A stretch of DNA of 64,000 nucleotides from an uncultured Methanosarcinales archaeon (GTDB taxonomy: Archaea > Nanobdellota > Nanobdellia > Woesearchaeales > DSVV01), in the NCBI GenBank assembly GCA_964390375.1, contig CAYMIF010000001.1, positions 45,460-109,459 on the forward strand, given 5' to 3'. How positions within the stretch are numbered: the first letter of the stretch is position 1; every line of letters starts with the position of its first letter. This document shows positions 1 through 64,000 of this stretch, piece after piece. The notes below the pieces were generated by a model, which did no database searches, was not told where the DNA came from, and was given only the letters and a program-made list of their open reading frames with translations. The position numbers and the translations under genes are program-made.

Positions 1-375
1 ATTGTTTATTGCAAGGACATGCGACAGGTCCTTGCATGGCATATTGGAAGTAGAATAAGGATGATAAAAGATGCAAGGAAGGTCATTAGAACTACATTAG
101 ATAATGCAGGTCAAAGACCATTGAAGATAATCACAGACGGACTTTTTCAATATGCTGCTGCAATAAAAAAGATAATGGGATGGAAATGGAATATTTACAG
201 AGAAAGGCATATAGTGGATAGTGGAATTGGGAAAAATGCAATCATTGAAGAGGTTAATAGGGAGATAAAAACAAGGATAAGGTGATTTAGAACTTTTCAG
301 AGTATAGAGGGTGCAAAAGCATTTTTTAGTCTCTGGTTTTATCACTTAAACCAGATAAGGTGCGAAGCACCTTAA
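1..375 (+). pseudogene. IS6-family transposase, C-terminal fragment. The 5' end lies outside the window. An in-frame TGA at 286-288 interrupts the conserved C-terminal motif
   Basis: The frame is open from position 1. The translation ...ITDGLFQYAAAIKK...HIVDSGIGKNAIIEEVNREIKTRIR*FRTFQSIEGAKAFFSLWFYHLN resembles the IS6/IS26 transposase C-terminus (TDK..Y..AI ... NN.IE.DH..LKR.IG..GFKS..A...I.G.E). The TGA falls where the conserved G of GFKS is expected. Reading resumes in the same frame to a TAA at 373-375. Confidence 0.45.
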
Positions 376-435
376 TTCTTACTAAGCCAAAAAGTCGAAA
401 GCTTTTTATACTATCTTTTTCAGTGGAACGGTTGT

Positions 436-1146
436 GTGGGCAGGCTATTTTTGTCTGATTTAGGGGATAATAAATTGAAGAATAATAAATCCAGAGCAGT
501 CGGTCTTGTTTTGTTATTGCCGGCAGTAATATTTGTCCTTTCATGCCTTTGCCTTGCACAGCAAGGTGCAGATATCTCTGAAGGTGATACCAGCAGAATC
601 TCTGAAACATCTGCAGGGTCTGATACAGCAGAAGGCGGAAATGTTACACAGCTGAATCTCAGTGTTATCATTTCAACCTCAAAATGGCAGGGCTATTATG
701 GTAATGTCACCGGCGCTTTGGCACTTGGTTCTGGCAGCGATTATTTTTACAATTTTTCAAACAGTGTTGTAGATGCGGTCTACGCTTCTCAGAATGAAAG
801 CTTTGATTTTACAGCAATCGAACAGGCAGCAGCAGCGGATGTAGATACACAATGGGGATATACTACTGCAACAGACAGCGATCAGGCAGCAGACATATTC
901 ACCGGAACAACCTCTGTCGGTGGTGTAAGTGCTCCTTCAGCTGAGCTTGAACCTGTGGGAAACGGCTGGAACTCAACCATATTCGATTGCGGCTCCAATG
1001 ATGACAAGAGCTATTTTGCTTTCGGCGTCAATGTACAGGATGCAGGCAACGGATGCTTCGACGGCACCACATGCCAGTATGAACTGATTGTTCCTGCAGA
1101 TGGTGCCAGCTCTGAGCTATATTATTTTTTCCTTTCAATCGAATAA
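436..1146 (+). CDS. hypothetical secreted or membrane-anchored protein, rich in NxS/T sequons
   Basis: 236-aa ORF. There is an N-terminal hydrophobic segment (AVGLVLLLPAVIFVLSCLCLA) and many N-glycosylation sequons. No recognisable catalytic motifs. Confidence 0.4.
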   Translation: MGRLFLSDLGDNKLKNNKSRAVGLVLLLPAVIFVLSCLCLAQQGADISEGDTSRISETSAGSDTAEGGNVTQLNLSVIISTSKWQGYYGNVTGALALGSGSDYFYNFSNSVVDAVYASQNESFDFTAIEQAAAADVDTQWGYTTATDSDQAADIFTGTTSVGGVSAPSAELEPVGNGWNSTIFDCGSNDDKSYFAFGVNVQDAGNGCFDGTTCQYELIVPADGASSELYYFFLSIE

Positions 1147-1159
1147 TAAAAAAATTTAA

Positions 1160-2995
1160 ATGAGAATGGTCAACAGAAAAAAAAAATTTATGATCCTGTG
1201 CGTATTTCTTCTAGCTGTGCCTTTCTGCCTTTCTTATGACCAGGTGGTTGTCAATTCCCGTGACTGGCAGGATGTATATTCAGGGATGCTCTATTCCAAA
1301 TTAACTGGCTCCTATGGAAGCTATGTGATTGAAGAAGGTCACGGCCAGATGCTTCTGGAATACATGCCAAGAGACCAGGAAGAGGTACTTTTAATTGAAT
1401 CTGCGCAAAATCCTTATATCAGAAATTTCAGGACAAATCTTGAATCAAGGGGCTTTGATGTAGATATGATGGGGGCGAGGGATGACCTGAATCTTGAGGT
1501 GGCAAGACTTGTAAACGTCACTGGATATATCATAATAGATGAGGATTACAGCTACGATGCAGTTTCTGTTGCGCCCTATGCTTCGCTCAAGAGATTTTAT
1601 GTAATATTCTGCGATAACGAAAACCTGGATGAGGTTTTTTCTTTTCTTTCATCTCAAGGCAATCCTGATGTGATACTCTATGGTTATCTTGACCGTGAGG
1701 TTTCTGAAAGGCTCTCTGGATTCAATCCAACCGTTATCAATGAGGGTGATAAGTTCTCAAACAACCTAGAGATCGTCAAGATGTTCTTCGAAGAAAAAAG
1801 TACAGGTCAGCTCATACTGACCGACGGCACATTTCTGGAGCCTCAGTTCTTTGCAGGAAATTATCCTGTGCTTTTTATCGGAAGAAGCAATGTACTGGAT
1901 TCTACTGTGGATTTTGTCAAGGAGTCTGGCGTGAAGTACGGAATGCTTGTCGGTTATGATAATTTTAACAATGCTGTGACACTCAAGAACCGAGCTGACC
2001 TGAAGGTCATCGTGAAGTTCGCAAAAGGATATGACCAGCAGCAGTATGCTCTAGATATATATAAACTTCCTCAAGCGATATATGATGTTGCGATAGTATC
2101 CGCGAATTACAACAGGCTCACAAAGAAGCTTGAGGTCAGCTATGAGAACAAGGTGGATTTCCCAGTCCTTGTGAAATCAAGCCATAACATCCTTTTGAAT
2201 GATGATTCTGTAGGTGTTGTCGGAGATCAGTCTCCTTTCTATCTTGATTCTATGGGCCAGAAGACTGTTGCTTATGATATGGACGTAGGATCAGTAACAG
2301 ACGATGATTTCATCAGTCTTGAATCTGAACTACTTTATGGCGCTGATATACGTGAACTTGAATACAGAAGCGAGTTCAACGTCGAGGTGGCGGTTATTTC
2401 TATAGAGGACAATTCCAGGATAGAACTTGCCGGGCTGGTATACAACAAACCGAAGAAGAGATTTTTTCTAACTGTCAGGAACCCGGGAGAAGATGTTGTG
2501 TATGTCAAGCCTGAGATATCTGATATCCTAATCAATGAAAGAGAGGAGACCCTGACCGCAGAACAGGCTGCGATTGAGCCAGAAGAGAGCTACGAATTTC
2601 GGATCAAGGCAGACCTTTCTCCTGCAGATATCGAAGACAATGAAATCATCAACCTGAATATCTTCTATGGCTCCAGGCCCGATGCCCTGGTACTTTTTTT
2701 AGAGGAGAGTGCCGAGCTTGAGGTCAGCTATATCACTGACGAGTTTTTAATGTGGATATATGCCGGCGCTGGAACTGTTATCGTTGTTTTAGTCCTGTTG
2801 GCTGTTTTAATCTTACTGAGAAGAAAACCAAAGAGAAAAGGCCACTCGGTTCCTGCGCCGAGGCCAGTGCATAGACCTGTTCATCATACTGGATATCATC
2901 AGTCATCACATCATGCTGCTCCGGCGCATCATAAGGTCCAGCAGGTTCATGGGTATTCTGCACATCGATTGCCAAAGCCGCCAGGGCATAGGTGA
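1160..2995 (+). CDS. cell-surface protein with a signal peptide, a C-terminal TM anchor and a His/Pro-rich cytoplasmic tail
   Basis: 611-aa ORF. The N-terminus is MRMVNRKKKFMILCVFLLAVPFCLS (a signal-like sequence). The C-terminus has a hydrophobic helix IYAGAGTVIVVLVLLAVLILL followed by RRKPKRK and a His-rich tail. Confidence 0.5.
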   Translation: MRMVNRKKKFMILCVFLLAVPFCLSYDQVVVNSRDWQDVYSGMLYSKLTGSYGSYVIEEGHGQMLLEYMPRDQEEVLLIESAQNPYIRNFRTNLESRGFDVDMMGARDDLNLEVARLVNVTGYIIIDEDYSYDAVSVAPYASLKRFYVIFCDNENLDEVFSFLSSQGNPDVILYGYLDREVSERLSGFNPTVINEGDKFSNNLEIVKMFFEEKSTGQLILTDGTFLEPQFFAGNYPVLFIGRSNVLDSTVDFVKESGVKYGMLVGYDNFNNAVTLKNRADLKVIVKFAKGYDQQQYALDIYKLPQAIYDVAIVSANYNRLTKKLEVSYENKVDFPVLVKSSHNILLNDDSVGVVGDQSPFYLDSMGQKTVAYDMDVGSVTDDDFISLESELLYGADIRELEYRSEFNVEVAVISIEDNSRIELAGLVYNKPKKRFFLTVRNPGEDVVYVKPEISDILINEREETLTAEQAAIEPEESYEFRIKADLSPADIEDNEIINLNIFYGSRPDALVLFLEESAELEVSYITDEFLMWIYAGAGTVIVVLVLLAVLILLRRKPKRKGHSVPAPRPVHRPVHHTGYHQSSHHAAPAHHKVQQVHGYSAHRLPKPPGHR

Positions 2996-3005
2996 ACCAA
3001 ATCTT

Positions 3006-4046
3006 TCATGTTACCAGATTCTTTGGCTTGTTTTTCAGCCATGCCTCGATGTTGTCAATCATCATGTCGTTTCCTATCCTTGCTGTGACGTCTGTGTTAT
3101 ATGCAATATGAGGCGTTGCGAGAATCTTTGGGTGTGCTTGGATCTTCCTGTAGTATGGATCTGCGGTATCTCCAACATGGATGCTTCCTGTGTCCATAGC
3201 TGCGCCTGCGAGTATTCCCCGGTCCAGTGCTTCAATTATAGCATCTGTGTCGTATATCTTTCTTCCGGTCACTGTTATGAAAAAAGACCCGGTTTTCAAT
3301 GATAAGAAAAATTCGTTGTTTAGAATCTCTTTTGTTGTAGGGTTTGAACTGAGACAGTCCACAACAATATCTGCGGATTTTGCTTTTTGAATAAGATTGT
3401 CTCCTCTCCTGAAATAAGTAACATCCATCTCAAGGGCCTCGGCAATTGCCCCGACCCGCGAACCAACGTTTCCTTTTCCCAAAATAGTCATCTTTTTTCC
3501 TTTTAATCCTATTGTTCTATCTGCGCCTTTTTTTTGGGTCTAGGTGTGTCGTGTTTATATATCTTTGAAACTCACGACGGCTATTATGAAATCCTATCCT
3601 ACTTCACCGATGTTTCACATCGGTTACGCCTGGCCACGAGAATATTTATGAAATAAATATTCTCTCTCATGGCACAGACGGCTAGGATTTCATAATAGCC
3701 ACTCACGACAAAGATTGAGCATCATCCCGATGACCCATTCAGATACTGCGTGTTTGTTGCAGCCAGGAGACCTTGCGAGAAAAACATTGTTTTTTTTTGC
3801 TTTTTGTGCATCGAACCAGCTTGTTCCGACAAAAGGGACCGATATAAACTTGTCCTTGAGTTCCTGGTACTTCTGCTTTAGGCCAAATTTTCCAGAGCAA
3901 ATTATGTCGGCCTCCTGAACCCGCCTGAGCCAGGCATCATGGTCAGGAGCATAATCATCATAAAAAAAAGCTTCTCCCATAGACTTCAGTCTCTCAATCT
4001 GATCAGGCAGGAGGTCCATGTGCTGAGCTATTATTATCTTTTTCAT
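3006..4046 (-). pseudogene. D-isomer-specific 2-hydroxyacid dehydrogenase family gene, interrupted by a MITE insertion (3579-3700) and carrying an apparent 1-nt frameshift in an A8/T8 run (3528-3535)
   Basis: The N-terminal catalytic-domain fragment (ORF 3690..4097, ...FVGTSWFDAQKAKKNNVFLARSPGCNKHAVSEWVIGMMLNLCRE) runs into the element and stops (CREWLL*). The C-terminal NAD-binding fragment (3006..3491) starts MTILGKGNVGSRVG, which is the GxGxxG Rossmann motif. Manual re-joining after removing the element, one TSD copy and one A from the homopolymer gives ...LNLCREFQRYINTTHLDPKKGADRTIGLKGKKMTILGKGNVG. This matches the usual linker between the two domains. Confidence 0.55.
3579..3700 (+). mobile_element. 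122-bp MITE-like element, GGCT-terminus family, variant 1, with a 9-bp TSD
   Basis: Terminal inverted repeats GGCTATTATGAAATCCTA...TAGGATTTCATAATAGCC. Perfect direct repeats ACTCACGAC at 3570-3578 and 3701-3709. The internal core is hairpin(CCGATG..CATCGG)-CGCCTGGCC-hairpin(GAGAATATTTAT..ATAAATATTCTC)-TGGCACAGACG. The element lies inside a coding sequence. Confidence 0.65.
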
Positions 4047-4109
4047 CGTGAAATCAGGAAGGAATCTGATATATTTAAATCTTCTTTTTGAAATCAAATC
4101 AAGATTCTG

Positions 4110-7100
4110 TCATCTTATCTCTACATAGAATACTATCTCTTCAGTAAATCCCTTGTATGAATTCAGCTTTTCTGGTATGCGTATTTCGAATCCGTATGTG
4201 CCATAGCTTCCTGTCTGACCTGAGTTGTAGCTTGTGTAGAATATCAGGTCCTCCTCTTCGGCTATGTCAAACTCGTCATCAAGCGAATCGCTTGTGTCCC
4301 ACAGGATTCCTGTCTTGAAGCTGCTTGAGTTCTCAGTCGAATTTATCATCGAGACATTGTAGATCGGAAGGCCGTATAGTGTGATGTTCTGCATCTCCTT
4401 TGGAATGGTTGAATCAATGCTCCAGGTGGCATTTATCGAATCAGACCTGTTGGATATGTTCAGGACGATATCCATGTCCAGGAAATCCTGCGACGCTGTT
4501 GTTCCGTCCTTTTTCCTCCCTATTGCCTGCAGGTCGTTTACGCTGAAGACAGAATCTGCGTCTGCAGCGTATACATTGAGTATCTGGCCTTCTGTCATGT
4601 TCTTGAGGGTTGTCAATATGTATCCCAGCGCGAGCCTTCCTGTTGCGTTTCCGTAGTAATAGTTGTAGGATTCTTTCTGAATTCTGAACCATGTACTGTA
4701 AGTATTCTTATTTCCTGAGGTGTCATTTGCATATACTGTTATGTTGTAACTTCCTGATGAATTAGCAAAATCGAAAGTTGCATTGTATACATCATCAAGG
4801 TCATTGTCAGTCATATTGACTATCAAGGTGTTTTTATTCCATGTGATGTTAGCATAAACATTGTCAATCCCTGTATTATCTGTGACATTTGCTGTTATTT
4901 CGATTATGGAAAATATAATGAATTCATCTTCCTCAGGCCAAACATCTTTGATCAAGGGTATTGATGAGTCGAGAGTAAATTGCCATAACGATGAGTTTAC
5001 ATCGCTTAAATCATCACTTGTTCGAGTGAACCAGTGATAGGTATTATCTGATAGATCTGCATCATCTCTTATAGAGTCTGTTGTTCGTGATGAATTCAGT
5101 ATTCTTGTCTCATCAATGCGGCCATTGAAGTAGTTCGGACCAGCTGAACCGAGAGAATCTTGATTAACTGTTGCTCCGATACCGCCTTCGTCAGCATGCG
5201 AGCTGATTGAGGAATACGAGGCTGTTGTAGTGTTTTTCAGTAGACCATCCAAGAATATTGACATATTTCCTCCATCAAATATTGCTGTTATGAGGTGCCA
5301 TCCTGAAGTATCTGTGTAGTTGGTCGTGATCAGAGTCTTTGTTCCTCCTCCAGATGTTGCGAATTCAAGGATTGTTGAGTTCAGGCGAAGGGCGAAACCG
5401 TCAGATCTTCCTCCTTCTTCGTATATCGTCTGTATGCCAGCAAGCGCGTCGGGCTTTATCCAGATCTGGACAGTCTTGTTGTCAAATGGGCTGTTGAAGA
5501 AGCTTTCGTTCAGAAGCCAATATTGAGATACCCCGTCATAATCGAAGGCTCCTGCGAATTTTCCTCCATTCTCTATGAATGTCGGACAGTTTGTTGTGCA
5601 GGTCCTGTCGTGGTTTTCAGCTGAGGATGCGAAATTCTTAACTAATGTTGAGTTTTCGCCATGTTCTGATCTGTTATCAAAATGCCAGAGTGCTTCTGTT
5701 TCTGCAGTCATATTTAATACCGGCGCATCCCATGTATATGAAATCAATGTGTTATTAGATATATCACAGAGCCTGAAGAGAAGATCATCAGAAGATTCTG
5801 CTGCATCTGAACTGAATATATCCAGACAAAGTAGCTCGGTGTCGTTGTCCTCTACTCTTGCCTGAAGGCCGACAGAAGATGAGGCTATCCTTGAGTTGTT
5901 TTCAGGATTCACTAAAAATGCTGCTGGTGGCTGGTCTTCCTGTGTCTGTGCTGTATCATTTATCCAAAGCTCATTTAGATTGTTATATATGTCTGATGTC
6001 CTTGTACCTATCTCATATATTGTATTTGGAGCCAAGTCTGAGATGTTTGTGTAGTTTTGGCTTAGATTTGAATAGAAGCTTCCGTTGATCCATATCTCTG
6101 TGCGGTAGAAATCAGAATCAGATGGGTTTGTCCAGTTCCAGATTATCCAGGTCTTTGATGTCTTTGTTTCATCAAGATTTGTCACGCTTGCAGGAGGGGT
6201 ACGGTCTTCATAGTATGTGACATTGAAGTAGAATGCATCCCAGTATATCTCGTATTGTCCTGGTCCGCCGCTTCCAGAGTGGACCAATTCTGATTTTGCA
6301 ATAGCACTTGTAGCGTTTGATCCGAAGAAAACCCCGCATGTCCAATCTTCATCTGATGTTATGTCGACGCAGGTTATCCCAGAAGGTTCTGTTGTACCTG
6401 GGCAGGTGTTTGTGACTGCTGTATAGTTTGCTCCCTGATCAGCGTCAACTGATATATCACATGTCATTATGTCCGAAGTGTCAGACCACCATTTATAACA
6501 GAACTGAACCGATTCGACCAGTATACAATTCTCTATTGTGTTATTTGATGTGTTTGTCCTGATTCCTGCCCAGTATCCTGATTTTTCCACAGGATGGTTC
6601 TCAACTATAATGTCGTCGTAGAAAAGTGCGGGTCCTGGGTATTTCCTATCACATGCATCACCCCATGTACCTGCTGCAGTTGCAGCGTCCTCAGCTGAAC
6701 AGTTGTTGATTGTCATCTGAAGGCTTAATGGAAGCTCTGGAACGATGTCTATCCACCATGTCTCGTTGCCTGGATTGTAGTTCTCAGTACCATGGAAATA
6801 TGCTGTTATATTGTTCATTGAGGTATTGTTGAACAGGATGTTTTCCTGGTAAGGAGATGTCCCGTTGTATAGAAGCGATCCGTTCTGGTATATTGTTATG
6901 TTTCCGTCTCCTTTCAGAAGAGTTGCCTGGATTGTGACAAATGTGTTGTTTTCGGCTGTTATGTTAGACCTGTATCCATTGAGCGTCAGCTCAATTGATG
7001 AATCTGCTCTTGAAATATTCAAGGTAGCCTGAATCTCGGATGATGTGTAGTTCTGCGTCTGGGTTGAATTACAGATGTATAGGTATTCAGCAACATCCAA

Positions 7101-10100
7101 TGTCTGTACGTCCGGATTTGCGACAGGACTTGCGTTTCTGTACAGCAAAGGTGTAATCTGGGAATCTGCACCTTTGCATGATATATTTGTCTGATTCGAG
7201 TATGTAGTGTTCCATCCTGGCTGAGCTGAAAGAGTCAGATTCGGGTCTGCTCTCGCTATCGTGAAATACCATACATCTGTCATGTTAATATTACCTGCTG
7301 AATCATTTGCATATGACTTCCAGTAGAACGAGCCTGCCGGAAAGACCTGCTGGAAATTGTATACATTGAGTGTTATCTCATTCATTGTATAGTTTGTTGG
7401 AACTTTGGAGAAGTTGCTTTCGAAAAGAACATCTTCTACTTTCACATCATCTGTCCAAGTTATATTGAATGAACTGTTCATCGAAGGCTTGAATATTGAG
7501 ACTATGTCGGTTTTATTGGCTGACCATTTTGGTGGATAATCCGGGATTTCCTGTGTTGTTGCATTGACCCACCAGGTCTCTGAATCTGAAGTGTAATTCT
7601 GGTTTCCATTGTATAGTGCAGTTATGTTGTAAAACCCCTCTGTATTGAAAAAGGTCATATTTTCTGAGGGGAGTGTGCTATTGAAGATAAGAGTATTGTT
7701 GTTGTAGACCTGCAATATTCCGGACCCAGATATGAAATCAGCTGAAATATTGAGTGATGTTCCAAGTTGAATCGTGCGATTGTTTCTTGATCCATTCAGA
7801 TACAGTGCGACAACTCCTGCTGCTTTTGTTACATTCAACAATGTCCAGGACGAATTATATGTAAAATTCTGAGTCTGGGATATATTGCATGTGTAGTTGT
7901 AGCTGCCTGCACCGAGTGTTTGGATGTCAGAAGTACCTGAAATCAGTGTTGAGTTCCGATAAAGGGCAGGAGTTATCTGAGTCGTATTGAGTGAACAGGT
8001 AATATTTGTCTGTGTGCCATATGTAGCCGTATCTGTCGGATCTGCTGATATTGTCAGGCCGGGATCTGCCCGCAAGATCGTGAAATACCATTTATCTGAG
8101 AGGTTCCATTGTCCTATTGAGTCGTTGGCATGAGAGGTCCAGTAGAATGAGCCGGCTGGGAGTATCGAGGTGTAGTTGAAGATATTTGCTGACTGGTTTG
8201 TCATAGTATAATTTTGCTTTGTTCCTGAGAAATTGCTTTCAAATAATGACGTGTTCAGGCCATAATAATCTTCCCAGGTGATGTTGAATGTGCTATCGGT
8301 CGTCTCGGAATAGTAGATGGGCGTGAATGATGAATTTCCTGACCAATATGGAGGATAGTCTGGAGGCGGGCTGTAGGAGACATTGAAGTATAATACATCC
8401 CAAATCACGTCATAATTTCCCGGGCCAGCAGAGCCACTATGCTGTATCTCTGATTTTGCGATCGCTCCTGTCGGAGTTTCTCCAAAGAAATTACCGCATT
8501 GCCAGTTTTCCGAGGCAGTCACGTTAACACATGTCATGACTGCTGGCTCAGCAGTTCCAGGGCATGCAGCAGATACTGCAGTGTAGCTGTTTCCATAGTC
8601 TGAATCTATGCTTATATCGCAATTCTGTGTTCTTGTGGTAGCTGCCCACCATTTGTAGCATATCGTGACACTGTCAATGCTATCGCAGTCTGTCACTGAT
8701 GAATTTGTCGAGTTTATTCTTACTCCTGCCCAGGTTGTTCCTGATTTTGATATCTTGTGTATCTCCCTTGCTGCGTCTTCATAATAAAGCGTTTCCCCTG
8801 GATAAGCATTGTCACATGCGACATTCCATGAACCTGAAGCAGATGCCAGTTCCTGGGCTACGCATTTTTGGATTCTCATCTCTCCAAATGCAGGATCGTC
8901 TGGTGTAAGAAGGAATGTGTAGTTTTGGCCGGGTTTTATGTCCATTATCTTGACCCAGCTGCCAAAGCATTTTTGAGCAGTAAAATTCCATTCTTTGCAT
9001 TTATAGAGCTCTGTTCCCTTTGCTGTGGCTGTGACTGTCGCATTCGTGAAATTCAGCATTGCCGGATCAATCGCATATGATTGGATATAATCCTCTATCT
9101 CTACATCCTCTATACCAAGGTTGATAGCTCCTTTATACTCTATGCTTCTGAAATCTATCTGCTTGACAGCAGATGTCAGATTTCTTAATCTAATTGAATC
9201 TATCTTATTTTGGTCTTCTGGATTAGTCTGTCTCTTGATAAAGCTCTCTTTCTTTTCCAGAGGCAACTTGAAGTACGCTGGGATGCTTTTTGCAAGACCA
9301 TCATATTCCAATGATACCTGGTGTTTTAGTATGAATGTCCCTTCAGTTATGTTTTCAGAGTGTATTTTGAAATCTGATGTGATTTGTTCTTTTGGCCTTA
9401 TCTTATCAGGATCTGAATATTTTCTTTCATCCCTGTATAATACGCTGCTCATGTTGTCATATGTCATTATAGAATCCTCATAGTAGAGTATCAATGTTAT
9501 ATTGCTTATATTAAGTTCCTTTGGTATGCTGCTCTTCAGGATGTTGTCCTGCTTTGTGAGTTCGGTCCTATAGTAGAAATTATCCTCACTGAATAATACT
9601 ATCTCTTGAGTCCTGTTCAAAAGCTTTCTTGATAAGTCTGGTGTCACTTCTATCAGCTTCTCCAGGTCTTTTTCGACTATCGTAATCTTAAATGTGCTTT
9701 TAGGTTCTGTATCATCATCTGTGTCTTGGCTTTCCTGTCTTTCATTATCTTCTGAATCTATTTTGATTTCGGGATCATACTTCTCTTGGGTATCAATGAC
9801 TTGTTCTGGTCCCTGCTGCACCTCAGCCACTATGTTGTCCTTCTGAATCTTTGGTTTTTCCTGTTCTTTGTTTCTCCTGTCTATTATCTTGTCTATCCAG
9901 TCGACTGTGTAATATCTTCCTCCGTGATTCAAGATGAATTCGATGCTGCTAATGTTCGCCCTGATCGGCATTTCTGCATAAATCTTATATCCTTCCTTTC
10001 TAGGGTTCAGAAGGTATATTACCTGTCCATCGCTGGCTGTTCCCGAGAATGTGAGATCTTTGTATGAGAAATGACCATCCAAATATATGTTAATCGATGT

Positions 10101-10238
10101 CTTATAATCATCTATCTCAAGCACAACCAGCTCTTTTGGTTCTGATTGTTCAGATAATGAGAAAGATGATATGAGGATGATTACTGTAGCTAACAGTATG
10201 CTTAATAATACTATTTTCAATCCTCTTTTCTTATCCAT
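4110..10238 (-). CDS. giant (2042 aa) surface glycoprotein with a signal peptide, two tandem ~500-aa repeats and a LamG/concanavalin-like domain
   Basis: One uninterrupted ORF. The N-terminus is MDKKRGLKIVLLSILLATVIILISS (a signal-like sequence). NxS/T sequons are extremely dense. There is an internal duplication (DYPPYWSGNSSF...YWTSHANDS... and DYPPKWSANKTD...YWKSYANDS...). A LamG-like segment reads FDYDGVSQYWLL...GWHLITAIFDGG...FNGRIDETRILN. Confidence 0.7.
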   Translation of the reverse strand: MDKKRGLKIVLLSILLATVIILISSFSLSEQSEPKELVVLEIDDYKTSINIYLDGHFSYKDLTFSGTASDGQVIYLLNPRKEGYKIYAEMPIRANISSIEFILNHGGRYYTVDWIDKIIDRRNKEQEKPKIQKDNIVAEVQQGPEQVIDTQEKYDPEIKIDSEDNERQESQDTDDDTEPKSTFKITIVEKDLEKLIEVTPDLSRKLLNRTQEIVLFSEDNFYYRTELTKQDNILKSSIPKELNISNITLILYYEDSIMTYDNMSSVLYRDERKYSDPDKIRPKEQITSDFKIHSENITEGTFILKHQVSLEYDGLAKSIPAYFKLPLEKKESFIKRQTNPEDQNKIDSIRLRNLTSAVKQIDFRSIEYKGAINLGIEDVEIEDYIQSYAIDPAMLNFTNATVTATAKGTELYKCKEWNFTAQKCFGSWVKIMDIKPGQNYTFLLTPDDPAFGEMRIQKCVAQELASASGSWNVACDNAYPGETLYYEDAAREIHKISKSGTTWAGVRINSTNSSVTDCDSIDSVTICYKWWAATTRTQNCDISIDSDYGNSYTAVSAACPGTAEPAVMTCVNVTASENWQCGNFFGETPTGAIAKSEIQHSGSAGPGNYDVIWDVLYFNVSYSPPPDYPPYWSGNSSFTPIYYSETTDSTFNITWEDYYGLNTSLFESNFSGTKQNYTMTNQSANIFNYTSILPAGSFYWTSHANDSIGQWNLSDKWYFTILRADPGLTISADPTDTATYGTQTNITCSLNTTQITPALYRNSTLISGTSDIQTLGAGSYNYTCNISQTQNFTYNSSWTLLNVTKAAGVVALYLNGSRNNRTIQLGTSLNISADFISGSGILQVYNNNTLIFNSTLPSENMTFFNTEGFYNITALYNGNQNYTSDSETWWVNATTQEIPDYPPKWSANKTDIVSIFKPSMNSSFNITWTDDVKVEDVLFESNFSKVPTNYTMNEITLNVYNFQQVFPAGSFYWKSYANDSAGNINMTDVWYFTIARADPNLTLSAQPGWNTTYSNQTNISCKGADSQITPLLYRNASPVANPDVQTLDVAEYLYICNSTQTQNYTSSEIQATLNISRADSSIELTLNGYRSNITAENNTFVTIQATLLKGDGNITIYQNGSLLYNGTSPYQENILFNNTSMNNITAYFHGTENYNPGNETWWIDIVPELPLSLQMTINNCSAEDAATAAGTWGDACDRKYPGPALFYDDIIVENHPVEKSGYWAGIRTNTSNNTIENCILVESVQFCYKWWSDTSDIMTCDISVDADQGANYTAVTNTCPGTTEPSGITCVDITSDEDWTCGVFFGSNATSAIAKSELVHSGSGGPGQYEIYWDAFYFNVTYYEDRTPPASVTNLDETKTSKTWIIWNWTNPSDSDFYRTEIWINGSFYSNLSQNYTNISDLAPNTIYEIGTRTSDIYNNLNELWINDTAQTQEDQPPAAFLVNPENNSRIASSSVGLQARVEDNDTELLCLDIFSSDAAESSDDLLFRLCDISNNTLISYTWDAPVLNMTAETEALWHFDNRSEHGENSTLVKNFASSAENHDRTCTTNCPTFIENGGKFAGAFDYDGVSQYWLLNESFFNSPFDNKTVQIWIKPDALAGIQTIYEEGGRSDGFALRLNSTILEFATSGGGTKTLITTNYTDTSGWHLITAIFDGGNMSIFLDGLLKNTTTASYSSISSHADEGGIGATVNQDSLGSAGPNYFNGRIDETRILNSSRTTDSIRDDADLSDNTYHWFTRTSDDLSDVNSSLWQFTLDSSIPLIKDVWPEEDEFIIFSIIEITANVTDNTGIDNVYANITWNKNTLIVNMTDNDLDDVYNATFDFANSSGSYNITVYANDTSGNKNTYSTWFRIQKESYNYYYGNATGRLALGYILTTLKNMTEGQILNVYAADADSVFSVNDLQAIGRKKDGTTASQDFLDMDIVLNISNRSDSINATWSIDSTIPKEMQNITLYGLPIYNVSMINSTENSSSFKTGILWDTSDSLDDEFDIAEEEDLIFYTSYNSGQTGSYGTYGFEIRIPEKLNSYKGFTEEIVFYVEIR

Positions 10239-10446
10239 TTTTCAAATACGGAAGATTAAGCTTCCATAGGGCCCTCTTTGATGTTTTTATCTGCTTTATT
10301 ATTCCCCTGCTGCTTAGCAATCTGATATGTTTCTTGACAGTTATCCACGATATCCCTGCAGCTTTCGCTATCTCATTTATGCTCAAGGGCCTGACATTCT
10401 GCCCCAGAATTATTATTATCTTTTCGTCATACAATGAGAATGCCAT
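10231..10446 (-). CDS. small winged-helix DNA-binding protein (putative transcriptional regulator)
   Basis: 71 aa. The motif LSINEIAKAAGISWITVKKHIRLLSSRGII is HTH-like. It lies directly upstream of, and overlaps by 8 nt, the giant surface-protein gene on the same strand. Confidence 0.4.
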   Translation of the reverse strand: MAFSLYDEKIIIILGQNVRPLSINEIAKAAGISWITVKKHIRLLSSRGIIKQIKTSKRALWKLNLPYLKNG

Positions 10447-10454
10447 CTGCTGTT

Positions 10455-10715
10455 CTATCCTTTCTTGAATTCAAGGAGCAGCCTGGGCCTGTCCCTGAGG
10501 ATGTTCTCTGGCTGCACCAGGGTGAACACAACCCTGTCCTTTGCGGGGTTGAGTTCCATCTCTTTTGCGAATTTTGCCGGGATCCGCAGGTTGTACTGAC
10601 GGCCATCGAAGAATATCTTGGCTTCCTTGACACGGACCCTCTCTTTTTGCATAAGAAGCTTCTCTATCTCTGAAAAATCTTTTTTTGACATGTTTTTTTT
10701 TGTTTTTTTATCCAT
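10455..10715 (-). CDS. AbrB/SpoVT/MazE-like swapped-hairpin domain protein
   Basis: 86 aa. KIFFDGRQYNLRIPAKFAKEMELNPAKDRVVFTL resembles the AbrB-type beta-hairpin DNA-binding fold. It is the first gene of the apparent wHTH-giant protein operon. Confidence 0.4.
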   Translation of the reverse strand: MDKKTKKNMSKKDFSEIEKLLMQKERVRVKEAKIFFDGRQYNLRIPAKFAKEMELNPAKDRVVFTLVQPENILRDRPRLLLEFKKG

Positions 10716-10745
10716 TTTCGTTTATAATATTTTAATTTTTTTATA

Positions 10746-10801
10746 AAAAATAGGACGAATTAGTATATAAATGCTTTGTTTTTTACCAAAAATAGGACGA
10801 A
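10746..10801. promoter_or_regulatory. promoter region with two direct repeats of AAAAATAGGACGAA and TATA-like boxes, upstream of the AbrB-wHTH-giant-protein operon
   Basis: Exact 14-bp direct repeats at 10746-10759 and 10788-10801. TATATAA/TTTATAA motifs lie between them. The region is 30-90 bp upstream of the 10715 start. Confidence 0.35.
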
Positions 10802-10807
10802 AAATTG

Positions 10808-11749
10808 TTAACTTTTGTCTTCTTCAGAAGAATATGTGATATTTTTTTCTGAGCCTTTGTCTTTCTTCTTACTCGACAGCCAGGAAAGCGTCGTGATCAG
10901 AATAAGTCCAGCAGCTATTGATGCAAGAATAGAATAGCTTATCCTGACTGTCGCTATCATGTCCTCGCGGGTCAGTTCATCTGCTATTGCGGATGGTTCC
11001 TGGATCTCGGGGCTTGAGTCTTTTGGAATGTAGTGTTCTTGCGGATAATAATACCTGTCTATCTTAAAAAATGCTTTTTTTGCATCAATCTGTTCCAGGG
11101 TCATGATTATCTCGAATTCCTCATCATCATCGATATCAAGGTTCTTGGATTCTCCTATGCTGAATATCATCTTCTGCTGGTTCGGAATCATCAGCACCTC
11201 TGCCTGATTTTCAGACATGTTCAATATAATGAAGCTTATCTTTGAGAGATCAATCCAGTCGTGGCTGAGGACAATCTCGAATGAACTGCCTTCCTGTGCA
11301 CTGATTCGTTCTTTAGGTATTTTTGCGGATCCTTTTGATTTGCTCTCCTCCTTTTTTGCAGGGATGTCGTTGTATCTATCATCAGTAGGGTTTTTATCCA
11401 GATATTCCTGCTTTTCATTTTCTTCGAAAGGCAAAATAAGATCATAGTCTATTACTCCGCTGTCAAGATCTAATTCCTGTGTATGGTTCTCTACATACAT
11501 TATGACAGAATCGCTGTTCTGCCTGCATGAGAATGTGTAGAAATAATAATTCTTCCAAGGCCATTCTCTGCCTGTCCATGTCTGGTATGTGAAATTATAG
11601 TATGGGTAATGGATATAAAGCGTTGTGTTGTCCTTTACAGGTGCGCTGTCATTGTAGAATATCCTGCCGCGAAGGGTGCAGAAGTCAGCTGATGCATAAG
11701 AAAGCAGGGCTAAGAGCATGATTGTGAAAAGCAATGTGATCTTTTTCAT
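10808..11749 (-). CDS. hypothetical surface protein with a signal peptide and a C-terminal TM anchor
   Basis: ORF 10808..11797. The likely start is MKKITLLFTIMLLALLSYASA. The C-terminal segment IAAGLILITTLSWLSSKKKDKG is hydrophobic and then basic. The start could instead be at 11797. Confidence 0.45.
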   Translation of the reverse strand: MKKITLLFTIMLLALLSYASADFCTLRGRIFYNDSAPVKDNTTLYIHYPYYNFTYQTWTGREWPWKNYYFYTFSCRQNSDSVIMYVENHTQELDLDSGVIDYDLILPFEENEKQEYLDKNPTDDRYNDIPAKKEESKSKGSAKIPKERISAQEGSSFEIVLSHDWIDLSKISFIILNMSENQAEVLMIPNQQKMIFSIGESKNLDIDDDEEFEIIMTLEQIDAKKAFFKIDRYYYPQEHYIPKDSSPEIQEPSAIADELTREDMIATVRISYSILASIAAGLILITTLSWLSSKKKDKGSEKNITYSSEEDKS

Positions 11750-11768
11750 TTTTCTATTAATTTTCATT

Positions 11769-13289
11769 TCAAGGACCTCTGTCATATTCCCATTCATAAT
11801 CTTTATCTGTTATTCCGAAGATGAGACCTTCCCCTGGCTGCAGACAGTCAAAATCGCCGGTCCAACCGAATGGTTCAGCAAATTTCATGACGCCGTCAAA
11901 TCCCGGATCCGGCACCTTGGCAGGATTGTAGATCATCATAGTATCTCCTGTCGTTGAGTTGGGGGAGAGGAGGCTGCTAAGATTGCATTTTTTGAATGGC
12001 GAATTCCAGCCGATGCTGTTTAGCTCGACCTCTCCTGGAATCTGGGTAGAATGATAGATAGGGATGGATATGTTTCCTGTCGGGACAGTTCCTACGAATG
12101 TCAGGGTATAGTTCTGGGAGACTATTCCTAGCCAGTATGCCTTGGACACATTAATCTCCGATATCGCGCCAGACCAATAAGTCGGGCCTGCGAACCTTAT
12201 GCTTCCGTCAAATCCAGGGTCAGGAAGCTTGAATGGGTTGTATGTCATTATGGTGTCACCTGGCTTAGACCATCTGAACACGTTGTTCAGGCTCTTGTTC
12301 TTAGGTATTACCGGAAATGAAATTATGTTGAACTCAATCTCTCCTGGAATCTGGGTAGAATTGTATATCTTCATGTCAACCTTTCCTATTGTATCGTTGC
12401 CTATGAATTCAATGTTGTTCATTGTTCCTGAAACCTGATAGAATCTAGTCTTTGCTTTTGAAGCATTGTAATCTATCCACATCTGTCCTGTGAGATTGGA
12501 GATGTTGCTATTGTTATAGTAAAATCCAGCAGAAAGATTGTCTGTTATGTATATCGAATAGTTGTCAGCACCAATGTCCTGCCATGTGATTATTATACTC
12601 TTGTTGTCGTCAGCAAGCGAAGCTATTGGATGGAGCTTGTCAATCTCCAGGCATGTCGGTGTCTGAAAAGTATAGTTGAGCGAGCCTGCAACAGGGACCG
12701 GCAGCATCATCTGATAATCTGCCTGCCTGCTGTTGAATGAGGTCGTGTTTTTTTGGACCAGGGTTACGAAAACGATGTCTGTGCCCTTCTTGAGTATACC
12801 AAGACTATAATTCACTCCAGCTCCGTATGTGAATGTTGAATATAATGATATGTTAGACCCGTCTATCAGGAAAGTGTGGTTATGTATGAAAATGCTTGTT
12901 CCGGAATATGGTGAATATGCTGGAACACCAATAAGATCGTCTATGTCTGAAGGCGATGCAGGAACCAAGTCCGAGAGATTCGTTATATTCGATGAGGTCG
13001 CGAAGAGCTCCTCATAGCCGCATGTACTGATTCCAAGGTCTATATGTGTTATGTTCTGAGAAGAATAGTTGAGCAGAGCATAGTCTTTTGGATAGCTGGA
13101 AGAGATGTTTCCATAGAATCCCTTCCAGTAATATTCCTCCTGAGACTGCACGTCCACATGGCTTACGTTTCCTCCTGTTGCCGGAACCATGCCTGTCGGA
13201 GTCTTGAGAAAGCTGAGAAAGATAAGCAACGGAAATAATAATATAAGGACGGCTGTCAGGATAAATAAGATCCTCTCATCTTTTTCCAT
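11769..13289 (-). CDS. hypothetical secreted protein with an internal ~85-aa duplication
   Basis: 506 aa with an N-terminal TM or signal sequence. The repeat units are ...IYNSTQIPGEIEFN...YNPFKLPDPGFDGSIRFAGP... and ...IYHSTQIPGEVELN...YNPAKVPDPGFDGVMKFAEP.... Confidence 0.5.
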   Translation of the reverse strand: MEKDERILFILTAVLILLFPLLIFLSFLKTPTGMVPATGGNVSHVDVQSQEEYYWKGFYGNISSSYPKDYALLNYSSQNITHIDLGISTCGYEELFATSSNITNLSDLVPASPSDIDDLIGVPAYSPYSGTSIFIHNHTFLIDGSNISLYSTFTYGAGVNYSLGILKKGTDIVFVTLVQKNTTSFNSRQADYQMMLPVPVAGSLNYTFQTPTCLEIDKLHPIASLADDNKSIIITWQDIGADNYSIYITDNLSAGFYYNNSNISNLTGQMWIDYNASKAKTRFYQVSGTMNNIEFIGNDTIGKVDMKIYNSTQIPGEIEFNIISFPVIPKNKSLNNVFRWSKPGDTIMTYNPFKLPDPGFDGSIRFAGPTYWSGAISEINVSKAYWLGIVSQNYTLTFVGTVPTGNISIPIYHSTQIPGEVELNSIGWNSPFKKCNLSSLLSPNSTTGDTMMIYNPAKVPDPGFDGVMKFAEPFGWTGDFDCLQPGEGLIFGITDKDYEWEYDRGP

Positions 13290-13391
13290 TATAAGAGCTG
13301 ATTCTATTATCCTGTGTTTTTAATTTTTTCTATTCTATTTGCTGTGATCAGAAATAGGATTGAGCAGGACCTCTTTTTTCTCTGATATTCT

Positions 13392-13652
13392 TTAGTTCAG
13401 CATCCTTTTTTGGAAATCAAGCCTGTCTTTGTAGAACCTCTCCAGTTCAGTGTAAGCAGAAATCAGTTCCTGCTTGTCTATATCTTCATCAAGTGCTATC
13501 TTTTTTAGAATCTGGTTCATCTCCCTGACTGCTTCATGCATACTATCGTAGTAGTGCTCCATAACCTTTGACCGGAAAGGCTTAATTTTTCCTTGCTCAA
13601 TCTTGTGGGCTTTATCTTTCAGAACTTCTATGTGGCTTTTTATCTCTTCCAT
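13392..13652 (-). CDS. hypothetical small helical protein
   Basis: 86-aa ORF that is charged and looks coiled-coil. No motif recognised. Confidence 0.3.
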   Translation of the reverse strand: MEEIKSHIEVLKDKAHKIEQGKIKPFRSKVMEHYYDSMHEAVREMNQILKKIALDEDIDKQELISAYTELERFYKDRLDFQKRMLN

Positions 13653-13747
13653 TTTTTATCCCCCTATATTCAAAAATCTTAGGATATACTGCCATATATT
13701 TAAATATTTCAAATTTTTCCTTGAAAAAAAGAAAAATAAGCTATAAA

Positions 13748-14236
13748 ATGATAATCGGGATTATAAGCGACAGCCACAATAATATTCAGAACTTAAGAAA
13801 AGCAATAAGTCTGCTTTCTCAAAAAGGCATGGATGTGCTTGTCCATTGCGGCGACCTTTGCTCGACATCCATGGTCGAAGAGCTTGCAAGGTCAGGTGTC
13901 GTGACACATCTTGCTTACGGTAACATGGATAGGCCATCAGGCCTGAAGGCCGAGTGCGAAAGATACGGGAACGTGAACTATTCAGGAGAGATAGGGAAGA
14001 TAACTGTTGATGGGAAAAGGTTTGCATTCTGCCATTACCCGCATTCTGCGAAAAAGCTTGCTGAGAAGGGAACTTATAAGGCTGTTTTCTATGGACATAC
14101 GCATATGAAAGCAGAGAGTACTGCGGGCAATACACTTGTCCTGAATCCTGGTGAGATCGCCGGGATGCTCTATCAGCCAAGCTGCGCACTGTATGATACC
14201 GAGACCAGAAAGCCTTTGTTTCTTGATTTGGCCTGA
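13748..14236 (+). CDS. metallophosphoesterase, YfcE/MJ0936-like calcineurin-type phosphoesterase
   Basis: Motifs IGIISDSH, GDL, GNMD and GHTH are the metal-ligand signature of the small phosphodiesterase family. The start was chosen at the internal Met just before IIGIISDSH. Confidence 0.8.
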   Translation: MIIGIISDSHNNIQNLRKAISLLSQKGMDVLVHCGDLCSTSMVEELARSGVVTHLAYGNMDRPSGLKAECERYGNVNYSGEIGKITVDGKRFAFCHYPHSAKKLAEKGTYKAVFYGHTHMKAESTAGNTLVLNPGEIAGMLYQPSCALYDTETRKPLFLDLA

Positions 14237-14265
14237 TACCTGTCTCTTTTGATCCTGATGTGAAA

Positions 14266-14946
14266 TCAAATCTTTTGGAGAATGAGATAAAAGTTTCCTT
14301 TGAGTTTTTGAGAAGTTATTATTCTGAATCCAGATTCGAGACAAAGTTTTTTGAACTCCTGCTCACTGAACATGTAATAATACCTCAGATAACTCTTTTT
14401 TTTATTAAGGATGGTATAGGTGACCTTTGCAATTTTCTTGTCTTCGTGATCATCCAGGAAATTAAATTTTTTCTTCTCAATCTGCTTTTTCAGATATCCT
14501 GGTTGAGGAATCCAGACAGAAATCTGGGCTTTGCCTCTGTTGTTCAAAACACGCTTAACCTCAGATAGTGCCTTCAATTGTTCTTTTTCTGTCATCAGAT
14601 GATGCAGGGAAGCTATGCATAAAACAATGTCAAAACTGCTGTCTTTGAAATCAAGGTCAGTCATATCACAATTTTTTGTGGTAAATCCTTTTTCCTGGCA
14701 TATCTTGAGCTGCGCCTCAGAGAAATCGCAGCCTATGATTTTTTTGTATCCTAACCTTGCTGCAAGCTGCATGTGCCTGCCATTTCCGCATCCGATGTCA
14801 AGCAGAGTCTTTGCTCTACCGCTGTTTTCCTGCAGGAATCTTTTAGTCGGCTCCCAAACATAATCCCTTTTCTCCTCCCAGCTTCTACAGATCTTGTCAT
14901 AGGTTCTTTTGTTGACTGCCTTGTAATCCTTTGGGAGTTTATCCAT
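14266..14946 (-). CDS. class I SAM-dependent methyltransferase, Trm9-like (tRNA wobble-uridine methyltransferase family)
   Basis: YDKICRSWEEKRDYVWEPTKRFL (compare Trm9 YD.IA..FS.TR...W..V..FL). LDIGCGNGR is the SAM motif I. IASLHHL and RVLNNRGKAQISVW are also present. Confidence 0.6.
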   Translation of the reverse strand: MDKLPKDYKAVNKRTYDKICRSWEEKRDYVWEPTKRFLQENSGRAKTLLDIGCGNGRHMQLAARLGYKKIIGCDFSEAQLKICQEKGFTTKNCDMTDLDFKDSSFDIVLCIASLHHLMTEKEQLKALSEVKRVLNNRGKAQISVWIPQPGYLKKQIEKKKFNFLDDHEDKKIAKVTYTILNKKKSYLRYYYMFSEQEFKKLCLESGFRIITSQKLKGNFYLILQKI

Positions 14947-16375
14947 TGTTTGAGTTTAACTTGTTCTTTTTCCTGAAATGCTCAATAATGTGGGTATTGT
15001 CAAGGTCTTTTTCCCTGAATTTTTTTGACCTAAAACCCAGATCTATTATCTTTTTGAGCTCTTTATTCACAGATTCGATCGAGAAATTCCGTCTGATCGC
15101 CTTGATGTTCTGTCCTATTATCCCTGATTTGTCAGAAAATGCAAAATCCAGAGTCTTGCTGAATCCAGGTAAACTGACCAGTTCTCCGTAATCTATGTTA
15201 TCTATCAGGTTCAACTGATGGCGAAGCACATAATCCTTGAAATCATTGTCTTCTATCATTATCCTGTTATAGAAATGTTTCAGCTTCAGCCCCTTTTTTT
15301 CCAATCCAAAAACAAACTTGTCTATCTTTCTTCCTGCCAAAGCTTTTTTTGATGCCCAAGGCTCCAGGAACGTCAAGTCATATAGGTGCTCGGTGGATGT
15401 CGTGAGAATAAGCTCAGATATGGCATAGAGATCCCTTTTTTTTTGCCTGATTCCTGATGAAGTCCTATCTTTTTCTTTTACATCTTCTACATCAAAGCCT
15501 ACCACTACAGGTAGCTTCCTTTTCTTTATGTATTGTATCAGTTCTTTCGCATGCTTTGAATCCTGCGGTTCATCAGATAAAAAAGGTATCATAAGCTGCC
15601 ATGAATCATCGATAAAATTCAGTGACCTTAAGATCAATATAGATTCAGCAAAGTTCTTTTTCTTTTTGAGCGGCGTAGGATTCATGAGGATTTTCCTGTG
15701 CCTGCTGAAATTGAATCTTTTTGATTTAGAATATTTTTCAATTGATGATATAAGAAGATCGGGGTCCTTTGGCCCGGATGAATAGTAATCTAAATCTACT
15801 GGATTCGGTAATATGAAAATCCTTTCCTTTTGGATACCCATCTTGTTGAGAAGCTGCTTATCTTTAGAATTTCCGGCAAGATAGATTATGTTTTTCCATG
15901 TTGGATATGCAAGTTTCACTCCGAATGCAGGATCTGGCCTTCCAGTACAATTGGCCATCTTCTCAAGACGCTCAGAGAATCTTTCTTCAGCGAAATTATG
16001 GACATGGATCATCATCAGGAATTCCTTTTCCTCGTAGTCCCGAGCAAGTTCGAGAAGCGCCGCGCCAAGATAGCTGTTGCGAAATACATTCACATTGTGG
16101 CAATGAAGAACGCAAGGGAGCTTTAGGCTTTTCTTCATCTTTTCCTTGAGCTTTGCGGCCTCTTTTAAAAGCTGCTCCTTTGATACGAAGTTCGTGTCCT
16201 TATAACCCAGCTCCTTTATGCATATGCTTTCCACGTCATTTCTGCTGAAACTGCCCTGTGCATCTGAATAAAGAAGGCCAAGCTTATCTTTGCGACTGAA
16301 TCCAGAGAAGATATTCTCTATCACATCCTTTATGTAAGAATCCTTCATGTGGTAGTGGAGGGCATAATATCTCAT
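14939..16375 (-). CDS. hypothetical protein, possibly a glycosyltransferase-like Rossmann fold
   Basis: 478 aa. VLHCHNVN...RIFILPNPVD weakly resembles GT4-type motifs. Otherwise unassigned. Confidence 0.35.
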   Translation of the reverse strand: MRYYALHYHMKDSYIKDVIENIFSGFSRKDKLGLLYSDAQGSFSRNDVESICIKELGYKDTNFVSKEQLLKEAAKLKEKMKKSLKLPCVLHCHNVNVFRNSYLGAALLELARDYEEKEFLMMIHVHNFAEERFSERLEKMANCTGRPDPAFGVKLAYPTWKNIIYLAGNSKDKQLLNKMGIQKERIFILPNPVDLDYYSSGPKDPDLLISSIEKYSKSKRFNFSRHRKILMNPTPLKKKKNFAESILILRSLNFIDDSWQLMIPFLSDEPQDSKHAKELIQYIKKRKLPVVVGFDVEDVKEKDRTSSGIRQKKRDLYAISELILTTSTEHLYDLTFLEPWASKKALAGRKIDKFVFGLEKKGLKLKHFYNRIMIEDNDFKDYVLRHQLNLIDNIDYGELVSLPGFSKTLDFAFSDKSGIIGQNIKAIRRNFSIESVNKELKKIIDLGFRSKKFREKDLDNTHIIEHFRKKNKLNSNNG

Positions 16376-16866
16376 CAGTGCATCATAAAAATGATGGGTT
16401 TATATTGTTTTCTGTTTGGTGGATTGGTCAATTTTGCTGATAATCATCTAGGTCATTTGCTACGCCGATTTTCCGATGCCTGTGATTGAGTCTGAAGGTT
16501 TTTAGTATTGGATAAAAATCGTAACTTAGCATGCAAGCAATGGTCCTGCTTCGCAAATAATTTTTGGCCTTGAAGATGATTAGCAACTTGATTCTGACTA
16601 AACTGTGTTTGCCTGACTTGGGCCTTGTTGAAAAGCTCATGGCTTCTAGATTTAATAGCACCTGGCCAGCTCATACAGCCGAATTCCTGTTGCATCAATT
16701 TCATCAGGATCCGGTCTCTCGTCTGGGCCTTCAGGCTAAAATAGCCTCTTTTTCCAAATCCAGGGCTCGGTGCTGTTAAATCCAAGGTTAAGAGCTTTTC
16801 AACACGGCCCTGACTTGAAAAGATTTTTATTTATCTGGGCATTCCATCCTGTCCTGGGTGATAATA

Positions 16867-17385
16867 ATGAAGATAGCCATGATAATCGCAAAACAGGGAT
16901 TTCGTGATGAGGAATTTCTAGTCCCTTTTGAGTATTTTTCGAACAATGGTGCAGATGTTGATGTTGTGAGCACTGAGGCAGGTGAATGCACTGGAAAGCT
17001 GGGAGCAAAGGTCAATGCAGACCGAAGCTTTGATGATGTGGATGCAAAAGACTATGATGCAATACTGCTCGTCGGCGGACCTGGTTCTCATGAACTGGTC
17101 GGAAATCCGATGCTTGAGAAAATCATAAAGGAATCTGTCTCTTCAGGACTTATGGTCGCTGCAATATGCTTTGCTCCTATGATCCTTGGCAAGGCTGGCG
17201 TTCTTGAGGGCAAAAGGGTGACTGCCTGGAACAATGACGGTAAGCAAAAGCCGATCCTGGAACAGTCTGGAGCAGAATTCGTGGATGAGGATGTTGTGGT
17301 CGACGGCAAGCTTATCGCTGCCGACGGCCCTAAGTCAGCACAGAAATTTGCAGAGACCATATTTAGGGAAATTGAATCTGAATGA
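16867..17385 (+). CDS. DJ-1/PfpI family protein (intracellular protease/amidase-like)
   Basis: AILLVGGPG...MVAAICFAP carries the nucleophile-elbow cysteine context typical of DJ-1/PfpI. The length is about 170 aa. Confidence 0.8.
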   Translation: MKIAMIIAKQGFRDEEFLVPFEYFSNNGADVDVVSTEAGECTGKLGAKVNADRSFDDVDAKDYDAILLVGGPGSHELVGNPMLEKIIKESVSSGLMVAAICFAPMILGKAGVLEGKRVTAWNNDGKQKPILEQSGAEFVDEDVVVDGKLIAADGPKSAQKFAETIFREIESE

Positions 17386-17445
17386 ATGTGGTCATGTGGT
17401 TAAAGTTATAAATATGAGCATATCACCAGGACTGGAGGTGGTTAG

Positions 17446-18153
17446 ATGGCAAAGGCATTGTATCTGGATGATTCTTATCTGAAGGAATTTGAGGCAAAAG
17501 TAATCAGCGTGAAAGACGGGAAATTCGTGGTCCTGGACCAGACACTGTTCTATCCAAACAGCGGAGGACAACCATATGACACAGGAACACTGGTGTGCGG
17601 CGGCAAGCAATACAAAGTAGTGTTCTGCGGGAAATTCGGCGGTGAGATCAGCCACGAGGTCGATTCTTCTGGACTCAAGGAAGGTGACAATGTTGTCGGA
17701 AAGATCGATTGGGACAGAAGATACCTTTTGATGCGATATCATACTGCTGCACATGTCATATCTGGGATGTTTATGAAGAACAGCGATGCGAAGATTACAG
17801 GTAACCAGCTTGGTGTGGATAAATCGAGAATCGATTTTAATCTGGAGAACTTTGACCGTGAGCTTCTGGAGCAGCTTATCGTGAAAAGCAATGAGCTTAT
17901 CTCGCAGGACCTGCCTATAAGAGTATATGAAATGGACAGAGAAAAGGTCGAGGCGAAACCAGAGATGGTGAAACTTGCTGTGGGGCTTCCTCCTGGTATA
18001 AAAAAACTCAGGATAGTCGAGATCGATGGATTTGATGCACAGCCGGACGGAGGAACGCATGTCAGGTCGCTTTCTGAGATCGGAAAGGTAGAACTTCTTG
18101 AACTGAAGAACAAAGGAAAGAACAACAGGAGGCTTTATTTCAAGCTGTCCTGA
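17446..18153 (+). CDS. alaX: AlaX-type tRNA-editing protein (AlaRS second additional domain homologue)
   Basis: The HxxxH motif is present (RYHTAAHVISG). The second zinc motif reads QPDGGTHV, with Asp where Cys is usual. The size of 235 aa matches AlaX-M. Confidence 0.7.
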   Translation: MAKALYLDDSYLKEFEAKVISVKDGKFVVLDQTLFYPNSGGQPYDTGTLVCGGKQYKVVFCGKFGGEISHEVDSSGLKEGDNVVGKIDWDRRYLLMRYHTAAHVISGMFMKNSDAKITGNQLGVDKSRIDFNLENFDRELLEQLIVKSNELISQDLPIRVYEMDREKVEAKPEMVKLAVGLPPGIKKLRIVEIDGFDAQPDGGTHVRSLSEIGKVELLELKNKGKNNRRLYFKLS

Positions 18154-18160
18154 TGTAATA

Positions 18161-18877
18161 TCATGCTACATTTTCATAGAATATACCTGGATTTTCGACC
18201 CTGAATCTGACAATGGGCCTGCTGCCATCGTATCTATACTGTAGTTCAGGGAATTCTTTGTATACTGCCTCTTCCAGGTCAACAATCTTTGTGCTGTTCT
18301 TTTCAAAACCCAGCAGCACCGGCAGATCTGCGTTGAATCCCATGCCTGGTTCGTAGTCCTGAAGCATCTCAAACACTGGGACGAACTGGTCTGCCTGCTC
18401 TTCGAAATTGTCATACTGCAGATAGATCATGCGGTGCGGCTGCATCCTGGATACCCTGATATTGCTGTCGAAAAGTATGACTGCCATCCTGTTGAATGTC
18501 TTTGCTTTCTCTGTCTCGACACCTTTTCCGTCAGAGGGAAGGATGTTGTGGCCGACGAAGTATCTGGCTCCGACAATCTTTCCTGAATCAACCACATAGA
18601 CCTTGTTCGGAAGGGTTGTGAGGTCCCTGTCTGGTGAGAATGGGGCGGATCCTGGATCATATCCAGTTATGCCTGCAGGCGCCAATACATTGTTGATCAG
18701 GATTTCCTGGCGTTTTTTCAGCAATGGCTTTAGTTCTTCAGGTGTCTGAGTCAATGAGATTGGACAGTATGCTGCTTTTTGGTCCTCCCTTACATGCGAC
18801 AGGCCGTCAAGGTGGAGAAGGGTGTCAATATATTCCTGCCTTTGAGCCGGGTCCATCGCAACCTTTATCTTTTCCAT
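18161..18877 (-). CDS. hypothetical protein
   Basis: 238-aa ORF with no motif recognised by eye. Confidence 0.4.
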   Translation of the reverse strand: MEKIKVAMDPAQRQEYIDTLLHLDGLSHVREDQKAAYCPISLTQTPEELKPLLKKRQEILINNVLAPAGITGYDPGSAPFSPDRDLTTLPNKVYVVDSGKIVGARYFVGHNILPSDGKGVETEKAKTFNRMAVILFDSNIRVSRMQPHRMIYLQYDNFEEQADQFVPVFEMLQDYEPGMGFNADLPVLLGFEKNSTKIVDLEEAVYKEFPELQYRYDGSRPIVRFRVENPGIFYENVA

Positions 18878-18980
18878 TGTACTTACGGCAGAATGAATAC
18901 TCTGTCTTAAAGGTTTTGGTCGAAATTCCGGAAAATAATAGGTCTGGCCTGCTTAAAACCAAAATAAAATAAAAATTCCT

Positions 18981-19101
18981 AAAAATTCACTACACCGCTG
19001 CAAGCAACGGTGTATTCGGGAATTTTTTGCTTCGCACCGGAATTTTTAATCATTACTAAAAGTTATCCCCATTGCAAGCAATGGGGTAATCTTTTAGTAA
19101 T
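18981..19101. promoter_or_regulatory. two long imperfect hairpins with identical apical sequence TG-CAAG-CA in a divergent intergenic region
   Basis: Hairpin 1 is AAAAATTCAC..CACCGCTG-CAAG-CAACGGTG..GGGAATTTTT. Hairpin 2 is ATTACTAAAAG..CCCCATTG-CAAG-CAATGGGG..CTTTTAGTAAT. They lie between divergent starts at 18877 (-) and 19133 (+). Confidence 0.35.
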
Positions 19102-19132
19102 ATATTAAAGCCCTGCAGGAAGACCTATACAG

Positions 19133-20140
19133 ATGCTCAGAAGAATGCGTAGCAGGATAATCGGAAAGACCAAAACTCTTGAGCAGAGTCTTAATCCTTC
19201 CAGCCTTCGGGATGTATTCTTAAAATCATCCAAGAGCTCATTCTCTGTCTCGATGATGCTGATCAAGATGTATATACCTCTTTCTATCCTGACTATAGTC
19301 CTTAAGCAGTCTGGGCTGCTTGACAGAATCGCGCCTCTTTTTTCGCCTCTGATGGGGCTAATGGGACTTCCCGGGGATTCTGCAATCATCATGCTGTCCG
19401 GCTTTATGAACCTCTTCGGCGGGCTGGGTGCCATGGCTGCATTTGATCTCTCTTTTCGTCAGATCACTATCCTAGGGGTTGTTCTTGGGCTTTCACATGC
19501 GCTTTTTGTCGAGACAGGGGTGCTTGTGAAACTAGGGATGGCCAGGGCAAGGATCGCGCTCTTTCGGATGGCAATAGCCATATCTGCAGGAATGATCATG
19601 AACCTTGTGATGCCGTCTGATGTATCGGGGGTTGTCCTGAATCCTTATCATAATATAGCTGAATTCTCCTGGCTGAACGTGGCTCGCAGCCTTGCTTTTA
19701 CTTCATTACAGATAATTGTCGTTTTGTTTGTCCTGACCCTTGCATATGAACTGATAGTGTTGTGGAAACATGCAAAATCAATCAAGAAAAGCCTGTCTTT
19801 CATACCCAGAGCTGTGGGATTCAGCGAGAGAGCATTCGGTCCCTGGGTTGTCGGTTTCTTTGTTGGTATAGGTTACGGCGCAGGTATACTATATCACCTG
19901 ACAAGAAAAAATCAGCTTTCGCATAAAGACATATGCCTGACAACGGTTTTTCTGATCCTTGCACACGCAATAATCGAAGACACGATGCTCTTTGTTGTCC
20001 TGGGCGGCAATATCTTCTGGATTGTTATCACCAGATTGTTCATGGCTTTTTTGGTTGTCAGGCTCTTGTCTATCGGAAACATATACAAGAGATTCCTCTG
20101 GATCGGGCTTCCGAAGAAAACAAAGCCTGATAAATCGTAA
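19133..20140 (+). CDS. integral membrane protein with a nucleoside-recognition (Gate) domain, SpmA/SpmB/FeoB-C-like
   Basis: YIPLSILTIVLKQSGLLDRIAPLFSPLMGLMGLPGDSAIIMLSGFMNLFGGLGAMAAF matches the Gate-domain pattern. A second half-domain follows. Confidence 0.5.
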   Translation: MLRRMRSRIIGKTKTLEQSLNPSSLRDVFLKSSKSSFSVSMMLIKMYIPLSILTIVLKQSGLLDRIAPLFSPLMGLMGLPGDSAIIMLSGFMNLFGGLGAMAAFDLSFRQITILGVVLGLSHALFVETGVLVKLGMARARIALFRMAIAISAGMIMNLVMPSDVSGVVLNPYHNIAEFSWLNVARSLAFTSLQIIVVLFVLTLAYELIVLWKHAKSIKKSLSFIPRAVGFSERAFGPWVVGFFVGIGYGAGILYHLTRKNQLSHKDICLTTVFLILAHAIIEDTMLFVVLGGNIFWIVITRLFMAFLVVRLLSIGNIYKRFLWIGLPKKTKPDKS

Positions 20141-20226
20141 TCCTTGGTTTTGTTCTTTTATGTCACGATTGCGTAGTCACTATGGGCAAGCTTTTTATAT
20201 CCGATTGACATTTCGCAGTCTTATAA

Positions 20227-23200
20227 ATGAGAGGAATCAGATCAGAAGGTGATTTGAACCGGAGCAGGATCTCCTTTGAAAAAAGCAGTCTTCCAGTCAT
20301 GTGGGTAGACAGCAGTGCGAAAGTACTTGATGCCAATGATTCTGCATGCTCAAGCCTGGGTTACAGCAGAAAAGAGCTAAAAGATATGCATGTGTATGAT
20401 TTTGATATCCGTTGGGACAAAGAGAAGATTCTTTCAGAAGCACTGGAAAAGCTCAGAGAAAACAGGTCCATGACCTTCGAGTCGGTCCATCAGAGAAAAG
20501 ACGGTTCTAGATATCCTGCTGAGATAACATGTACTCTGTTCATTTGCAAGGGAAAGGAACTTATTTTCTGTTTTATCAAGAATATCACTGACCTGAAGAA
20601 GTCTAGGGAGATCTTGAGGAAAAGGTCAGAGAAGCTGAAGAATATCGTCGAGCATGCTAATGAAATCTTTTATGTACATAACACTAACCATATCCTGACA
20701 TATCTTAGCCCGCAGTGCAAGCAGATCTTTGGATATACTCAAGAAGAGATGAAAGTGAAATGGACGGATCTCAATACTGAAAATCCTCATAACAAGATAG
20801 GATATGAGTCAACCATGAAAGCGATGAGAACGGGCAAAAGACAACCTCCTTACCAGCTTGAGGTCAGGCACAAGTCAGGAAAAAAAATCTGGATAGAGAT
20901 CGATGAATCACCTCTTAAGGACAAGGACGGCAAAGTGATCGGGATGACTGGTGCTGTGCGTGACATAACAAAAAGAAAAAAGTCACTGAACATGCTGATG
21001 GTCAGACATAAGTTGAGCAGGGAGCTTAATTCTGCTTCAGGCCTAAAAGATGCTCTCAGAATCTGTCTGAAATATGCTATTGATATATCTGAGATGGACT
21101 GCGGCGGCATATACCTGAAGGATCCTGAGACTGGTAATTTCTGTTTGGAAGTGCATCGGGGGCTGTCTGACAGATTCATAGACAGGATAAGGGAATTTCC
21201 ACCAGATACGCCTAGCGCTAGGATGATATATAAAGGAGAGCCGATCTATTCAAGCTATGATAGGATGGAGAGCCTGACCGGTCCAAAATTAAGAAGTGAG
21301 GGTCTCAAAGCAATAGCAGCAATACCTATCAGGCATAAAAAAGAGATCATCGGGAGCCTGAATGTATCTTCGAGGAGCATAGAAAAACCTTCTTCTGAAT
21401 CAAGGATAGCACTTGAAATAATAGCTGCAGACATAGGTGATGCTCTTTTCAGATTCAGGGCAGAAGAAAGACTCAAACATAGCGAGGAGAAGTATAGGGC
21501 ATTGATCGAGAATATTCCTGTCGGCGTGTATACTGCAAAGCTTGATCCGGATAGCACCTATATTTACATCTCTCCAAAGGTCCTGAGGATTCTTGGAGTC
21601 AGCCAGAGTTATGTGAAGAGGAATCCTGATTTCTGGGTAAAACATGTTCATCCTGAAGACATGCCTTTGATCAGGACCGAAGTCGAGAGTACCAAGAAAA
21701 ATCATAAGCGTTTCTCCATGGAATACAGGATGTATCGGCACGACGGAAAGATGATCTGGGTGCATGATGAGGCAAACCAGATAGAAAGAAAAAGCGGTGA
21801 TGAAGGGGTAATGCAAGGTTTTATCGAAGACATAACTGACAGAAAGGAATCTGAGAGATCAATACAAATAGAAAAGGAGAAGGCGCAGAATTATTTCAAT
21901 GTCGCTGGGATTATCATGGTCGGGCTTGAGTCTGACCAAACCGTATCCATGATCAACAAGAAAGGATGCGAAACCCTAGAGCTCCCGGAAAATGAAATAA
22001 TCGGGAAAAACTGGTTCGATAATTTCATTCCAGAGGATTTCAGGAAAAAAGCGAGAGCAGCATTCTCCTGCCTTATGAAAGGCGATACTGAACCTTTTGA
22101 GTATGGTGAGAACCCAATAATCACGAAATCAGGAACAAGGTTGATAGAATGGCGTAATGCAATTCTTAGGGATGAGAATGGCGTCATCAGCGGCACAATC
22201 AGCTCTGGATTCGATGTCACAGAGAAACGCATGGCAGAAGAGGAAATCAAGCGCTCACATGAATTCCTCAAAGGCGTTATCAACTCTGCTTCAGACCTAA
22301 TATTCTCCGTCGACAAAAAAGGAGAGATAAACTCGTGGAACGAATCGATGGAATATGCCACTGGCTACCGGGCAAAAGACATAATCGGCAAGAACATCTT
22401 TGAATTAGATATATTCGTAGATACACAGATATTCCATAGCATAATAAAAGAAGAAAACATAATCGAAAGGAAAATACAAACGCCGGCTATGACAAGAAGC
22501 TCGAAAGTGCATCTTCTTGAGCTTACTTTGCCTATAATAGAGGCAATTGACAGGACACAAGGATATCTGTTTATCGGAAAGGACATAACTTCGTCTCAAA
22601 AGCTAAGAAAAGCAATAAGATTAAACCATTCCTATCTTCTTGTGGATACTGATGATGGTCATCATGAGTATTTTGAATCTCTGCAGAACTATCAGGGCAA
22701 GATCTATGTCACACGCAATATCGAACCAGAGGCCAGGCAGAGGCTTGAGAATCTTGGGGTCAAGGTATTTGAAATGGACCATGAGATGATGGCAGAAGAG
22801 GGTCTTGATAAACTTTTCAAGATGCTGCGCGAGTGCTCTGGACGGGGAAAGTGCATAATCCATATGGACAGAATAGACTATCTTATCGCAAGATTTGGAT
22901 TCAATCGGGTCATCAACCTGATCTATGACATAAATGACCATGTCAAGAAGAATCCTGCCACCTTCATACTGCATGCAGACTCAAATACATTGGATGAAAA
23001 GAACCTTCATCTTCTGCAGGCCGAGTTCCTTGAAATGCCTAAATCTGAACATGAGCTGGATGAACTGGAATCCGAGCTTTTAGATATATTAAGATTCATC
23101 TCAGAGAATACAGTGAAGAAGATCGCAACATCATTCAAGCAGGTAAAGAAGAGGTTCAACATATCCAATGTGACTACCCGAAAGAGGATCACCGAACTGG

Positions 23201-23301
23201 TCGAACTTGGATATATCGAAATCAAGAAAAAAGGCAGGTACAAGTACCTTATATTGACCAATGCAGGACAGAGACTTGTTTCTGACAATGAAAAAATTTA
23301 A
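20227..23301 (+). CDS. multi-domain sensor/regulator with several PAS domains, a GAF domain, a DUF835-like module and a C-terminal HTH
   Basis: PAS-like segments repeat (for example ...NIVEHANEIFYVHN...DITKRK and ...ENIPVGVYTA...DITDRK). A GAF-like region follows. The C-terminal NHSYLLVDTDDG...KIYVTRNIEPE...CIIHMDRIDYL resembles DUF835. The gene ends with the HTH-like TTRKRITELVELGYIEIKK. No histidine-kinase motifs were seen. Confidence 0.65.
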   Translation: MRGIRSEGDLNRSRISFEKSSLPVMWVDSSAKVLDANDSACSSLGYSRKELKDMHVYDFDIRWDKEKILSEALEKLRENRSMTFESVHQRKDGSRYPAEITCTLFICKGKELIFCFIKNITDLKKSREILRKRSEKLKNIVEHANEIFYVHNTNHILTYLSPQCKQIFGYTQEEMKVKWTDLNTENPHNKIGYESTMKAMRTGKRQPPYQLEVRHKSGKKIWIEIDESPLKDKDGKVIGMTGAVRDITKRKKSLNMLMVRHKLSRELNSASGLKDALRICLKYAIDISEMDCGGIYLKDPETGNFCLEVHRGLSDRFIDRIREFPPDTPSARMIYKGEPIYSSYDRMESLTGPKLRSEGLKAIAAIPIRHKKEIIGSLNVSSRSIEKPSSESRIALEIIAADIGDALFRFRAEERLKHSEEKYRALIENIPVGVYTAKLDPDSTYIYISPKVLRILGVSQSYVKRNPDFWVKHVHPEDMPLIRTEVESTKKNHKRFSMEYRMYRHDGKMIWVHDEANQIERKSGDEGVMQGFIEDITDRKESERSIQIEKEKAQNYFNVAGIIMVGLESDQTVSMINKKGCETLELPENEIIGKNWFDNFIPEDFRKKARAAFSCLMKGDTEPFEYGENPIITKSGTRLIEWRNAILRDENGVISGTISSGFDVTEKRMAEEEIKRSHEFLKGVINSASDLIFSVDKKGEINSWNESMEYATGYRAKDIIGKNIFELDIFVDTQIFHSIIKEENIIERKIQTPAMTRSSKVHLLELTLPIIEAIDRTQGYLFIGKDITSSQKLRKAIRLNHSYLLVDTDDGHHEYFESLQNYQGKIYVTRNIEPEARQRLENLGVKVFEMDHEMMAEEGLDKLFKMLRECSGRGKCIIHMDRIDYLIARFGFNRVINLIYDINDHVKKNPATFILHADSNTLDEKNLHLLQAEFLEMPKSEHELDELESELLDILRFISENTVKKIATSFKQVKKRFNISNVTTRKRITELVELGYIEIKKKGRYKYLILTNAGQRLVSDNEKI

Positions 23302-23327
23302 AAACCTGTATCCTAATAATCTGCTTT

Positions 23328-23549
23328 ATGGGAATTATCCAGAAATGGCTGCTCAAAAGAGCACAAAAGAAAGCAAAAGATGAGGAGAAAAAGCATATAC
23401 TCACTGATTCTGATATCAAAGAGGAAGAAAAGGAATTCCTTGATGAATCCATGCAACTGAAGAGCATGATAACTGATAAGAAAAAGCGAAAAACAGGTGC
23501 AAGAAAGAAAACAGCCAAGAAAAGCAAAAAAGGGAAAGAAAAGAGGTAA
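23328..23549 (+). CDS. possible small lysine-rich protein
   Basis: 73-aa ORF that is very K/E-rich. It overlaps the upstream region of the next gene. It could be spurious. Confidence 0.2.
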   Translation: MGIIQKWLLKRAQKKAKDEEKKHILTDSDIKEEEKEFLDESMQLKSMITDKKKRKTGARKKTAKKSKKGKEKR

Positions 23550-23553
23550 AAAT

Positions 23554-24198
23554 ATGAAGATCAGAATCGAGGCCACAAAAAAGGAGATGATATACTTTTA
23601 TTGCACTGTCGCGCTTCTTTTTGCAGTGTCTTTTCTTGTCGGCGGCTTCATGGTCGGCCACAGCGCCGGGCTGATAGGGGATATCGATCTTGCTTCAATC
23701 CCTGACAACAGCATAGGTTCTGTGAAGATCAAGGATCTTGATGTGCAGTCTGTTGACATAGCTGATAATGCAGTCGTAGACAGGCTGATACCAGATGATT
23801 CAATAACATCAGCAAAGATCGCTCCGAACACAATAACCGGTGCAGATGTCCAGGACAATTCTATAACTGCTGCGAAAATTGTGAACGTGGACTGGACTGA
23901 TATAATTAATGAGCCGGCAAGCGCAAGCTATGGCGGAATAGGCTACCGGCTTCCTTCTGCATCTTATACATGCACCCATCCGACACAAGGGAATGTACTA
24001 GCAACTCCAGATGATATCAAGATATTTGACAGGAGAGTCGATGTTATATATGAATGGTTCAGCTCAACAGTCTCTGGCTGCCCGGGTTCTGGAACATATG
24101 ATGAATATTACTGCTCAATCAGCTGGCGCGGGGCAGACGGCTGGATCGGTCCGGCAGGGTGCAGCTGTGGGACTTCTGCTGCGATACCCTGTCCATAG
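23554..24198 (+). CDS. membrane-anchored Cys-containing protein with D-x-S-I-x-S-A-K-I type repeats (paralogue 1)
   Basis: The start was taken at MKIRIEATKK. TM helix FYCTVALLFAVSFLVGGFMV. Repeats read IPDNSIGSVKI / IPDDSITSAKI / QDNSITAAKI. YTCTHP is present. The C-terminus is GCSCGTSAAIPCP. Confidence 0.45.
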   Translation: MKIRIEATKKEMIYFYCTVALLFAVSFLVGGFMVGHSAGLIGDIDLASIPDNSIGSVKIKDLDVQSVDIADNAVVDRLIPDDSITSAKIAPNTITGADVQDNSITAAKIVNVDWTDIINEPASASYGGIGYRLPSASYTCTHPTQGNVLATPDDIKIFDRRVDVIYEWFSSTVSGCPGSGTYDEYYCSISWRGADGWIGPAGCSCGTSAAIPCP

Positions 24199-24207
24199 AG
24201 CAGACGG

Positions 24208-24861
24208 TTGTTCAAATTGGAAATAGAGATCACCAAATTCAAATTTGTCATGATTTTACTAGTCCTGCTACTTGTTGGACTGTCAGTTGCGATAATCGGC
24301 CAGCCTACTGTCGGGCACAGGGCCTCTGATCTTGTCGGATTTGTTCCAATGTCTTCTCTTCCAAATTTCACTTCAGCAAAGATAATTGACATGGGGCTAG
24401 ACAGCATTGACTTTGCAGGCGATTCATTCACTACAAGCAAATTCTTAAACAGTGTTGTGAAATCCGACCATATCAGTAACCTGACCCTGACAGAAGATGA
24501 TTTCCTTTCCATAGGTGCAAATGACATTGATTCTGTCTTGTGGAGCACAGTGCAGAATGCACCTGATCTTGACTATGCAGTATTCGGGTTCACTGTGCCG
24601 CTCAATTATACATGCAACCATCCTGGCTATCCAGGAATCGAATTTGCTGAACCTAATTCTGATGATGTATATGTCATCTATAACCAGAGAATCTCAATCA
24701 AATACAACTGGACCACGTCAAATGCTTCCAGCTGCACAGGGAATCCTTCAGCGAATATAACAGAAGAAGGATGCGTTGTCTATTATCAGGGCAATCTGGG
24801 CTTCAATCCTGTTGGTTGCGACTGCAGTGTTCATGTAGAAGGGGCAGGGACATGTCCATGA
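24208..24861 (+). CDS. membrane-anchored Cys-containing protein (paralogue 2 of 23554..24198)
   Basis: The architecture is the same: TM VMILLVLLLVGLSVAII, then VGHRAS, YTCNHP, and a C-terminal GCDCSVHVEGAGTCP. Confidence 0.45.
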   Translation: MFKLEIEITKFKFVMILLVLLLVGLSVAIIGQPTVGHRASDLVGFVPMSSLPNFTSAKIIDMGLDSIDFAGDSFTTSKFLNSVVKSDHISNLTLTEDDFLSIGANDIDSVLWSTVQNAPDLDYAVFGFTVPLNYTCNHPGYPGIEFAEPNSDDVYVIYNQRISIKYNWTTSNASSCTGNPSANITEEGCVVYYQGNLGFNPVGCDCSVHVEGAGTCP

Positions 24862-24869
24862 ATCCCTTC

Positions 24870-25571
24870 TCAGACGCTTTTTAGGACCTGTGTTATGTCT
24901 TCTCCTCTGACAGAGCAGCCTGAGAGCTTGACTGCCCAAAGCACACCTTCCAAGACTGCTTTTCTGAGATCCGGGACGATCTCATTCTCGTCTTTCAGCA
25001 TATACCTGTCCAGAAGCCCGAGATCGTATGCTACCTTTGCAAGCTCGAATGATCTTATGACCCTGAGGCCTTTGAGCCTTTTTGAGATTGATCTAAGATT
25101 CTCCTTGTTGGTGCTGATATTGGTATGCAGCTTTCTTCTAAGTCTCTTTTCAATCAGTTTCGGATTCTCTATCAGGTCTCTTGTTGTCCTCTCGTCTATC
25201 ACTATAGCCTGAGAACCTTTTTTTATGGCTGCTGCTATGACCTCTATCTCACCAGGATGCACTATCTTTATCCAGTTGCCATGCGCGCTGAAGGTGGTGT
25301 TTGCAATGTCAAGCAGCTCTTTTGCCTCATCAGATATAGTCTTGTCTTCCAGAGTCTTAATTATCCCCCTTGATATGAGCGGCAGCACCTGAAGCGCTTC
25401 GAACTTGTATTTTTTCGTGTTCAGAGGTCTTTCTATCAATTCTTTGTAGACTGCCCTTGTTATGAAGAAATCTCCGTCAAACCTTTTCTGAAGCGGCTCA
25501 ATCAGCCACAGGAGGTTGTTGAGCGTGAGGCTTATTATCGGGCCTGTGTCGAATATCAATGATCCTGCCAT
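24870..25571 (-). CDS. PIN-domain protein (putative toxin-like nuclease)
   Basis: The start was chosen at MAGSLIFDTGPIISL. Acidic PIN motifs are present: LIFDTG, FITRAVYKEL and QAIVIDERTTRDL. About 80 aa follow the PIN core as a C-terminal extension. Confidence 0.5.
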   Translation of the reverse strand: MAGSLIFDTGPIISLTLNNLLWLIEPLQKRFDGDFFITRAVYKELIERPLNTKKYKFEALQVLPLISRGIIKTLEDKTISDEAKELLDIANTTFSAHGNWIKIVHPGEIEVIAAAIKKGSQAIVIDERTTRDLIENPKLIEKRLRRKLHTNISTNKENLRSISKRLKGLRVIRSFELAKVAYDLGLLDRYMLKDENEIVPDLRKAVLEGVLWAVKLSGCSVRGEDITQVLKSV

Positions 25572-25576
25572 ATCTT

Positions 25577-26116
25577 TCACCTGAACAATGATTCTGCGAA
25601 CCTTATCCTTTCCATCACTGTGACCTGCTCGTCGAACCTGTCTGAGAGCTTTGTCTTGCCGATGTAGTTCATGAGCTCCCATTGGCTGAGACCAAGGATA
25701 TCTGCTGTCTGGCCGAGGCTGATCCCGTGGTCGTAGATCTTCGAGCCTTTCTTGATCTCTGCACGGTTGATTATATGCTGGATGTAAAGGTTCATCTTCT
25801 TATCTATCCTGGAGATCGTTTTGACTATCCTTTCGATAGTCAGGTCATATTTCTTGAAATTGCTTTTCCGAAGGTCCTGAAGGGCTTTCTTCAGAAGAGG
25901 GATCAGCTTTGGCCTGATCTTTTTGAGGCGGTCGCCCAGCTTCGAGAGTGCGTAGATTATGACCGCGATTGTCACAGATTCCTTGTCCTGGAAGATAGAT
26001 GCATTGTGGATTGTGTGGTTGGAGATGTCTGCCAGTGCATGGGTGTCATCTTTCTCTATCTTCTTTATGGTGTTATGAAGTATGTTTTGCAGATCCGCCC
26101 TTACTATGTCGTTCAT
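25577..26116 (-). CDS. UPF0175-like HTH protein (putative antitoxin partner of the PIN protein) with an extended N-terminus
   Basis: The C-terminal YDHGISLGQTADILGLSQWELMNYIGK resembles the UPF0175/COG2886 motif (ISLGKAAELAGMSRWEF) that pairs with PIN-like COG2405 proteins. It lies 5 nt upstream of the PIN gene. Confidence 0.4.
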   Translation of the reverse strand: MNDIVRADLQNILHNTIKKIEKDDTHALADISNHTIHNASIFQDKESVTIAVIIYALSKLGDRLKKIRPKLIPLLKKALQDLRKSNFKKYDLTIERIVKTISRIDKKMNLYIQHIINRAEIKKGSKIYDHGISLGQTADILGLSQWELMNYIGKTKLSDRFDEQVTVMERIRFAESLFR

Positions 26117-26235
26117 ATGGTGATTTTATTATCTTTGGAATATTTAAAGGTTTGGTCGTCTCTCTAGATATAGAAGGCCAGGATTTAACTGTTGCTTTCG
26201 TCAAAAATTTTATAAAGCCGGATTGATTATTCAAT

Positions 26236-27414
26236 ATGATGAAAAAGAAGCTATTGGACCTGATGAGGGGAATGGTGCCTCTGAACAAGAAACTCTCAGA
26301 ACAACTTGATTCGGTTTCGGGGCTGCTCTCTTCGAATGAACTAAAAGAGCTGCGCAGCAATCTGAAGACCAAAAGAATCAGGATGGAGGCTGCTTCGTTT
26401 GATGTGTCACCTGATATGGTAGCTGAACCCCCTGCTTATCCCAGGTTCCTGACAAAGCATGATGAGCTAGCAGGCCTGTGCGAGAGGATAAACAAGAAGA
26501 TCTCTTCAGGCATAAAGAGCAGGGTATTCTCAGAATTCTCAAAAAAAGCAAAAGATGTGATACCTAAGTTCATAGGCCGCGGAATTGTCGGGCTTGATCT
26601 TGTAAAATGTGCATGCGCGATACAGCTGTTTTCAAAGGACCCTTTCCATATACTCTGTCTTGGGGACCCGGGAACTGGCAAGACTGACATAATCAGGTCT
26701 GCTGCCGGCCTGCATCCGATCAATGCATTCGGACTTGGCTCAGGCACATCTGGCTCCGGCCTGACAGTCACTGTAAGGGGCAATGAGGTGCAAAAAGGAC
26801 TGCTTGCCATGGCAGACGGCGGAATCTGCGCTATCGACGAGCTGAACCTAATGGAGCAGAAAGACCGGGCATCGCTGTATAACGCTATGGAGAAAGGATT
26901 CTTTACATATGACAAAGGAGGGAAGCATTACAAGTTCGATGCCAGGATACGCGTTCTTGCAACAGCTAATCCTAAAGGTGACCGCTTCGACGGAAAGACC
27001 GTCAATACTCTGAAGAAACAATTGCCTTTTGATCCTGCACTTCTAAGCAGGTTCCATTTGGTTTTCCTTATCAGGAAACCCAATCTTGAAGAATTCATGA
27101 AGATAAGCAAGAAAATCGTCTCAGGCAAGAAGAAGAGCGAGCAGCCAGGAAACATCAGTTTCATTTCTGACTATATAGAGTTCTGCCAGGAATTGGAAGT
27201 GGAGATGCCTGCCAAATATTCTGAGCAGATAGTGAATTTCATCGCAGAAATCAAGAAGAACGAAGAGAAATATCTGATCGAAATCTCTCCGAGAACTGTT
27301 GTCGGGCTTTCGCGAATGGTCATGGCTGCTGCCAGGATGAGGTATGACAAAACAGTCAAGGATGAGGATGTGTGGCTAGTCATGGATATACTTAAAAGAA
27401 GCCTGGAAATCTGA
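26236..27414 (+). CDS. MCM-family AAA+ ATPase lacking the N-terminal OB/Zn DNA-binding domains (mini-MCM)
   Basis: Walker A ILCLGDPGTGKTD. Walker B GICAIDELNLM. MCM-specific DRASLYNAMEKG (compare DRTSIHEAMEQQ). Sensor-1 VLATANP. Arg finger LLSRFHLVFLI. Lid EISPRTVVGLSRMVMAAARMR. The 392-aa protein has only about 100 aa ahead of the ATPase core. Confidence 0.7.
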   Translation: MMKKKLLDLMRGMVPLNKKLSEQLDSVSGLLSSNELKELRSNLKTKRIRMEAASFDVSPDMVAEPPAYPRFLTKHDELAGLCERINKKISSGIKSRVFSEFSKKAKDVIPKFIGRGIVGLDLVKCACAIQLFSKDPFHILCLGDPGTGKTDIIRSAAGLHPINAFGLGSGTSGSGLTVTVRGNEVQKGLLAMADGGICAIDELNLMEQKDRASLYNAMEKGFFTYDKGGKHYKFDARIRVLATANPKGDRFDGKTVNTLKKQLPFDPALLSRFHLVFLIRKPNLEEFMKISKKIVSGKKKSEQPGNISFISDYIEFCQELEVEMPAKYSEQIVNFIAEIKKNEEKYLIEISPRTVVGLSRMVMAAARMRYDKTVKDEDVWLVMDILKRSLEI

Positions 27415-27488
27415 ACCATATATCTTCTTTGACCGTCAATTACGAAACCTTTTTATACTATGTTAAAAATGTTAATATCAGAGGGGAA

Positions 27489-28118
27489 ATGATAAAATTA
27501 TTCAAAAAACTGGTCAATCGGCTGTTTCGAGACCTTTTCCGCGAAAAAAAACAGAGAAAGCTCGGGCTATATGGACCTCCGAACGGCGGTAAGACCACGC
27601 TTGCTAACAGAATATGCATGGACTGGCTCGGGCAGGAGATGGGAAAGGCCTCAAATGTTGCGCACGAGACCCGTGAAATCCAGATCAAAGAACAGATCAC
27701 GATAAAATCAAAAGGAAAAGAACTTGCATTCAATCTCGTCGATACACCTGGAATCGCGACAAAGATAGACTATGAGGAATTCTTGAAATCCGGAATGAAA
27801 GAGAAGGATGCGAAAAAACGAGCAAAAGAAGCGACAAAGGGAGTTATCGACGCGATAAAATGGCTTGACAACATGGATGCAGTGATCGTTGTCCTGGATT
27901 CTACAATGGACCCTTATTCACAGGTAAATATCACTATAATCGGAAATCTTCAGGCACGTGACATACCTGTCATGATCGTCGGAAACAAGGTCGACCTGAA
28001 GAAATCAAACATCAAGAAATTACAATCTGCTTTCCCACAGTATGAAGTCGTGGGAATATCTGCTAAGTACGGCAATAATATCGAGGATTTTTATGAAGCA
28101 CTCCTCAAGATTGCCTAA
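27489..28118 (+). CDS. small GTP-binding protein (G domain only)
   Basis: G1 GPPNGGKTT. G3 DTPG. G4 NKVD. G5 SAK. The start was chosen at MIKLFKKL. It lies 15 nt downstream of the MCM-like gene. Confidence 0.65.
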   Translation: MIKLFKKLVNRLFRDLFREKKQRKLGLYGPPNGGKTTLANRICMDWLGQEMGKASNVAHETREIQIKEQITIKSKGKELAFNLVDTPGIATKIDYEEFLKSGMKEKDAKKRAKEATKGVIDAIKWLDNMDAVIVVLDSTMDPYSQVNITIIGNLQARDIPVMIVGNKVDLKKSNIKKLQSAFPQYEVVGISAKYGNNIEDFYEALLKIA

Positions 28119-28127
28119 AAAAGAACG

Positions 28128-28544
28128 GTGAATCGCATGCTGACACTACAATTCGTACCATATTCAGAGATTGAAGCACTGAATTCTTCCAAGAGAATAA
28201 AGAAGCTTCTTGGAATTGTCAAGGACAATAATATAGTGCTTCTCGAAGGCAGGCTGCGAAAGTCAGAAGAAACTGATCTGATCAAAAGGACAATGGAGGA
28301 GATCAGCGACGATTTCAAGGGAATCGAGCTTGGTGTCATATTTCCAGATAAAAAAGAGATGAAATTCTTTGCGATGCTCAAAGACAAGTTCATCAAGATG
28401 GTGCTTGGAGATCGCCAGGGATTCACTGTCATCGGTCCTGCGACAATCGTCAAGGAAATCAAGCAGGATCCTGGCAAGCTTCAACTCCTGACCCAAAACG
28501 AGCCCAGAAGCAGGAAAAAGGAGAGGAAGAAGAAAGGCAAATAG
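28128..28544 (+). CDS. DUF2073-like archaeal conserved protein
   Basis: 138 aa. This is my recollection of the DUF2073 family, which usually neighbours a GTPase and a Zn-ribbon protein in archaea. It has a basic C-terminal tail. Confidence 0.4.
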   Translation: MNRMLTLQFVPYSEIEALNSSKRIKKLLGIVKDNNIVLLEGRLRKSEETDLIKRTMEEISDDFKGIELGVIFPDKKEMKFFAMLKDKFIKMVLGDRQGFTVIGPATIVKEIKQDPGKLQLLTQNEPRSRKKERKKKGK

Positions 28545-28607
28545 GACAGCCCATGAGCGCTGATTTCTTCAAAAGCTTTAAATAGATAGCTGGATTCTAT
28601 TCATTCT

Positions 28608-29003
28608 ATGCCACACCAATGCGTCAGATGCGGAACATTCTATGAAGACGGAGCAGGAGAGATTCTAAAGGGCTGCTCATGCGGAGCGAAGCTTTTCTTC
28701 TATGTAAAACAGGAGAAGCTGGACAAGGCCAGGCAGATGTCTGCCAAGCTCAGCGATGACGAGAAGCATCAGATCGAGAAGGATGTCCTGGATATCGTCG
28801 GGATGGAGCCTGACGAGGACAGCTCAGTTGTCCTTGACATAGAATCAGTCAATGTATATCAGCCCGGCAAGTTCGAGATAGACCTCGTAAAGCTGTTTGA
28901 CAAGGACAAGCCGCTTGTCTATAAGCTTGAGGAAGGGAAGTATGTCATCGATGTGGCTGAGAGCTTCATGAGATCGAAAGATTATATTGAGGAGAAGAAG
29001 TGA
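28608..29003 (+). CDS. Zn-ribbon protein (DUF2072-like)
   Basis: CVRCG...CSCG forms a four-Cys ribbon at the N-terminus. 131 aa. It follows the DUF2073-like gene. Confidence 0.45.
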   Translation: MPHQCVRCGTFYEDGAGEILKGCSCGAKLFFYVKQEKLDKARQMSAKLSDDEKHQIEKDVLDIVGMEPDEDSSVVLDIESVNVYQPGKFEIDLVKLFDKDKPLVYKLEEGKYVIDVAESFMRSKDYIEEKK

Positions 29004-30197
29004 TCATTTGCTGCTCATTATTTCTATCATATCCCTGTGCTGAAGGACATGGTCCTTGGCTATGGGCATCTTCTTTCTGACATCAATCGCCTTTATGAAA
29101 TTGTCGCCGATGTCTGAATGTATCTTGTAGGCGAAATCAAGTGCTGTAGCACCCGCGGGCATCAGGAAACAGTCCGGGATTATGTTTCCATGCTGGTCTG
29201 CAAGCTTGCTGACTCCTCCAGGGAATATCGCCTTGTAGCCAAGAAGGTCAAAGACTGCCTTGTCCAGGACATCCTGTACACCTGAAGAGCCGAACTTTTT
29301 TAAGACATTGGCTTTGATGAACTCGAGCGCGGCTTTCTGCTTGTCTGATAGGTCTCCTGTTGCCTGAAAGTCATCTGAGCCCGGGGTGTAGTCTATCAGC
29401 TTATGCTTGGAGGCCTCCTTTAGGGCAAGCTCGGATTCTGCAGAACAGCCCACTATTATCGTGTCTGGGAACTTTTCCTTTAGCCTGTCCAGGTTCTCTG
29501 CACCTGTCTTTGTGTCAACCTTGTTGGCTGCGATTATCATCGGCTTTGTCTTTTTCCGAAAGTCTGATATCAGGGACTTGAGCTCGTCCTCTGTCCAGGT
29601 GTTTATCGGCTTTTCTCTGAGGCTGAGAGATTTCATGCTCTGCTTTACCATGTCCTCTGTGAGCATGAGGCCGGAGAACTGCTTGGCTATCTCCTTTTCA
29701 GGGTCCTTGTGCTCCTGAGCCAGTGTCCTTGAGAAACGCTCCCATACCTTCTTGAATATGGACAAGTACCATTCCTCAAGCTCTTTTTCCAGAAATCTTA
29801 TGTCATTTGCAGGATCATAGGAGCCTGGCTCTACCGGCTCTCCCTTCTCATTCGTGCTGCCGGATGCATCGACCACATGGATCAGGGCGTTTGCCTGCCT
29901 GAGGTCGTCCAGGAACTGGTTTCCCATGCCCTTGCCTTCATATGCTCCAGGCACCAGACCTGCTACGTCTATCAGATCAATCGGCACGAACCTTGTCTGG
30001 CCTGTACAGAAGCCTTCTCTTGGATCGCATTTGGTGTTGAATTCCCTGCATACTGCCTCTACGCGCACGAAACTGATCGCGTGATTGGGCTTAATGGTCG
30101 CGAAAGGATAGTTCGCTATCTCTACGTCCATCAGGGTCGCTGCCTTGAAGAAAGTGCTCTTGCCTGTGTTTGGTTTTCCGACTACACCGATAAGCAT
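29004..30197 (-). CDS. Obg-family GTPase, YchF/OLA1-like, with a C-terminal TGS domain
   Basis: G1 VVGKPNTGKSTFF. G3 DVAGLV. A long helical insertion precedes G4 NKVD. The TGS-like C-terminus reads ALDFAYKIHSDIGDNFIKAIDV. Confidence 0.65.
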   Translation of the reverse strand: MLIGVVGKPNTGKSTFFKAATLMDVEIANYPFATIKPNHAISFVRVEAVCREFNTKCDPREGFCTGQTRFVPIDLIDVAGLVPGAYEGKGMGNQFLDDLRQANALIHVVDASGSTNEKGEPVEPGSYDPANDIRFLEKELEEWYLSIFKKVWERFSRTLAQEHKDPEKEIAKQFSGLMLTEDMVKQSMKSLSLREKPINTWTEDELKSLISDFRKKTKPMIIAANKVDTKTGAENLDRLKEKFPDTIIVGCSAESELALKEASKHKLIDYTPGSDDFQATGDLSDKQKAALEFIKANVLKKFGSSGVQDVLDKAVFDLLGYKAIFPGGVSKLADQHGNIIPDCFLMPAGATALDFAYKIHSDIGDNFIKAIDVRKKMPIAKDHVLQHRDMIEIMSSK

Positions 30198-30297
30198 CTT
30201 ATTGCAGCGAGAACAATGGAGTGTATTTATATTTTTTGTAAAACTGGGCTATTATGATTGCATTAGATTTAAATAGTATGTTCCATGCAATTAAAAT

Positions 30298-31029
30298 ATG
30301 CTCAAGGCAGATTTCCACATACATATATCTGAAGATCCTTATGACCGGGATGCTGCGCGTTATTCAGGAAAGGAACTCATAGACCGTGCTGCAGAACTTG
30401 GATATGATGTCTTGTCAATCACCATGCATTCCACTTATTTTGAAGATTTTCGGCTGACAAAATATGCCCGCAAGAAAGGTATACTTCTGATACCTGGTAT
30501 TGAACTTCGAGTTTCTGACCGGCATGTGCTTATAATCAATCCAGATCCTGATCAGCTCTATCATGTCAAGAAGCTATCTGATCTGAGGAAAATCAAGGGA
30601 ACCGGGTGCCTGATCATGCCAGCTCATCCTTATCTTTATTTTGGAAAAGACCGTGAAAGAGAGCTTGAGGTGAATGCAGAACTGTTCGATGCCATCGAAT
30701 TCTGCCATTTCCATCTCGGACCTATTGATTTTAATAAAAAGACCGAGAATTTCTCAAGAAGGCATAAATTACCAATGTTTGGATCCTCTGACACACATCT
30801 TAAATGCCAGTTCGGAACCACTTATACGATGATCGATTCAAAAAAAGATACTGATTCAGTGATATCTGCTGTGAAAAAAGGAAAAGTCAAGGTGGTCTCT
30901 CCTGATCTTAAAATAACAATCTTCCTTAGAATATTCCTGCGGTTCAGCATCTCTATGCTGAGAACCATTGTGTTTGGGAAGAAGAAACAAACTGAGAGAT
31001 ATTCTGTTATAAAAAAGGGCTTTGTGTAA
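30298..31029 (+). CDS. PHP-domain metal-dependent phosphoesterase. Its last codons and stop lie inside a MITE terminus
   Basis: DFHIHIS, MPAHP and GSSDTH are PHP His/Asp ligands. The stop codon sits within the inverted repeat of the element at 31018-31196. Confidence 0.6.
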   Translation: MLKADFHIHISEDPYDRDAARYSGKELIDRAAELGYDVLSITMHSTYFEDFRLTKYARKKGILLIPGIELRVSDRHVLIINPDPDQLYHVKKLSDLRKIKGTGCLIMPAHPYLYFGKDRERELEVNAELFDAIEFCHFHLGPIDFNKKTENFSRRHKLPMFGSSDTHLKCQFGTTYTMIDSKKDTDSVISAVKKGKVKVVSPDLKITIFLRIFLRFSISMLRTIVFGKKKQTERYSVIKKGFV

Positions 31030-31196
31030 AAAGTACTACTTCGCTTACTCCCTAAGCTGCGCCTGGCCCTACGCCTTGGCCCGCAGACCTGCCATGTAGG
31101 GCGTGCGCCAACCATAGATGGTTGGCTTAGCCCAACTGAGAATATTGCCTAAAGATATATATTCTCGTGGCACAGACGTACTTTTTACACAAAGCC
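31018..31196 (+). mobile_element. 179-bp MITE-like element, GGCT-terminus family, variant 2
   Basis: A perfect 19-bp inverted repeat GGCTTTGTGTAAAAAGTAC / GTACTTTTTACACAAAGCC. It is flanked by ATAAAAAAG at 31009-31017 and 31197-31205. It shares the core CGCCTGGCC...TGGCACAGACG with variant 1 but has a longer internal structured module. Confidence 0.6.
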
Positions 31197-31205
31197 ATAA
31201 AAAAG

Positions 31206-31327
31206 GGCTATTATGAAATCCTATACTACTACGTTTTTACTGCGTAAAAACTTCGCCTGGCCCCGAGAATATTTATTTCATAAATATTCTCTCTCGTGGC
31301 ACAGACGCATAGGATTTCATAATAGCC
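31206..31327 (+). mobile_element. 122-bp MITE-like element, variant 1, directly abutting the variant-2 copy
   Basis: Termini GGCTATTATGAAATCCTATAC...ATAGGATTTCATAATAGCC. Flanked by ATAAAAAAG at 31197-31205 and 31328-31336. It is nearly identical to the reverse-oriented copy at 50627-50748. Confidence 0.65.
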
Positions 31328-31373
31328 ATAAAAAAGTAAAAATTTATATATCTTAAAACACATTTATTTTATC

Positions 31374-31964
31374 ATGAGCGTAGACATAGAGGTGCATGTT
31401 TCTGAAGTCAAATCGACAAACATATTCCAGGTCAACAGGATATATGAAGACCTGCATGAATGGTTCATGATGAAGAACTATGCATCCAATTCAGACCAGG
31501 ATTTTCCTGAGAAGTTCTTTTGGGAACAAAGAAGCCAGAACCAGGGAAAGGAATTCTGGATATGGTGGAGACTGCAGAAAGGAGAAAAGAGTAACAGCTT
31601 TGTACAAAGACACATAGATATAGATTTCCATGGCGTGGGCATCACTGATGCAGAGGCAATGTGGAAAGGCCAAAAATACAAAGTCAATAAAGGTAAACTT
31701 GAGATATTGATCAAAGGATGGATACAATTCGATCCAGAAGATAAATGGCAGAATGGGATCCTTGGACCGTGGCTTGAGATGTTCTGGAAGAGATGGCATG
31801 GACCACAGTTCAGAAGACATAAAAGAGAGCTTTTAGGTGATATCGCGACAGTACAGGAGATCTGCAGGCAGTTCTTTGATCTTCCGGCCAGAGGAGGAAG
31901 GAAGAAGTCATTCTCTGCTGTCAGAGGAATAGAAGAGAACTATGATGAAGTCGTGTATAAATGA
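31374..31964 (+). CDS. hypothetical Trp-rich protein
   Basis: 196-aa ORF bracketed by MITE copies. No motif recognised. Confidence 0.35.
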   Translation: MSVDIEVHVSEVKSTNIFQVNRIYEDLHEWFMMKNYASNSDQDFPEKFFWEQRSQNQGKEFWIWWRLQKGEKSNSFVQRHIDIDFHGVGITDAEAMWKGQKYKVNKGKLEILIKGWIQFDPEDKWQNGILGPWLEMFWKRWHGPQFRRHKRELLGDIATVQEICRQFFDLPARGGRKKSFSAVRGIEENYDEVVYK

Positions 31965-31992
31965 TTACCCCTGATTTTTCTTGCACAGAAGA

Positions 31993-32106
31993 GGCTCCAT
32001 CTAATAAATACTACTCCGCTTGCTGCGCAAGCTTCGCCTGGCCACGGGAAGCTTTATTGCATAAACCTTCCCTCCCTTGGCACAGACGCATTTATTGGAT
32101 GAAGCC
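31993..32106 (+). mobile_element. 114-bp MITE-like element, variant 3
   Basis: Termini GGCTCCATCTAATAAATAC / GCATTTATTGGATGAAGCC (16 of 19 bases match). Perfect 9-bp direct repeats CACAGAAGA at 31984-31992 and 32107-32115. The core is hairpin(GCTTGC..GCAAGC)-CGCCTGGCC-hairpin(GGGAAGCTTTAT..ATAAACCTTCCC)-TGGCACAGACG. Confidence 0.55.
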
Positions 32107-32232
32107 CACAGAAGAGCAAAGTTTTTAAATGAGGGCCAAACTTAGGAGGAAATAAAGCATCCTATGCTGCCGAAGCATCATTCAAAGATTTGCGGTCGCT
32201 TCGGGTGCGTTGCATAGGAATACTTTAAATAG

Positions 32233-32336
32233 GCCCCCGTAGCATAGTAGCTATTGCGGCAGACTTGTATCATTTTGAATCATAGATTCGTTTTTTAGAA
32301 ATCTGCAGGTCGTGGGTGCAAATCCCACCGGGGGCT
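32233..32336 (+). tRNA. intron-containing tRNA, anticodon read as TGT (Thr), with a ~31-nt intron after position 37
   Basis: Acceptor stem GCCCCCG/CGGGGGC. Anticodon stem GCAGA/TCTGC. Loop CTTGTA followed by intervening sequence 32270-32300. T arm GTGGG-TGCAAAT-CCCAC. Discriminator T. No encoded CCA. The isotype call depends on where the intron is placed. Confidence 0.7.
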
Positions 32337-32349
32337 TGCTATCTTCTTG

Positions 32350-35300
32350 CTATGCCTTCTTTAAAGATTCATATACCTTGTGCTTATCCTTTGCATTGCT
32401 GAGATATAAAGCATCCTTTAAATGGGTCTTTGACCAGCCCTTCTTCAGAAGATTTTCTGCCAATTTCCTGTGATCCTTGGTCTTGGTGTTGAAAAGGAAG
32501 ATTATTGGCTTTATGTTCTCCAGCTCCTGGGTATATCTTTTCACTGCGTCCTTTGTGAAGTAATGATGCTTGAGTATCCTTTCAGAGCCGTGAGAATGCA
32601 GGATGTTGGTGTATGCATAGTATTTGCTGAACTCCGAGTATATCTGGCTTGCAGCCTGGGGGCTGAGCCCTGCTTTTGCTATCTCTTTTCCAAGCATCTT
32701 CGGCGAACAGTGGACCCTGAGCAGGCTGAAGGCAACATCGTCCGGGTCCTTTTGGACCATGAGCTCCTGGATCATCTCAGAAAGAACCTTTGAAAGCCCC
32801 TTGCTGTAATATTCCTTGTATCCTTCATCTATCAATATGGTGTATGATATGAGGTTGATGTCATATGAATGATGTATCAGATAGTTTATCAGATGATGAG
32901 GGTCTGCCTTCCTGTCCATGCCTTTGTCAAGCTCTTTTTTTATCCTCTTCTGCTGGTCCTTGTATCTTTTTTGTCTTAATTTTTCCGGCGTGAACCTGGA
33001 ATGATGGAGGAAGTTTGCTATCTCAGACTTGTCAAAAAGCCAGATGTGATACTTGTGGAACCCAAACTCGTTGTTGGCATGAAGCTCGCTTATGAATGCA
33101 TAGAGCATGTATATGTGCAGCCAGATGTAGACTGCTATCTTCATCAGATCCAGGATGTAGTCAAAAAGCAGGTAGTTGAGAGTGAGATCGGGTATGACCT
33201 TGCTGTAAAGTATGATTGAATGATAGATGAAATTCTTCAGGAAGAACAGTGTGTAGACGAAGACCAGCAGTATCGCTATCGTGACAGTCTTTATCTCGAT
33301 GATCTTTTTATGCTTCCTTGTCACAAGATATGCCCATATCCCGACAGTCGCTGAAATCAATGAGAGTGCAAGGATGTTGAGATTGAAGCTAATACTGCTG
33401 AAGTACATGCTGAAATAGAACAGGATTGCTATTGCAGGGATGACATGAGTTATGATATCCATCAGGTGGTTGTGCTTTCTTATCATGTGGGCCACTATGA
33501 ATACAAGCAGGATGCCTGCAATTATCATCCCCGGGATGTCAGGCCTTATCGCTTCTGGCAGTGTCTTTATTACAATCTCGTTTCCGACCACAAGATTGCT
33601 GTTGATCTTCTTTATCTGAAATATCGGCGTGAGTATGAAGAAGACCAGGGATACTGCAAATGATATCAGTGTCCATCTTGAGAACGAAAGCCTCTTTGGC
33701 TCTACCGTGTCCTGGGCATTGCGGTAGAATATGTGTGAGTAGATCTTGAACGGTATGTAGAACAGGATGAGGATCGCGATCATATTCATTACATAAATGA
33801 GGTATGTTGCCAGAGGGTCTGCGGTGCTCTGCATAATGAGGTCGTAGACAGACGGAGACTGGGCAGTAAAGCCCTGTGCGTATATCTCTGGCTGAGGCAT
33901 GAATGGCAGGAGGCTTGAGAGTATGAAGATTATGAATCCAAGGCCGATTATGTAGAATATCCTGATGGAGATGGATACCCAATATGTTCCCTCGTCCTGG
34001 AGCATGACGATTATGTCGCGGACAAAATCCTCGATAGCGTTGAATGCTTCAGTAAGCGAACTGAGGGTGAGTTTTCTGTATCTTATGACATGGTAGATCA
34101 TGAATATCAGGGCGACTGAAATGAGGATTATGGAATCAGTCGCTATGGAGAATCCTTCGATTATCATCTGGAAGAAGATGAAGAACGTGATTATGATGAT
34201 TATGATGGTCTTTATGATCCTGAATGGCGAATAATTGCCTTTGAGAAGGTTGGATGCGAACGAACTCTTGTCCTTGTTCCTTATTATGAGCCTGTATGAC
34301 AATATAGAGATTATGACAAACAATGAGATCAGGGCGATGCCTGTGTAATCCTGGGTCATGTCCATCAGATACAGGATGGTCTTTACAGCCCTTCCGAAGA
34401 ATCCGTACTTTCCGAAGAGGCCTATGAATATCTCCTCAAGCGCCGGCAGCCACCAAAGAGAGCAGAATATGAGGATCAGGGCAGTCGTTATCCTGCTCCT
34501 CTTTCCGAAGAGACGCTCTGAGATGTTGGTCTTTAGTATGAGGATGAATGCCAGCAGAAGCGACATCATCTTCTTGACAAAGTCCAGGTCTCCGAGCATG
34601 CCCATGATGTCGAGGATGCTCAAGGCCAGGAGAAAGATGAAATAGAGCAGGATGAATTCCCTTATGCTCCAGACCAAGGGCTTTAATATAGGGTGCTTAT
34701 TTGCGTGGTCTTTTAGCTTTCCTATGTTTGTTGTGTTGACCAGGACTATTATAACTATGAATACAAGGAAGAAATATGCAAGGGTGAGGTAGTCCAGTAG
34801 CTTGGGAGGCTCGCCGAATCTTGTGACAATGCTTGCAACCAGGGCAGTGACTGTCACCTCTTCGTCACAGTTTATGTCCTCGACCTGCTTTATTTTAAGC
34901 TTCAGCTCCATCTCATCGTCAATCTCCTCGAAATGCACGAATATCTCTGGGTCAGCTTTTGTTATCGTGAAATTGAAGTTCGCGTCAATGACCTGCTCTG
35001 CATATTCATGGGTTAGCATCTCGACTAAGCATTTGGGGATGTGGATTGGCAAACCTACTCCTACAGCTTTCTTGTTGTCGTCCCTGGGCTTTATCTTGAC
35101 TGTGGCCTCAGCAGAGCCGTTGTCATAGATGACTGTTGTGGTGTTGGTCTGGATAGCCTGCTTTGCGAGCTCCTTTGCCTTGTATATCTCGAAATCATCA
35201 AGATAATCATCTATCCTGCTCTGCTCCTTTATCATGAGCTCATAACTGATCCTTCCTATCTCTTCCTCAGTCATGGACTTATTTATCGTGTAGTTGGTGT

Positions 35301-38300
35301 GGATCTCCTCGTAAGGCCCGAGGTCTCCGAGGGCAAATTCTATCTTTGGATCCCGCTGGATTATGGTGAAATTGACATCTGAGGAGATGTGGTCTGTTGT
35401 GTTGATTATGTCCTTTGGTATCGTTATCCTCAGCCTGGCCTGAGCTTTTTTCAGCGGTGTCGGGTTCCTGATAGTATCTATTATCTCTGTGTGGTTCTCG
35501 TGAACCCTGAATCTTGTGTGCTTCTTTATCTGGTTTGAGAGCTCGTAGGTGATGGAGTAGTTCTGTATTATGAATGCAGGCGGTTCTTTGATCTTCCGGC
35601 CAGAAGAATCGCTGTCATCATCCTGCTCTTCTGGGGTGGTCTCTTCTGCTGGCTCTTCTGTCTGGGGTATGATGTCTGGCGAGCCTCCTCCGAATGAACT
35701 GCTGCCGGAGCTGACAGATGAGCCTTCGTCTTCATCTTCATCTTCACCTACACATGTGCAGGTGTTTGTGCCTGAATGAGCCCATGTGCCTCTGTTTCCG
35801 CAGACTCCGCCTGTTATTTTTCCGCCATCTTCGTCATCACAGTCGAAGATGTCTATGTTCGTGCAGATCCCGGCGTAGGCTATACCTATCTGGCCGTCGT
35901 CGTCATTGTCCCAGTCCTCGTCTGCCAGCTGGTCGCAGTCATTGTCGTATGAGTCGCAGATCTCTGCTGTACTGTAGCTTACCTGCGCTGACCAGGCGCT
36001 CTTTTGGTGGCTTGAGTCGATGGACTGGACCTGGACATAGGCGCATCGCGGAGGTATGTCGAGAGATATCTCCTGCAAAAGCTGCATGTTTCCGAAGTAG
36101 CCCTGAGGCGGGTTGGTCGAAAGAGGGTTAAGGCTAGAGAGGATGTTTTGGTTGGTCGGGCTGGAGCCTATCTTTAGGTTATAGTAAAGGACAGGGGATT
36201 CTGCATCTGAGCCTGCGGTCCAGTTGATTTTCATGCGGCTGTTGTTGTATGAGATGTTTACTGCTGTCGGCGGAGCGGGGAGCGTGTTGTTCTTTAGTTC
36301 ATTTGCATCAGAGCGATAGATGCGGGTGTTGGCAGACTGGGATTCGTTGAAGCCGGTGTAGAAGATGTCGAGGTTGTTGTCGTTGTTGTAGTCGGCGAAT
36401 GCGAGGGAGCCTGCCCATGATCCGTCGAAGGTGTTGAATGTGTCTTCGATGAAGGTTGTGCCGTTGCTGTAATAAAGTTTTGTTATTGAATCTGTCCATG
36501 TGCCTCTTGTCGTACCTGCTAATAATAGGTCAAGAAGGCCGTCGTTATTGTAATCTCCCAGTGTGAGGCTTCCTTTCCAGACTGCAGTCAGGTTCTGGGA
36601 CCACGCCGGCGAATATGTGAGGTTATTTGCGTTGTTTTGGTATACCTTTGCTATCTTATCTGTACAGTTAGCTGGAGAGCTGGTTCCTGAACTGCATCCA
36701 ATGAGAACAATGTCCATGTATCCGTTGTTATCTATGTCACCTGATGTAATGTGGCCGAATTTCACTCCTGTCAGGTTTTGGGTGTTTGTGAATGATGCTG
36801 CTTGATTGTTCATGTATACTTTGGTCGTGAATTCGTCATCTGCATTGCCATACCTGCCAGAGACAATGATATCTGTGAAATTGTCATTATCAAGATTTAC
36901 TGCGTTTACTGAACATTCTGTGACACCCATGAAATTTATCACTGATTTTGAGAAGGAATCTCCGTTGTTTGTGTATAATGATGTCGAATAGGCGGCACTA
37001 TCGCTGGTTCCACAAGTGATGAGGTCTATGAGCCCGTCATTGTTGTAGTCCAGCCATGCGTGGGAGGAATAATATACAGGATTTATTCCGTGGGAAGAGT
37101 CATCATAGGTCCAGCCGGATTGGTATCTGATGATGTAGAGTTTTTTTTCAATTGGATCAATCTGTCTTTGACCTGAGGTGATTATGTCGTATGTTTCGTC
37201 ATTGAAAGGATCTGCCAAAGAGATTCCACCGTACATTAGGTCAGGGAGATTTATCTCATCATGAGGTGTGAAAAATGCATTGGTGTTTGAATAGACATAT
37301 CCTTTGGTTGTTGTTTTATCCAATACTTCTGGACCTGATATGAAAATATCATGATAATGATTTGAATCCAGGTCAGCTAACAATAATGAGCTTCCGAATG
37401 ATGTACCATACACTCCCTGCTCATCCAGGTCGTATGCTGTGGAATTCGGCTTGACTGTTATCGAAAATGTGTGGTTCAGTGTCTCGTATCCAGACATGTT
37501 GCATCTGATCGTGACCTGCTTGTCTCCAAGGGATGTGAAATTGTAATCAATAGTATGGACTGCTCCTGTGTAGGACATGTTGTGCCATGTGCTATCCAGG
37601 CTTATGGTGCAGTTTTCTGATATCGGAAGGTGGGATGTCGTGTTTGAGTAGTTTGCAGTAAAGGTGACAGTTTGGTTTATCATGAGGCGGGATGGTGAAT
37701 AATCTGTCTCTAGAAGGCTGTTTGATGCAGCAGAATAATTGCTGAATCCAGAGACATTGAATGTGAGATTTCCATTAGTGTAATCAATCACTGTGCAGTC
37801 TGAGCAGACCTGGTCGTTTCTGAGGATTGCCGGAATCGCAGAGAAATTCAGGTTGAATATAGTTATGTTGGCTCTTCTGTTCAGGCCCTGGGCAGCGGAA
37901 ACATCTATGTCTATATTATTCTGTGAGATGTTCACTATCGAGTTTAAGTCTAGGTTGGAGACGTCGATATTTTCATTAAACATTATCATGCCGAATCCTG
38001 GCAAGCCGATCGATGCGGCTGAGACATTGGATACATCAGAGACTTCAGAGAAGTTTGTTGTGAGGGAGTTGTAATAGTTTGAGAATATCGGTTCAGAAGA
38101 CCTGTTGAGAGTGATTGTGAGGGCTGTGTTGGATGAGTGCGTGTAATCCATGTTGTATTGGTTGTATCCGGATCTTTGGAAGTAGATGGTGTAGTTTTGT
38201 ATTGAGGATGTTCCGTTGTTCCTGTCGCTTGTGAGGACAAGCCTTGCCTTGCCTGGACTGTCTGTTGCGGTGTCGTAATGCATTCGGTTGTCTGTATCGT

Positions 38301-40623
38301 ATGCCTTGACTGCAGTTCCAGCGAGAAGTGAGCCGGTCTGGTTCATTACTGTGAGATCAAGGTAATATCTTATCAGAAGAGAGTTGTTCTGTATGTTCAG
38401 ACTGGAATATGTGGTGTTGGTTATTGTGTTGTTGATTCCATAGTTTGTTATCGCATCAAGTGTTGAGTCTGTTATCGTGCTCTGGGTTGAATTGAATATG
38501 ATCGGCGAGCTTATCGTGGATGATGTGGCATTCAATGTACCATCCACTGTTATGGAACTGGCTGTGAGCGTGGAATTTATGAGTGTCATGCTGTTGTTTA
38601 TCTTAATGTCTGAGGTCACGACAATGTTTTGATCCACATAAGTGCAGGTGTTTGCTATTGTCCAGGAGCTGTTTGTGGGCTGGCAGGAGTCAGGATAATA
38701 GGTCTGCACAGGGCTCCAGCCTGAGATGGAATAGGCAGCATCAATGCTTTGCACCTGCCAGTAGTAGGTAGTATTTTCAGAGATGTTGAGTGCATACCAT
38801 TCCTGCTGCATGGCATTTCCAAGATAACAGTAGTTTGAGCCAGAACAGCCTCCGAATTTCCCTGATAATACGTCTCCCTGGCCAGGTGATGTGCCTACAC
38901 GAAGATTGTAGTAGAGATGGTCGGTCGTGTCGTCAGTCGCTCCGCTCCAGGTGAAGTTCAGAAGATTTGTGTATGATGTGGTGAATGCAACTGGTGCAGA
39001 GGGTCTTGTGTTGCTGCGGTATAAGGAGAAGTTGTTGGTGTAGAGGATTGTCTTGTCATTCCCTGTTGTCAGGATGTCGAGGTCTCCGTCTTCATCATAG
39101 TCTGACATGGCAATCGATCCTTTTCCTCCGAGGCCATTGTTTACTGCCTCGAAATCAAGGCTTCCTTTTCTGATGAAATGGGTGTGGTTGTTCTCGTAGT
39201 ACAGGATTATGTCTGAGCCGTTGTATCCGGCAAGCAGAAGATCCATGTAGCCGTCGTTGTTGAGGTCTCCGAGGAAACTGGAGCTTTCGATAATTCCCTG
39301 CAGCTCCTGTGCATGCTCGAACTGGTTGTTCTGCCATCTGTAGACAATGGTCGTGTATGCGTCTGTTCCATTGTAGCCGGAGACTACTATGTCGAGATCT
39401 CCGTCTTGATTGATATCTCCTACTGTGGCAGAACCACGGTAGGTGTCGTTGAAGGATTGCTGTTCTGTGAGGGTGAAGCCGGAGTGGGAGTAGAGCTTCA
39501 TTTGGGCTCCGGATGGGAGTTCGTTGGTAGATCCCTGTGTCAAAAGGATATCATTTATTCGTATGTGATGACTATAAGTCAATCCAGTGAGACTAGTGAT
39601 ATTGGAGAAATTTATTCTGTTATTCTTATCTATATTATGTCTTATTATAACTATGGTTTCTTGCTTTAGTCCGGACTTTGCCAAATCATTATAACCATCT
39701 TTGTCATAATCAAATATTAGCATCTCACCATTAACTGTTCCATCAAGTTCCTGGAATTCAGAATAATTGTTATTGATGTTCTTAAAGATTTTTAGAAAAT
39801 GGTTTGAAGGAAAACCGCTTTCATGATGGTTATTTATCATCAAGTCAAGATCCTCGTCGTTGTCAATGTCTGCAAAGGCTATGTTTCTTTCTTCTCCTGT
39901 TGTGATTGATATGCCAGAATCCTTGGAGAAGCTGCCAGGCGCATCCTGCTCATAGAAGAAAGTGCTTGTTCCGGTCATGAAGAAGTCCAGGTCATCGTCA
40001 TTGTCGTAATCTGCCCAGGCAACGACTGATTTTGAGCCAATATCATCGAAGTTGGTCTTGGAAAATGTATCAAGTGGATTTGGGAAAATCTCAAAGCTTT
40101 CGTTGGTCTTTGTTGTGTTGTATATGCCGGTTGAGTTGCATATCACTGAATATGAATAATTACCTGCAGGAAATGTCCTGTTGTAGACATAGATGCTTCC
40201 GTTGGAGCGCATAAGGACATATGCAGGACTATCACTGAAATTTATGTAGCACTTGTTCTGGTCGTGGTCTGTGAGGATGGTTCCGTCAGTCTGGGTGTAG
40301 ACTGCGACAAAATGATGCTGTTCCCAATGGTAGGGGTGGAAATTCTCTGCGTAATTGTCTGCAAGCGGGATATATTCAGAGAGGAATGTCGTTAGGTTTG
40401 AGTTGTATGTGTAATTCTCTGCTGATGCCAGGACACTGTAGTCGTATCCTATCAAGTCTTCTGAGAAGGGAAATATGCCTATCAATGAAGAGATGAATAT
40501 CATTGCGGCAATGAACAAGAAGAACCATTGCTTTTGGGATATGACAGCCTGATTTTTAGAAGAGATTGTATTAACAAAGCTTTGGTCTTTGACCCTCCCC
40601 TCTTCTTTGCACCTTTTTTTCAT
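32350..40623 (-). CDS. giant (2757 aa) protein. It has an N-terminal signal/anchor, multiple FG-GAP/integrin-alpha-like beta-propeller repeats, an acidic linker, a large polytopic membrane domain with about 18-20 TM helices, and a cytoplasmic C-terminal region
   Basis: Repeated D-x-D-x-D-G-x-x-D motifs (DYDNDDDLD, DIDNDEDLD, DINQDGDLDIVV, DLNNDGYMDLLL, DYDEDGDLDIL, DYNNDGLLDLLL and others). Dense NxS/T sequons. A D/E-rich linker. A long hydrophobic block (LAYFFLVFIVIIVLV ... IAVYIWLHIYMLYAFI) precedes a ~330-aa soluble tail. Confidence 0.7.
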   Translation of the reverse strand: MKKRCKEEGRVKDQSFVNTISSKNQAVISQKQWFFLFIAAMIFISSLIGIFPFSEDLIGYDYSVLASAENYTYNSNLTTFLSEYIPLADNYAENFHPYHWEQHHFVAVYTQTDGTILTDHDQNKCYINFSDSPAYVLMRSNGSIYVYNRTFPAGNYSYSVICNSTGIYNTTKTNESFEIFPNPLDTFSKTNFDDIGSKSVVAWADYDNDDDLDFFMTGTSTFFYEQDAPGSFSKDSGISITTGEERNIAFADIDNDEDLDLMINNHHESGFPSNHFLKIFKNINNNYSEFQELDGTVNGEMLIFDYDKDGYNDLAKSGLKQETIVIIRHNIDKNNRINFSNITSLTGLTYSHHIRINDILLTQGSTNELPSGAQMKLYSHSGFTLTEQQSFNDTYRGSATVGDINQDGDLDIVVSGYNGTDAYTTIVYRWQNNQFEHAQELQGIIESSSFLGDLNNDGYMDLLLAGYNGSDIILYYENNHTHFIRKGSLDFEAVNNGLGGKGSIAMSDYDEDGDLDILTTGNDKTILYTNNFSLYRSNTRPSAPVAFTTSYTNLLNFTWSGATDDTTDHLYYNLRVGTSPGQGDVLSGKFGGCSGSNYCYLGNAMQQEWYALNISENTTYYWQVQSIDAAYSISGWSPVQTYYPDSCQPTNSSWTIANTCTYVDQNIVVTSDIKINNSMTLINSTLTASSITVDGTLNATSSTISSPIIFNSTQSTITDSTLDAITNYGINNTITNTTYSSLNIQNNSLLIRYYLDLTVMNQTGSLLAGTAVKAYDTDNRMHYDTATDSPGKARLVLTSDRNNGTSSIQNYTIYFQRSGYNQYNMDYTHSSNTALTITLNRSSEPIFSNYYNSLTTNFSEVSDVSNVSAASIGLPGFGMIMFNENIDVSNLDLNSIVNISQNNIDIDVSAAQGLNRRANITIFNLNFSAIPAILRNDQVCSDCTVIDYTNGNLTFNVSGFSNYSAASNSLLETDYSPSRLMINQTVTFTANYSNTTSHLPISENCTISLDSTWHNMSYTGAVHTIDYNFTSLGDKQVTIRCNMSGYETLNHTFSITVKPNSTAYDLDEQGVYGTSFGSSLLLADLDSNHYHDIFISGPEVLDKTTTKGYVYSNTNAFFTPHDEINLPDLMYGGISLADPFNDETYDIITSGQRQIDPIEKKLYIIRYQSGWTYDDSSHGINPVYYSSHAWLDYNNDGLIDLITCGTSDSAAYSTSLYTNNGDSFSKSVINFMGVTECSVNAVNLDNDNFTDIIVSGRYGNADDEFTTKVYMNNQAASFTNTQNLTGVKFGHITSGDIDNNGYMDIVLIGCSSGTSSPANCTDKIAKVYQNNANNLTYSPAWSQNLTAVWKGSLTLGDYNNDGLLDLLLAGTTRGTWTDSITKLYYSNGTTFIEDTFNTFDGSWAGSLAFADYNNDNNLDIFYTGFNESQSANTRIYRSDANELKNNTLPAPPTAVNISYNNSRMKINWTAGSDAESPVLYYNLKIGSSPTNQNILSSLNPLSTNPPQGYFGNMQLLQEISLDIPPRCAYVQVQSIDSSHQKSAWSAQVSYSTAEICDSYDNDCDQLADEDWDNDDDGQIGIAYAGICTNIDIFDCDDEDGGKITGGVCGNRGTWAHSGTNTCTCVGEDEDEDEGSSVSSGSSSFGGGSPDIIPQTEEPAEETTPEEQDDDSDSSGRKIKEPPAFIIQNYSITYELSNQIKKHTRFRVHENHTEIIDTIRNPTPLKKAQARLRITIPKDIINTTDHISSDVNFTIIQRDPKIEFALGDLGPYEEIHTNYTINKSMTEEEIGRISYELMIKEQSRIDDYLDDFEIYKAKELAKQAIQTNTTTVIYDNGSAEATVKIKPRDDNKKAVGVGLPIHIPKCLVEMLTHEYAEQVIDANFNFTITKADPEIFVHFEEIDDEMELKLKIKQVEDINCDEEVTVTALVASIVTRFGEPPKLLDYLTLAYFFLVFIVIIVLVNTTNIGKLKDHANKHPILKPLVWSIREFILLYFIFLLALSILDIMGMLGDLDFVKKMMSLLLAFILILKTNISERLFGKRSRITTALILIFCSLWWLPALEEIFIGLFGKYGFFGRAVKTILYLMDMTQDYTGIALISLFVIISILSYRLIIRNKDKSSFASNLLKGNYSPFRIIKTIIIIIITFFIFFQMIIEGFSIATDSIILISVALIFMIYHVIRYRKLTLSSLTEAFNAIEDFVRDIIVMLQDEGTYWVSISIRIFYIIGLGFIIFILSSLLPFMPQPEIYAQGFTAQSPSVYDLIMQSTADPLATYLIYVMNMIAILILFYIPFKIYSHIFYRNAQDTVEPKRLSFSRWTLISFAVSLVFFILTPIFQIKKINSNLVVGNEIVIKTLPEAIRPDIPGMIIAGILLVFIVAHMIRKHNHLMDIITHVIPAIAILFYFSMYFSSISFNLNILALSLISATVGIWAYLVTRKHKKIIEIKTVTIAILLVFVYTLFFLKNFIYHSIILYSKVIPDLTLNYLLFDYILDLMKIAVYIWLHIYMLYAFISELHANNEFGFHKYHIWLFDKSEIANFLHHSRFTPEKLRQKRYKDQQKRIKKELDKGMDRKADPHHLINYLIHHSYDINLISYTILIDEGYKEYYSKGLSKVLSEMIQELMVQKDPDDVAFSLLRVHCSPKMLGKEIAKAGLSPQAASQIYSEFSKYYAYTNILHSHGSERILKHHYFTKDAVKRYTQELENIKPIIFLFNTKTKDHRKLAENLLKKGWSKTHLKDALYLSNAKDKHKVYESLKKA

Positions 40624-40708
40624 ACTGTTCCCTTTTCCTGGATAAAGCTCTCGCTATCTTATAAAAGAAAAACAAGAAAAAGGAATATAAAAAGGTTTCG
40701 ACGAAAGA

Positions 40709-41620
40709 TTAGTTTTCCTTCGGGAATGCGTCTCTCATCCTTCTCTTTCCGATGATTGCAGATCCGATTCCCAGGAGTGCAAGCAGACCTGAGCCTGGCA
40801 CTGGAACCACTACCTGGTCGTCGTATGACAATGTATCGACATTTGGCATTGTTCCTTGAGTAGCGAATCCTTCGTAGTTGAAATCTGTCCTTCCGAGTAT
40901 AACATCCTGTGGGTCGAATGTGAAGTTGATGTTGTAGCTGTCTCCAGGATTTACATTTCCAATGATGTCCAGGATATTGGTTGTTGGATCATAGGATGAT
41001 GTCCATCCGCCCGGAAGCTGAAGGCTTGACTCGATGAATCCGAAGTCGTATGATTCTCTTGACTCTTGGCCGGGGTTGGCAAATGTCAATAATCCATCAC
41101 CCAAAAAATTTTGATCCTTGTCAGCTCCAAGTTTTAGTCCATAAAAGAATCCATTTTGTGCATCATCATCATAAGCACTCATGTTCCATGTCTGCGTAAC
41201 ATCGTCGTATGCAGGTCTCTGATAAGTGATGTCAGCTGCTGCTGTTGCTGCCAGAAGACCGATGCCTGCAAGTGCTCCTGCGGCTATTGCCTTTTTTCCG
41301 AAACTTGGTGTTGCTGGCTGATCTGCTTCGTCGACTATCTCGTCGACAGCCTGGTTCGGCCTGTATTCATGACCGCTCTGAGCTGCGTATGCCCTGTCTG
41401 TCTCGACTGCCCTTGCTGCATGGACAAGATGCCTTAGGTTTATTGTTCCGTCATCCTTAACCAGGTCCTTGCCCAGCCTTCCCATGGTCTGTGGGCTGAC
41501 GCCTGCATCTTCCATCCTCTGTGCGTAAGCTGAAAGAGCATCGTATACTCCCCTAGACATAGAGATGGTCATTGATCCATCGTTGTTCGGTTGCGCTATT
41601 GATTGTGCTGCATATGCCAT
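40709..41620 (-). CDS. protein with a PEP-CTERM-like C-terminal sorting signal (archaeosortase/exosortase-type substrate)
   Basis: The C-terminus VPVPGSGLLALLGIGSAIIGKRRMRDAF is a short Pro-containing motif, then a TM helix, then an Arg-rich tail. There is an internal hydrophobic segment KKAIAAGALAGIGLLAATAAA. The gene looks GC-richer than its neighbours by eye. Confidence 0.45.
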   Translation of the reverse strand: MAYAAQSIAQPNNDGSMTISMSRGVYDALSAYAQRMEDAGVSPQTMGRLGKDLVKDDGTINLRHLVHAARAVETDRAYAAQSGHEYRPNQAVDEIVDEADQPATPSFGKKAIAAGALAGIGLLAATAAADITYQRPAYDDVTQTWNMSAYDDDAQNGFFYGLKLGADKDQNFLGDGLLTFANPGQESRESYDFGFIESSLQLPGGWTSSYDPTTNILDIIGNVNPGDSYNINFTFDPQDVILGRTDFNYEGFATQGTMPNVDTLSYDDQVVVPVPGSGLLALLGIGSAIIGKRRMRDAFPKEN

Positions 41621-41724
41621 GTGGTTTCACCTTCGTGTTTTTATTCTAGACTGTAATAAAATGCTGATTTTTAACTGTAGAATGCATACTTATTTATAAA
41701 TATTTCGCGAGTCACTACATAAAA

Positions 41725-42054
41725 GTGGGGAAAATATGGGTTTTTGTGTTCCAGACTGATATATTTGAGATAGAGGAAGAGGATAGCTATTTCAGCTCCA
41801 CGATTTCACATGCCTATTATTCGATATTCTGCGGAGCTAAAGCTTATCTTTCCACAAAGGGGATAAAGACTAAGCATCCTGAAGAACACAGAAAAACATT
41901 TGAGGAATTTAAAAGATTTGTTGATGATGGCTTCATAGATGTGGAACTTCTAAACATTTATAAGCAGTTGCTTGTCCGAGCAGATACATTGCTTCATATA
42001 TTCAAACTCGAGAAGAATAAACGAGGGAAGTTCACATATAGAAAACTTACATAG
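41725..42054 (+). CDS. HEPN-like domain protein (small)
   Basis: SHAYYSIFCGAKAYLSTKGIKTKHPEEHRKTFEEFKRFV resembles the HEPN helix pair. Confidence 0.4.
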   Translation: MGKIWVFVFQTDIFEIEEEDSYFSSTISHAYYSIFCGAKAYLSTKGIKTKHPEEHRKTFEEFKRFVDDGFIDVELLNIYKQLLVRADTLLHIFKLEKNKRGKFTYRKLT

Positions 42055-42198
42055 GCAAATCAGGATCCTGCAAAAGAGAGTCTTGATAATTCCCTGGCAT
42101 TCTTTAAGCATATCTATAATCTTTGTGAAAAAGATTGAAGTTTTTCATAAAAATTTAAATAGTAATTTGAAGTTACTATATAGAAACTTAATATTAAG

Positions 42199-42789
42199 AT
42201 GGTAGGATTAAGTGTTAATGAAAGGAAAGCGCTTCTGGTGCTGCTAAAGGATTTTACTAGCTACTATAATGCTAATTCATTGGCAAATGAGATAGGAATC
42301 AGCCATGTGGGAGCACAGAAGATGTTTAGGCGGTTTGAACAAGATGGCGTGACTGTTTCAAAGAAAATCGGGAAGTCAATAGTGCATAAGATCAGGCTGG
42401 ATGATGATTACAATTCTAAGCTGCTGTCCTTTCTCTTGGCTGATGAAGCAAATAATTTCAGAAGGTGGAGAGAGGAATTCAGAAGCCTGTCTACGGGAAA
42501 CAGGATTGTCATGATGTTTGGCTCAGCACTGAAAAACTATAAGGAGGCAAGGGATATAGATCTCATGCTGGTCTTGCCTTTTGATCAGTCAACAGATATT
42601 AATAAAGCAGTAGATGAAAAAAGAGAAATCCTTCCGAAAAAACTGCATGTAATAAAGCTGAGGATAGAAGATTTCCAGAAAAATCTTAAAAAAAAGGAAG
42701 ATGTATTCGTAGACGTTATCAAGAATGCAGTAGTACTCTATGGACAAGACCAGTTCGTAGAGGTGCTTAAAACTGTCACAGGCTTCTAA
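42199..42789 (+). CDS. wHTH plus minimal nucleotidyltransferase (MNT) domain protein
   Basis: N-terminal HTH (ANSLANEIGISHVGAQKMFRRF). The MNT signature is MMFGSALKNYKEARDIDLMLVL (GS...D.D motif). Confidence 0.55.
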   Translation: MVGLSVNERKALLVLLKDFTSYYNANSLANEIGISHVGAQKMFRRFEQDGVTVSKKIGKSIVHKIRLDDDYNSKLLSFLLADEANNFRRWREEFRSLSTGNRIVMMFGSALKNYKEARDIDLMLVLPFDQSTDINKAVDEKREILPKKLHVIKLRIEDFQKNLKKKEDVFVDVIKNAVVLYGQDQFVEVLKTVTGF

Positions 42790-42793
42790 TCAT

Positions 42794-43291
42794 ATGAAAT
42801 GGTGCCTGAAAAAGGCTCAGCGTGAGATTCTGGAATGTGAAAAGAAAGGCCTTAGAAAGAAGCACAGAGGCCTACTGAAAACCAAACCAAATATCTCTGA
42901 AGCAAAAAAGCATATACTGAAAGCCAGACATAATTTTCGTGTAGTGATTATCCTCGAGAAGGAGGATATCTTTGATTGGTCTGTCAATGCAGTTTTTTAT
43001 ACTATCTATCATTGTTTCTTGGCTATTGCTTTTAGATTCGGCTATGAGAGCAGAAACCAGTCTTGTACCATCTCTTTGATCCAATGCTTGATTGAAAAGG
43101 GTATGATAGATCTTGATATGAAATTCGTCAATCTCCTCAAATACAATGAAAAGGAAAACAGTATCATAGATATGAGGGAAGAATATACATATGGGATTGA
43201 GATTGATATCGCTGATAATAAGATCATGAAAGAACTTATCCAAGACTGCAGGGAAGTTATCGATATGGCTATGAGGATAGTGCATGATTAA
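42794..43291 (+). CDS. HEPN-like domain protein
   Basis: 165-aa helical protein immediately downstream of the MNT gene. AKKHILKARHNF...AVFYTIYHCFLAIAF is HEPN-like. Confidence 0.4.
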   Translation: MKWCLKKAQREILECEKKGLRKKHRGLLKTKPNISEAKKHILKARHNFRVVIILEKEDIFDWSVNAVFYTIYHCFLAIAFRFGYESRNQSCTISLIQCLIEKGMIDLDMKFVNLLKYNEKENSIIDMREEYTYGIEIDIADNKIMKELIQDCREVIDMAMRIVHD

Positions 43292-43405
43292 TAATTAAAG
43301 AGACTGTCGGATGTCTTTCGCAATATGAAAAACATAAAATTATTTATATTAGCTTTTGCACAATCCTTTACAACTAGCGCTTAGAAAAAAGAGGATAATG
43401 CTATA

Positions 43406-45043
43406 ATGGAGCCGATCGTGCTATTGGGACTTATAATACTTCTTGCTGCAGCTTTGTCGGTTGTGGCTAAGTTCTTAAAACAACCTCCGCTGGTCGCTTA
43501 TCTTATCGGAGGGGTGCTGCTGATACCCCTGAAATCATTCTTCAATATAAGGACTGATGAGCTGGAGCCTCTTTTAGGGGTTGCGCAAAAACTTGGGATA
43601 GTTCTGCTGCTGTTCATGGCCGGGCTGGAAATCAGGCCTGAGAAGATCAAGAAACACCTGAGATCAGCGCTTGTACTGAGCCTTTCGCAGATCGTCCTGA
43701 CGCTCGTCTTTATCTATCTCCTGGCTGTCGGGTTCTTCGACAAAGCACCTATCGAAGGGCTCTATATCGGAATAGCCATCGCACTGTCCTCGACAATCGT
43801 TGTCGTGAAAGTGCTGTCTGTCAGAAAAGAGCTGCATACACTGCACGGACAGGTGCTGATCGCGATCATGATCGTACAGGACATTGTTGCACTGGTCGCG
43901 CTGACGTTCTTTTCAAGCCTGCATGGCGCCATAAATGATCCTGTCTTCGGACTATATATAGTGTTTGTCAAGGGATGCGGGACTTTCTGCCTTCTGCTTC
44001 TGATATCCAGAAGCATACTTGAGAAGGTCTTTGAGATGGTGGCCAGGTCAATCGAAGAGATATTCCTCATGGGCATCGCGTGGTGCTTTGTGGGGGTGCT
44101 TGTTGCGCATTTCTTCCAGTTCTCTATCGAGCTTGGGGCGTTCATCGCAGGACTTACCATCGCGAGCCTTCCTTTCTCGTTTGAAATTAGGGACAAGTCA
44201 AGGAGCCTGCGGGATTTCGGACTGCTCCTGCTTTTCATCTCAGTCGGCTCAAGCATAACACTGTCATGGGACATAATACTCAGCACAGAAGCGTGGATAT
44301 ACATATTCTTTGCGCTTTTCGGCACATTCTTCATACTGCAATTATTCACAAACGTGCTGGGGATGGAGAAAAAACAAGGCTTTTTAATATCTGCGATACC
44401 GAGCCAGATATCTGAATTCTCTATCGTTATTATATCATACGGGCTTATCATGGGCGACATCAGGCAGGAGGTGTTCTCGATGATCACGATCGTCGCTATC
44501 ATAACAATCATATTGTCCTCATTCATGCTCGAGAACCTCAACTGGTTCTTCAAGAGATTCAACCACCTCCTTTTCTTCCATCACCTGAATCCTAACAGGC
44601 ACAGGCGAGGGATTCATGAGCATGACTTCAAGGGGCATGTGGTCGTATACGGGATGGGACACCTTGGCAACCAGATCGTGCAGTATTTTTTAGAGAAGAA
44701 AAAGGAGGTCATAGTGGTGGATTGGGTGCCTGACCGTGTGAAGCATGCGAAGCGGATGGGATGCAACATAATGTACGGCGATGCCGGGGACCCTGATGTG
44801 TGGGAAGAGACAAGGTCAGAGTTTGCACATATAGTAATAAATACAATAGACAAGAACCAGGAAGATGATGTGAATTTCATGCAGTGGATCAAGAGAAGAG
44901 GAAAAAGGCCTATCATGATCGCTGAGACAAATTCGCCTGAGGATGAGATCAAGCTGAAGTCATTAGGATATGACCTGGTGCTGATGCCTGGTGAGATTAC
45001 CTGGAATGCATTGACCAGGTATTTTAGAAAACATAAGATATGA
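43406..45043 (+). CDS. CPA2-family (Kef-type) monovalent cation:proton antiporter with a C-terminal RCK/TrkA-N domain
   Basis: About 12 TM helices with the Kef-like motif LGIVLLLFMAGLEI. The C-terminal Rossmann segment reads VVVYGMGHLGNQIVQYF...VVVD. Confidence 0.75.
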   Translation: MEPIVLLGLIILLAAALSVVAKFLKQPPLVAYLIGGVLLIPLKSFFNIRTDELEPLLGVAQKLGIVLLLFMAGLEIRPEKIKKHLRSALVLSLSQIVLTLVFIYLLAVGFFDKAPIEGLYIGIAIALSSTIVVVKVLSVRKELHTLHGQVLIAIMIVQDIVALVALTFFSSLHGAINDPVFGLYIVFVKGCGTFCLLLLISRSILEKVFEMVARSIEEIFLMGIAWCFVGVLVAHFFQFSIELGAFIAGLTIASLPFSFEIRDKSRSLRDFGLLLLFISVGSSITLSWDIILSTEAWIYIFFALFGTFFILQLFTNVLGMEKKQGFLISAIPSQISEFSIVIISYGLIMGDIRQEVFSMITIVAIITIILSSFMLENLNWFFKRFNHLLFFHHLNPNRHRRGIHEHDFKGHVVVYGMGHLGNQIVQYFLEKKKEVIVVDWVPDRVKHAKRMGCNIMYGDAGDPDVWEETRSEFAHIVINTIDKNQEDDVNFMQWIKRRGKRPIMIAETNSPEDEIKLKSLGYDLVLMPGEITWNALTRYFRKHKI

Positions 45044-45047
45044 GGAG

Positions 45048-45446
45048 ATGAGAATGACAATTTCTGAACATGAATTTGAAAAGGATATGGAAAGACCATG
45101 GGGCGGGTTCATTGTCTTTGCTGACAATGAGCAGTGCACTGCAAAGATACTGTTTGTGAAAGCAGGCGAGAAACTTTCTCTTCAGTCCCACTGGATGCGG
45201 GACGAGCACTGGTACTGCATATCAGGAAAAGCCAGGATAATGCGCGGGCCTGTTTTTGATTCCCTGCAGGAAATCAAGAAGAACCTCAAAGAGACCATCA
45301 TCACTGAAGGTGATAATATCATGATTCCTAAGGGAACTGTGCATACTGCAGAAGGAATGAGCGATGCCAAGATACTTGAGATCTCAAAAGGCATGTTCGA
45401 TGAGAAGGATATTGTCAGGCATGAAGACAGATATGGAAGAAAATAA
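45048..45446 (+). CDS. cupin-2 domain protein (mannose-6-phosphate isomerase type II C-terminal-like)
   Basis: RPWGGF...KLSLQSHWMRDEHWYCISGKA...GTVHTAEG is the cupin His/Glu metal-site pattern. Confidence 0.6.
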   Translation: MRMTISEHEFEKDMERPWGGFIVFADNEQCTAKILFVKAGEKLSLQSHWMRDEHWYCISGKARIMRGPVFDSLQEIKKNLKETIITEGDNIMIPKGTVHTAEGMSDAKILEISKGMFDEKDIVRHEDRYGRK

Positions 45447-45460
45447 TAATAAGAAAAAAA

Positions 45461-46498
45461 TCAGAGGTCTTCCAGACCTCCCTGCACTACCATGAATGAA
45501 CATTCTCCGTCTGCCAGGTTCGGCGCATCTATGAGCTTTGCGACACGAGTGCCTTTCTTTCCCTTTCTTAGATAGATCCTGAAAGTAGATGCATGCGCGA
45601 CAATGTGCCCTCCGATCGCCTGGGTAGGATCACCGAAGAACTGGTCCGGCTTTGCCATGACCTGGTTTGTCACATAGACGCAGATGTTGTATGTGTCTGC
45701 AAGCTTCAGGAGAGTGTGCATGTGCTTGTTGAGCTTCTGCTGGCGCTCGGCGAGGGTTCCTCTTCCGATGAACTCTGCCCTGAAATGAGCTGTCAGGGAG
45801 TCGACGATTATGACCTTGACGTTTAGGTTCTGGTCCTTTATCAGCTGCTCTACCTTCTCGGCAAGCAGCATCTGGTGGTCTGAGTTGTAGGCCCTTGCGA
45901 CTTTTATGTGCTTGAGAACCATGTTCTCATCCAGACCTGCACCGACAGCAAGCTGCTTTATCCTCTCAGGCCTGAAAGTGTTCTCTGTGTCTATATATAT
46001 CGCATAGGGGTCCTTTTCTCCTTTGAGCTTCTGGACGTTGACCGCAAGAATATGACCTATCTGGGTCTTTCCTCCGCCGAATTCTGAAAAGATCTCTGTT
46101 ATCGCTCCTGTCTCGATGCCTCCTTCCATGAGATCATCGAATGCTTTTGAGCCGGTAGATATCTTCTCGACCTTCTCCCTTCGCTTGAGGATGTCATCTG
46201 CTGCCTCAAAGCCCATGTCAAGAGCATCCCTTGAAGCATTTATCATCTTCCTTGCTGCAGCCTCGGTTATGCCTGCAGCATCTGTGAGCTCGCCAGGCGA
46301 TGCTACTGCTATGGACATCAGATTATCATAGCCTACCTGCTTGAGCTTGTCTGCGGTTGCTGCACCTACGCCCGGAAGGTCTATTATGTCCTTTATCTTC
46401 CCTTCCTGAGCCTGCTCAACCGATTCCTCAACTTTCTCTTCATCTTGTTCCTTCATCATAACTTCCTCGACCATCTGTGGTTTCTTTTTAGCTAACAT
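45461..46498 (-). CDS. radA: DNA repair and recombination protein RadA, with a short acidic N-terminal extension
   Basis: HhH region [12 protein letters not shown]. Walker [10 protein letters not shown]. Walker B VKVIIVDS. It is typical of archaeal RadA. An AT-rich TATA-like box sits about 25 nt upstream. Confidence 0.9.
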
Positions 46499-46540
46499 GT
46501 TGGTATCACCTTTCTGTTTTTAATTATTTTTGTTTCCATG

Positions 46541-46660
46541 GATTAGGGGATCCGCCAACAGGCGAATCCCAGAACCCTTGGGGATGATCCTCGTGATTCG
46601 TGAAGACCGCTAAACCAGTATAATGACCGGCTTAATATGGGTTTAGCATGATTTTTTGAA
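46541..46660. ncRNA. candidate small structured RNA or regulatory structure. Strand unresolved
   Basis: Nested inverted repeats GGGATCCGCC/GGCGAATCCC and GCTAAACC/GGTTTAGC. An oligo-T run follows on the plus strand (GATTTTTTG). An AT-rich TATA-like box lies at 46519-46530 upstream. Confidence 0.25.
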
Positions 46661-46717
46661 AAAAATAAAGAAAAAAATGAAATCTTTGCTGAATCTTCTG
46701 AAACACAGAATATACTC

Positions 46718-47068
46718 TTATGCTTCAGCTGCCTGAGACTGGTTCAGGATAACATACTCATAGGCCTTGCCCAGAAGTACCTGAACCTTAGGCAGATCAT
46801 TTACTCTCATCGAGTTTGTGCTCTGCCAGACATCGTTCTTGTCCTTGTAGCCGCGCTCCAAGGAGATTGTCCTGTAGGAGACTTCCTCTCCTGTCTTGCT
46901 TTGGCCTGAATTCAGCCATACTGTCGCAGAAATTGCGCCTGCCCTGAATTTCTTTTCAGGGAGATTCTTTGTTTGTTCGTTTTTTTCCATTTTTTTCGCC
47001 CTCTTGCTTATCGCATTTTCTTTCAATCCTGCGGAGTCAAGGAAGGAACTTTGGTTCTCAACTGTCAT
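46718..47068 (-). CDS. hypothetical protein, possibly a PC4-like ssDNA-binding fold
   Basis: KFRAGAISATVWLNSGQSKTGEEVSYRTISLERGYKDKNDVWQSTNSMRVNDLPKV loosely resembles PC4/p15 family proteins. The true start may be the internal Met at about 46990. Confidence 0.3.
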   Translation of the reverse strand: MTVENQSSFLDSAGLKENAISKRAKKMEKNEQTKNLPEKKFRAGAISATVWLNSGQSKTGEEVSYRTISLERGYKDKNDVWQSTNSMRVNDLPKVQVLLGKAYEYVILNQSQAAEA

Positions 47069-47219
47069 CCTCCGCAGGATGAAGGCATTTCACTACATCG
47101 CATAAGCGACTTAGGGTATAGATAGATGCAAGTTGTTTAAATAGCTCACACAGATATGTCCAGTGGGGTTGTGCAAAGGTTTTTTCGAAAACTATATATA
47201 CCCGGCTCTGTTCTATTGA

Positions 47220-47903
47220 TTGGTCATGGAAGCAACGGAAAAAGACGATAAAAAGCTCTCTCGTGATGAGAAGAAAAAACAGGTCGAGGCAATCCTTTTT
47301 GCCTGCGGACAGGAGATCGACATAGACAGGATCGCGATGCTTATGCAGCTTCCGAACAAAAGAGGGCTGAATGATATCATCCTTGAACTAAAAAAAGAGT
47401 ATGATGAACGTGATTCACCCCTTATGATCATATCCGGAGAAGAGGGTATCTGGAAGCTGACTGTGCGGGAGAGATATCTTGGACTTGTGCGGACAATCGC
47501 CCCTCATACTGAACTTTCAAAGACAATCCTTGAGACGCTTGCTGTCATTGCCTGGAAACAGCCTATCCTTCAGAGCGAAGTTATCGGTATCCGGACAAAC
47601 AAGGCTTATGAACATATCACTGAGCTTGAGAAGATGGGTTTCATCGTCAAGGAAAAGCACGGCAGGACATACATGGTCAAGCTGTCGCAGAAATTCTTCG
47701 AGTATTTTGATATAGACGATGAAGCGAAACTGCGCGGGATATTCGCAGGAGTCAAGGACAAGGGCGAGTTTCAGCAGAAGATGGCGGAGTTTGTGAGCAG
47801 CCTTGGTCAGGACCTGCCGCTTCTTATGGACCGCAGCCAGGTTGCTTCTGAGATATCCAAAGATGAGGATGTTTCTCCTGAGATTTCTGATGAAAAAGCA
47901 TGA
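47220..47903 (+). CDS. scpB: segregation and condensation protein B (ScpB)
   Basis: EAILFACGQEIDIDRIAMLM and TILETLAVIAWKQPILQSEVIGIR match the tandem winged-helix ScpB signature. Confidence 0.8.
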   Translation: MVMEATEKDDKKLSRDEKKKQVEAILFACGQEIDIDRIAMLMQLPNKRGLNDIILELKKEYDERDSPLMIISGEEGIWKLTVRERYLGLVRTIAPHTELSKTILETLAVIAWKQPILQSEVIGIRTNKAYEHITELEKMGFIVKEKHGRTYMVKLSQKFFEYFDIDDEAKLRGIFAGVKDKGEFQQKMAEFVSSLGQDLPLLMDRSQVASEISKDEDVSPEISDEKA

Positions 47904-47923
47904 TTGCGTTTTAGAAAAAAAAG

Positions 47924-48046
47924 GGCTATTATGAAATCCTAGCCTACTTCACCGATGTTTCACATCGGTTCCGCCTGACCCCGAGAATATTTACTAATGT
48001 AAATATTCTCTCTCATGGCACAGACGGCTAGAATTTCGCAATAGCC
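47924..48046 (+). mobile_element. 123-bp MITE-like element, variant 1
   Basis: Termini GGCTATTATGAAATCCTAGCC...GCTAGAATTTCGCAATAGCC. It is flanked by A-rich direct repeats AAAAAAAAG (47915-47923) and A9G (48047-48056). Confidence 0.6.
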
Positions 48047-48094
48047 AAAAAAAAAGCAAATATTTATAATCCCTGAGTCTTCAGAAAAATTATC

Positions 48095-48613
48095 ATGCCT
48101 CTTGCAGTAACCCATGTACTCCTGACGATTATCTGCGTTGACCTGTATCGGGACTATATCCTCAAGAGCAGGAAATATTTCACACTGCATACTGTCTTTA
48201 TCGCTGGTTTTGCAGGGCTTCTGCCGGACATTGACATGGTGTTTCGGATATTTGCCAAGGCTTTTGAAATCAGCCTTCCTGCTCTTCTGGACCATAAGGG
48301 AATCACCCACACCCTTTTGTTCGGGCTGCTGTTCTTGATTCCTGGTCTGGTGCTGTGGCGGATGAAGAAGAAAAAGTTCGCTGTCTACTGCTTTGTGGCT
48401 GTTTTTGGGATACTGTTCCATGTACTTCTGGACTTCCTGCTGGCAAGTGACTATTCTGCCGGAATTATGCTTTTGTTTCCGTTCAGCATGCAGACATGGA
48501 AACTGGGACTGCTCCCTATGGATTCTACACTATATGCTGCAATAGATGCAGTGATACTGCTGGGGTGGCTCTGGCATGAGGAGATGAAGCATAAGATCAT
48601 TGACTACATATGA
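48095..48613 (+). CDS. membrane-bound metal-dependent hydrolase (DUF457/YdjM-like)
   Basis: The N-terminus MPLAVTHVLL and conserved His residues in TM segments (HKGITHTLLFG, LFHVLLDF) fit the family. Confidence 0.55.
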   Translation: MPLAVTHVLLTIICVDLYRDYILKSRKYFTLHTVFIAGFAGLLPDIDMVFRIFAKAFEISLPALLDHKGITHTLLFGLLFLIPGLVLWRMKKKKFAVYCFVAVFGILFHVLLDFLLASDYSAGIMLLFPFSMQTWKLGLLPMDSTLYAAIDAVILLGWLWHEEMKHKIIDYI

Positions 48614-48685
48614 TTATTTTATGATAATGAGGATCGCTTGATTGAGAGTGAATTTTTAAATATCTTCTCCTGTTACCAGGATAAA

Positions 48686-49213
48686 ATGAGATTGTTCATC
48701 GCAGTCGATCTAGAGCCAGAAAAGGAATATTTTCTTGGGATAAGGGATAAGATTGACAGAAGCTTGTTCTCTGGCTCTTTTCCTAAAACATTCCATATAA
48801 CGCTGAAATTCCTCGGCGAGGTCGATGATGGCGCGCTTGATGAGATAAAGGAAAGACTCTCTTATGTTAGGTTTCGGCCCTTTACTGCCGGGTTCGATTG
48901 TGTCGGTCATTTTCCTGCCGGTCGAGACATCAGGGTGATCTGGTGCGGGATGTCTGATTCCAGAGAAATTACCGAACTGGCAGATAAAGTCGACCAGGCC
49001 CTGGATGATATGTTTGAGCATGATAAGAGATTCCATCCTCATGTCACCCTTGCCAGGGTCAAGAAGGTCAATGACCGGAACGCTCTTCTCGGGAATATCA
49101 AAAATATCAAGTTAGAGAAGAAAAGGGTTGAGGCCAGAAGCATAAAGCTTATCAGAAGCACGCTTCGTCCGCAAGGACCTTCTTATGAGACCTTGCTTGA
49201 GGTCAAGCTTTGA
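48686..49213 (+). CDS. RNA 2',3'-cyclic phosphodiesterase / 2'-5' RNA ligase (LigT/ThpR family)
   Basis: Two H-x-T-x motifs (HITLKF and HVTLAR) in a ~175-aa protein starting MRLFIAVDL. Confidence 0.8.
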   Translation: MRLFIAVDLEPEKEYFLGIRDKIDRSLFSGSFPKTFHITLKFLGEVDDGALDEIKERLSYVRFRPFTAGFDCVGHFPAGRDIRVIWCGMSDSREITELADKVDQALDDMFEHDKRFHPHVTLARVKKVNDRNALLGNIKNIKLEKKRVEARSIKLIRSTLRPQGPSYETLLEVKL

Positions 49214-49219
49214 GCAATC

Positions 49220-50494
49220 CTATACTACATAAACCTTTTTTGTTTCCTGCTCTCTTTTCCTGGCTTTGTCCATCGCATCTGAGAGCCTTCTTAGCGCCAG
49301 TATCGCTCCGTTGTCGTATGGACTGAAATCCTCAAGCATCTCCGAAGCATCCTGAAGTATCAGAACACCTTGGGCGTCATCAATTCCCTGTATTATCCTC
49401 GGGAAGTCTCCCTGTCCGACAACGCCTCCATGCATACGCTTCTGCACTGTTTTATGTATGTATGATACCACCTGATAAGTCTCCTGATCCGGCTTGTCCT
49501 CTCCAATGCAAAGGCGTTCTATAGTCTTCTGAACATCCCCAGCACTGTAAGGTTCAGCAACCTCTGTCTCAACCATCGGTCTTGGATTACCATGCCCCTG
49601 CCTGTAGGCCCTAAGTGAATATCCGCTGTACCATCGAGTCTCTCCTATCCTGAAAACCTGTACCTTTTCTTTCTTTCCTAGGTTTACTATCCTGAACCTG
49701 CTGATACCAAGATAATCCGAAGCTTCCTTCTGCGTCACTATGTCTGTCAGGACGTATCTTGCCTGAGGGCTGAGATATTTCCGTCCATTGACCTGGACCT
49801 GCTCAAAGTAATCAGGGAATGATCTGACCAGGTGCGCAATCCTCTTTATCATCTGTTCCTCGCTGTGCCTGGTTATCCCAGTAAGGTTGGCAACAGCTTC
49901 CCTTGCGGTCGAGGAGATCGAGTAATACCATGTGCCATTATGCATTATTCTGTTTTCCCTGCTCCAGAGCCTTGATCTAAGTTCATTCTCTCCTATCGGA
50001 CTTATCCAGTATCTCTTGAGCCGAGCTATACTGTCAATCGGATCATCTCCAGCACAATGGTTCGCTATAGTCGAATTGGAAACACAAAGCTCATCAGCTA
50101 ACTGCTCGATGGTCTTCCAGTCTTCGATGACCGGCATGAATTCAGCGATCATCCTGTTCACTGCCGGCTGAAATAACTTCCCTCTTGGACTTTTCAGTCT
50201 CCTGTTCTGTTCGAAGAAATGCTTTATCTGGACATATCTCAAATTCTCGATGAGATCCTCTGCCTGGGCCATGGTCATGCCCTCTCTTGCAGCTTTTGCT
50301 GTCCGCTCGAGCGCCTCCCTTATCCCTGGATTATATCTTTCATATAACTCATGGGCCTCTCTTGCTTTCCTTACTATCTCCGGCGGCCCTTCGTCTGCTT
50401 TTCCCCAGAAGAATGATCTACTGAGCCGAAGCTCTGAATGCCTTGGCCTCTCATGCAGAATCTCATCTATGCTCCTTACGATTCTTACTGCCAT
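49220..50494 (-). CDS. hypothetical protein with HTH-like segments. It looks GC-richer than its surroundings
   Basis: 424-aa ORF with two HTH-like stretches (IEQLADELCVSNSTIANH, EASDYLGISRFRIVNL). A MITE copy lies immediately upstream. Confidence 0.4.
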   Translation of the reverse strand: MAVRIVRSIDEILHERPRHSELRLSRSFFWGKADEGPPEIVRKAREAHELYERYNPGIREALERTAKAAREGMTMAQAEDLIENLRYVQIKHFFEQNRRLKSPRGKLFQPAVNRMIAEFMPVIEDWKTIEQLADELCVSNSTIANHCAGDDPIDSIARLKRYWISPIGENELRSRLWSRENRIMHNGTWYYSISSTAREAVANLTGITRHSEEQMIKRIAHLVRSFPDYFEQVQVNGRKYLSPQARYVLTDIVTQKEASDYLGISRFRIVNLGKKEKVQVFRIGETRWYSGYSLRAYRQGHGNPRPMVETEVAEPYSAGDVQKTIERLCIGEDKPDQETYQVVSYIHKTVQKRMHGGVVGQGDFPRIIQGIDDAQGVLILQDASEMLEDFSPYDNGAILALRRLSDAMDKARKREQETKKVYVV

Positions 50495-50626
50495 GCTTGT
50501 GGGAATCAGGTCATGATATTTATAATTACTACAATATAAGTAGAAATTCGTTGAAAGATAGTGTCAATAGAGATATCATCTTGTTTCTTTTCACATCAAC
50601 CATCAATCGGCAATCTTTGCTTGTCC

Positions 50627-50748
50627 GGCTAATATGAAATCCTATGCGTCTGTGCCACGAGAGAGAATATTTATGAAATAAATATTCTCGGGGCCAGGCG
50701 AAGTTTTTACGCAGTAAAAACGTAGTAGTATAGGATTTCATATTAGCC
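50627..50748 (-). mobile_element. 122-bp MITE-like element, variant 1, reverse orientation
   Basis: It is the reverse complement of the 31206-31327 copy apart from a few substitutions. Flanked by TGCTTGTCC (50618-50626) and TGCTTGTTC (50749-50757), which match at 8 of 9 positions. Confidence 0.65.
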
Positions 50749-50774
50749 TGCTTGTTCACAATGTTTTTATACTG

Positions 50775-51650
50775 TTGCCAAAACACTGTCCTCTTATGGA
50801 ACTGTGGCTTTGGTATTCGGTCCTTGCATTCTTCACTCTTGTTGCGTATTTCTATGTCCTTCGGGTGCTGAAGAAGAGGAGGGTCGACATCAGTGTTATC
50901 CTGTTCTATATCTTCCTGGTCTTTGGAATATCCTGCTTTTTGTACGCTATAATTTACAGCAGCAATCTTTTGGTCAGCTTAAATCTTCTTTTCGTGATAA
51001 TAATCGCTGCGATATTCTCATACATCGGAAACCATTTCAATTTCAGGGCACTTGAGGCAGCTCCCAACCATGGCTACAGCATGGCTGTCACCAACTCATT
51101 CATAATAATCGTCACAATATTCTCAGTATTCTTGTATGGTTCTGAGTTCAATGTGCTGAAACTGATCGGAGTAATAATAACATTCCTTGGCTCGACCGCT
51201 GTCGCATACTCAAGAAAGAAATCTTCTAAAAAAGACAGCAGATGGGTGCTATATTCTCTTGTCACGACAATATTCTTCGCATCGTTCATATTGACTTCGA
51301 AATATCTTCTGATAAATCAAATACCGCCTGAAGTCTATCTCGCCTATGTCTCTGTCATAATCGCTCCGATATTCTTTTTTTCTGCCGGCATAAAAAAGAT
51401 CAGGAAATACAACCAGAAATCCAATCTTGGGCTGTTCCTGCTCGCAGGACTGCTGTCCTTTGTGTTCAATATCGCTGCGCATGTAGGATATGACATCGCA
51501 CCAAATCCAGGATATGTCACTGCGTTTAATTACTCATCTATCATTGTCGTGGCGCTTATCGGACGCATCTTTTTCGGGGACGAGCTGAGCGCAAGCAAAT
51601 CTATCGGGATAGTCTCTGTGATTGCAGGCCTTGTTCTTATGGCACTCTGA
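50775..51650 (+). CDS. EamA/DMT-superfamily transporter
   Basis: 10 predicted TM helices in two 5-TM halves. About 290 aa. Confidence 0.55.
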   Translation: MPKHCPLMELWLWYSVLAFFTLVAYFYVLRVLKKRRVDISVILFYIFLVFGISCFLYAIIYSSNLLVSLNLLFVIIIAAIFSYIGNHFNFRALEAAPNHGYSMAVTNSFIIIVTIFSVFLYGSEFNVLKLIGVIITFLGSTAVAYSRKKSSKKDSRWVLYSLVTTIFFASFILTSKYLLINQIPPEVYLAYVSVIIAPIFFFSAGIKKIRKYNQKSNLGLFLLAGLLSFVFNIAAHVGYDIAPNPGYVTAFNYSSIIVVALIGRIFFGDELSASKSIGIVSVIAGLVLMAL

Positions 51651-51778
51651 GACATTTAGTGGTCAACCCGACATAATGTTTATAAACCTGCATTAAGTCT
51701 ATACTAATGCTCTGAGAAATTTAGTCTCATTTGCCAGGCAAGGATTGTTTTTTAATATAAACATGGAGATGGTTTCTT

Positions 51779-51928
51779 ATGCAGATGTTTTTGTTGGAAT
51801 GCCCAAAGTGCAAACAGAGGATGAAATACCATACGCAGGAACGGATGCTCTCTAAAAAGAGGAAGAGGTGCGTCTACTGCGGCAGAAGCTTTATCGCAAA
51901 GGAGCATATTGTACAGAAGATCCTGTGA
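51779..51928 (+). CDS. possible small Zn-ribbon protein (49 aa), not in the supplied ORF track
   Basis: Manual translation MQMFLLECPKCKQRMKYHTQERMLSKKRKRCVYCGRSFIAKEHIVQKIL contains a CPKC...CVYCG ribbon. It overlaps the 3' end of the convergent gene by about 38 nt. Confidence 0.25.
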   Translation: MQMFLLECPKCKQRMKYHTQERMLSKKRKRCVYCGRSFIAKEHIVQKIL

Positions 51929-53219
51929 GATAGTGAGGCACTGCGCTTGGTCGGAATCCTTGGTCTGTGGCTGTTCTGAAAAGGGATAGGGCCTGTCTCT
52001 TTGCAGTCTCAGCCTGTTCTTTCCATTTCTCTCCTTCATAGACCGGCTTTTGCGTGTCATCTACCTGTATCTCAAGAAGGATGTCCCCTATATCGTGCCT
52101 TTCCATGATACTCCATGCCAACGCATAGATCGGCTCGAGCTTGCGGGACAATCCAATCACTAACTCCGGGTCCTTGACATATCTTTGCTGTATCCCTGGC
52201 ATGTGGGAGCCTATCGTCAGTATCTCATGCTCTGAGTCAATCACATACCTGAGGCCCTGGTATACCTGGAAGCCCGGAGTCAATTCAGTGATATTTGAAC
52301 CATCCAACTTCTCTGCTTCCTTATCCAAAAATAGCTGTTTTGCATATACAAGCGGCTCGCCTTTCCTTATCGCAAAGCCGAAATTTTCAAGGAAATACTG
52401 TTCCTTTGCAGTGAGATTTTTGTAATCGAACAGAACGTCGTTATCATCGTGAGTCAGACCGCAATGCACCATGGATTCCTTCTGCTCATCAGTCAGGTCC
52501 CCGTATCTGAGGACTCCTTGTCCTGCGATCTCAAGATTGAATATGTTTCCCCACTGAACTGTCTGGCACAGATGCTCAAGATCAAGGTCAAGGCCAACAC
52601 CTGGCAGTGCACCAAGAACAGCATTTATCTCATCAGCGCTTGAGAAGAACGTGCCGATGAACCTCGGAATCGCAGACCATCTTCCACCCCATCTGGGCTG
52701 GGGATCTGGTTTTAATAATCTGCTGTCAGCAGAATATGAGTAGTTGGGCCGTGGCCTGTTTTCCAGAGAAAGGGAGAGCCCCCTGTTCTGGAGATATCCT
52801 GAAACATGCTTCATGAGTTCGATGTCTGCCAGAAACCTTTCCTCATACTCTTCCATAGTTATCGGGGAGCGCAGAGAGGCTGATTCTTCCTGGGCTGCTA
52901 ATGCAGAAGATAGTTTCGCTCCTATTATCTTAGAATATCTTTCATTGATCCCTATGAGCTTCTCTACTGAACCTATTATCTTTAAATGATCTTCCAATGG
53001 ACGTGCTCCAGTGCATATTCCCATGTCAAAGGATATGCTTTTTGCATGATGTTCTGATGCTATTTTTTCAATAGTGCTGACTTCCTTTCCTTTAAGAGGG
53101 TCTTTGAGGATAATCTTTGGCATGAATCCCAGCACAATCCTGTCTATCATCTGTTGGTATCCTTTGTCTATTCCTGACATGCATGATGAATGGATGCTTA
53201 GACTTTCTATATCTGCCAT
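51891..53219 (-). CDS. hypothetical protein
   Basis: 442-aa ORF with no motif confidently recognised. Confidence 0.4.
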   Translation of the reverse strand: MADIESLSIHSSCMSGIDKGYQQMIDRIVLGFMPKIILKDPLKGKEVSTIEKIASEHHAKSISFDMGICTGARPLEDHLKIIGSVEKLIGINERYSKIIGAKLSSALAAQEESASLRSPITMEEYEERFLADIELMKHVSGYLQNRGLSLSLENRPRPNYSYSADSRLLKPDPQPRWGGRWSAIPRFIGTFFSSADEINAVLGALPGVGLDLDLEHLCQTVQWGNIFNLEIAGQGVLRYGDLTDEQKESMVHCGLTHDDNDVLFDYKNLTAKEQYFLENFGFAIRKGEPLVYAKQLFLDKEAEKLDGSNITELTPGFQVYQGLRYVIDSEHEILTIGSHMPGIQQRYVKDPELVIGLSRKLEPIYALAWSIMERHDIGDILLEIQVDDTQKPVYEGEKWKEQAETAKRQALSLFRTATDQGFRPSAVPHYLTGSSVQYAPLR

Positions 53220-53499
53220 GGGATGGGTCTGAACCCTTTCTTCTTTTATAAATATTGAGGAAATTTCCAGTCGAAAACCAAGCTTGATTCAGGAAATTAG
53301 CCCAAAGACCGGTATTCGACATGCTGAAATGCCCAAATTATGCATCGAGAAAGGCTGTATCCTTGTTTTAGAACCGAAAGCTATTTAAATGAAGCTATAT
53401 TTTAGCACCTATAGAAGAAGAGGTCATACTGTCTTTTATTTAATTCTGTTATTGCAGAGAAGAAGCGGGGGAGACAGATTTTAATATATTTATTCAAAA

Positions 53500-56400
53500 A
53501 TGGCTGAAGAAGACAAGAATGATGATCATGATCTAGAGGATAGTGAAGATATTTCTTCTGATTCTGGTGAATCCCAGCAAAACGGGAATGATGGTTCTGA
53601 TAAGGCTGAAGAGGCTAAAGCAGACGCTTCCGGGACAAGAATCGCAGATGATTCCTCAGGCGATTCTGAAGAAGATGAAACAGATGATGACTCTTCTGAA
53701 CAAGGGGAAAAGAAAGAGAGTTCTGATGCAGATACAGAAGAGGATGGAAAAGAACCTGAAGAAGAAGAGGAAAAAGGCATCCTGCCATGCGTGATAGAAG
53801 ACGAGATGAAAGGCTCTTACATCGATTACGCGATGAGCGTCATCGTCGGAAGAGCGCTTCCGGATATCCGTGACGGGCTAAAACCAGTACATCGTCGTAT
53901 ACTGTTCGCGATGAAGGAACTCGGGCTGTTCCATAACAAGCCTTATCGTAAATGCGCAAGGATCGTGGGAGACGTACTTGGTAAATACCATCCTCATGGT
54001 GATTCTGCAGTATATGAGTCTCTTGTCAGGATGGCACAGAATTTCTCACTTAGGTATCCGCTTGTCCAGGGACAAGGTAATTTCGGCTCCATCGACGGAG
54101 ACAGCGCTGCTGCGATGAGATATACAGAAGCCAGGCTTGCCAAGATCAGCCAGGAGATGCTGGAGGATATAGATAAGGACACAGTGGATTTTGTAGATAA
54201 TTTCGACGGCAGCCTGAAAGAGCCTAGTGTCCTTCCTGCAAGGATCCCTAATCTTCTTATCAACGGCTCTTCTGGAATCGCTGTTGGTATGGCTACCAAT
54301 ATCCCTCCGCATAACCTAAAAGAGGTTAGCATGGGCGTGATGGAGCTTATCGACAATCCGGACATATCTATACGAGAGCTCTGCGAGACAGTGAAAGGCC
54401 CTGACTTCCCGACCGGCGGGATAATATGCGGAAAGAGCGGTATAATGCAGGCATTTGCAACAGGCAACGGCAAGGTCACAGTAAGAGGCAAGGCTGAAAT
54501 CGAGGAGAAGAAGAACAGGAAAGCAATCATCATAACAGAGATCCCTTACATGATCAACAAAAGCTCTCTTATCGAGCAGATTGCAGGGCTTGTTAAAGAC
54601 AAGGTCGTTCCAGATATCTCTGACCTTCGTGACGAGAGCGACAGGGAAGGGATGAGGATAGTGATCGAACTTAAGAAGGATGCCAATGAGGAGATCGTCC
54701 TCAACCAGCTCTACAAGCACTCAAGGCTTCAGAATACTTTCGGGATAAACATGGTGGCACTGGTCGATGACAAGCCCAAGGTCCTGAACCTGAAGGAGAT
54801 GATAGAAAGCTTTGTCGAACATAGGAAGGATGTCATCATAAGAAGGACCAAGTTCACGCTGGACAAGATGCTTGATCGGGCTCATATTCTTGAGGGCCTG
54901 ATAATCGCGCTTGATGATATCGATAAGGTCATCGCCCTCATAAAGGGGTCTGGTTCTGTATCTGATGCCAGGGATGGACTTCAGTCAAACTACAAACTCA
55001 CAGAAAAACAGGCTCAGGCCATACTTGACATGAGGCTGCAGAAGCTGACAAGCCTTGAGCAGGAGAAGCTCAGGCAGGACCTAAAAGAGACACAGGAGAC
55101 TATAAAGGAGCTCCGGGAGATCCTTGATTCAGAATCAAGAGTCATGCAGATCATAAAGGATGAGACGAGCGAGATAATATCCAAGTACTCTGATGAGCGC
55201 AAGACTGAGATAATCGATGCTGAGGAAGATATTGACATAGAGGACCTGATCGAGGACGAGGCTGTTGTTGTCACCATCAGCCATTCCGGATACATAAAGA
55301 GGATGAGCCTTGACAATTACAAGACCCAGAGAAGAGGCGGCAGAGGTATAATCGCGACAAGAGCAAAAGAAGATGATTTTGTCGAGCATATATTCATCGC
55401 GAACACCCATGACCAGATCCTGTTCTTCACGTCCAACGGCAATGTGCAGTGGCTGAAGGTGTACAAGATACCAGACAGCACAAGATATTCTGCTGGAAAG
55501 GCGATCGTGAACCTTCTCCAGCTGAAACCTGGTACAGACATAAATGCCTTTATCCCTATCAAGGAATTCGATGACCAGCATTACCTGCTCATGGCAACCA
55601 AGAACGGTGTTGTCAAGAAGACAAACCTGTCAGCATATTCCAGGCCGAGGGCTGGCGGGATAATCGCCATAAATCTCGATGAGGATGACTGGCTCATCAA
55701 CGTGAAGCTGACCGACGGCAACCAGAATATCATAATCGCATCAAAGAACGGGATGGCTGTAAAATTCCATGAAAAGGATGCACGCCCTGTCGGGCGAACC
55801 TCTCGCGGTGTCAGAGGTATCAGGCTGAAGGGAGATGACGAGGTCATCGGTATGATCCTGGCTGATGATGAGCGGACAATACTTACTGTCACACAGAACG
55901 GTTATGGAAAACGGACGCCTATCTCAGAGTACAGGCTGATCAACAGAGGCGGCTCAGGTGTCAGAAACATCATCTGCTCTGAACGAAATGGGCCTGTCGC
56001 AGCAATCATGTCAATCGACGGCGAAGAGGACATCATGCTTGTCAGCCAGCATGGAATCATGATCAGGATGTCTGCAGAAGGGATCAGCACTATCGGCCGG
56101 AACACGCAGGGAGTGCGGCTTATGAGGCTTTCCAGCCCTGATGACAGGGTTGTGTCTGCTGCAAAGATCGTCAATGAAGACGAGCCGGAAGATATTGAAT
56201 CAAAAGCAAAGGAAGAGATGAAGAAGACCACTGCCTCTTCTCGAACTAATTCTTCTGCGGCAAAGGAAGATGCTGCTGATGCTGCTGATGTTCATGATGA
56301 AGCTGGAGATGAAACTGTTCATGATACAGAAGATAGAGATACAGAAGAAAAGAAGGTCCAGGTAGAGACCGATGATAAAGAGCCAGAGAAGAATGTTGAA

Positions 56401-56733
56401 CAGGATGAGTTGAAAAAAGAATCATCAGATGATGAAAAGGAAGGAAAAACAGAACATGATGCCTCTTCAGATAATGATGAAAAGACCGATGGCTCGGACG
56501 CGGACGCCAATGTGCGAAGAGAGGATGGATCTTCAGAAGAAGAGGCAGATAATGATGATTTCAAACAGACAGAACCAGATGATGAAGAAAAGGATGAGGA
56601 AAAATCATCTGATGCACAAGAGGAGTCCAAAAGACCTCAGACTATAGAAGAAAAAGAAGACAAGAACCCGGAAGAACAAAGAAAACCTTCTTTTTTCGAT
56701 GAGAAAGACGAATCTGACGAAGATTACATATGA
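53500..56733 (+). CDS. gyrA: DNA gyrase subunit A with ~95-aa acidic N-terminal and ~180-aa acidic C-terminal extensions
   Basis: Active-site region [10 protein letters not shown]. GyrA-box-like QRRGGRG. Beta-pinwheel repeats follow. The termini are dominated by D/E/S. Confidence 0.9.
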
Positions 56734-56854
56734 TACGCAGCATAGTCCAGACTAAGTTCTTTATGACATAGTCCAGGCTCTACTGGTTTTAGATTGGGGA
56801 GGTGGTCATATAAATACACCACCATATATTCTATTCCTAGGTTTTTTGTTGTGA

Positions 56855-58882
56855 TTAAACATAAGGCACTTCCTGCTCTGTCCTTATGCCATATATCATT
56901 ATATAGTTCCAGAAAGGCGCCTTCTTCATCTCTACACGTACGGAAAATCCTGCCTTTCTGAACAGCTCAATCAGATCCTGCTTGTTCGAAAGCCAGCTGA
57001 CGTTTGGTATCACCTTGAACAGATCTACATAGTCTATGAAGAATATCCTTCCTCCTTCAGGCACAAGCTCTGCCATCTCATGCAAAACCTTGTTTATGTC
57101 CTGGATGTAACCTAGCATGCCTATGGATACTATGCAGTCTACATCAGGGATAGAATGATGGACCCTGTTCACCTGGTGAATGTCATGGAGAAATACAATG
57201 TTAGTCAGACCTTTTTTAGTCATACGGTCCTGGGCTATCTTCACTGATTTGTAGGATATGTCTGTTGCGTAGACCATCCCGAATTCTCCTGTGCTTCTTG
57301 CCAAGGTCATGGTCATTGTCCCTACACCGCAGCCGAACTCAAGGACCCTTTTGCCTTTGATGTTGCCGAGATGCTCCAAAACATTTTTCTGTATCTTTCT
57401 GGGCATCAGGAATCTTTCGAATGCTAAAGAGAAATATGCGAAAATATCATTGAGTTTCACTATCACATCAGGATCATAATAAAACATCAAAGTAAGGTAT
57501 ATCGGAACACCGAAAAACAGGAGAGAGAGCTGAAGCTTGAACATATTGAATGCTTCTGCTTCAGTCAATATCCAGATGATGACAACCGATGCTAAGAGTA
57601 TGGATATGAGAATCGGACCTATGACTCCAAACGGGGTCTTGAAAGGTCTTTTTTGCTCTGGCAGCTTGAACCTCAGTATGGGCACAGCCATTATGACTGC
57701 GATGTACATTATTATTCCTATAGGAACTAACATGTCCAGGACTGTCTCGTAGCTGTCGTAACCGACAATCAGAACGAATATCATCGCCACTGTCTGAAAG
57801 ATAATCGCCTTGTGCGGGGTCCGAAACCTTGGATGTATGTCTGCCATGCTGTTTATGAAGAGCTTGTCTCGGGCCATGGAGAGTATAAGCCGGGGAGAAG
57901 AAAATATGCCTCCTGCTGCAGAACCAAGCAGTGTCAATACTATGCCCAGCTTCACAAACAGAGTTATTGTCAAATTCCCGTCAAAAACGATCTCTGATAT
58001 CTCTGTGAACGGGTTTTCATGTGATTCAACCATCCCTGCAAGCTGCGGCCATTCCAACACACCTAAAAAGACTACTGCGGTAATGATGACTATGACTGAA
58101 GTCAGGATAGTCGTGATTATCAGAGATTTTGGTATTACCTTCTCTGGATTTACTGTCTCTTCAGCAAGAAATGTCGCAGATTCCCAGCCGAAATATGTCT
58201 CCATTATCTTGAACAAGGCCGCAAATATCATGACACCTATCAGAAGATTGAATGGGAGACCATCTGAGCCGGGTATAGGTTCTTCCTGATTGGCTATCAC
58301 CTTGCCTGGATCGTAATCAGTATAATTAGCAAAATCGATATGAGGAATTGAGAAAGCCACAACAACACATATCACACTGATTGTAATTACTGCGAATATT
58401 ATTATCAGCACTGCACTATCATCAGATCCCAGAAGGGTGATCAGGTTGAGAATCAGGATTATAGCCATAGCAAGTCCAATCACGAACCATTCGTGCTCTA
58501 TTATCGCGAGCATGGCAGGATTTTTTATCAAATCGCTGAGCATTGGTATCAATATGTCCATCGCAGCGACTATCATCAGGCAGGCTGTTATATTTCCTAC
58601 AAGCCAGGTCGTCCATCCTATCATGAATGATGAGAATCTGCCGTAGGTCCTTTTTCCAAATTCATATATTCCTCCGGCTTTTGTAAACATACCTGACAGC
58701 TCAGCGAATATCATCGAGATGTATATCGAGAGAATGGATAGGATTATCCAGGCGAACAAAGCAAAGTTTCCAGCTTTTTCTGCAGCGAATTTATGGCCCA
58801 GAAAGACACCTGTTCCCATGATAGATGTAATAGACAATGCTATAATCGTTCCGTATCCCAGGGATTTTCTTAATTCTGCCAA
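56855..58882 (-). CDS. APC-family amino-acid permease fused to a C-terminal class I SAM-dependent methyltransferase domain
   Basis: The N-terminal ~470 aa form 12 TM helices with SGMFTKAGGIYEF. The C-terminal ~200 aa carry VLEFGCGVGTMT (motif I), VYATDIS and a Rossmann-like continuation. Confidence 0.65.
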   Translation of the reverse strand: MAELRKSLGYGTIIALSITSIMGTGVFLGHKFAAEKAGNFALFAWIILSILSIYISMIFAELSGMFTKAGGIYEFGKRTYGRFSSFMIGWTTWLVGNITACLMIVAAMDILIPMLSDLIKNPAMLAIIEHEWFVIGLAMAIILILNLITLLGSDDSAVLIIIFAVITISVICVVVAFSIPHIDFANYTDYDPGKVIANQEEPIPGSDGLPFNLLIGVMIFAALFKIMETYFGWESATFLAEETVNPEKVIPKSLIITTILTSVIVIITAVVFLGVLEWPQLAGMVESHENPFTEISEIVFDGNLTITLFVKLGIVLTLLGSAAGGIFSSPRLILSMARDKLFINSMADIHPRFRTPHKAIIFQTVAMIFVLIVGYDSYETVLDMLVPIGIIMYIAVIMAVPILRFKLPEQKRPFKTPFGVIGPILISILLASVVIIWILTEAEAFNMFKLQLSLLFFGVPIYLTLMFYYDPDVIVKLNDIFAYFSLAFERFLMPRKIQKNVLEHLGNIKGKRVLEFGCGVGTMTMTLARSTGEFGMVYATDISYKSVKIAQDRMTKKGLTNIVFLHDIHQVNRVHHSIPDVDCIVSIGMLGYIQDINKVLHEMAELVPEGGRIFFIDYVDLFKVIPNVSWLSNKQDLIELFRKAGFSVRVEMKKAPFWNYIMIYGIRTEQEVPYV

Positions 58883-59016
58883 ATCCTTTCAACCTCTTTT
58901 TTACTGATGCATCTGATGTTATACTCAAAAAGTATACCCACGACCTAAGTTGCGAATCTTTAGTTTTTGGGCGAAATCCTCTTTAGGAAACTCGCAACTT
59001 TAGTTGTGAGAGGATT

Positions 59017-59175
59017 TCATTTCTTAGGTTTCTTCAATACCATCTCTCCTTTTTCATTTAAACTGAACTCCAGTACTGTTCCCTGTCCGAATCCAAATGC
59101 CTCAGCAAAAGCCTTCGGAATAGTGACTATGTACTGATCATTCGGTGTCTTCTGTACTCTCATTCGGGTAGCCAT
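59017..59175 (-). CDS. small AbrB/MazE-like swapped-hairpin protein (52 aa), not in the ORF track
   Basis: Manual translation MATRMRVQKTPNDQYIVTIPKAFAEAFGFGQGTVLEFSLNEKGEMVLKKPKK. Confidence 0.35.
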   Translation of the reverse strand: MATRMRVQKTPNDQYIVTIPKAFAEAFGFGQGTVLEFSLNEKGEMVLKKPKK

Positions 59176-59281
59176 CTTTAATTACTATTAATTTTAATAT
59201 TAATTATAATAATTTTTATATTATTAGAAATACTATTAATTGTTGTATTTAAGTTTTTCTAAAAATTTCTTTAAGAATTTT

Positions 59282-59536
59282 TTAGTCTGTAAGTTTGGAG
59301 ACCACTGTGCCCTCGTGGGCTTTTCCTTCGGTCTTGAGACCGATAGAATCACCTGCTTTTGCAGCTTCCACCGGCTTGTGGTCTATCTGCATGGATCTTA
59401 GCTCCTGCGTGAAATCATCAGACGCTCCCTGAAAATGAAGCTTGTCCCCTATTTTTACATCTTCTGAGAGTTCTATTACTGCTACTGAAATCTTTCCAAA
59501 GAAATGAGTCACTTTTCCTATAACATGCTCTGACAT
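59282..59536 (-). CDS. small beta-barrel protein (EF-Tu domain-2-like fold suspected)
   Basis: 84 aa. GKVTHFFGKISVAVIEL...GDKLHF...GDSIGLK. Confidence 0.35.
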   Translation of the reverse strand: MSEHVIGKVTHFFGKISVAVIELSEDVKIGDKLHFQGASDDFTQELRSMQIDHKPVEAAKAGDSIGLKTEGKAHEGTVVSKLTD

Positions 59537-59629
59537 CTTATTTCACCCCACATATTGGCAGGGGAATACGTGCATTAATTTAAAATTAACTGCTGGGATA
59601 GCGGCAAAACTAAAAACATGTCTGTCATG

Positions 59630-59908
59630 GGCTATTATGAAATCCTATCCTACCTGCGCTTTTGGGAATGAATTCCCAAACCGGTGAGCAAAGCTCACAG
59701 TTTACGCCGCAGAGCAGCGAGGTTGGGCATAAAGCCCAACTAAAAATATTCACTAATGGTTATATATTCCGCCTGGCCCTACGCTCTGGCCCGCAGACCA
59801 GCCATGTAGGGCATGCGCCAACCATAAATGGTTGGCTTAGCCCAACTGAGAATATTGCCTAAAGATATATATTCTCATGGCACAGACGGCTAGGATTTCA
59901 TAATAGCA
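59630..59908 (+). mobile_element. 279-bp composite MITE-like element with variant-1 termini, an extra three-hairpin module and the long variant-2 core
   Basis: Starts GGCTATTATGAAATCCTATCCTAC and ends TAGGATTTCATAATAGCA. Perfect 9-bp direct repeats TCTGTCATG at 59621-59629 and 59909-59917. The internal region matches 31060-31180 of variant 2 and adds hairpins TTGGGAATGAATTCCCAA, GTGAGCAAAGCTCAC and GTTGGGCATAAAGCCCAAC. Confidence 0.6.
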
Positions 59909-59955
59909 TCTGTCATGAAAAACTATTTATACTAAAACGTCACACAATTATAAAA

Positions 59956-60468
59956 ATGGTAAAAAGGGGTCTGGTTATAGCTTTAGTCTGCTTTGCGTTT
60001 GCTGCTATGCTGTCGTTATCGTGCAGCGCAGCTGACATAGACGGATTCTTCAGCAAGAACATATCAAATGCGTTCCTGCTGAACACTAATCCATTATCCA
60101 AAGAGCCGCCCCAAGCATCAACCCTATATGAGATCATAGTCGCAAACCTTGCGATAATAATAATAGATTCAATCATATTCCTGTCAATCTATTCCTTTGT
60201 CTCAAAGTTTGAGACCACTTCATCAAAGATATTCGGACTTCTTTTGGGTTATCTTGTGTTTGTGGTTCCGATATTCATATTCGTTCCGGTGGCATTCATA
60301 CTCATGACAATATTCTATATGATCGGGATACTTATCCCTGCACTTGTCAAGAACAAATACATACCTGTCAGCCAAAGGATCTCATTCGGCTCAGGCGGAT
60401 TTTTGAATGATGAGGTGAAAGGATTCGGTTCCGGCATCATGAACAGGGACCATAATCTTTATGATTAA
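59956..60468 (+). CDS. hypothetical integral membrane protein
   Basis: Signal-like N-terminus and about 4 TM helices. Confidence 0.4.
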   Translation: MVKRGLVIALVCFAFAAMLSLSCSAADIDGFFSKNISNAFLLNTNPLSKEPPQASTLYEIIVANLAIIIIDSIIFLSIYSFVSKFETTSSKIFGLLLGYLVFVVPIFIFVPVAFILMTIFYMIGILIPALVKNKYIPVSQRISFGSGGFLNDEVKGFGSGIMNRDHNLYD

Positions 60469-60488
60469 AATTAATCAGGTGATATTTA

Positions 60489-61139
60489 ATGGAAAAAGAG
60501 ATGATTGAGCATCTATGCTCGATATTTGGAGAAAGACTGACCACAATCGCTTCCTATTATATGGATAATGAACAGTATTTCATATTTGTACTTTCTGAGA
60601 TTACTTTTAAGGACCTGGAGAATTCCAGGAGAATCAATTTCTCGATACCTGTAGTATTCTTCACAGAAGAGGAACTTGCAGACGGAAAGGATGTCTTCTC
60701 TTTGGAGTTTCTCAATATCCAAAACAGCTATGAGATGATATACGGAAAGGATGTGTTCAAAGGCCTGAAATTCCAAAAGAAGAATGTTAGGCTGCAGCTT
60801 GAGTTTGAGCTTCGAAGCAAACTTATCAATCTGCGATCTGAATTCTCAAGGATAAGGGATGAAAGAGGGCTTATGCATCTTATCGACTCAATACTTCCTG
60901 CTTTCATGCCGCTTGTATCCGGACTTCTATTCCTAAAAGGAGAGAATATACCTAATTCAAGAGAGCAGGTATTTGAGAAGATCAAGGAGAAGTATGGTGT
61001 CCAGACAGAAGTCCTGAACACCATATATCAACATAACCTAAGAACAATCGATATCGAGGATTTCAATCTGGTTGTCAAGAAAGTACTAAAATTCCTGGCA
61101 GAGATCGCAGAAGTAGTCGATGAGATGAAGATAAAATAA
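60489..61139 (+). CDS. hypothetical protein
   Basis: 216-aa ORF convergent with rnfB. Confidence 0.4.
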   Translation: MEKEMIEHLCSIFGERLTTIASYYMDNEQYFIFVLSEITFKDLENSRRINFSIPVVFFTEEELADGKDVFSLEFLNIQNSYEMIYGKDVFKGLKFQKKNVRLQLEFELRSKLINLRSEFSRIRDERGLMHLIDSILPAFMPLVSGLLFLKGENIPNSREQVFEKIKEKYGVQTEVLNTIYQHNLRTIDIEDFNLVVKKVLKFLAEIAEVVDEMKIK

Positions 61140-61925
61140 TCAGCTTTTCTTCATGACATTCCTTGGACATTTCTCAGTGCAGATATTGCAGAGTATGCAC
61201 TTCTTGTGGTCGATGACTGGTCTGTTGTTGACCATCTTTATCGCATCTTTTGGGCAATTCTTGACGCATATCCTGCAGTTCACACATCCATCATCGCAGT
61301 TCTTAGCTTTATTAGGAAGAGGGTCTGTGCTCGCACACTTAACATGTATCCTTTCATCAGAAGAATAAAGCTCGATAATTCCTATAGGACATGCATCTAT
61401 GCAGGCACCACATCCAGTACATCTTCTTTGGTCAATTACTGGAACAACTTTTCCAGGTCTAATGCTTATCGCACTGAACTGGCAGACGTCGAGACAGTCA
61501 CCCATTCCAAGACAGGCAGTCCTGCACTTATATGGGTAGCCTAAAAGAAGAGCGCCCTTGCAGGATTCTATCCCCTGATAGTCGAAATTCTTCTCAAGCT
61601 TGTGCGTTCGGTTGCAGAGCACTCTCGCAACCTTTTTCTTTTCTTTGCCTTTAGGGATGAGGGAGAACCTCTCTGCCAGCTGATCAGAGACCTCTTTTCC
61701 ACCTGGCCTGCAGTTTCTGAATAGACTATTGTCCTTTGTCACAGCTTTTGCAAATTCAGTGCAGTTGGCGAAGCCACATGCTCCGCAATTGAGTCCTGGA
61801 AGAATCTTCTCGACCTCCTTGTAACTCTCGTCCTCCCCTTTCTTCTTCAGAGTCTTAGAGAGGATGCTGAGGATTATCCCGAAGAAAAGAGCCAACAGAC
61901 CAAGACTGATTATCTCAATCAGCAT
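61140..61925 (-). CDS. rnfB: Rnf complex subunit B (Fe-S/polyferredoxin subunit)
   Basis: N-terminal TM, then LPGLNCGACGFANC and several CxxCxxCxxxCP ferredoxin motifs. Confidence 0.8.
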   Translation of the reverse strand: MLIEIISLGLLALFFGIILSILSKTLKKKGEDESYKEVEKILPGLNCGACGFANCTEFAKAVTKDNSLFRNCRPGGKEVSDQLAERFSLIPKGKEKKKVARVLCNRTHKLEKNFDYQGIESCKGALLLGYPYKCRTACLGMGDCLDVCQFSAISIRPGKVVPVIDQRRCTGCGACIDACPIGIIELYSSDERIHVKCASTDPLPNKAKNCDDGCVNCRICVKNCPKDAIKMVNNRPVIDHKKCILCNICTEKCPRNVMKKS

Positions 61926-61927
61926 CT

Positions 61928-62506
61928 TTATACCATCCCCCGGAAAATCGTGAATGACAATGAAAGAAACGAGGCTACAATGAATGCCAGTGGAACTCCC
62001 TTGAAGAAATCAGGCACTACTGAGGCTTCCAGTCTCTCTCTTATTCCGGCCATGATTATCAGAGCCAACATAAAACCCAGGCCAGCTCCAAGTGCATTGG
62101 AGAGGCTCTGCAGGAGCGAGAAGCTCTCCCTGATATTCAGAAATGAGACTCCCATGATAGCGCAGTTGGTGGTTATCAGCGGAAGATATATGCCCAGGGC
62201 AGAATAAAGTGATTTAGTGTAGTTCTTGAGGATTATCTCGAGAATCTGAACCAGTGATGCAATCACAAGTATGAAGAAAATAATCTCCAGATATTCGATT
62301 CCATAGGGATGGAGCAGGTATTTGTAAAGAGAATGGGTAAAAAAGGAACTGATTATCATCACGACTATGACAGCTATCCCCATGCCCAGAGCATGCGAAA
62401 GCTTCCTTGAAACTCCAATGAACGGGCAAAGTCCTAAAAATCTTGTCAATACAAAGTTATTCACAAACATTGCTCCGAATATTATTATGAACAGGTCTTC
62501 CATCAT
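61928..62506 (-). CDS. rnfA: Rnf complex subunit A
   Basis: FLGLCPFIGVS and LGMG motifs. About 190 aa with 6 TM helices. Confidence 0.85.
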   Translation of the reverse strand: MMEDLFIIIFGAMFVNNFVLTRFLGLCPFIGVSRKLSHALGMGIAVIVVMIISSFFTHSLYKYLLHPYGIEYLEIIFFILVIASLVQILEIILKNYTKSLYSALGIYLPLITTNCAIMGVSFLNIRESFSLLQSLSNALGAGLGFMLALIIMAGIRERLEASVVPDFFKGVPLAFIVASFLSLSFTIFRGMV

Positions 62507-63117
62507 AATCCCTCCTTGAGCTTGCGGAAAAAAGCTATGAATAAGCCCACTATCAACAAAGCTCCGGCTGGCTCAGCGAAAATCCTAAAGTGTATGGCTC
62601 CTGTGCTTATCAGTTCAGTTCCGAATAGCGCTATCTTGCCGGTTCCAAGAAACTCCCTGAAAAGACCTATCAATATCAGTGAAAAGATAAATCCAATCCC
62701 GATACCTAATCCATCAATCATCGAAAAATAAACCCTGTTTTTTGAGGCGAATGACTCTGCCCTACCGAGTACTATACAGTTTACCACAATCAGGGGCAAG
62801 TATATCCCAAGAGCACTGTGAATACTCGGAAAATACGCTTCCATAAGAAGTGAAATTATTGTCACAAAGGTTGCGATGATCATTATAAAACAAGGTATCC
62901 TGACCCTTTTTGGAACAAAATTCCTGATAGATGAAATCATGATGTTCGAGCAAAAAAGAACAAACAATGTCGATACTCCCATGCCAAGTGCATTATCGAC
63001 CGATGTCGTGACAGCAAGCGTCGGGCATAATCCCAGGAAAAGGCAGAATATCGGGTTGTTTTTTATTATGTCCCTGAAAAATATCGACCAGGTGCTATTT
63101 TTCGTCATATGTCTCAC
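62503..63117 (-). CDS. rnfE: Rnf complex subunit E
   Basis: LGLCPTLAVTTS and NALGMG. It is the RnfA paralogue with a longer C-terminus. Confidence 0.85.
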   Translation of the reverse strand: MRHMTKNSTWSIFFRDIIKNNPIFCLFLGLCPTLAVTTSVDNALGMGVSTLFVLFCSNIMISSIRNFVPKRVRIPCFIMIIATFVTIISLLMEAYFPSIHSALGIYLPLIVVNCIVLGRAESFASKNRVYFSMIDGLGIGIGFIFSLILIGLFREFLGTGKIALFGTELISTGAIHFRIFAEPAGALLIVGLFIAFFRKLKEGL

Positions 63118-63598
63118 CTGCTTTTATCACTGCTTCAATCACTGCGGTTGATGATATGGTGGCACCAGTTATCGCATCTACACCCAGTTCTTTGGTCCTG
63201 AGGTCCTTTATTGTCTTTTCCCTGAAGTGTTTTCTGAATTCCTCATCCTCGACCCTGCTGCCAATGTCCGGTGTCTCGCTCATCTTGGTTATTATCACGT
63301 CCTTTATCTTCTTTTCACGGTCAAACAGCACAAAAATCTCAATCGTTCCGCTGTAACCCATTGAACTTGATTCAACACCATATCCTAGAAGTTCATCACC
63401 TGAATATATCAAATGTGTTTTATCAGTGGATTCGATCCTTGAGAATTCAGGGAATGTGGTGTTTATGATGCGGACCAGCCTGGCCTGGCTGTTCTCCCTG
63501 ATCTTAGGGCTTGTCATATTATTGACCGTTGTCAGGATGAATGCTGAAACTATGGCTATCAGGACTATAAATAAAGTCGAATAAATCACTTTTCTCAT
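63095..63598 (-). CDS. rnfG: Rnf complex subunit G (FMN-binding)
   Basis: N-terminal TM. The FMN-attachment motif reads GVDAITGATISS. Confidence 0.8.
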   Translation of the reverse strand: MRKVIYSTLFIVLIAIVSAFILTTVNNMTSPKIRENSQARLVRIINTTFPEFSRIESTDKTHLIYSGDELLGYGVESSSMGYSGTIEIFVLFDREKKIKDVIITKMSETPDIGSRVEDEEFRKHFREKTIKDLRTKELGVDAITGATISSTAVIEAVIKAGETYDEK

Positions 63599-64000
63599 CT
63601 GGATCCACCTCCAAAGGGCTTGGGGATTGTCAGCCTGTCTATCAGCGGCGTGAATGCATTCATTATGAGTATCGAGAAAGCGACACCTTCAGGATGCGCA
63701 GCAAATAGCCTGAACACGAAAGTCAGTACCCCGCAACCCAGAGCAAAAATTATTTTGCCTCTGATTGAAGTGGGGTTTGTGACATAATCGGTCGCCATGA
63801 AGAATGCTCCGAATAACAGCCCTCCTGTGATCAGATGGAAGAGAGCATTCTGACCCGAAACAAGAGCCAGGAAAAATACTGTCGAAATGTAGATTACCGG
63901 TATCTTCCAGTCTATCACCTTGAGCCAGATAAGGAAAACACCGCCTATTATAATTGCGATAGCTGATGTCTCACCTATGCATCCTCCAATCTGTCCCAAT
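63595..64000 (-). CDS. rnfD: Rnf complex subunit D, 3' portion only. The gene continues past the window end
   Basis: The NqrB/RnfD-like C-terminal membrane segment (GETSAIAIIIGG...FFMATDYVT). There is no start codon within the window. Confidence 0.7.
   Translation of the reverse strand, partial: LGQIGGCIGETSAIAIIIGGVFLIWLKVIDWKIPVIYISTVFFLALVSGQNALFHLITGGLLFGAFFMATDYVTNPTSIRGKIIFALGCGVLTFVFRLFAAHPEGVAFSILIMNAFTPLIDRLTIPKPFGGGSR

Follow-up and report, generated by a model that had tools for sequence, protein, structure and literature searches.

Archaeal MITEs in which a covarying three-way-junction core is kept while the ends change

Seven short repeated elements lie between the genes of a 64,000-nt stretch of chromosome from an uncultured Methanosarcinales archaeon (GCA_964390375.1 CAYMIF010000001.1:45460-109459; this whole stretch is called the window here, and positions are counted from its first letter). 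An earlier note on this DNA had listed seven copies of a MITE-like element, and all seven were found in place on reading of the sequence. They are 114-279 bp long, consist of hairpins throughout and have no coding capacity. Each starts with GGCT, and six end with AGCC; the copy at 59630-59908 ends with AGCA, so that the claim of common ends, allowing for a one-base variant, is borne out. Terminal inverted repeats of 18-19 bp with 0-3 mismatches are confined to the element ends, and the 9-bp direct repeats outside them, when re-inspected, were present in 7/7 copies, five perfect and two at 8/9. As the elements combine terminal repeats and 9-bp target duplications with an intergenic position, several copies and a lack of coding capacity, they are MITEs and products of transposition. 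When the entire window was scanned with a covariance model, filters off, no eighth copy appeared.

The copies differ in their ends, which form three classes, and in their length; the strand given here is the one that folds. Copy 1 (3579..3700, - strand, 122 bp) is a short form with class-1 ends, GGCTATTATGAAATCCTA, and is duplicated at its target as ACTCACGAC (3570-3578 and 3701-3709). Copy 2 (31018..31196, - strand, 179 bp), with class-2 ends, GGCTTTGTGTAAAAAGTAC, and a long middle module of 99 nt, abuts copy 3 (31206..31327, - strand, 122 bp), which has class-1 ends and the same 9-bp target; ATAAAAAAG is present three times, at 31009-17, 31197-205 and 31328-36, and is common to both. Copy 4 (31993..32106, - strand, 114 bp) has class-3 ends, GGCTCCATCTAATAAATAC / GGCTTCATCCAATAAATGC, between repeats of CACAGAAGA at 31984-92 and 32107-15. 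Copy 5 (47924..48046, - strand, 123 bp, class-1 ends) is the most decayed, with three mismatches in the right terminal repeat, an altered core box and a duplication of A8G versus A9 (47915-23 and 48047-55, 8/9). Copy 6 (50627..50748, + strand, 122 bp, class-1 ends) is inverted with respect to the other six, is 120/122 identical to copy 3 and carries an identical T-to-A change in both terminal repeats; its duplication reads TGCTTGTCC versus TGCTTGTTC (50618-26 and 50749-57, 8/9). Copy 7 (59630..59908, - strand, 279 bp, class-1 ends with the right tip AGCA), between repeats of TCTGTCATG at 59621-29 and 59909-17, contains the long middle module of copy 2, and an extra branched module replaces its first hairpin. 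Contigs of a short-read assembly of this organism are broken within copies 5 and 6, as a repeat would lead one to expect. A Logan contig of this organism begins within copy 5.

All window copies have the same layout, CGCCTGGCC followed at some distance by TGGCACAGACG. The box TGGCACAGACG occurs exactly seven times in the window, always inside a copy (10 matches with one mismatch allowed, against 0.62 expected by chance), and CGCCTGGCC occurs six times, the variant CGCCTGACC standing in its place in copy 5. The class-1 terminal repeat has 10 matches in the window, at element ends only (0.07 expected), and the class-2 and class-3 repeats are each confined to the two ends of their own element. 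Long and short modules had been said to recombine between terminus classes, and copy 7 to have variant-1 ends around a variant-2 core; both statements agree with the middle modules of copies 2 and 7, which lie between class-2 and class-1 ends, respectively, and are identical at 93/99 positions.

The copies would have been inserted by a transposase acting in trans and making staggered target cuts 9 bp apart. From the 18-19 bp ends starting with GGC(T) and the 9-bp duplication, this enzyme is probably an IS903-type transposase of the IS5 family. IS903 (1056 bp) has 18-bp inverted repeats, GGCTTTGTTGAATAAATC, and a 9-bp duplication, and in the plasmid collection GGCTTTGTTGAATAAATC was found at both ends of the IS903-type element of pLVPK; two features that mark the IS903 group, a 9-bp duplication and repeats of about 18 bp beginning with GGC, are present in the window. 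The terminus classes match the IS903 inverted repeat at 10-13/18 positions (classes 2 and 3 at 12-13/18). At positions 5-18 the agreement is 9/14 for class 2 (shuffle p 0.016) and 8-9/14 for class 3 (p 0.006-0.03), and class 1, at 6/14 (p 0.29), has no significant likeness beyond GGCT. The three classes, earlier described as unrelated, are not fully so: all share GGCT and a length of 18-19 bp, and they resemble IS903-type ends, although this likeness is only modestly significant. Like IS903-group MITEs, the elements have 18-19 bp repeats from GGCT and a 9-bp duplication and are noncoding, multi-copy and intergenic; unlike them, they have a class of ends with no significant similarity beyond GGCT and relatives with other ends and 8-bp duplications, and no partner transposase was found for them in the sequence covered. 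Pfam scans detected no transposase domain in the window, neither the window nor some 300 kb of related loci yielded a transposase with matching ends or an autonomous element with the same ends, and phmmer with an IS903-type transposase gave 0 matches at E up to 10 among 833 ORFs of the window and these loci.

A search for the core in other archaea yielded about 45 copies outside the window, and the family is thus not confined to this genome. About 35 true copies came from a single genome scan and are spread over 11 MAGs of uncultured archaea (Methanosarcinales, Woese-/Nanoarchaeota and others); a further 9 were obtained by scanning metagenome contigs. Ends of other types (GGCC, GGTT, GAC, GCTT) are seen on relatives in other MAGs, seven to eight of the foreign copies have clean duplications of 8 or 9 bp, and some relatives have 8 bp where the window copies have 9. 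The family spans several archaeal lineages, and the same core is carried on several end types, with duplications of either length, in both Methanosarcinales-like and DPANN-like archaea. At the gathering threshold, Rfam 15 recognizes a single tRNA in the whole window and nothing in the elements; at E up to 10, one Woesearchaeota copy and three of the window copies give weak snoRNA or miRNA-hairpin noise and nothing else. No score came near the threshold of any family, including those of self-cleaving ribozymes, C/D and H/ACA RNAs and OMEGA/IS605 RNAs. As the earlier note had supposed, no equivalent is described in the literature searched, and the plasmid and phage collections contain no match to the elements. 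We regard the core as a good candidate for a new RNA family.

On one strand, covariation and the consensus fold define the element interior as a three-way junction. In P1 the terminal inverted repeats pair with each other. The hairpin P2 covaries freely and, in longer relatives, has a conserved G.U/U.U/U.G step, and P3 has a variable tip and a nearly invariant base, 5'-CGUCUG-U-GCCA...UGGC-CAGGCG-3', with a conserved U.G pair. An unpaired (G)RAGUAG separates P2 from the 3' half of P1, and the long forms arise from extra modules at the tips of P2 and P3. The core had been described as two hairpins, each followed by a conserved motif; the hairpins and both motifs are there, but the two boxes are not separate units, as they pair with each other in a single helix that forms the base of the second hairpin.

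Covariation was assessed in 18 copies, all from outside the window. Across 44 pairs, 95.3% of the cells are paired, against 29-47% in slid controls, and changes on both sides occur in 28/44 pairs (in P1, in 9/10). None of 500 shuffles equalled the alignment on any of five measures, and the consensus energy is -52.2 kcal/mol. A covariance model, R1, which was trained solely on foreign copies and contains no window sequence, recovers 6/7 window copies with E values from 7e-14 to 2e-4, in each case on the strand predicted. For copy 1 the - strand scores 50.6 bits (E 7e-14) and the + strand 14.7 bits; copy 2 reaches 21.4 bits with filters off and 34.8 bits with default filters, copy 3 43.7 bits (E 1e-11), copies 4 (E 4e-10) and 5 39 bits each, and copy 6 43.7 bits on the + strand; copy 7 was missed in both searches, presumably because of its large insertions. 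Copy 4 differs from copy 1 by compensatory changes in both hairpins, and diverged copies retain the base helix through changes from U.G to U-A, C-G to U-A and C-G to U.G. Both boxes were part of the search pattern, so that their invariance outside the window partly reflects how the copies were found; they do vary in four copies found by the model alone. The interior of the family is better conserved than its ends, opposite to a normal MITE family. The conserved, structured core proposed earlier is therefore real, with helices supported by strong covariation in independent copies from other genomes.

These data bear on two other accounts of the conservation. Ordinary MITEs with a neutral palindromic filler, conserved through recent descent and horizontal spread, would explain why the window copies are mutually 73-98% identical, and MITE transcripts in general are predicted to form stable folds (PMC10969869). 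However, most stem positions have changed between the copies of different MAGs and yet remain paired, the core persists while terminus types and duplication lengths change, and conserved wobbles and an unpaired RAGUAG are unlike the decay of a neutral palindrome; covariation and strand asymmetry both count against such a filler, which is highly improbable. A SINE-like retroelement with an RNA intermediate, whose terminal repeats are a closing helix and whose 8-9 bp duplications are made by an unspecified reverse transcriptase/endonuclease, is barely credible. It would account for the closing helix, which covaries like an RNA stem, for the same change in both terminal repeats of copy 6 and for the strand-specific fold, but not for the GGC(T) starts and 18-19 bp ends as in IS903-type insertion sequences, nor for the fixed 9-bp duplication in the window with sharply defined ends and no tail. 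Pfam scans gave no reverse transcriptase domain in the window, and we know of no LINE-like partner in archaea.

The folding strand is the complement of the orientation in which the elements were written earlier. In each of the 33 distinct copies the complement gives the more stable fold, by 5-22 kcal/mol (mean 12; Wilcoxon p = 5e-7); copy 1, for example, reaches -63.2 kcal/mol on the - strand versus -56.3 on the + strand, and copy 7 -126.6 versus -113.2. Mismatches on the earlier-written strand are mostly A.C, and the same sites on the complement are G.U pairs, some of them invariant; the "C.A mismatch" and the "AAC/AAC loop" of the earlier strand are conserved G.U pairs on the complement.

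Three features of the flanks hint that the folded strand may form a transcription unit. First, a run of five or more T within 60 nt downstream is seen in 21/41 copies on the folded strand versus 8/41 on the other, a bias confounded by flanks that are A-rich on the earlier-written strand on both sides. Second, in 28/38 cases a divergent gene adjoins the folded strand on its 5' side, and this bias is one-sided (28 to 10 at one flank, 16 to 19 at the opposite flank). Third, TATA-like boxes are placed some 10-15 nt outside the element ends; they occur on both sides, which confounds a promoter-side bias. The start codon typically follows the TGGCACAGACG end by 50-77 nt, with the downstream gene co-oriented in 28/38 cases. 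This position just upstream of TATA-like boxes and co-oriented genes, together with the imperfect palindrome that the two boxes make, might be taken to mean that the core is a double-stranded protein-binding site or promoter-proximal module spread upstream of genes, its hairpins being incidental. Such a duplex site predicts neither compensatory changes in 28/44 pairs, nor a strand difference of 12 kcal/mol with the same sign in every copy, nor G.U pairs kept at fixed positions, and is very unlikely.

A more serious alternative, still unlikely, is that the same MITE uses its fold as single-stranded DNA, for instance in replication or in a transposition intermediate, recognized by a transposase or host protein in the manner of IS200/IS605 ends, REP/RAYT or integron attC sites. 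G.T wobbles are tolerated in DNA too, and would satisfy the strand-specific asymmetry equally well. The C-GNA-G triloop is an unusually stable DNA mini-hairpin, and such triloops make up 21/91 hairpin loops on the folded strand, or about a quarter. A role in cis in transposition would also explain an interior kept across hosts and terminus types. Nevertheless, terminal repeats with duplications of 8-9 bp indicate a DDE enzyme that acts on double-stranded DNA by cut-and-paste or copying, the IS200/IS605, REP/RAYT and attC systems lack target duplications and terminal inverted repeats, and an effect of replication direction should appear on both sides, whereas the gene correlation is one-sided. 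To our knowledge, no single-stranded structure is required in the IS5/IS903 DDE mechanism.

Among known repeats, the likeness to BOX, RUP and BIME that had been drawn holds as an analogy only, since the defining features of those families are absent here. Like ERIC/IRU, Correia (NEMIS), BOX and RUP, the elements are small, palindromic, intergenic and multi-copy, and they match the modularity of BOX and the long and short forms of ERIC; Correia and ERIC transcripts also fold, and the fold affects mRNA processing (see also PMC10969869). ERIC, Correia, BOX and RUP differ in being bacterial and genus- or family-specific, in having a TA duplication or none, and in their unrelated sequences. BOX (boxA-B-C modules) and RUP (IS630-type ends, TA duplication) were rejected as relatives on their ends and duplications, with no Rfam or blastn similarity. 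We know of no such repeat that keeps one three-way-junction core across terminus types and phyla. REP/BIME (RAYT, TnpA-REP) and IS200/IS605-derived PATEs are similar in that structure outweighs sequence and is strand-specific, and a short single-stranded motif stands beside a hairpin, GTAG in REP and RAGUAG in the archaeal elements. REP/BIME are, however, GTAG-headed palindromes of 20-40 nt with neither terminal repeats nor duplication, and PATEs likewise lack terminal inverted repeats and target duplication, whereas all seven window copies have both. In the CORE-SINEs, V-SINEs and Deu-SINEs of eukaryotes, a constant central domain is combined with exchanged parts that engage the enzymes of different autonomous partners. 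The archaeal elements, with a core kept and ends swapped, are like them by analogy only; these SINEs are retroposons whose heads derive from tRNA and whose tails derive from LINEs, and the archaeal elements have the inverted-repeat ends and fixed-length duplications that are typical of DNA transposons. Archaeal MITEs have been described in Sulfolobus (SM1-4), Halobacterium, Haloquadratum and Desulfurococcus (PMC10969869). These too are small, with terminal repeats and duplications, and moved in trans, but they belong to other lineages and sequences, and the accounts compared contain no covarying core across terminus classes or phyla.

Taken together, we favor, at a probability of about 0.6, a MITE that is moved in trans by an IS903-type enzyme and whose folded strand specifies a small structured RNA. 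The folded strand would be transcribed, and the RNA, bound by protein or acting in cis, may help the element to persist or spread. A bolder version can be offered only tentatively: a new class of mobile structured RNA, its three-way junction being a protein-binding scaffold or catalytic, which would have repeatedly captured the ends of DDE transposases and crossed between Methanosarcinales-type and DPANN hosts as a DNA-transposon counterpart of CORE-SINEs, possibly expressed by divergent transcription from adjacent symmetric TATA boxes.

The spread beyond this genome, the covarying three-way junction and the assignment of the folding strand to the complement are new with respect to the earlier observation. 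MITEs are normally defined by their ends, and their interior drifts. In these elements it is the interior that stays constant, a junction covarying on one strand, and the ends and even the length of the duplication that differ from lineage to lineage. Such repeats, present at about 110 copies per Mb, fragment short-read assemblies of the host organisms. Few structured non-coding RNAs are known in archaea; if the fold acts as RNA, the elements would add a new candidate family to these, provide a case of a functional RNA that travels on DNA transposons, and serve as a marker of gene flow between uncultured archaea of the methane cycle and DPANN archaea.

All seven elements lie between genes in what is an ordinary archaeal chromosome (~43% G+C), whose gene content looks Methanosarcinales-like and includes RadA, ScpB, YdjM, giant surface proteins with LamG and FG-GAP domains, an MCM-like ATPase, a PAS/GAF/DUF835 sensor, GyrA and Rnf subunits. 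Reading of the seven stretches (copy 1, 3579-3700; copy 2, 31018-31196; copy 3, 31206-31327; copy 4, 31993-32106; copy 5, 47924-48046; copy 6, 50627-50748; copy 7, 59630-59908) confirmed each as an element that starts with GGCT and ends with AGCC or, in copy 7 only, with the one-base variant AGCA. The 9-bp direct repeats that the earlier note placed around every copy are likewise present, five pairs being perfect and two matching at 8 of 9 positions (A8G versus A9 at copy 5; TGCTTGTCC versus TGCTTGTTC at copy 6, which is in inverted orientation). Terminal inverted repeats of all three kinds, GGCTATTATGAAATCC, GGCTTTGTG and GGCTCCATC, are found at element ends only. The core box TGGCACAGACG has seven exact occurrences in the window, all within copies, and 10 matches against 0.62 expected by chance when one mismatch is allowed; the other box, CGCCTGGCC, occurs exactly six times and as the variant CGCCTGACC in copy 5. 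Because every copy has a duplication, this family of MITEs moved recently within the window genome, and it displays every structural hallmark of a MITE save a demonstrated partner.

Copies 2 and 3 abut and are bounded by three ATAAAAAAG repeats, the middle one being common to both, so the second insertion used the 9-bp target of the first. Elements with different ends stand back to back on one 9-bp target (window 31009-31336), the target of copy 5 (A8G) has nearly the same sequence, and another tandem pair is found in a metagenome locus (L091, 3961-4215). Together, these observations suggest a target hot-spot, or a preference for A-runs ending in G. Exchange of modules between terminus classes, also proposed before, is borne out by a 99-nt middle module that is identical at 93/99 positions between a class-2-ended and a class-1-ended copy. 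The long middle module includes CGCCTTGGCCCGCAGACC at 31073-31090, or CGCTCTGGCCCGCAGACC at 59783-59800 in copy 7, a sequence that resembles the two core boxes repeated in condensed form and may have been left behind by a nested element.

The two conserved core boxes are not the separate boxes they were taken for: they pair with each other and so form a single helix, the base of the second hairpin. Read in the orientation of the earlier note, that helix includes an invariant C.A mismatch, longer relatives show a conserved AAC/AAC internal loop in their first hairpin, and most mismatches in variable stems are A.C; read on the complementary strand, each of these turns into G.U pairing. When both strands were folded, the complement (hereafter the folded strand) was more stable in 33/33 distinct copies, with a margin of 5-22 kcal/mol that averaged 12 (Wilcoxon p = 5e-7). 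The structured core inferred earlier therefore stands, on the opposite strand.

Covariation was assessed in an alignment, in the complement orientation, of 18 copies, none of them from the window. The RNAalifold consensus reaches -52.2 kcal/mol on the complement versus -28.7 on the other strand; 95.3% of alignment cells are paired and both-sided changes occur in 28/44 pairs. None of 500 column shuffles attained any of five measures, and only 29-47% of cells paired when partners were slid by 1-3 columns. The structure is a three-way junction of helices P1, P2 and P3. P1 is formed by the paired terminal inverted repeats and covaries in 9/10 pairs, with an unpaired (G)RAGUAG preceding its 3′ half. 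P2 covaries freely and has a G.U/U.U/U.G step conserved in the long class. P3 has the base 5′-CGUCUG-U-GCCA...UGGC-CAGGCG-3′ with an invariant U.G pair, and a variable tip. In diverged copies, this "invariant" helix is kept through U.G to U-A, C-G to U-A and C-G to U.G changes, indicating that selection acts on the helix itself and not on sequence alone. A covariance model trained on the 18 foreign copies (R1) detected 6/7 window copies on the predicted strand (E 7e-14 to 2e-4), with a best opposite-strand score of 14.7 bits versus 50.6 bits, and found no additional copies in the window. The long form at 59630 was missed by R1, yet it has both motifs and its complement again folds better. The core is thus conserved and structured, as had been claimed, and it is under selection for a strand-specific fold, with extra modules tolerated at hairpin tips only. 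A core acting purely as duplex DNA, or an interior that is neutral filler, would leave both the covariation and the strand asymmetry unexplained.

The family extends well beyond the window. The pattern CGCCTGGCC-N(28-45)-TGGCACAGACG, scanned across 185,579 species genomes, gave 86 loci, of which ~50, falling within genes of GC-rich bacteria, were discarded as chance matches and ~35 are AT-rich intergenic elements of the same architecture. The latter are spread over 11 archaeal MAGs. Five of these are labelled Methanosarcinales and two Nanoarchaeota; the others are one Woesearchaeota, in which five near-identical copies occur, one "Nanobdellati", one Euryarchaeota (SM23-78) and one unclassified. 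Cultured Methanosarcina species in the same scan had no match to the exact pattern. A metagenome scan added nine copies on low-GC contigs, and R1 added four diverged copies without the exact motifs. Ends outside the window vary (GGCTGTGG..., GGCTCCGTAG..., GGCC..., GGTT..., GAC..., GCTT...), and the same core is carried by different ends in distant archaea. Clean duplications there are of 9 bp (n=4) or 8 bp (n=3); many other copies lack a duplication that can be recognised, and these are presumably old insertions. Two elements, at L030 5983-6170 and on L044 (~197 bp), have class-1-like outer ends GGCTATTGTGGAAC / GGCCATTATGGAAC and a second inverted repeat, TGCCAGATGCATG, inside them, as though new ends had been put around an older element.

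As to the mobiliser, the window elements combine a fixed 9-bp duplication, inverted repeats of 18-19 bp and a GGC(T) tip, the hallmarks of IS5-family elements of the IS903 group. The IS903 repeat was checked in real records, where it adjoins aph(3′)-Ia, as it also does in Tn903; a 1056-bp element of pLVPK that contains an "IS5 family transposase" has GGCTTTGTTGAATAAATC at each end. The three terminus classes match this repeat at 10 (class 1: copies 1, 3, 5, 6 and 7), 13 (class 2: copy 2) and 12-13 (class 3: copy 4) of 18 positions, so that they are distinct, as described before, and probably not unrelated. Beyond GGCT, the similarity reaches modest significance in classes 2 and 3 (p ~0.006-0.03) and no significance in class 1; therefore, assignment of the mobiliser to the IS903 group is plausible, not proven, and the chance that the ends are IS903-like is about even. 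The 8-bp duplications and different tips of some relatives imply more than one mobilising enzyme. No IS-sized terminal-repeat pair with a duplication was found in the window or the examined loci. Pfam revealed no transposase domain in the 40 scanned window ORFs of at least 150 aa (of 52 listed), nor among the 25 commonest of the 114 Pfam families listed for 70 ORFs adjoining homologous copies, and phmmer with an IS903-type transposase query found no match among 833 ORFs.

Several features adjoin the window copies. A 2-hydroxyacid dehydrogenase ORF (3006-3539, minus strand) covers only the C-terminal half of its family, aligning to residues 160-356 of a 357-aa homologue, and no N-terminal part is detectable beyond copy 1; it is therefore probably a truncated gene adjoining the copy 1 insertion. 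An intron-containing tRNA gene of 104 nt (32233-32336, plus strand; Rfam 54 bits, missed by ARAGORN) starts 127 nt downstream of copy 4. Two giant predicted surface proteins of 2042 aa (4110-10238, minus strand) and 2757 aa (32350-40623, minus strand), with LamG, FG-GAP and Nup98-type autopeptidase domains, each have a copy near the 3′ end of their gene. Elsewhere, a HEPN-domain protein (42794-43291, plus strand) and the small unannotated ORF preceding it (42199-42789) may form a HEPN/MNT-type toxin-antitoxin pair. Three gene families directly adjoin a copy in the window and do so again in loci of DPANN-labelled MAGs: ydjM (56% identity), the 2-hydroxyacid dehydrogenase and an unannotated protein of ~200 aa (L030 5412-7296 versus window 3006-3700 and 47924-48613; L029 2196-2819 versus window 31374-31964). 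By a rough estimate, this repeated adjacency exceeds chance. An ancient insertion upstream of ydjM common to both genomes was rejected, since the orientation of the element relative to the gene differs; the insertions are therefore independent.

The MITE also fragments assemblies of the window organism. A Logan contig of run SRR7048225 (L102) that corresponds to window ~48002-50655 and carries ydjM starts within copy 5 and stops within copy 6, as expected when an assembler meets a dispersed repeat. Exact-protein look-ups, aimed at empty sites, returned only short Logan contigs ending inside repeats, and two such contigs, both from this run, are the only fetched loci that overlap the window.

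Counts of position and orientation rest on 41-45 copies. Beyond the TGGCACAGACG end, the neighbouring gene is directed away from the element in 28/38 cases, its start codon typically 50-77 nt from the core; on the opposite side, gene orientation is unbiased (16 versus 19). TATA-like boxes peak 30-41 nt outward of both core boundaries, or ~10-15 nt past the element ends. In 21/41 copies, a run of at least five T lies downstream of the folded strand's 3′ end, versus 8/41 for the other strand, a bias confounded by flanks that are A-rich on both sides of the element when read on the opposite strand. These patterns, suggestive only, fit insertion in a preferred orientation into AT-rich promoter-proximal DNA, and are compatible with, not proof of, divergent transcription from the neighbour's promoter that reads the folded strand and ends at oligo-U.

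Rfam 15 gave no match for the elements, with the whole window at gathering thresholds or with individual elements at E up to 10. Hammerhead, twister, hatchet and pistol cores, the bulge-helix-bulge motif, and C/D and H/ACA boxes found no match by eye, and neither did a K-turn, tandem G.A being absent beside the bulge. As to a viral origin, the viral-contig scan gave a single chance match in a GC-rich prophage, and blastn against plasmid and phage collections gave none. The family is not described in the literature searched on archaeal MITEs, where the core motifs as text matched only primers, so that within these resources the earlier view that no archaeal equivalent is known holds. The likeness to BOX/RUP/BIME repeats fails as membership: the elements lack the defining features of REP/BIME, BOX, RUP and IS200/605-derived elements alike. 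ERIC and Correia-type repeats, which fold as RNA, would be the nearest functional analogies, and eukaryotic CORE-SINEs the nearest for a constant core with exchangeable ends.

We estimate a probability of about 0.6 that the folded strand is an RNA. It might instead act as a single-stranded DNA structure, an unlikely alternative to which its loops lend something: 21/91 predicted loops at its hairpin tips are C-GNA-G triloops (7/91 are C-ANA-G), a type that makes unusually stable DNA mini-hairpins. The core would aid persistence of the element, perhaps through contact with a host protein or a transposase, or alternatively by acting on neighbouring transcription. As a new RNA family of archaea, the element is a good candidate.

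Follow-up and report, generated by a model that had tools for sequence, protein, structure and literature searches.

Positions 3006 to 4046 of the window (by which we mean the whole 64-kb stretch of DNA analyzed here) hold, on the minus strand, a gene of the D-2-hydroxyacid dehydrogenase family that is interrupted by a MITE and that also contains a homopolymer run at which the reading frame changes. The locus therefore raises the question of whether the gene has been inactivated twice or whether the MITE is its only real disruption. We examined the reconstruction of the gene, the mobile element and its relatives, the reliability of the run length, and the probable age of the inactivation.

Anatomy and reconstruction of the dehydrogenase gene

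The 302 codons of the gene run from an ATG at 4046 to 4044 to a stop codon at 3008 to 3006. The N-terminal part (codons 1 to 112; 3710 to 4046, minus strand) starts with MKKIII, and the ORF as present continues to position 3690, where it ends in ...LNLCRE-WLL-stop with a stop codon supplied by the MITE end; NCBI and Logan both have a record of the 118-aa product. On the other side of the element, a coding remnant comprising residues 116 to 127 (FQRYINTTHLDP; 3536 to 3569, minus strand) reads in the same frame as the N-terminal part if the MITE is taken out. It is followed by the T8 run (A8 on the coding strand; 3528 to 3535), which is the site of a +1 frameshift, and then by the C-terminal part (residues 130 to 302; 3006 to 3527, minus strand), which contains the sequence GKGNVG and the conserved His. 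A free-standing C-terminal ORF of 161 aa (3006 to 3491, minus strand) begins with MTILGKGNVGSRVG at an ATG at position 3491, and its product is also on record in NCBI and in Logan. Upstream of the gene, we recognized by eye the archaeal TATA box-like sequence TTTAAATA (4072 to 4079, minus strand), which is separated from the ATG by 25 nt, a distance that would fit a leaderless transcript. The scan of the locus for promoter and terminator consensus sequences applied a bacterial model to an archaeal host and is uninformative.

Excision of the MITE together with one copy of its target-site duplication (131 bp) restores the sequence ...CREFQRYINTT... and leaves the two halves of the gene in different frames, which bears out the +1 frame problem that the sequence-only reading had described for precise excision. 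The excised sequence reads ...LNLCRE-FQRYINTTHLDPKK, and the closest homologue, P0002, reads ...INLFRE-FPKYINTTDIDVKE. After excision, the N-terminal frame meets a stop (RRR*), and the C-terminal frame opens past a stop located just before TQKKGADRT. Stops at 3517 to 3519 and at 3540 to 3542 limit the change of frame to positions 3520 to 3539, a 20-nt interval (TCTGCGCC-TTTTTTTT-GGGT) that includes the T8 run. With A7 at the run, the codons would read CCA AAA AAA GGC (P-K-K-G). Removal of the 131 bp and of one T gives a 302-aa protein that is above the curated thresholds for both Pfam domains (PF02826, 83.3 bits against a cutoff of 25.1; PF00389, 34.2 bits against a cutoff of 24.6) and that aligns without gaps through both lesions with P0001 (69%) and P0002 (67%); in the lesion region, PKKGADRTIGLKGKK stands against VKEGAPRTKGLHDKT in the homologues, with no gap. 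The proposal that one base less in the A8/T8 run restores a continuous protein is thus upheld by the stops that confine the frameshift and by the gapless alignment of the repaired product. A7 is the most economical ancestral run length; A10 would also restore the frame, yet less economically, because it adds a residue that is absent from the closest homologues.

The repaired protein matches D-3-phosphoglycerate dehydrogenases in the PDB in a single stretch (residues 66 to 284; best match, 3k5p; E = 4e-21). In the alignment, the three glycines of GKGNVG (the GxGxxG motif; residues 146 to 151) are invariant, as is H269 in TPHI. The canonical catalytic Arg (RG in 3k5p) aligns to GR at residues 216 and 217 (window positions ~3396 to 3401, minus strand) with an offset of one position, and most close homologues of the repaired protein have T, S, or E at this position; the CPR/DPANN dehydrogenase subfamily may not use the classical triad. 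In comparison with D-3-phosphoglycerate dehydrogenase and the D-isomer-specific 2-hydroxyacid dehydrogenases (3k5p), both Pfam domains, the GKGNVG sequence, and the His in TPHI are common features, whereas the gene described here is a short form of ~300 aa that lacks the regulatory domain, and the canonical Arg is not conserved in its closest homologues. The dehydrogenase family is common to Woesearchaeota and Patescibacteria. The best 120 homologues of the repaired protein are all single chains of ~300 aa, and all but two of them have both Pfam domains according to precomputed annotation. Orthologues with the two domains as separate genes, which the sequence-only reading had named as a refutation, are therefore not the normal state.

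Alignment with P0002 places the insertion point inside codon 116, ~10 residues inside the Pfam model of the NAD-binding domain and 30 residues upstream of GKGNVG. The sequence-only reading had the MITE splitting a 2-hydroxyacid dehydrogenase gene between its domains; the insertion is indeed inside the gene, but it does not fall exactly on the domain border. Transposition was considered as the cause of the frameshift and was rejected, since the run is located 35 to 43 nt from the insertion point, outside the repaired 9-nt gap. We also rejected the MITE as an intron-like element that is removed from the RNA, because conserved residues 116 to 129 would be missing or mistranslated after any removal that keeps the frame.

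The MITE and its relatives in the window

The MITE inside the gene (3579 to 3700) is 122 bp long and has 21-nt inverted ends (3579 to 3599 and 3680 to 3700; sequence, GGCTATTATGAAATCCTAKCC) that are identical at 20 of 21 positions. The 9-bp direct repeat ACTCACGAC is found on either side of it without a mismatch, the left copy of the target-site duplication being located at 3570 to 3578 and the right copy at 3701 to 3709, where, on the minus strand, it corresponds to codons 113 to 115 and the first base of codon 116. The ends and the perfect repeat confirm the MITE and the 9-bp duplication recognized in the sequence-only reading. Two internal hairpins (3606 to 3624 and 3638 to 3664) are present, and the element folds as an end stem with these two hairpins (z = -10.5). 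The ORFs that cross it are at most 40 aa long, and it has no ORF of its own and no transposase gene; read on the minus strand, its end yields a TGA stop at 3690 to 3692. An Rfam search of the element matched no family.

The end sequence of the family, also given as GGCTATTATGAAATCC, flanks the MITE copies and occurs 10 times in the window, in the form of five inward-facing pairs (0.00 expected from shuffled sequence). All five family copies have 9-bp duplications, three of which are perfect and two of which match at 8 of 9 positions. In addition to the copy in the dehydrogenase gene, these are (i) a copy at 31206 to 31327 that belongs to a subfamily with a different first hairpin and has the duplication ATAAAAAAG; (ii) a copy at 47924 to 48046 that is 91% identical to the in-gene copy (duplication, 8/9); (iii) a copy in the opposite orientation at 50627 to 50748 that is 98.4% identical to the one at 31206 to 31327 (duplication, 8/9); and (iv) a long variant of 279 bp with the same ends at 59630 to 59908 (duplication, TCTGTCATG). 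These other four copies sit between long ORFs, which fits selection against insertions into genes and a dispensable target at the dehydrogenase locus.

The inner core of the family consists of CGCCTGGCC, a 12-bp hairpin, and TGGCACAGACG. Elements of both subfamilies fold as an end stem with two hairpins (z of about -10.5), and, besides the hairpin of the core, a second hairpin shows a complete compensatory swap between the subfamilies. The first hairpins at 3606 to 3624 and at 31233 to 31251 are wholly different (ACCGATGT/ACATCGGT versus the ACGTTTTTAC/GTAAAAAC type), and both fold. Two further MITEs have the family inner core between different GGCT-type ends, each with a perfect 9-bp duplication: one at 31018 to 31196, the ends of which (GGCTTTGTGTAAAAAGTAC) are IS903-like, and one at 31993 to 32106, with the ends GGCTYCATCYAATAAAT. 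The former begins with GGCTTTGT, as IS903 does. The latter is located ~130 nt from a tRNA gene (32233 to 32336, plus strand; ~104 nt) that probably has an intron and that was found by Rfam (54.2 bits) and missed by ARAGORN. The core-bearing MITEs in the 64 kb therefore number seven (~109 per Mb) and have three different end sequences of the IS903 type. One core between three end types suggests either modular exchange or mobilization by several transposases. The same 9-bp site was hit twice at one position, where the element at 31018 to 31196 adjoins that at 31206 to 31327 and ATAAAAAAG occurs three times (31009 to 31017, 31197 to 31205, and 31328 to 31336). In the long variant, the interior at 59770 to 59888 is 95% identical to 31060 to 31178, the interior of the 179-bp element at 31018 to 31196, which has different ends.

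End sequences in other genomes and a probable parent element

We scanned for the 18-nt end in one genome per species. End pairs spaced 160 to 290 bp apart were found in many MAGs labeled Woesearchaeota, Nanoarchaeota, or Methanosarcinales, mostly with perfect 9-bp duplications. The lone, unpaired matches seen in bacteria are in keeping with the ~35 chance matches estimated for the size of the database, and a scan of viral contigs for the ends gave two unpaired, chance-like matches, apparently inside coding sequence. When the five copies of the window were compared by blastn with 52 end-sharing loci, the ends alone matched and the interiors were unrelated; the inner core (CGCCTGGCC/TGGCACAGACG) was absent from all 72 fetched loci. 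The MITEs of the other archaeal MAGs (L001 to L052; for example, L004, L013, L014, L031, and L047) have a different inner motif, roughly GCGTTCCCGTAGGGA..CCCCTCGCGACG, that is kept across genomes, and the rest of their interiors differ. Several of the MAGs labeled Methanosarcinales contain many MITE copies, often at contig ends.

In one of the loci, L040, ends of the window type flank a 1,023-bp element with the duplication CTTAATTTA and a single transposase gene of about 305 aa. This transposase scores 35.2 bits with Pfam DDE_Tnp_1 (cutoff, 23), and its best NCBIfam model is IS5_2 ("IS5 family transposase") at 133.7 bits, which is just under the cutoff of 140. Its relatives run into the hundreds, and the contigs that carry them are mostly ~1.0 to 1.3 kb long, as expected of a repeated IS. 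A search of the 64-kb window for a matching transposase found none.

In the IS5 family, the IS903 group is marked by ends that start with GGCT, by duplications of 9 bp, and by a length of about 1 kb. The MITE in the gene is assigned to the IS903 type because of its GGCT ends, its 9-bp duplication, and its ~1-kb relative L040, and the single DDE_Tnp_1 transposase of L040 is a further likeness to IS903 and its group. The differences are that the copy in the gene has only 122 bp and no transposase, that its interior is unrelated to L040 or to the other end-sharing MITEs, and that the host is a DPANN archaeon, not a bacterium. Judged by its sequence, the 122-bp element is a MITE, a non-autonomous IS derivative, probably of the IS903 type (IS5 family).

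Redder, She, and Garrett reportedly described the MITEs SM1 to SM4 of Sulfolobus solfataricus in 2001. SM1 to SM4 are also short, non-autonomous, multicopy, and archaeal and share their ends with resident IS elements, whereas their IS families, ends, and duplication lengths differ from those found here and there is presumably no sequence relationship. In a census of prokaryotic MITEs (Nucleic Acids Res. 2024; PMC11602168), a Woesearchaea genome was among those with the highest archaeal MITE densities (105 per Mb), and most MITEs were intergenic. The density in the window (7 in 64 kb, ~109 per Mb) is similar to that in the census (PMC11602168), whereas the copy studied here is inside a gene.

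Host, genomic setting, and search for the empty site

The best named relatives of the RadA encoded at 45461 to 46498 are from Woesearchaeota and Nanoarchaeota, and genes for MCM, ScpB, and other archaeal proteins are present in the window. The host is, by its predicted genes, a Woesearchaeota-type (DPANN) archaeon, and its genome is presumably small. The neighborhood of the dehydrogenase gene (1160 to 13289) includes a gene for a 2,042-aa protein (4110 to 10238), and most of its genes have no Pfam match; four of the five neighbors that were looked up are singleton clusters. This stretch looks strain specific. A second giant ORF, of 2,757 aa, is found at 32350 to 40623. According to the longer Logan contig L053, the start of the window (1 to 285; 3979 to 4683 in L053) falls within a gene whose product is an IS6-family transposase (Pfam DDE_Tnp_IS240), and a Peptidase_C25 protein of 1,114 aa is encoded further upstream of it.

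If the element were absent, the junction would be expected to read ...TTGAAACTCACGAC|AAAGATTGAG..., a join that can also be written as ...TTGAAACTCACGAC directly followed by AAAGATTGAGC.... A search of 5.8 billion proteins returned a best homologue that is 69% identical and no close orthologue, and exact look-up found neither the repaired protein nor the product of the empty site on record. Both dehydrogenase fragments are singleton clusters (NCBI contig and Logan). JGI metagenome contigs scanned with the repaired protein gave a best match of 62% and no empty site, and the flanking genes led to no orthologous locus, the neighbors also being singleton clusters. The comparison with an orthologous locus that had been suggested for finding the empty site thus returned none among the 5.8 billion proteins, the JGI contigs, and the neighboring genes. 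A related strain, represented by a contig of JGI sample 3300034152 (L057), is 96.8% identical at the nucleotide level over 4.5 kb around radA (window positions 43328 to 47831). It loses synteny at window position 47831, ~90 bp before the MITE at 47924, and the other side is only ~74% identical; nothing on this contig covers the dehydrogenase locus.

Length of the homopolymer run and reality of the insertion

Two Logan contigs of run SRR7048225 cover the lesions. The first, L053, which was reached via a neighboring 611-aa protein, equals window positions 1 to 3606 at 100% identity and reaches through the T8 run and the left duplication 28 nt into the MITE. The second, L054, equals positions 3672 to 6522 at 100% identity and covers the right junction; its final 28 nt are common to the copy at 59880 to 59907, which means that the contig breaks in a repeat. 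Both contigs stop 28 to 29 nt within the MITE. The length of the T8 run is thus given by two consensus assemblies, produced by different assemblers and possibly from the same reads. A literature search for the accession SRR7048225 found no paper.

Counting the one at 3528 to 3535, A/T runs of 7 or more bases number 39 in the window, and each was tested for whether the addition or removal of a base merges two long ORFs. Such a frameshift signature was seen in none of the 38 other runs. Open frames of 600 nt or more contain 24 of these, among them an A10 and two T9 runs, one of the latter within the dehydrogenase gene itself. By this measure, the assembly is not prone to homopolymer errors. Since the second assembly agrees and none of the 38 other runs is frameshifted, the T8 lesion is probably real, and we are fairly confident in regarding it as a genuine second lesion. 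Of the two options left open in the sequence-only reading, a gene inactivated twice or an error in the run from sequencing or assembly, the double lesion is favored, given the independent T8 at 100% identity and the absence of shifts at the 38 other runs.

A competing explanation has the MITE as the sole disruption, with T7 in the actual genome and an eighth T at 3528 to 3535 that was introduced by sequencing or assembly. It deserves to be weighed, since errors in length are most frequent at homopolymer runs, the two agreeing assemblies may derive from the same reads, and the repaired dehydrogenase looks otherwise intact. We nevertheless consider it unlikely, in view of the T8 that a different assembler yields at 100% identity and of the 24 other such A/T runs (7 bases or longer) in intact frames of at least 600 nt (including the T9 in the same gene and the A10), none of which is disrupted. 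Doubt could also be directed at the insertion itself, which would be an assembly artifact if a repeat copy had been misjoined into the gene: MITE copies are repeats in which short-read contigs break, and the Logan contigs do end 28 to 29 nt inside the element. Both junctions, each consisting of unique flank and MITE end, were however assembled independently, and a misjoin would not yield a perfect 9-bp duplication, the removal of which restores the conserved CREFQRYINTT, so that an artifact of this kind is hardly credible.

It is similarly improbable, if slightly less so, that the locus is still usefully expressed, whether by cooperation of the two pieces, by translation of the 161-aa fragment from the ATG at 3491, or by slippage at A8 that restores the frame. 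The N-terminal and C-terminal ORFs are in one genomic frame, as 131 and 1 add up to 132, but such agreement has a one-in-three chance of occurring, and the frame through the MITE hits a stop three codons in. Both ORFs are called as genes, and the TATA-like box is retained upstream of the original start; on the other hand, residues 116 to 141, including the nearly invariant I120 and N121, would be lost or misread, the best 120 homologues are single chains without exception, and slippage at the run cannot bypass the MITE.

Age and order of the inactivating events

Thirteen homologues agree at 59 alignment columns, and at these the repaired protein differs only once (C158A); intact homologues treated in the same way by leave-one-out have 1 to 8 differences at invariant columns. 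The limited decay, the perfect duplication, and the nearly perfect ends point to a recent inactivation and indicate that the dehydrogenase locus is a young pseudogene. Recent activity of the MITE family, as claimed in the sequence-only reading, is likewise supported by the perfect duplication, the 20/21 ends, the undecayed host gene, and the two copies that are 98.4% identical.

We consider it likely, on the joint reading of these results, that an IS903-type MITE in codon 116 and a separate slippage from A7 to A8 have produced a young pseudogene in a Woesearchaeota-type host. A transposase encoded elsewhere in the genome would have mobilized the non-autonomous MITE, which would have transposed into codon 116 and duplicated 9 bp of the target. 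The inserted MITE end places a TGA three codons downstream, so that translation from the original start would give a 118-residue stub. Extension of the coding A7 to A8, 35 bases downstream of the insertion, was most likely due to replication slippage. Either lesion alone would inactivate the gene, and whichever came second would have been neutral: the MITE may have come first and the run may then have slipped unselected, or a gene that was already frameshifted may have been a safe landing site. With two lesions, the gene would stay broken even after precise excision of the MITE, and presumably no useful product remains from the locus.

Implications

In annotation, the 118-aa and 161-aa ORFs, now recorded as two proteins, should be joined into a single entry marked as a pseudogene. 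The event at the dehydrogenase locus is otherwise an ordinary one, in line with the known behavior of MITEs and homopolymer runs, and the locus points to the IS5 family, IS903 type, as the probable type of the parent element. That selection keeps the inner core of the family, for example for a function in RNA or regulation or in the recruitment of transposase, and that the core is not a passive passenger, is a rather doubtful possibility; if it were true, the hit in the dehydrogenase gene would be one visible cost of an ongoing burst that is reshaping a reduced symbiont genome. Gene loss is central to the DPANN lifestyle, and the locus would be a clean, datable example of how an uncultured archaeon of this group has lost a metabolic gene to a mobile element.

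Follow-up and report, generated by a model that had tools for sequence, protein, structure and literature searches.

What governs the expression of a giant archaeal surface protein whose gene is preceded, on the same strand, by two very small genes and a promoter containing repeated sequences? The question is raised by a 64-kb stretch of DNA (the whole stretch analysed, hereafter the window). The initial annotation saw the repeats as possible operators for the two small regulators, and the whole as a dedicated, possibly phase- or condition-dependent, control of a major envelope protein. We examined the genes, their promoter, their relatives in other genomes and the surface protein itself.

The small genes and their products

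The three minus-strand ORFs previously described were all confirmed: p86 (86 aa, 10715..10455), p71 (71 aa, 10446..10231) and the giant gene (2042 aa, 10238..4110). The spacer between p86 and p71 is 8 nt long. The start codon of the giant gene falls within the final p71 codons, and reading of the sequence verified the 8-nt overlap (ATGGATAA) between the two frames. Since there is an 8-nt gap, an 8-nt overlap and no terminator-like site on the minus strand from 10715 to 4110, the three genes look, from their sequence, like a single transcription unit. The giant gene would then be co-transcribed with the small ones, and it may also have a separate internal promoter. The same succession of small gene, small gene and signal-peptide gene was found in L002, the sole close relative of this locus; in L002, L003 and L005 a signal-peptide gene is overlapped by 4-8 nt.

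The p71 product is a stand-alone winged helix-turn-helix (wHTH) protein, as had been claimed: residues 6-51 match HTH_24 (PF13412; E 8.8e-9, 35.3 bits for a cut-off of 21.9). When the p71 family profile was compared with the PDB, the wHTH domains of LrpA and IclR were the closest among the matches listed. The AbrB/SpoVT label given to p86 held at the level of the predicted fold but not at that of the sequence: p86 had no match at E<=1 in Pfam or NCBIfam, PF04014 included, and weak PF04014 matches (best E 2e-4) appeared in 23 of 59 p86 relatives. The predicted structure consists of an N-terminal helix followed by a beta-beta-alpha-beta-beta half-barrel of the AbrB/MazE type. Its sole structural neighbours are AbrB-fold DNA binders, i.e. 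C56 and C68 from the pSSV plasmid-viruses, MazE and VapB; C56 is also the best profile match of the p86 family. A type II toxin-antitoxin pair (MazEF or VapBC) was considered and rejected: p86 is paired with a wHTH protein, and no toxin domain was found in p71 or in the neighbouring ORFs.

The p86 family comprises about 58 representatives, and relatives of the cassette are mostly found in DPANN archaea. In the 47 loci fetched, which contain 48 p86 homologs, a p71-like wHTH gene directly follows the p86 homolog in 42 cases and often overlaps it; in L046 the two domains are even fused in one 211-aa ORF. On these comparisons, p86 and p71 are a conserved and co-inherited pair forming a putative two-protein regulator cassette.

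Boxes in the promoter of the cassette

A 92-bp spacer (10716-10807) lies ahead of p86. The two exact TTCGTCCTATTTTT copies reported there, 42 bp apart around a TTTATATA box, were found as described. They belong to an exact AAAAATAGGACGAA repeat, present at 10746-10759 and 10788-10801, and these were the sole matches in the 64-kb window with up to two mismatches permitted (chance expectation for a 14-mer with 2 mismatches: 0.5 per window). The repeat can be extended to 23 nt with 21/23 identity. Within it, on the minus strand, box 1 has its TTCGTCCTA core at 10793..10801; its extended copy (10779-10801) begins 5-6 nt past the stop codon of an upstream 329-aa ORF. A BRE-like AACAAAGCA (10772-10780) and the TATA box (10764-10771) were read from the sequence on the same strand (10764..10780), box 1 being about 22-30 nt upstream of the TATA box. 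Given the usual archaeal TATA-to-start distance, transcription is predicted to start near 10740 (+/- 3). Box 2 (core 10751..10759, minus strand; extended copy 10737-10759), at 42 bp from box 1, is located between the TATA box and this predicted start site. A third box, TTCGTTTAT, is degenerate and inverted (10717..10725, plus strand) and sits just upstream of the p86 start codon. With 5/9 identity to the consensus and the TTCGT half kept, it amounts in the window to a half-site, a weak element. No further exact box was found in the 64-kb window, which argues against a motif of a host-wide regulon.

The closest comparison is with L002. The two promoters have 76% identity, and the match is perfect in blocks at box 1 (100% conserved), at BRE/TATA (AAAAACAAAGCATTTATA, identical in L002) and at box 2. 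The codon third positions are 39-56% identical and the region further upstream of the promoter is 30% identical.

Other relatives are only 30-40% identical in protein, and the promoter layout is unchanged: a TTCGTCCTA box, a TATA box, a second box at a distance of 42-43 bp and, most often, a box in inverted orientation at the start codon. The 42-43 bp spacing with a TATA box in between was seen in 19 of the 31 non-redundant relatives, and box 1 is in most of them at about -88 from the start codon. The family alignment, which is anchored on ORF-start calls that are uncertain in about 9 of the 31 loci, displays an (A)GATTTATAAA block at the BRE/TATA position. GTCCTA occurs in 20 of the 31 non-redundant cassette promoters (0.2 expected) and TAGGAC in 11 (0.42 expected); boxes are enriched about 100-fold in front of pair homologs. 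The density of CGTCCTA in cassette promoters is at least 58-fold above that in the 206 kb making up the rest of the loci, where most copies correspond to an additional box at about -150. Most relatives also have an inverted TAGGAC(G/T) box, 7-14 nt before the ATG, that co-varies with boxes 1 and 2: variants such as GTAC, GTTC or TAGTCC are common to the boxes of one locus. Among 20000 permutations, the observed number of matches was reached by 0 for box 1 with box 2, by 23 for box 1 with box 3, and by 0 for box 2 with box 3.

The proposal that the repeats are operators for the small regulators thus received strong comparative support, since the boxes, their spacing and the intervening TATA box recur before distant homologs of the pair, are enriched about 100-fold and co-vary within loci. 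The window copy has its peculiarities. DPANN copies possess two tandem box-TATA units; unlike them, it has no good box 3, no upstream TATA box and no -150 box, and its regulation may therefore differ from theirs.

The giant protein and the other cargoes

The 2042-aa protein contains a single hydrophobic segment, which is N-terminal (residues 4-30). Its NxS/T sequons, announced as hundreds, number 107; the enrichment itself stands, at about three times the number in shuffled versions of the sequence (33.7 +/- 4.7, maximum 47). A signal or anchor segment together with an excess of sequons is what marks N-glycosylated archaeal surface proteins, glycosylation itself being here a prediction. Judged from its sequence, this is a mosaic surface protein rich in sequons, either secreted or anchored by its N-terminus.

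Internal BLAST replaced the two tandem repeats of about 500 aa initially proposed by two duplicated modules in the order A-B-B'-A', all encoded on the minus strand. The Cys-rich module A1 (residues 444-622, 8373..8909) is 42-60% identical to its copy A2 (residues 1165-1342, 6213..6746), and its conserved cysteines are visible in the alignment with DPANN homologs. Module B1 (residues ~632-902, 7533..8345), with a weak Big_3_5 Ig-like match at residues 820-887, is 35-55% identical to B2 (residues ~905-1170, 6729..7526), with which it is in tandem. The LamG-like domain was borne out: a LamG/concanavalin-A-like domain (PF13385, E 6.5e-16, 59.3 bits for a cut-off of 27.6) occupies residues 1571-1723 (5070..5528, minus strand). 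At the DNA level the best match between module copies is 72% over 54 nt, from which we infer that the duplications are old. The suggested phase-dependent control found no footing, with no invertible segment and, within the giant gene, no DNA repeats close to identity.

Nor was the description as a major envelope protein upheld: the Pfam and NCBIfam matches include no S-layer family, and the homologs are giant accessory proteins of mosaic structure. Among DPANN archaea, giant surface proteins rich in LamG and Ig modules have been discussed for nanohaloarchaea (PMC10266531). The 2042-aa protein has modules in common, at 30-50% identity, with giant proteins of Woesearchaeota, Pacearchaeota and Nanoarchaeota, and like the DPANN giants it combines LamG and Ig-like modules with an N-terminal signal or anchor. 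It differs from them by its N-terminal 300 residues, unique among the homolog matches, and by the genome that encodes it. This genome also carries genes for an Rnf complex, gyrase, RadA and PAS/GAF/DUF835 sensors, a gene content that suggests not a DPANN cell but a free-living Methanosarcinales-like archaeon.

Our main finding is that p86 and p71 make up a conserved, portable cassette that is not specific to this surface protein. In other genomes the cargo consists of DNA methyltransferase or restriction-modification (R-M) genes, a Schlafen-AlbA_2 protein, an NYN protein or unrelated secreted proteins, which contradicts the idea of a control dedicated to the envelope protein. Five distinct relatives (L004, L008/9, L014, L028-32 and L040) immediately precede DNA methyltransferase or R-M genes, namely N6_N4, C5 or type II methyltransferases, PD-(D/E)XK and HNH genes. 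Conversely, none of the six homologs of the giant protein that were examined is associated with the cassette, and small DNA-binding genes were found in front of one of them only, at L050.

Proposed regulation by the cassette and its relation to known systems

Taking promoter and proteins together, we propose, with a probability of about 0.6, that the 10716-10807 region is the promoter-operator of all three genes, and that p86 and p71 bind its boxes, repress their own synthesis and thereby set the level of the giant gene. The two proteins, probably as a complex, would recognise the cores, and the boxes would thus be bound by the cassette proteins rather than by a host factor; either p86 or p71 may be the reader of the core. 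The two direct boxes, four helical turns apart, would flank the BRE/TATA, with the degenerate inverted box at the start codon. Occupancy of box 2 would hinder the recruitment of RNA polymerase, and the resulting negative autoregulation would also determine expression of the translationally coupled giant gene. Autorepression is the most likely sign of the regulation because box 2 has the TATA box on one side and the predicted start site on the other; an operator so placed is in the classic position of an archaeal repressor.

A site upstream of the BRE, such as box 1, is equally typical of archaeal activators. The same boxes could thus be bound with net activation as the outcome, the complex on box 1 recruiting TBP/TFB in a positive feedback that would render expression of the giant protein bistable and phase-like. 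The tandem box-TATA units of DPANN copies could support such graded or switch-like control, and the condition-dependent control suggested initially is compatible with it. We nevertheless regard activation as unlikely: box 2 and the inverted start-codon box occupy positions expected to block transcription, and the classical sequence features of phase variation were not found. Moreover, small autoregulated archaeal regulators and R-M controllers are typically repressors at high dose; Stf76 may be compared here (PMC4027180). It is less probable still that the cassette belongs to a mobile element as a self-contained module, for example for maintenance, copy control or an addiction-like function, next to which a giant gene with its own promoter happens to lie. 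The adjoining cargo is indeed highly variable, with the R-M genes and, at L039, an integrase that adjoins the cassette; L011 carries two cassettes on one 4.5-kb contig; and the nearest structures are Sulfolobus plasmid-virus proteins (C56, C68) and antitoxins (MazE, VapB). Yet p86 is not paired with a toxin of the MazF or PIN type, it has no match in PHROG or PADLOC, and scans of IMG/VR viral contigs, by protein and by box pair, did not reveal the cassette. The coupling to the cargo also speaks against a chance neighbour: in the window and in L002, L003 and L005 the p71 frame ends right beside the start codon of the cargo gene or overlaps it, and in several DPANN loci the apparent gap before the cargo encodes the C-terminal segment of p71. 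Finally, the codon usage of cassette and giant gene is like that of the rest of the window.

That the repeats arose by chance or by slippage in AT-rich promoter DNA, or are sites for an unrelated host factor, seems highly improbable. In its favour are the AT-richness of the region, the T/A runs that make up part of the extended repeat, and the chance expectation given above for the 14-mer. What is conserved across phyla, however, is a GC-containing core and not the AT runs; it has a fixed spacing, is enriched, co-varies within loci and accompanies the cassette genes whatever the host lineage. The lack of other exact boxes in the window speaks, as noted above, against the motif of a host-wide regulon.

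The autorepression reading has a functional parallel in pSSVx. There, the 76-aa wHTH protein Stf76 binds its own promoter at two separated sites of one helical face, one of them at the BRE, and is thought to autoregulate (PMC4027180). By analogy, this would be the logic proposed for p86 and p71. Stf76 and the AbrB-like C68 of pSSVx, together with C56 of pSSVi, are like p86 and p71 very small archaeal DNA binders of the same two fold classes, and no structure matches the p86 model better than those of C56 and C68. There is, however, no detectable sequence homology, and p86 has an extra N-terminal helix and a motif of its own, FDG(K/R)QY.RIPKKFA. Membership of p71 in the Stf76 family was rejected: Stf76 is absent among the best 60 of the 93 PDB matches of the p71 profile at E<=1, and the resemblance is functional only. 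The operators also differ (TTAA-N7-TTAA for Stf76), as do the genes, p86 and p71 being an obligately adjacent and sometimes fused pair, and the carriers, a crenarchaeal plasmid-virus in one case, chromosomes and MAGs of DPANN and of a Methanosarcinales-like archaeon in the other. With the swapped-hairpin AbrB/MazE/VapB domains (PF04014), which characteristically bind their own promoter, p86 would share a beta-beta-alpha-beta-beta topology, as predicted by its model, and has in common with them a (V/L)RIP...A motif entering the helix; it differs from these domains in being below every Pfam threshold and in having no adjoining toxin gene.

The C proteins of bacterial R-M systems offer another parallel. 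They too are encoded by small autoregulated genes with repeated operators in their own promoter, located directly upstream of the genes that they control, co-transcribed with them and moving with them. C proteins are single Xre-type HTH dimers acting on palindromic C-boxes. The cassette has two proteins, AbrB-like and wHTH, and its archaeal TATA box is surrounded by direct repeats and a further copy in inverted orientation; an Xre-type C protein was discarded as an identification, p71 being HTH_24/Lrp-like and p86 AbrB-like. The cargo in the window is a surface protein and not an R-M system; five cassette relatives do precede R-M or methyltransferase genes.

We therefore suggest tentatively, at somewhat less than even odds, that the AbrB-like/wHTH pair and its GTCCTA operators form an undescribed archaeal controller cassette, a self-regulating promoter module that would travel with horizontally mobile cargo, R-M systems and giant adhesin-like surface proteins for instance, and time or limit its expression. 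If so, it would be an archaeal two-protein counterpart of the bacterial C-protein control, and the presence of this cassette and of DPANN-type giant modules in a Methanosarcinales-like genome would record an exchange of genes of DPANN archaea with a lineage of potential hosts.

Organization of the locus and its promoter

The locus comprises three minus-strand ORFs. The first (10715..10455) encodes an 86-aa protein, p86; the second (10446..10231), after a spacer of 8 nt, a 71-aa winged helix-turn-helix (wHTH) protein, p71; and the third (10238..4110) a 2042-aa protein, hereafter the giant protein, the ATG of which lies within the final p71 codons (ATGGATAA, overlap of 8 nt). These ORFs and their overlap had been pointed out in the initial annotation, together with two exact repeats 42 bp apart upstream of p86, and all are real. 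The p86-p71 pair will be called the cassette, and the gene or genes downstream its cargo.

The repeat (AAAAATAGGACGAA on the plus strand) occurs twice in the 10716-10807 spacer and, even allowing 2 mismatches, nowhere else in the 64-kb window; it can be extended to 23 nt with an identity of 21/23. On the coding strand, the distal half of the spacer reads TAA (the stop of an upstream 329-aa ORF), 5 nt, TTCGTCCTA-TTTTTGGTAAAAAA (box 1) and CAAAGCA-TTTATATA; the proximal half continues with CTAA, TTCGTCCTA-TTTTTTATAAAAAA (box 2), 22 nt and the ATG of p86. There is no further exact box in the window, and box 3, the inverted box found near the ATG in relatives, is reduced here to a half-site, TTCGT. 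An inverted box with 1 mismatch inside p71 (10423-10431) was discarded as within chance expectation. The sigma-70 promoter scan relies on a bacterial model and is uninformative for an archaeon.

Several features surround these genes. The first 12 codons of p86 (10680-10713, minus strand) contain A7, A9 and A7 runs, and a second in-frame ATG is found at codon 9, the position at which the homolog in the close relative L002 starts; the runs could make this tract prone to slippage, or they could just encode an N-terminus rich in Lys. Upstream of the cassette (10808-13289, minus strand) are two orphan ORFs of 329 and 506 aa, overlapping by 29 nt, with 7 and 26 sequons respectively, both with an N-terminal hydrophobic segment and neither with a match in Pfam or PHROG; these two and the giant gene may belong to one surface-protein cluster. 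On its downstream side, the giant gene is directly followed by a 2-hydroxyacid dehydrogenase gene (3006-4097, minus strand) that a MITE-like element (3579-3700) splits into two ORFs. A 9-bp duplication, GTCGTGAGT, lies on either side of the insertion (at 3701-3709 and 3570-3578); past the insert, the reading frame seems to require a shift at an A8 run, and the gene is probably a pseudogene. The MITE-like family has four other copies in the window (31206-31327, 47924-48046, 50627-50748 and 59630-59908), four of the five being ~122 nt long and one 279 nt, with perfect 18-nt terminal inverted repeats (GGCTATTATGAAATCCTA; 10 matches versus 0.07 expected). A second giant ORF (2757 aa, 32350-40623, minus strand), with a 303-aa ORF (40709-41620) ahead of it on that strand, is similar neither to the first giant protein nor to the cassette. 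Directly downstream of it, a 104-nt tRNA (32233-32336, plus strand; Rfam, 54 bits) missed by ARAGORN is probably an intron-containing archaeal tRNA.

A cassette family with conserved promoter boxes

p71 matches HTH_24 above cut-off and, judged from its sequence, qualifies as a genuine winged helix of minimal size; its family profile is nearest to Lrp/IclR-type wHTH domains. p86 matches nothing in Pfam, NCBIfam, PHROG or PADLOC. Its designation as AbrB-like holds only in part: p86 itself does not match PF04014 (MazE/SpoVT-AbrB), but 23/59 members of its family do so weakly, and the best PDB match of the family profile is C56 of pSSVi (E 0.19). The family is visible only by exhaustive HMMER search, which gave 58 representatives of 74-122 aa with the motif KIxFDG(K/R)QYSxRIPKKFA; p86 and p71 are otherwise rare, word-indexed searches of 5.8 billion proteins having returned 2 matches for each, the window protein and one relative. 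The 47 loci compared come from GTDB genomes (Aenigmatarchaeota and Micrarchaeota MAGs), metagenomes, and two contigs, one with the window protein and the other with its only close relative. A p71-like wHTH gene immediately follows the p86 homolog in 42 of 48 cases, often overlapping it, and in L046 (173-808) the two domains are fused in one 211-aa ORF (p86 domain, residues 49-111; p71 wHTH domain, 137-184).

The proteins of the cassette relatives are only 30-40% identical, yet their upstream regions align. Relative to the start codon, the alignment displays box 1, TTCGTCCTA, at about -88; a TATA block, (A)GATTTATAAA, at about -60; box 2, (CG/AA/AC/AG)TCCTA, at about -45; and an inverted box, TAGGAC(G/T), usually 7-14 nt before the ATG. 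Boxes 1 and 2 are 42-43 bp apart in 19 of the 31 non-redundant loci. GTCCTA is present in 20 of these 31 promoters (0.2 expected) and TAGGAC in 11 (0.42 expected); the density of CGTCCTA in the 145-nt promoter regions is at least 58-fold that of the remaining 206 kb of the loci. In many DPANN cassettes (L013, L020, L023, L033, L035-L039, L041, L047, etc.), box and TATA occur in tandem, with one more CGTCCTA box at about -150 from the p86 start and another TATA-like element, TATTTAAACCTTTCGTTTTTTAATA, at about -118; the window copy lacks this additional unit.

The boxes of a given locus tend to vary together: they share GTAC/GTAT cores in L003 and L028, GTTC in L008 and L011, and TAGTCCTA within L012 and within L044. 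Across-locus permutations matched this within-locus similarity in 0, 23 and 0 of 20000 trials for the three box pairs. L002, whose p86 and p71 share 71% and 66% identity with those of the window, has a promoter of 76% identity in which three perfectly conserved blocks coincide with box 1, BRE/TATA and box 2. Identity is 39-56% at codon third positions and 30% in the DNA past box 1, which is unrelated. The proposal that the repeats are operators is thus well supported by comparative evidence, i.e. conserved layout, enrichment and within-locus variants. In the GTTC-box loci, ISY(V/I)T replaces ISW(V/I)T in the recognition helix of p71; this change tracks the box variant and would point to p71 as the box-reading protein, which is only a lead since just two loci are concerned.

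Cargo, genomic context and the giant protein

Control was initially suggested to be dedicated to the giant gene; this does not hold, the cargo differing between loci. Secreted sequon-rich proteins, with a 4-8 nt overlap with p71, are found in the window, L002, L003 and L005; DNA methyltransferase or restriction-modification (R-M) genes in L004, L008/9, L014, L028-32 and L040; a Schlafen-AlbA_2/HATPase/wHTH protein in L012; an NYN protein in L044; and others elsewhere. In L037, a LamG/DUF2341 protein of 1606 aa is encoded ~2 kb downstream of the cassette; it has no significant similarity to the window giant protein. At several DPANN loci, an apparent gap of 70-110 nt before the cargo encodes the p71 C-terminal segment KLNFDLIYGK in another frame, so that the cargo start abuts the regulator coding sequence. 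Long p71 homologs carry the K(Y)KLNFDLIYGK segment in-frame; in L012, L013, L016, L020, L022 and L044 it is encoded past the stop of the short p71 ORF, in the +1 or +2 frame (with an apparent TAATG stop/start overlap, read by eye, in L013). Gene splitting, frameshifting or recoding could account for this.

The window also encodes RadA, GyrA, a PAS/GAF/DUF835 sensor and an Rnf electron-transport operon (61140-63999, minus strand; RnfB match, E 4e-62; methanogen-type rnfB model, 196 bits), a gene content from which we infer a free-living Methanosarcinales-like archaeon. The named relatives of both cassette and giant protein are DPANN. The cassette and giant gene stand out neither in GC3 nor in codon usage, giving no compositional sign of recent transfer. 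A virus or provirus origin of the cassette was rejected, IMG/VR containing no protein match; three box-pair matches there are unrelated repeats without cassette genes.

The giant protein has a single hydrophobic segment (residues 4-30), none being C-terminal, and a LamG domain (1571-1723). Its N-x-S/T sequons number 107 (33.7 ± 4.7 in shuffles) and not the hundreds first announced, and its duplications are not two ~500-aa tandem repeats: they run A-B-B'-A' (module A, 444-622 and 1165-1342; module B, ~632-902 and 905-1170), with 35-60% identity. At the DNA level the best internal repeat is 72% over 54 nt. The copies are old, which makes recombinational copy-number change unlikely and leaves phase-variable control unsupported, as is the notion of a major envelope protein. 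Its homologs, giant proteins of mosaic make-up, come mostly from Woesearchaeota, Pacearchaeota and Nanoarchaeota; residues ~350-450 are common to 39 out of 40, and the first 300 residues are found in almost none. An AF2 model of residues 330-640 (pLDDT 59) was too poor for a fold search. Among 6 DPANN homologs, only that of L050 has small DNA-binding genes in front. There, two such genes (2759-3001 and 12988-13191) each overlap the start of a giant surface-protein gene (2783 and 2657 aa); an 80-aa ORF is AbrB-like by eye, without match to the p86 HMM, and a 67-aa ORF is a p71-like wHTH (E 8e-8 versus the p71 HMM).

Mode of control and significance

With the usual archaeal spacing, the TATA at 10764-10771 predicts a minus-strand transcription start near 10740 (± 3), which would place box 2 between TATA and start site, the classic site where archaeal repressors block RNAP recruitment. 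Box 1 is ~22-30 nt upstream of the TATA, and the 42 bp between the boxes, equal to four turns, would put both on one helical face. Direct-repeat boxes would suit monomeric wHTH reading heads, two of which could be bridged by an AbrB-type obligate dimer, a division of labour suggested by the conserved adjacency of the two genes and by the L046 fusion, from which direct contact between p86 and p71 would be expected. We favour, with a probability of about 60%, cooperative negative autoregulation, which would also cap the presumably co-transcribed and translationally coupled giant gene. The main rival keeps the boxes as regulatory sites and has them serve an activating or bistable mode, which we hold to be rather unlikely. 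That the cassette is a module of a mobile element and has nothing to do with the giant gene seems quite improbable; an integrase lies near the cassette in L039, and in the window p71 and the giant gene overlap. Non-functional repeats are very hard to reconcile with the shared layout and core variants.

Negative autoregulation by the cassette would recall, in functional terms, three known groups. Sulfolobus plasmid-virus elements have small autoregulators, C68 and C56 being AbrB-like, and Stf76, a 76-aa wHTH protein, has a promoter of its own with two sites on one helical face, of which one is at the BRE (PMC4027180). p71 shows no homology to Stf76, which is absent from the best 60 of the 93 PDB matches of the p71 family profile (E<=1). 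The cassette likewise resembles bacterial R-M controller proteins but lacks their Xre HTH, and the AbrB/MazE/VapB promoter binders but without a PF04014 match in p86 or a toxin partner. Membership in these groups fails or is unproven. No paper describing the p86/p71 pair was found in a literature coverage that was incomplete.

Alone, the window locus is an ordinary-looking, probably autoregulated operon, and its interest comes from the family behind it. The description that fits best is that of a portable promoter cassette that encodes two proteins and probably regulates itself; its putative family-wide conserved operator, the natural specificity variants, the archaeal R-M link and the DPANN-Methanosarcinales distribution are new. 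To our knowledge, transcription control is essentially uncharted in DPANN archaea, archaeal R-M systems and archaeal giant surface proteins. What is gained, and is open to direct testing, is a defined protein pair together with a candidate operator of 9 bp, its naturally occurring specificity variants and the fixed geometry of the promoter. Confirmation would make the cassette a compact regulatory part from archaea and a marker of accessory or mobile cargo, with a hint that genes have passed between DPANN and methanogen-like lineages.

Follow-up and report, generated by a model that had tools for sequence, protein, structure and literature searches.

Archaeal genomes carry a conserved neighbourhood of genes for a small GTPase, a DUF2073 protein and a zinc-ribbon protein, whose function has been assigned only recently, as vesicle formation in 2024 and as a Min-like divisome oscillator in 2026. 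In the window (the whole 64,000-nucleotide (nt) stretch of archaeal DNA analysed here), this triad lies directly downstream of a gene for a truncated MCM-type ATPase, raising the question of whether the four products constitute one machine. A sequence-only reading had recognized the triad as a conserved archaeal neighbourhood, but regarded its function as unknown, and had taken the four genes for a tight unit in an accessory, defence or mobile-element context. The four co-directional open reading frames (ORFs) that it described were all verified on the + strand, with gaps of 74, 9 and 63 nt: mini-MCM (gene 1; 26236–27414, 392 amino acids (aa)), dipA (gene 2; 27489–28118, 209 aa from the ATG, with an in-frame TTG also present at 27429), dipB (gene 3; 28128–28544, with a GTG start in the ORF list) and dipC (gene 4; 28608–29003, 131 aa). 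An independent gene call on an identical contig starts dipB at the ATG at 28137, which is the likely true start and would make the dipA–dipB gap 18 nt instead of 9.

HMM searches matched all four proteins to the expected models (MCM, MMR_HSR1, DUF2073 and DUF2072). Mini-MCM matches the Pfam families MCM (7.8e-37, residues 104–296) and MCM_lid (2.9e-9), and its translation contains each of the MCM hallmarks previously quoted for it (GDPGTGKT, IDELNLM, DRASLYNAMEKG, ATANP and LLSRFHL). A profile search against the PDB returned Sulfolobus MCM (3F9V, 2.5e-47) as the best match, and the best 50 Foldseek matches to the AF2 model of mini-MCM (pLDDT 90.3) are all MCM chains. The model has β-hairpins at residues 178–187 and 222–235, and the two hairpins with which the MCM clade contacts DNA, the helix-2 insert (h2i) and the pre-sensor-1 (PS1) hairpin, are both present. 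Following a family-specific α/β module (residues 1–75), the MCM AAA+ core (residues ~76–296) comprises the Walker A lysine K149, the h2i-type hairpin (residues 178–187), Walker B D201/E202, the PS1 hairpin lysine K227, whose aligned counterpart in Sulfolobus MCM is the AKAG-motif PS1 lysine, sensor-1 N245 and the arginine finger R272; the MCM lid (residues 309–390) contributes the sensor-2 arginine R353. Across 35 sequences with ~50% identity to the window mini-MCM, K149, D201, E202, K227, N245, R272 and R353 show no variation. The related AAA+ clade of Mg-chelatase and YifB (ComM) was ruled out, as its local match to mini-MCM is weak (Mg_chelatase, 2.1e-7, 31 bits over 66 residues (181–246); YifB TIGR00368, 16.6 bits against a cut-off of 362, E 0.0023), and the MCM models score ~100 bits higher and span both the ATPase and the lid. 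Gene 1 thus encodes an MCM-clade AAA+ ATPase and not a Mg-chelatase.

A comparison with canonical MCM (Sulfolobus 3F9V/6MII) revealed the same Walker A and B motifs, h2i-type hairpin, PS1 lysine, sensor 1, SRF-type arginine finger and MCM lid with its sensor-2 arginine. By contrast, mini-MCM is 392 aa long, as against roughly 600–700 aa, its h2i region is ~6 residues shorter, and its N-terminal 75 residues are peculiar to its own family. The alignment to 3F9V begins at query residue ~76. As the sequence-only reading had claimed, the protein lacks the N-terminal OB/Zn region; the helical, Zn-finger and OB-fold domain of MCM is absent, as is the C-terminal winged helix. The best 120 homologues are all 377–425 aa long with query coverage of 79–100%, and those that are named all carry the label Woesearchaeota, Nanoarchaeota or another DPANN name, with one exception. 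A profile of the N-terminal module retrieved 102 cluster representatives among 1.84 billion, nearly all of mini-MCM length or shorter fragments and essentially none with another architecture, and a fold relative of the module was not detectable. The 75-residue module replaces the OB/Zn domain and is confined to this DPANN-labelled family of ~390-aa proteins. We found no paper that describes the family or its linkage to the triad, in line with the sequence-only reading, which held the coupling of a truncated MCM to these genes to be undescribed. Irrespective of the triad, the family shows that a cellular gene passed on vertically can encode the MCM motor on its own.

The intact catalytic and DNA-hairpin residues invite the proposal that mini-MCM is the replicative helicase of reduced genomes, replacing or backing up a canonical MCM. 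N-terminally truncated Sulfolobus MCM reportedly retains helicase activity in vitro, genes for RFC-large-like and OB-fold SSB-like proteins flank the block in one subclade, members of the mini-MCM family carry the JGI label 'replicative DNA helicase Mcm', and the position beside dipABC would parallel the haloarchaeal origin/orc1 neighbourhood. Moreover, the surveys in which every DPANN phylum is credited with Mcm use COG-level annotation, in which mini-MCM is not separable from full-length MCM; 'Mcm present' calls in such surveys may therefore count mini-MCM. In replicative MCMs, however, the OB/Zn domain serves double-hexamer loading and DNA binding, and mini-MCM has neither this domain nor the winged helix. 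It also scores far below the cut-off of the curated NCBIfam MCM model (NF040949, 138.6 bits against 940), no orc1/cdc6 was found among the window ORFs scanned or the annotated flanks of related loci, and a canonical 601-aa MCM of solved structure (8q67) comes from another DPANN archaeon, a member of the Micrarchaeota. A replicative role is accordingly very unlikely in our view. In ~1.5 Mb of related loci there was no second MCM-like ORF, a result that is not significant.

The remaining three genes are the system described as OapABC, ArvABC and DipABC, for which knockout, localisation and biochemical data have been published, and the function of the triad is thus no longer obscure. DipA (the DipA/ArvA/OapA-type small GTPase) matches Pfam MMR_HSR1 (2.1e-13) and is a single-domain protein of <250 aa with an N-terminal amphipathic helix (MIKLFKKLVNRLFRDLF), the P-loop GPPNGGKT and a DTPG motif; its gene lies directly upstream of dipB, as expected for this system. 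DipB (DipB/ArvB/OapB) matches PF09846, formerly DUF2073 and now OapB (5.4e-17, 62.1 bits against a cut-off of 27), and DipC (DipC/ArvC/OapC) matches PF09845, formerly DUF2072 and now OapC (1.2e-21, 77.8 bits against a cut-off of 23). The N-terminal Zn ribbon of DipC has C5, C8, C23 and C25; these cysteines and a C-terminal PGKFE.DLV motif are invariant or nearly so in the alignment. The window operon resembles Haloferax volcanii DipABC (HVO_3014/3013/3012) in its order of GTPase, DUF2073 and Zn-ribbon genes, in its very short spacers, and in the GTPase features GPPNxGKT, DTPG and N-terminal amphipathic helix; the likeness of the window DipA to HVO_3014 and ArvA was drawn through published descriptions of motifs (H. 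volcanii DipA has GPPNAGKT, DTPG and an N-terminal membrane-targeting helix). At 131 aa, the window DipC falls in line with non-haloarchaeal homologues (131.5 ± 19.6 aa). The two operons differ in their surroundings, the window operon adjoining mini-MCM and a divergent gene pair, and the Haloferax dip operon adjoining orc1/oriC1.

The 2026 preprint describes DipABC as a Min-like oscillator that positions FtsZ, and in Haloferax the Dip system oscillates between the poles and determines where the division ring is placed. Experiments on oscillation, divisome positioning or a vesicle phenotype come from Haloferax only, with in vitro work on Archaeoglobus. By analogy with this work, the window DipA would bind the membrane through its amphipathic helix, DipB would stimulate GTP hydrolysis and release DipA, and DipC would act as a Zn-ribbon cargo that inhibits FtsZ. 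Bacterial MinCDE is a functional analogue only, with a membrane NTPase, a releasing activator, an FtsZ-inhibiting cargo and pole-to-pole oscillation; it has no sequence homology to the triad and no associated helicase-type ATPase. As for DPANN archaea, the Dip survey lists Nanohaloarchaeota as the sole DPANN group, the Arv survey reports the GTPase in seven DPANN phyla, and FtsZ is reported in 93% of DPANN genomes.

Whether mini-MCM and dipABC are expressed as one unit can be addressed from their upstream regions. An A-rich BRE-like stretch and a TATA box (caaaaaTTTTATAAA) lie at 26202–26216 on the + strand, from 28 nt before the mini-MCM ATG, and a TATA-like box occurs at a similar distance in most of 80 related loci. 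No SD-like sequence lies between this TATA and the ATG, which predicts a leaderless or near-leaderless transcript. The 74-nt spacer between mini-MCM and dipA contains a second promoter-like region (27443–27486, + strand), with a BRE-like CGAAA (27443–27447), a TATA box (TTTTTATAC, 27450–27458) and an SD-like GAGGGG (27481–27486). Of 33 loci that have mini-MCM upstream, 18 share this arrangement before dipA, as do 22 of 50 that lack mini-MCM there, compared with ~1.4–1.5 in shuffled controls. Furthermore, the mini-MCM–dipA spacer varies between 38 and 313 nt, whereas dipA–dipB spacers are typically 1–25 nt. Instead of the tight four-gene unit proposed earlier, these features point to separate transcription of mini-MCM and dipABC. 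Transcription from mini-MCM may also read through into dipA; the spacer holds a single candidate stop signal, a T5 run. A scan for bacterial-type promoters and terminators stayed at shuffle level, with models that are uninformative for an archaeon.

The neighbourhoods of related loci give a mixed picture. Mini-MCM is followed directly by dipA-dipB-dipC in 32 of 69 informative species-representative loci, and the juxtaposition is therefore not unique to the window genome. In 35 of the 69, by contrast, no dip gene lies within 6 kb of mini-MCM; seen from the other side, mini-MCM is upstream in just 4 of the 43 related dip loci. Mapped on the mini-MCM tree, the adjacency changed state at least 8 times, and the complete genome OY970338.1 contains both mini-MCM and dipABC in unlinked positions. 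Because of the separate promoters, the longer spacers, the 4 of 43 dip loci and the unlinked arrangement in OY970338.1, we favour, with a probability of about 0.6, an interpretation in which the window contains two neighbouring, separately promoted chromosomal modules of a DPANN archaeon of Woesearchaeales type, in conserved synteny, and not a four-part machine. The Dip system works in Haloferax, and DipA and DipB from Archaeoglobus function in vitro, in both cases without any mini-MCM; neither the Arv nor the Dip paper mentions an MCM or analyses upstream neighbours.

Several observations nevertheless run against the two-module interpretation, and would fit a single system in which mini-MCM is the DNA motor of the Dip oscillator, perhaps together with the divergent pair. 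Its role might resemble nucleoid occlusion or that of FtsK/HerA, with the motor for instance clearing the division site of the chromosome or sensing the chromosome there. The direct, co-directional adjacency is retained at ~45–55% mini-MCM identity, and dipABC is the commonest neighbour of mini-MCM (31 of 80 loci). The divergent pair is found linked to mini-MCM without dipABC, to dipABC without mini-MCM, or to both, in varying order, and such three-way linkage is the pattern expected from a real functional neighbourhood. An ftsZ gene lies near mini-MCM in one locus, and 17 mini-MCM loci share an upstream gene for a HerA-like DUF87 ATPase. Published Dip work also reports that DipB binds DNA, making DipB a possible contact point with a DNA motor. 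The force of these linkages is limited by a syntenic neighbour that we used as a control and consider to lie outside the system, the gene for a YchF-related GTPase (29004–30197, − strand; NCBIfam NF007171, 547 bits), which is convergent with dipC. Among 46 related dip loci, 11 have YchF adjoining dipC and another 10 have it within 5 kb (21 of 46 in total), so that YchF, like the divergent pair, is linked to dipABC at least as often as mini-MCM is. We know of no link between YchF and division, and conserved adjacency in this clade is thus weak evidence for coupling. Given this control, the separate promoters, and a Dip system that works without mini-MCM elsewhere, we regard the single-system proposal as unlikely; its more specific form, in which a DPANN-specific mini-MCM motor couples replication or segregation to FtsZ-ring placement with the pair as further components, strikes us as similarly unlikely.

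In the favoured two-module interpretation, the first module is a stand-alone MCM-clade ATPase that keeps all the residues for inter-subunit ATP hydrolysis and both hairpins. It would most likely form a ring, as suggested by the conservation of the arginine finger, which acts between subunits, and would translocate on a nucleic-acid substrate, presumably DNA and possibly RNA, in chromosome maintenance; its 75-residue module may tether the ATPase to a partner or substrate. The second module is the dipABC operon, and the adjacency of the two is synteny frequently retained in the lineage. It may mirror a loose theme of chromosome replication, segregation and division, comparable to the haloarchaeal orc1/oriC neighbourhood, and any functional coupling of mini-MCM with Dip would be putative. 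The literature leaves open whether Dip is connected with the chromosome, given the DNA-binding DipB and the haloarchaeal oriC/orc1 location, and a catalytically intact mini-MCM with a new 75-residue module beside dipABC in many DPANN species is a candidate for that link. If the coupling is true, an archaeal system for positioning division would gain its first partner of helicase type in mini-MCM; if the adjacency is synteny only, what is left is an MCM variant of new architecture adjoining a known operon.

The older assignment of the triad suggests another role for a motor at this position, the packaging of RNA or DNA cargo into ArvABC-dependent extracellular vesicles, which would be relevant to exchange between DPANN archaea and their hosts. 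In the 2024 paper on ArvABC-dependent vesicle formation in Haloferax, deletion of the ArvA GTPase sharply reduced RNA-containing vesicles and its overexpression raised them; mini-MCM is by homology a putative nucleic-acid motor, and the conserved PIN-like neighbour is possibly a nuclease. However, the 2026 work recasts the triad: it becomes an oscillator that positions the divisome, and cells that lose it yield minicells. In Haloferax, loss of the GTPase also alters vesicle or minicell output. Nothing ties mini-MCM to membranes, and the linkage caveats raised for the single-system proposal apply equally, making vesicle packaging highly improbable.

The divergent pair upstream of mini-MCM encodes a 179-aa UPF0175-like protein (25577–26116, − strand) and, as its second gene, a PIN-like protein of ~233 aa (24870–25571, − strand). 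The pair itself, noted in the sequence-only reading, is real, and its UPF0175 and PIN character is indicated by weak matches only. Pfam gave nothing significant for either protein and no match at all for the window PIN-like protein; UPF0175 appears at the C terminus of the first protein below threshold (E 0.0017–0.039), at the same position in four of five family members tested. At its N terminus, the PIN-like protein has a match to PDC-S70, a candidate family of PADLOC (5e-8), and a homologue in a related locus carries PF11848 (DUF3368). The pair resembles UPF0175-antitoxin/PIN(DUF3368)-toxin pairs in its weak UPF0175-like C-terminal HTH, its DUF3368/PDC-S70-like N-terminal domain and its tight spacing. 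Such pairs are usually toxin–antitoxin modules, whose proteins are usually well below 179 and ~233 aa. In contrast to their patchy occurrence, the pair is syntenic across many species; of 43 dip loci, 15 have it immediately upstream of dipA, and the PIN-like protein is found in 25 of 80 mini-MCM loci.

The PDC-S70 match, and the existence of viral MCM helicases (mini-MCM matches PHROG 10371 at 3.9e-41), might suggest that the cluster belongs to a defence island or to a mobile element integrated in the chromosome. The sequence-only reading had leaned this way because of the adjacent pair. The PHROG score, however, is no better than the scores of mini-MCM against cellular MCMs, and PADLOC and PHROGs returned nothing specific for the cluster, with generic AAA and GTPase matches besides PDC-S70 and no system-level match. 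Models of integrases and defence systems matched neither the four genes nor the pair, none of the neighbours examined is of either kind, and base composition is uniform throughout the window. The pair, mini-MCM and dipABC are syntenic across dozens of species with YchF, PHP, tRNA synthetase and RFC-like genes, and this conserved chromosomal synteny largely refutes a defence or mobile-element origin, the least probable of the proposals considered. An Rfam scan had no match inside the four-gene cluster and identified one tRNA in the window, at 32233–32336. The PIN-like ORF is listed to 25682, but homologues begin at the MAGSLIFDTGP methionine.

The cluster comprises four co-directional ORFs on the forward strand, encoding a 392-residue MCM-clade AAA+ ATPase (hereafter referred to as mini-MCM; 26236–27414), the 209-residue GTPase DipA (27489–28118), DipB (28128–28544) and DipC (28608–29003). 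The ORF listing agrees with the sequence-only reading in these coordinates and in the intergenic gaps of 74, 9 and 63 nt, and the motifs quoted there (GDPGTGKT, IDELNLM, DRASLYNAMEKG, ATANP and LLSRFHL) are all readable in the mini-MCM translation. In an independent annotation of an identical contig, obtained in a different sequencing run, dipB begins at the ATG equivalent to window position 28137; if the gene begins there, the second gap is 18 nt.

Mini-MCM is an intact MCM motor. Pfam detected the MCM (residues 104–296; E = 7.8e-37) and MCM_lid (residues 309–390; 2.9e-9) domains, and the NCBIfam MCM model matched with 2.1e-40, but at 139 bits where the cut-off is 940. Searched against PDB sequences, the family profile retrieved MCMs only, headed by Sulfolobus MCM (3F9V; 2.5e-47), and the 50 best Foldseek matches of an AlphaFold model (pLDDT 90.3; input alignment of 35 sequences) to the PDB are all MCM subunits. 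In an alignment of 35 homologues that each share about 50% identity with the window protein, the Walker A K149, Walker B D201 and E202, PS1-hairpin K227, sensor-1 N245, arginine finger R272 and sensor-2 R353 residues are invariant, and the model contains hairpins at residues 178–187 (the h2i position) and 222–235 (PS1). Together, these profile, structural and conservation data establish the MCM identity that had been proposed from the sequence. Membership of the Mg-chelatase/YifB family was ruled out by far lower scores, the Pfam Mg_chelatase match being limited to 66 residues (2.1e-7) and the NCBIfam YifB models reaching 15–17 bits.

Canonical MCMs carry an N-terminal OB/Zn domain and a C-terminal winged helix, whereas mini-MCM has neither; the alignment with 3F9V opens only at residue ~76, facing MCM residue ~255, in keeping with the N-terminal truncation noted earlier. 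Mini-MCM adds a new architecture to a known family, and the searchable literature yielded no account of the protein or its linkage to Dip. Conservation of the arginine finger that acts between subunits, and of both hairpins that bind DNA, suggests that mini-MCM most likely acts as a ring ATPase moving on DNA, or possibly RNA. Its new 75-residue N-terminal module may tether it to a partner, in place of the loading domain. Family members are named ‘ATP-binding protein’ by NCBI and ‘replicative DNA helicase Mcm’ by JGI. A canonical 601-residue MCM has been solved from Micrarchaeota, a DPANN lineage (8q67), and we regard a replicative role for mini-MCM as improbable. A survey reported Mcm in all DPANN phyla, a tally that would also include mini-MCM because its annotation was at the COG level.

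The top 120 homologues are 377–425 residues long, cover 79–100% of the query and show 46–57% identity, except for one 90% relative; their source labels, where given, are with few exceptions Woesearchaeota, Nanoarchaeota or Nanobdellota. Scanning GTDB with each species represented by one genome yielded 172 relatives; in the 80 best of these, every informative label is a DPANN name, with four records saying just ‘archaeon’. In a neighbour-joining tree, the window protein clusters with that of a complete 1.84-Mb Woesearchaeota-labelled chromosome (locus L009). ‘Binchicken’ MAGs titled ‘uncultured Methanosarcinales archaeon’ (L007, L008, L010 and about 20 other loci) also carry mini-MCM and interleave with Woesearchaeota records on the mini-MCM tree; we suspect that these titles are placeholders or wrong taxonomy.

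The three downstream genes belong to a known system. The earlier DUF2073 and DUF2072 assignments of DipB and DipC hold, as both proteins score well over the cut-offs of the Pfam families, which are now named OapB and OapC (‘origin-associated proteins’). The sequence-only reading took the triad to have no known function, which needs correction: it has been published as OapABC, ArvABC and DipABC, with roles in vesicle formation and division-site placement. Earlier work, as cited in the two more recent studies, places the Haloferax operon near orc1/oriC1 and characterizes deletion mutants. Mills et al. (2024), who introduced the name ArvABC, found that deletion of the GTPase lowered RNA-containing vesicles about threefold, whereas its overexpression gave a 3.5-fold increase; 14 phyla have homologues, seven of them DPANN, and ArvB lies directly 3′ of ArvA in 93% of genomes. 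He et al., in a preprint of May 2026, described DipABC as a Min-like pole-to-pole oscillator that places the FtsZ ring, in which DipB activates GTP hydrolysis, detaches DipA from the membrane and binds DNA, and DipC is a Zn-ribbon cargo (mean 131 residues outside haloarchaea) that inhibits FtsZ1. The window proteins match these published features: DipA has the motifs MIKLFKKLVNRLFRDLF..GPPNGGKT..DTPG, and DipC has 131 residues with invariant C5, C8, C23 and C25. As in Haloferax, the dip genes would most likely encode a membrane GTPase cycle patterning an FtsZ inhibitor. Neither study mentions an MCM, and the neighbourhood analysis of Mills et al. covered downstream genes only. A function of mini-MCM in loading vesicle cargo appears very improbable.

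In loci where mini-MCM adjoins dipA, the spacer measures 38–313 nt and mostly contains a BRE-like CGAAA, a TTATATAA-type TATA box and, a few nucleotides 5′ of the start codon, a GGTG/GAGG SD-like element. Under a strict regular expression, 18 of 33 such spacers match (shuffle mean 1.5), as do 22 of 50 dip loci that lack an upstream mini-MCM (shuffle mean 1.4). In the window, these elements lie on the forward strand at 27443–27447 (CGAAA), 27450–27458 (TATA, TTTTTATAC) and 27481–27486 (GAGGGG). Mini-MCM has its own TATA box (TTTTATAAA; 26208–26216, +), which begins 28 nt 5′ of the ATG with no SD element, and related loci have a similar box; its transcript is probably leaderless. Typical spacers within the dip genes are 1–25 nt (dipA–dipB) and 1–50 nt (dipB–dipC). 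On these sequence features, the dip genes are most simply read as a three-gene operon that has its own promoter and lies behind a separately promoted mini-MCM gene; some read-through from mini-MCM into the dip genes could still occur.

To describe the linkage, we extracted ORFs from the best 80 species loci and tabulated the positions of matches to HMMs trained on the window proteins plus their initial hits. In 32 of the 69 loci with enough downstream sequence, dipA, dipB and dipC come immediately after mini-MCM in the same orientation; in two more the dip genes lie within 6 kb, and 35 have none in that range. Because the arrangement recurs across species, it is not peculiar to this genome, a possibility that the sequence-only reading had raised. 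On the mini-MCM tree, adjacency fills one large deep-branching clade and occurs in scattered cases elsewhere, with at least eight state changes. DipA (31), DipC (27) and DipB (25) are the commonest neighbours in the 80 loci, followed by PIN-like (25), UPF0175-like (24), 507-residue HerA-like DUF87 ATPase (17) and YchF (12) proteins. Viewed from the other side, among 43 loci with informative upstream sequence, out of 80 metagenome loci anchored on DipC (55–66% identity to the window DipC), the gene directly upstream of dipA is mini-MCM in 4 (~9%), the UPF0175-like/PIN-like pair in 15, and another or no detectable gene in 24. The convergent YchF gene served as a control: it directly adjoins dipC in 11 of 46 loci and lies within 5 kb in 10 others (21 of 46). 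YchF has, to our knowledge, no connection with division, so that adjacency in this clade, even if conserved, does not by itself prove coupling.

We weighed whether mini-MCM serves Dip in one integrated system. Its most frequent neighbour is dipABC; the upstream pair, mini-MCM and dipABC are linked two by two in varying combinations; DipB binds DNA; and the haloarchaeal operon sits at oriC/orc1. However, each of the two units has its own promoter, half of the mini-MCM genes are away from dipABC, mini-MCM is upstream of few dip loci, adjacency alone is weak evidence in this clade given the YchF control, and Dip functions without mini-MCM in other archaea. Such integration is unlikely, and we favour, at a probability of about 60%, two separate modules in conserved synteny. 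The complete genome OY970338.1 (L001/L009) has mini-MCM with the pair upstream and no dip genes nearby, its dipABC sitting elsewhere (L167, same sample).

The divergent pair upstream of mini-MCM (reverse strand) had suggested a defence, accessory or mobile context. Its 179-residue protein (25577–26116) has a sub-threshold UPF0175-like C-terminal HTH in four of the five family members tested. The PIN-like protein (24870–25571; ~233 residues) is taken to start at 25571 because its homologues begin at that internal methionine; it matches PADLOC PDC-S70 (5e-8), and its homologue in L001 carries DUF3368. The pair occurs with mini-MCM alone, dipABC alone or both, sometimes downstream of dipC, and this conservation argues against a mobile toxin–antitoxin or defence module. 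PADLOC and phage-family searches returned no fitting defence system or phage family for the cluster, and an origin in defence or mobile elements is hardly credible.

Several neighbouring features were also observed. The HerA-like ATPase lies upstream of mini-MCM in its 17 loci (for example, L003, 2097–5376, where a Metallophos phosphoesterase adjoins it) and directly 5′ of dipA in L107 and L140; it may be another member of one chromosome-maintenance neighbourhood. In one subclade (L019, L026, L029, L033, L039, L053, L063 and neighbours), an RFC-large-subunit-like AAA+ gene precedes the block in seven loci and a single-OB-fold SSB/RPA-like gene follows it in eight; in the seven loci named, the pair is shifted 3′ of dipC. 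In L005 (7676–8743), which has no dip genes, mini-MCM is two genes from ftsZ. A YchF-related GTPase and a PHP-domain hydrolase (window 29004–31029) form a synteny block with dipABC in many related loci. Gene calling split L167 dipA (6949–7582) into fragments of 48 and 160 residues, which could reflect a frameshift or assembly error.

The window is ordinary chromosome of uniform composition, with ORFs for RadA recombinase (45461–46498, −) and bacterial-type gyrase A (53500–56733, +). A few kilobases upstream of the cluster lies a 1,024-residue sensor with multiple PAS, GAF and DUF835 domains and a C-terminal winged helix (DUF6293_C; 20227–23301, +). Two tandem paralogues of 233 and 217 residues (23497–24198 and 24208–24861, +), mutually 30% identical (2e-22), have an N-terminal hydrophobic segment and a Cys-rich C terminus ending in CP; neither has a Pfam match. 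Giant ORFs encode 2,042 (4110–10238, −) and 2,757 residues (32350–40623, −), and L167 has a protein of more than 2,400 residues near its dip operon. A 104-nt tRNA match (32233–32336, +), longer than a standard tRNA, may contain an intron.
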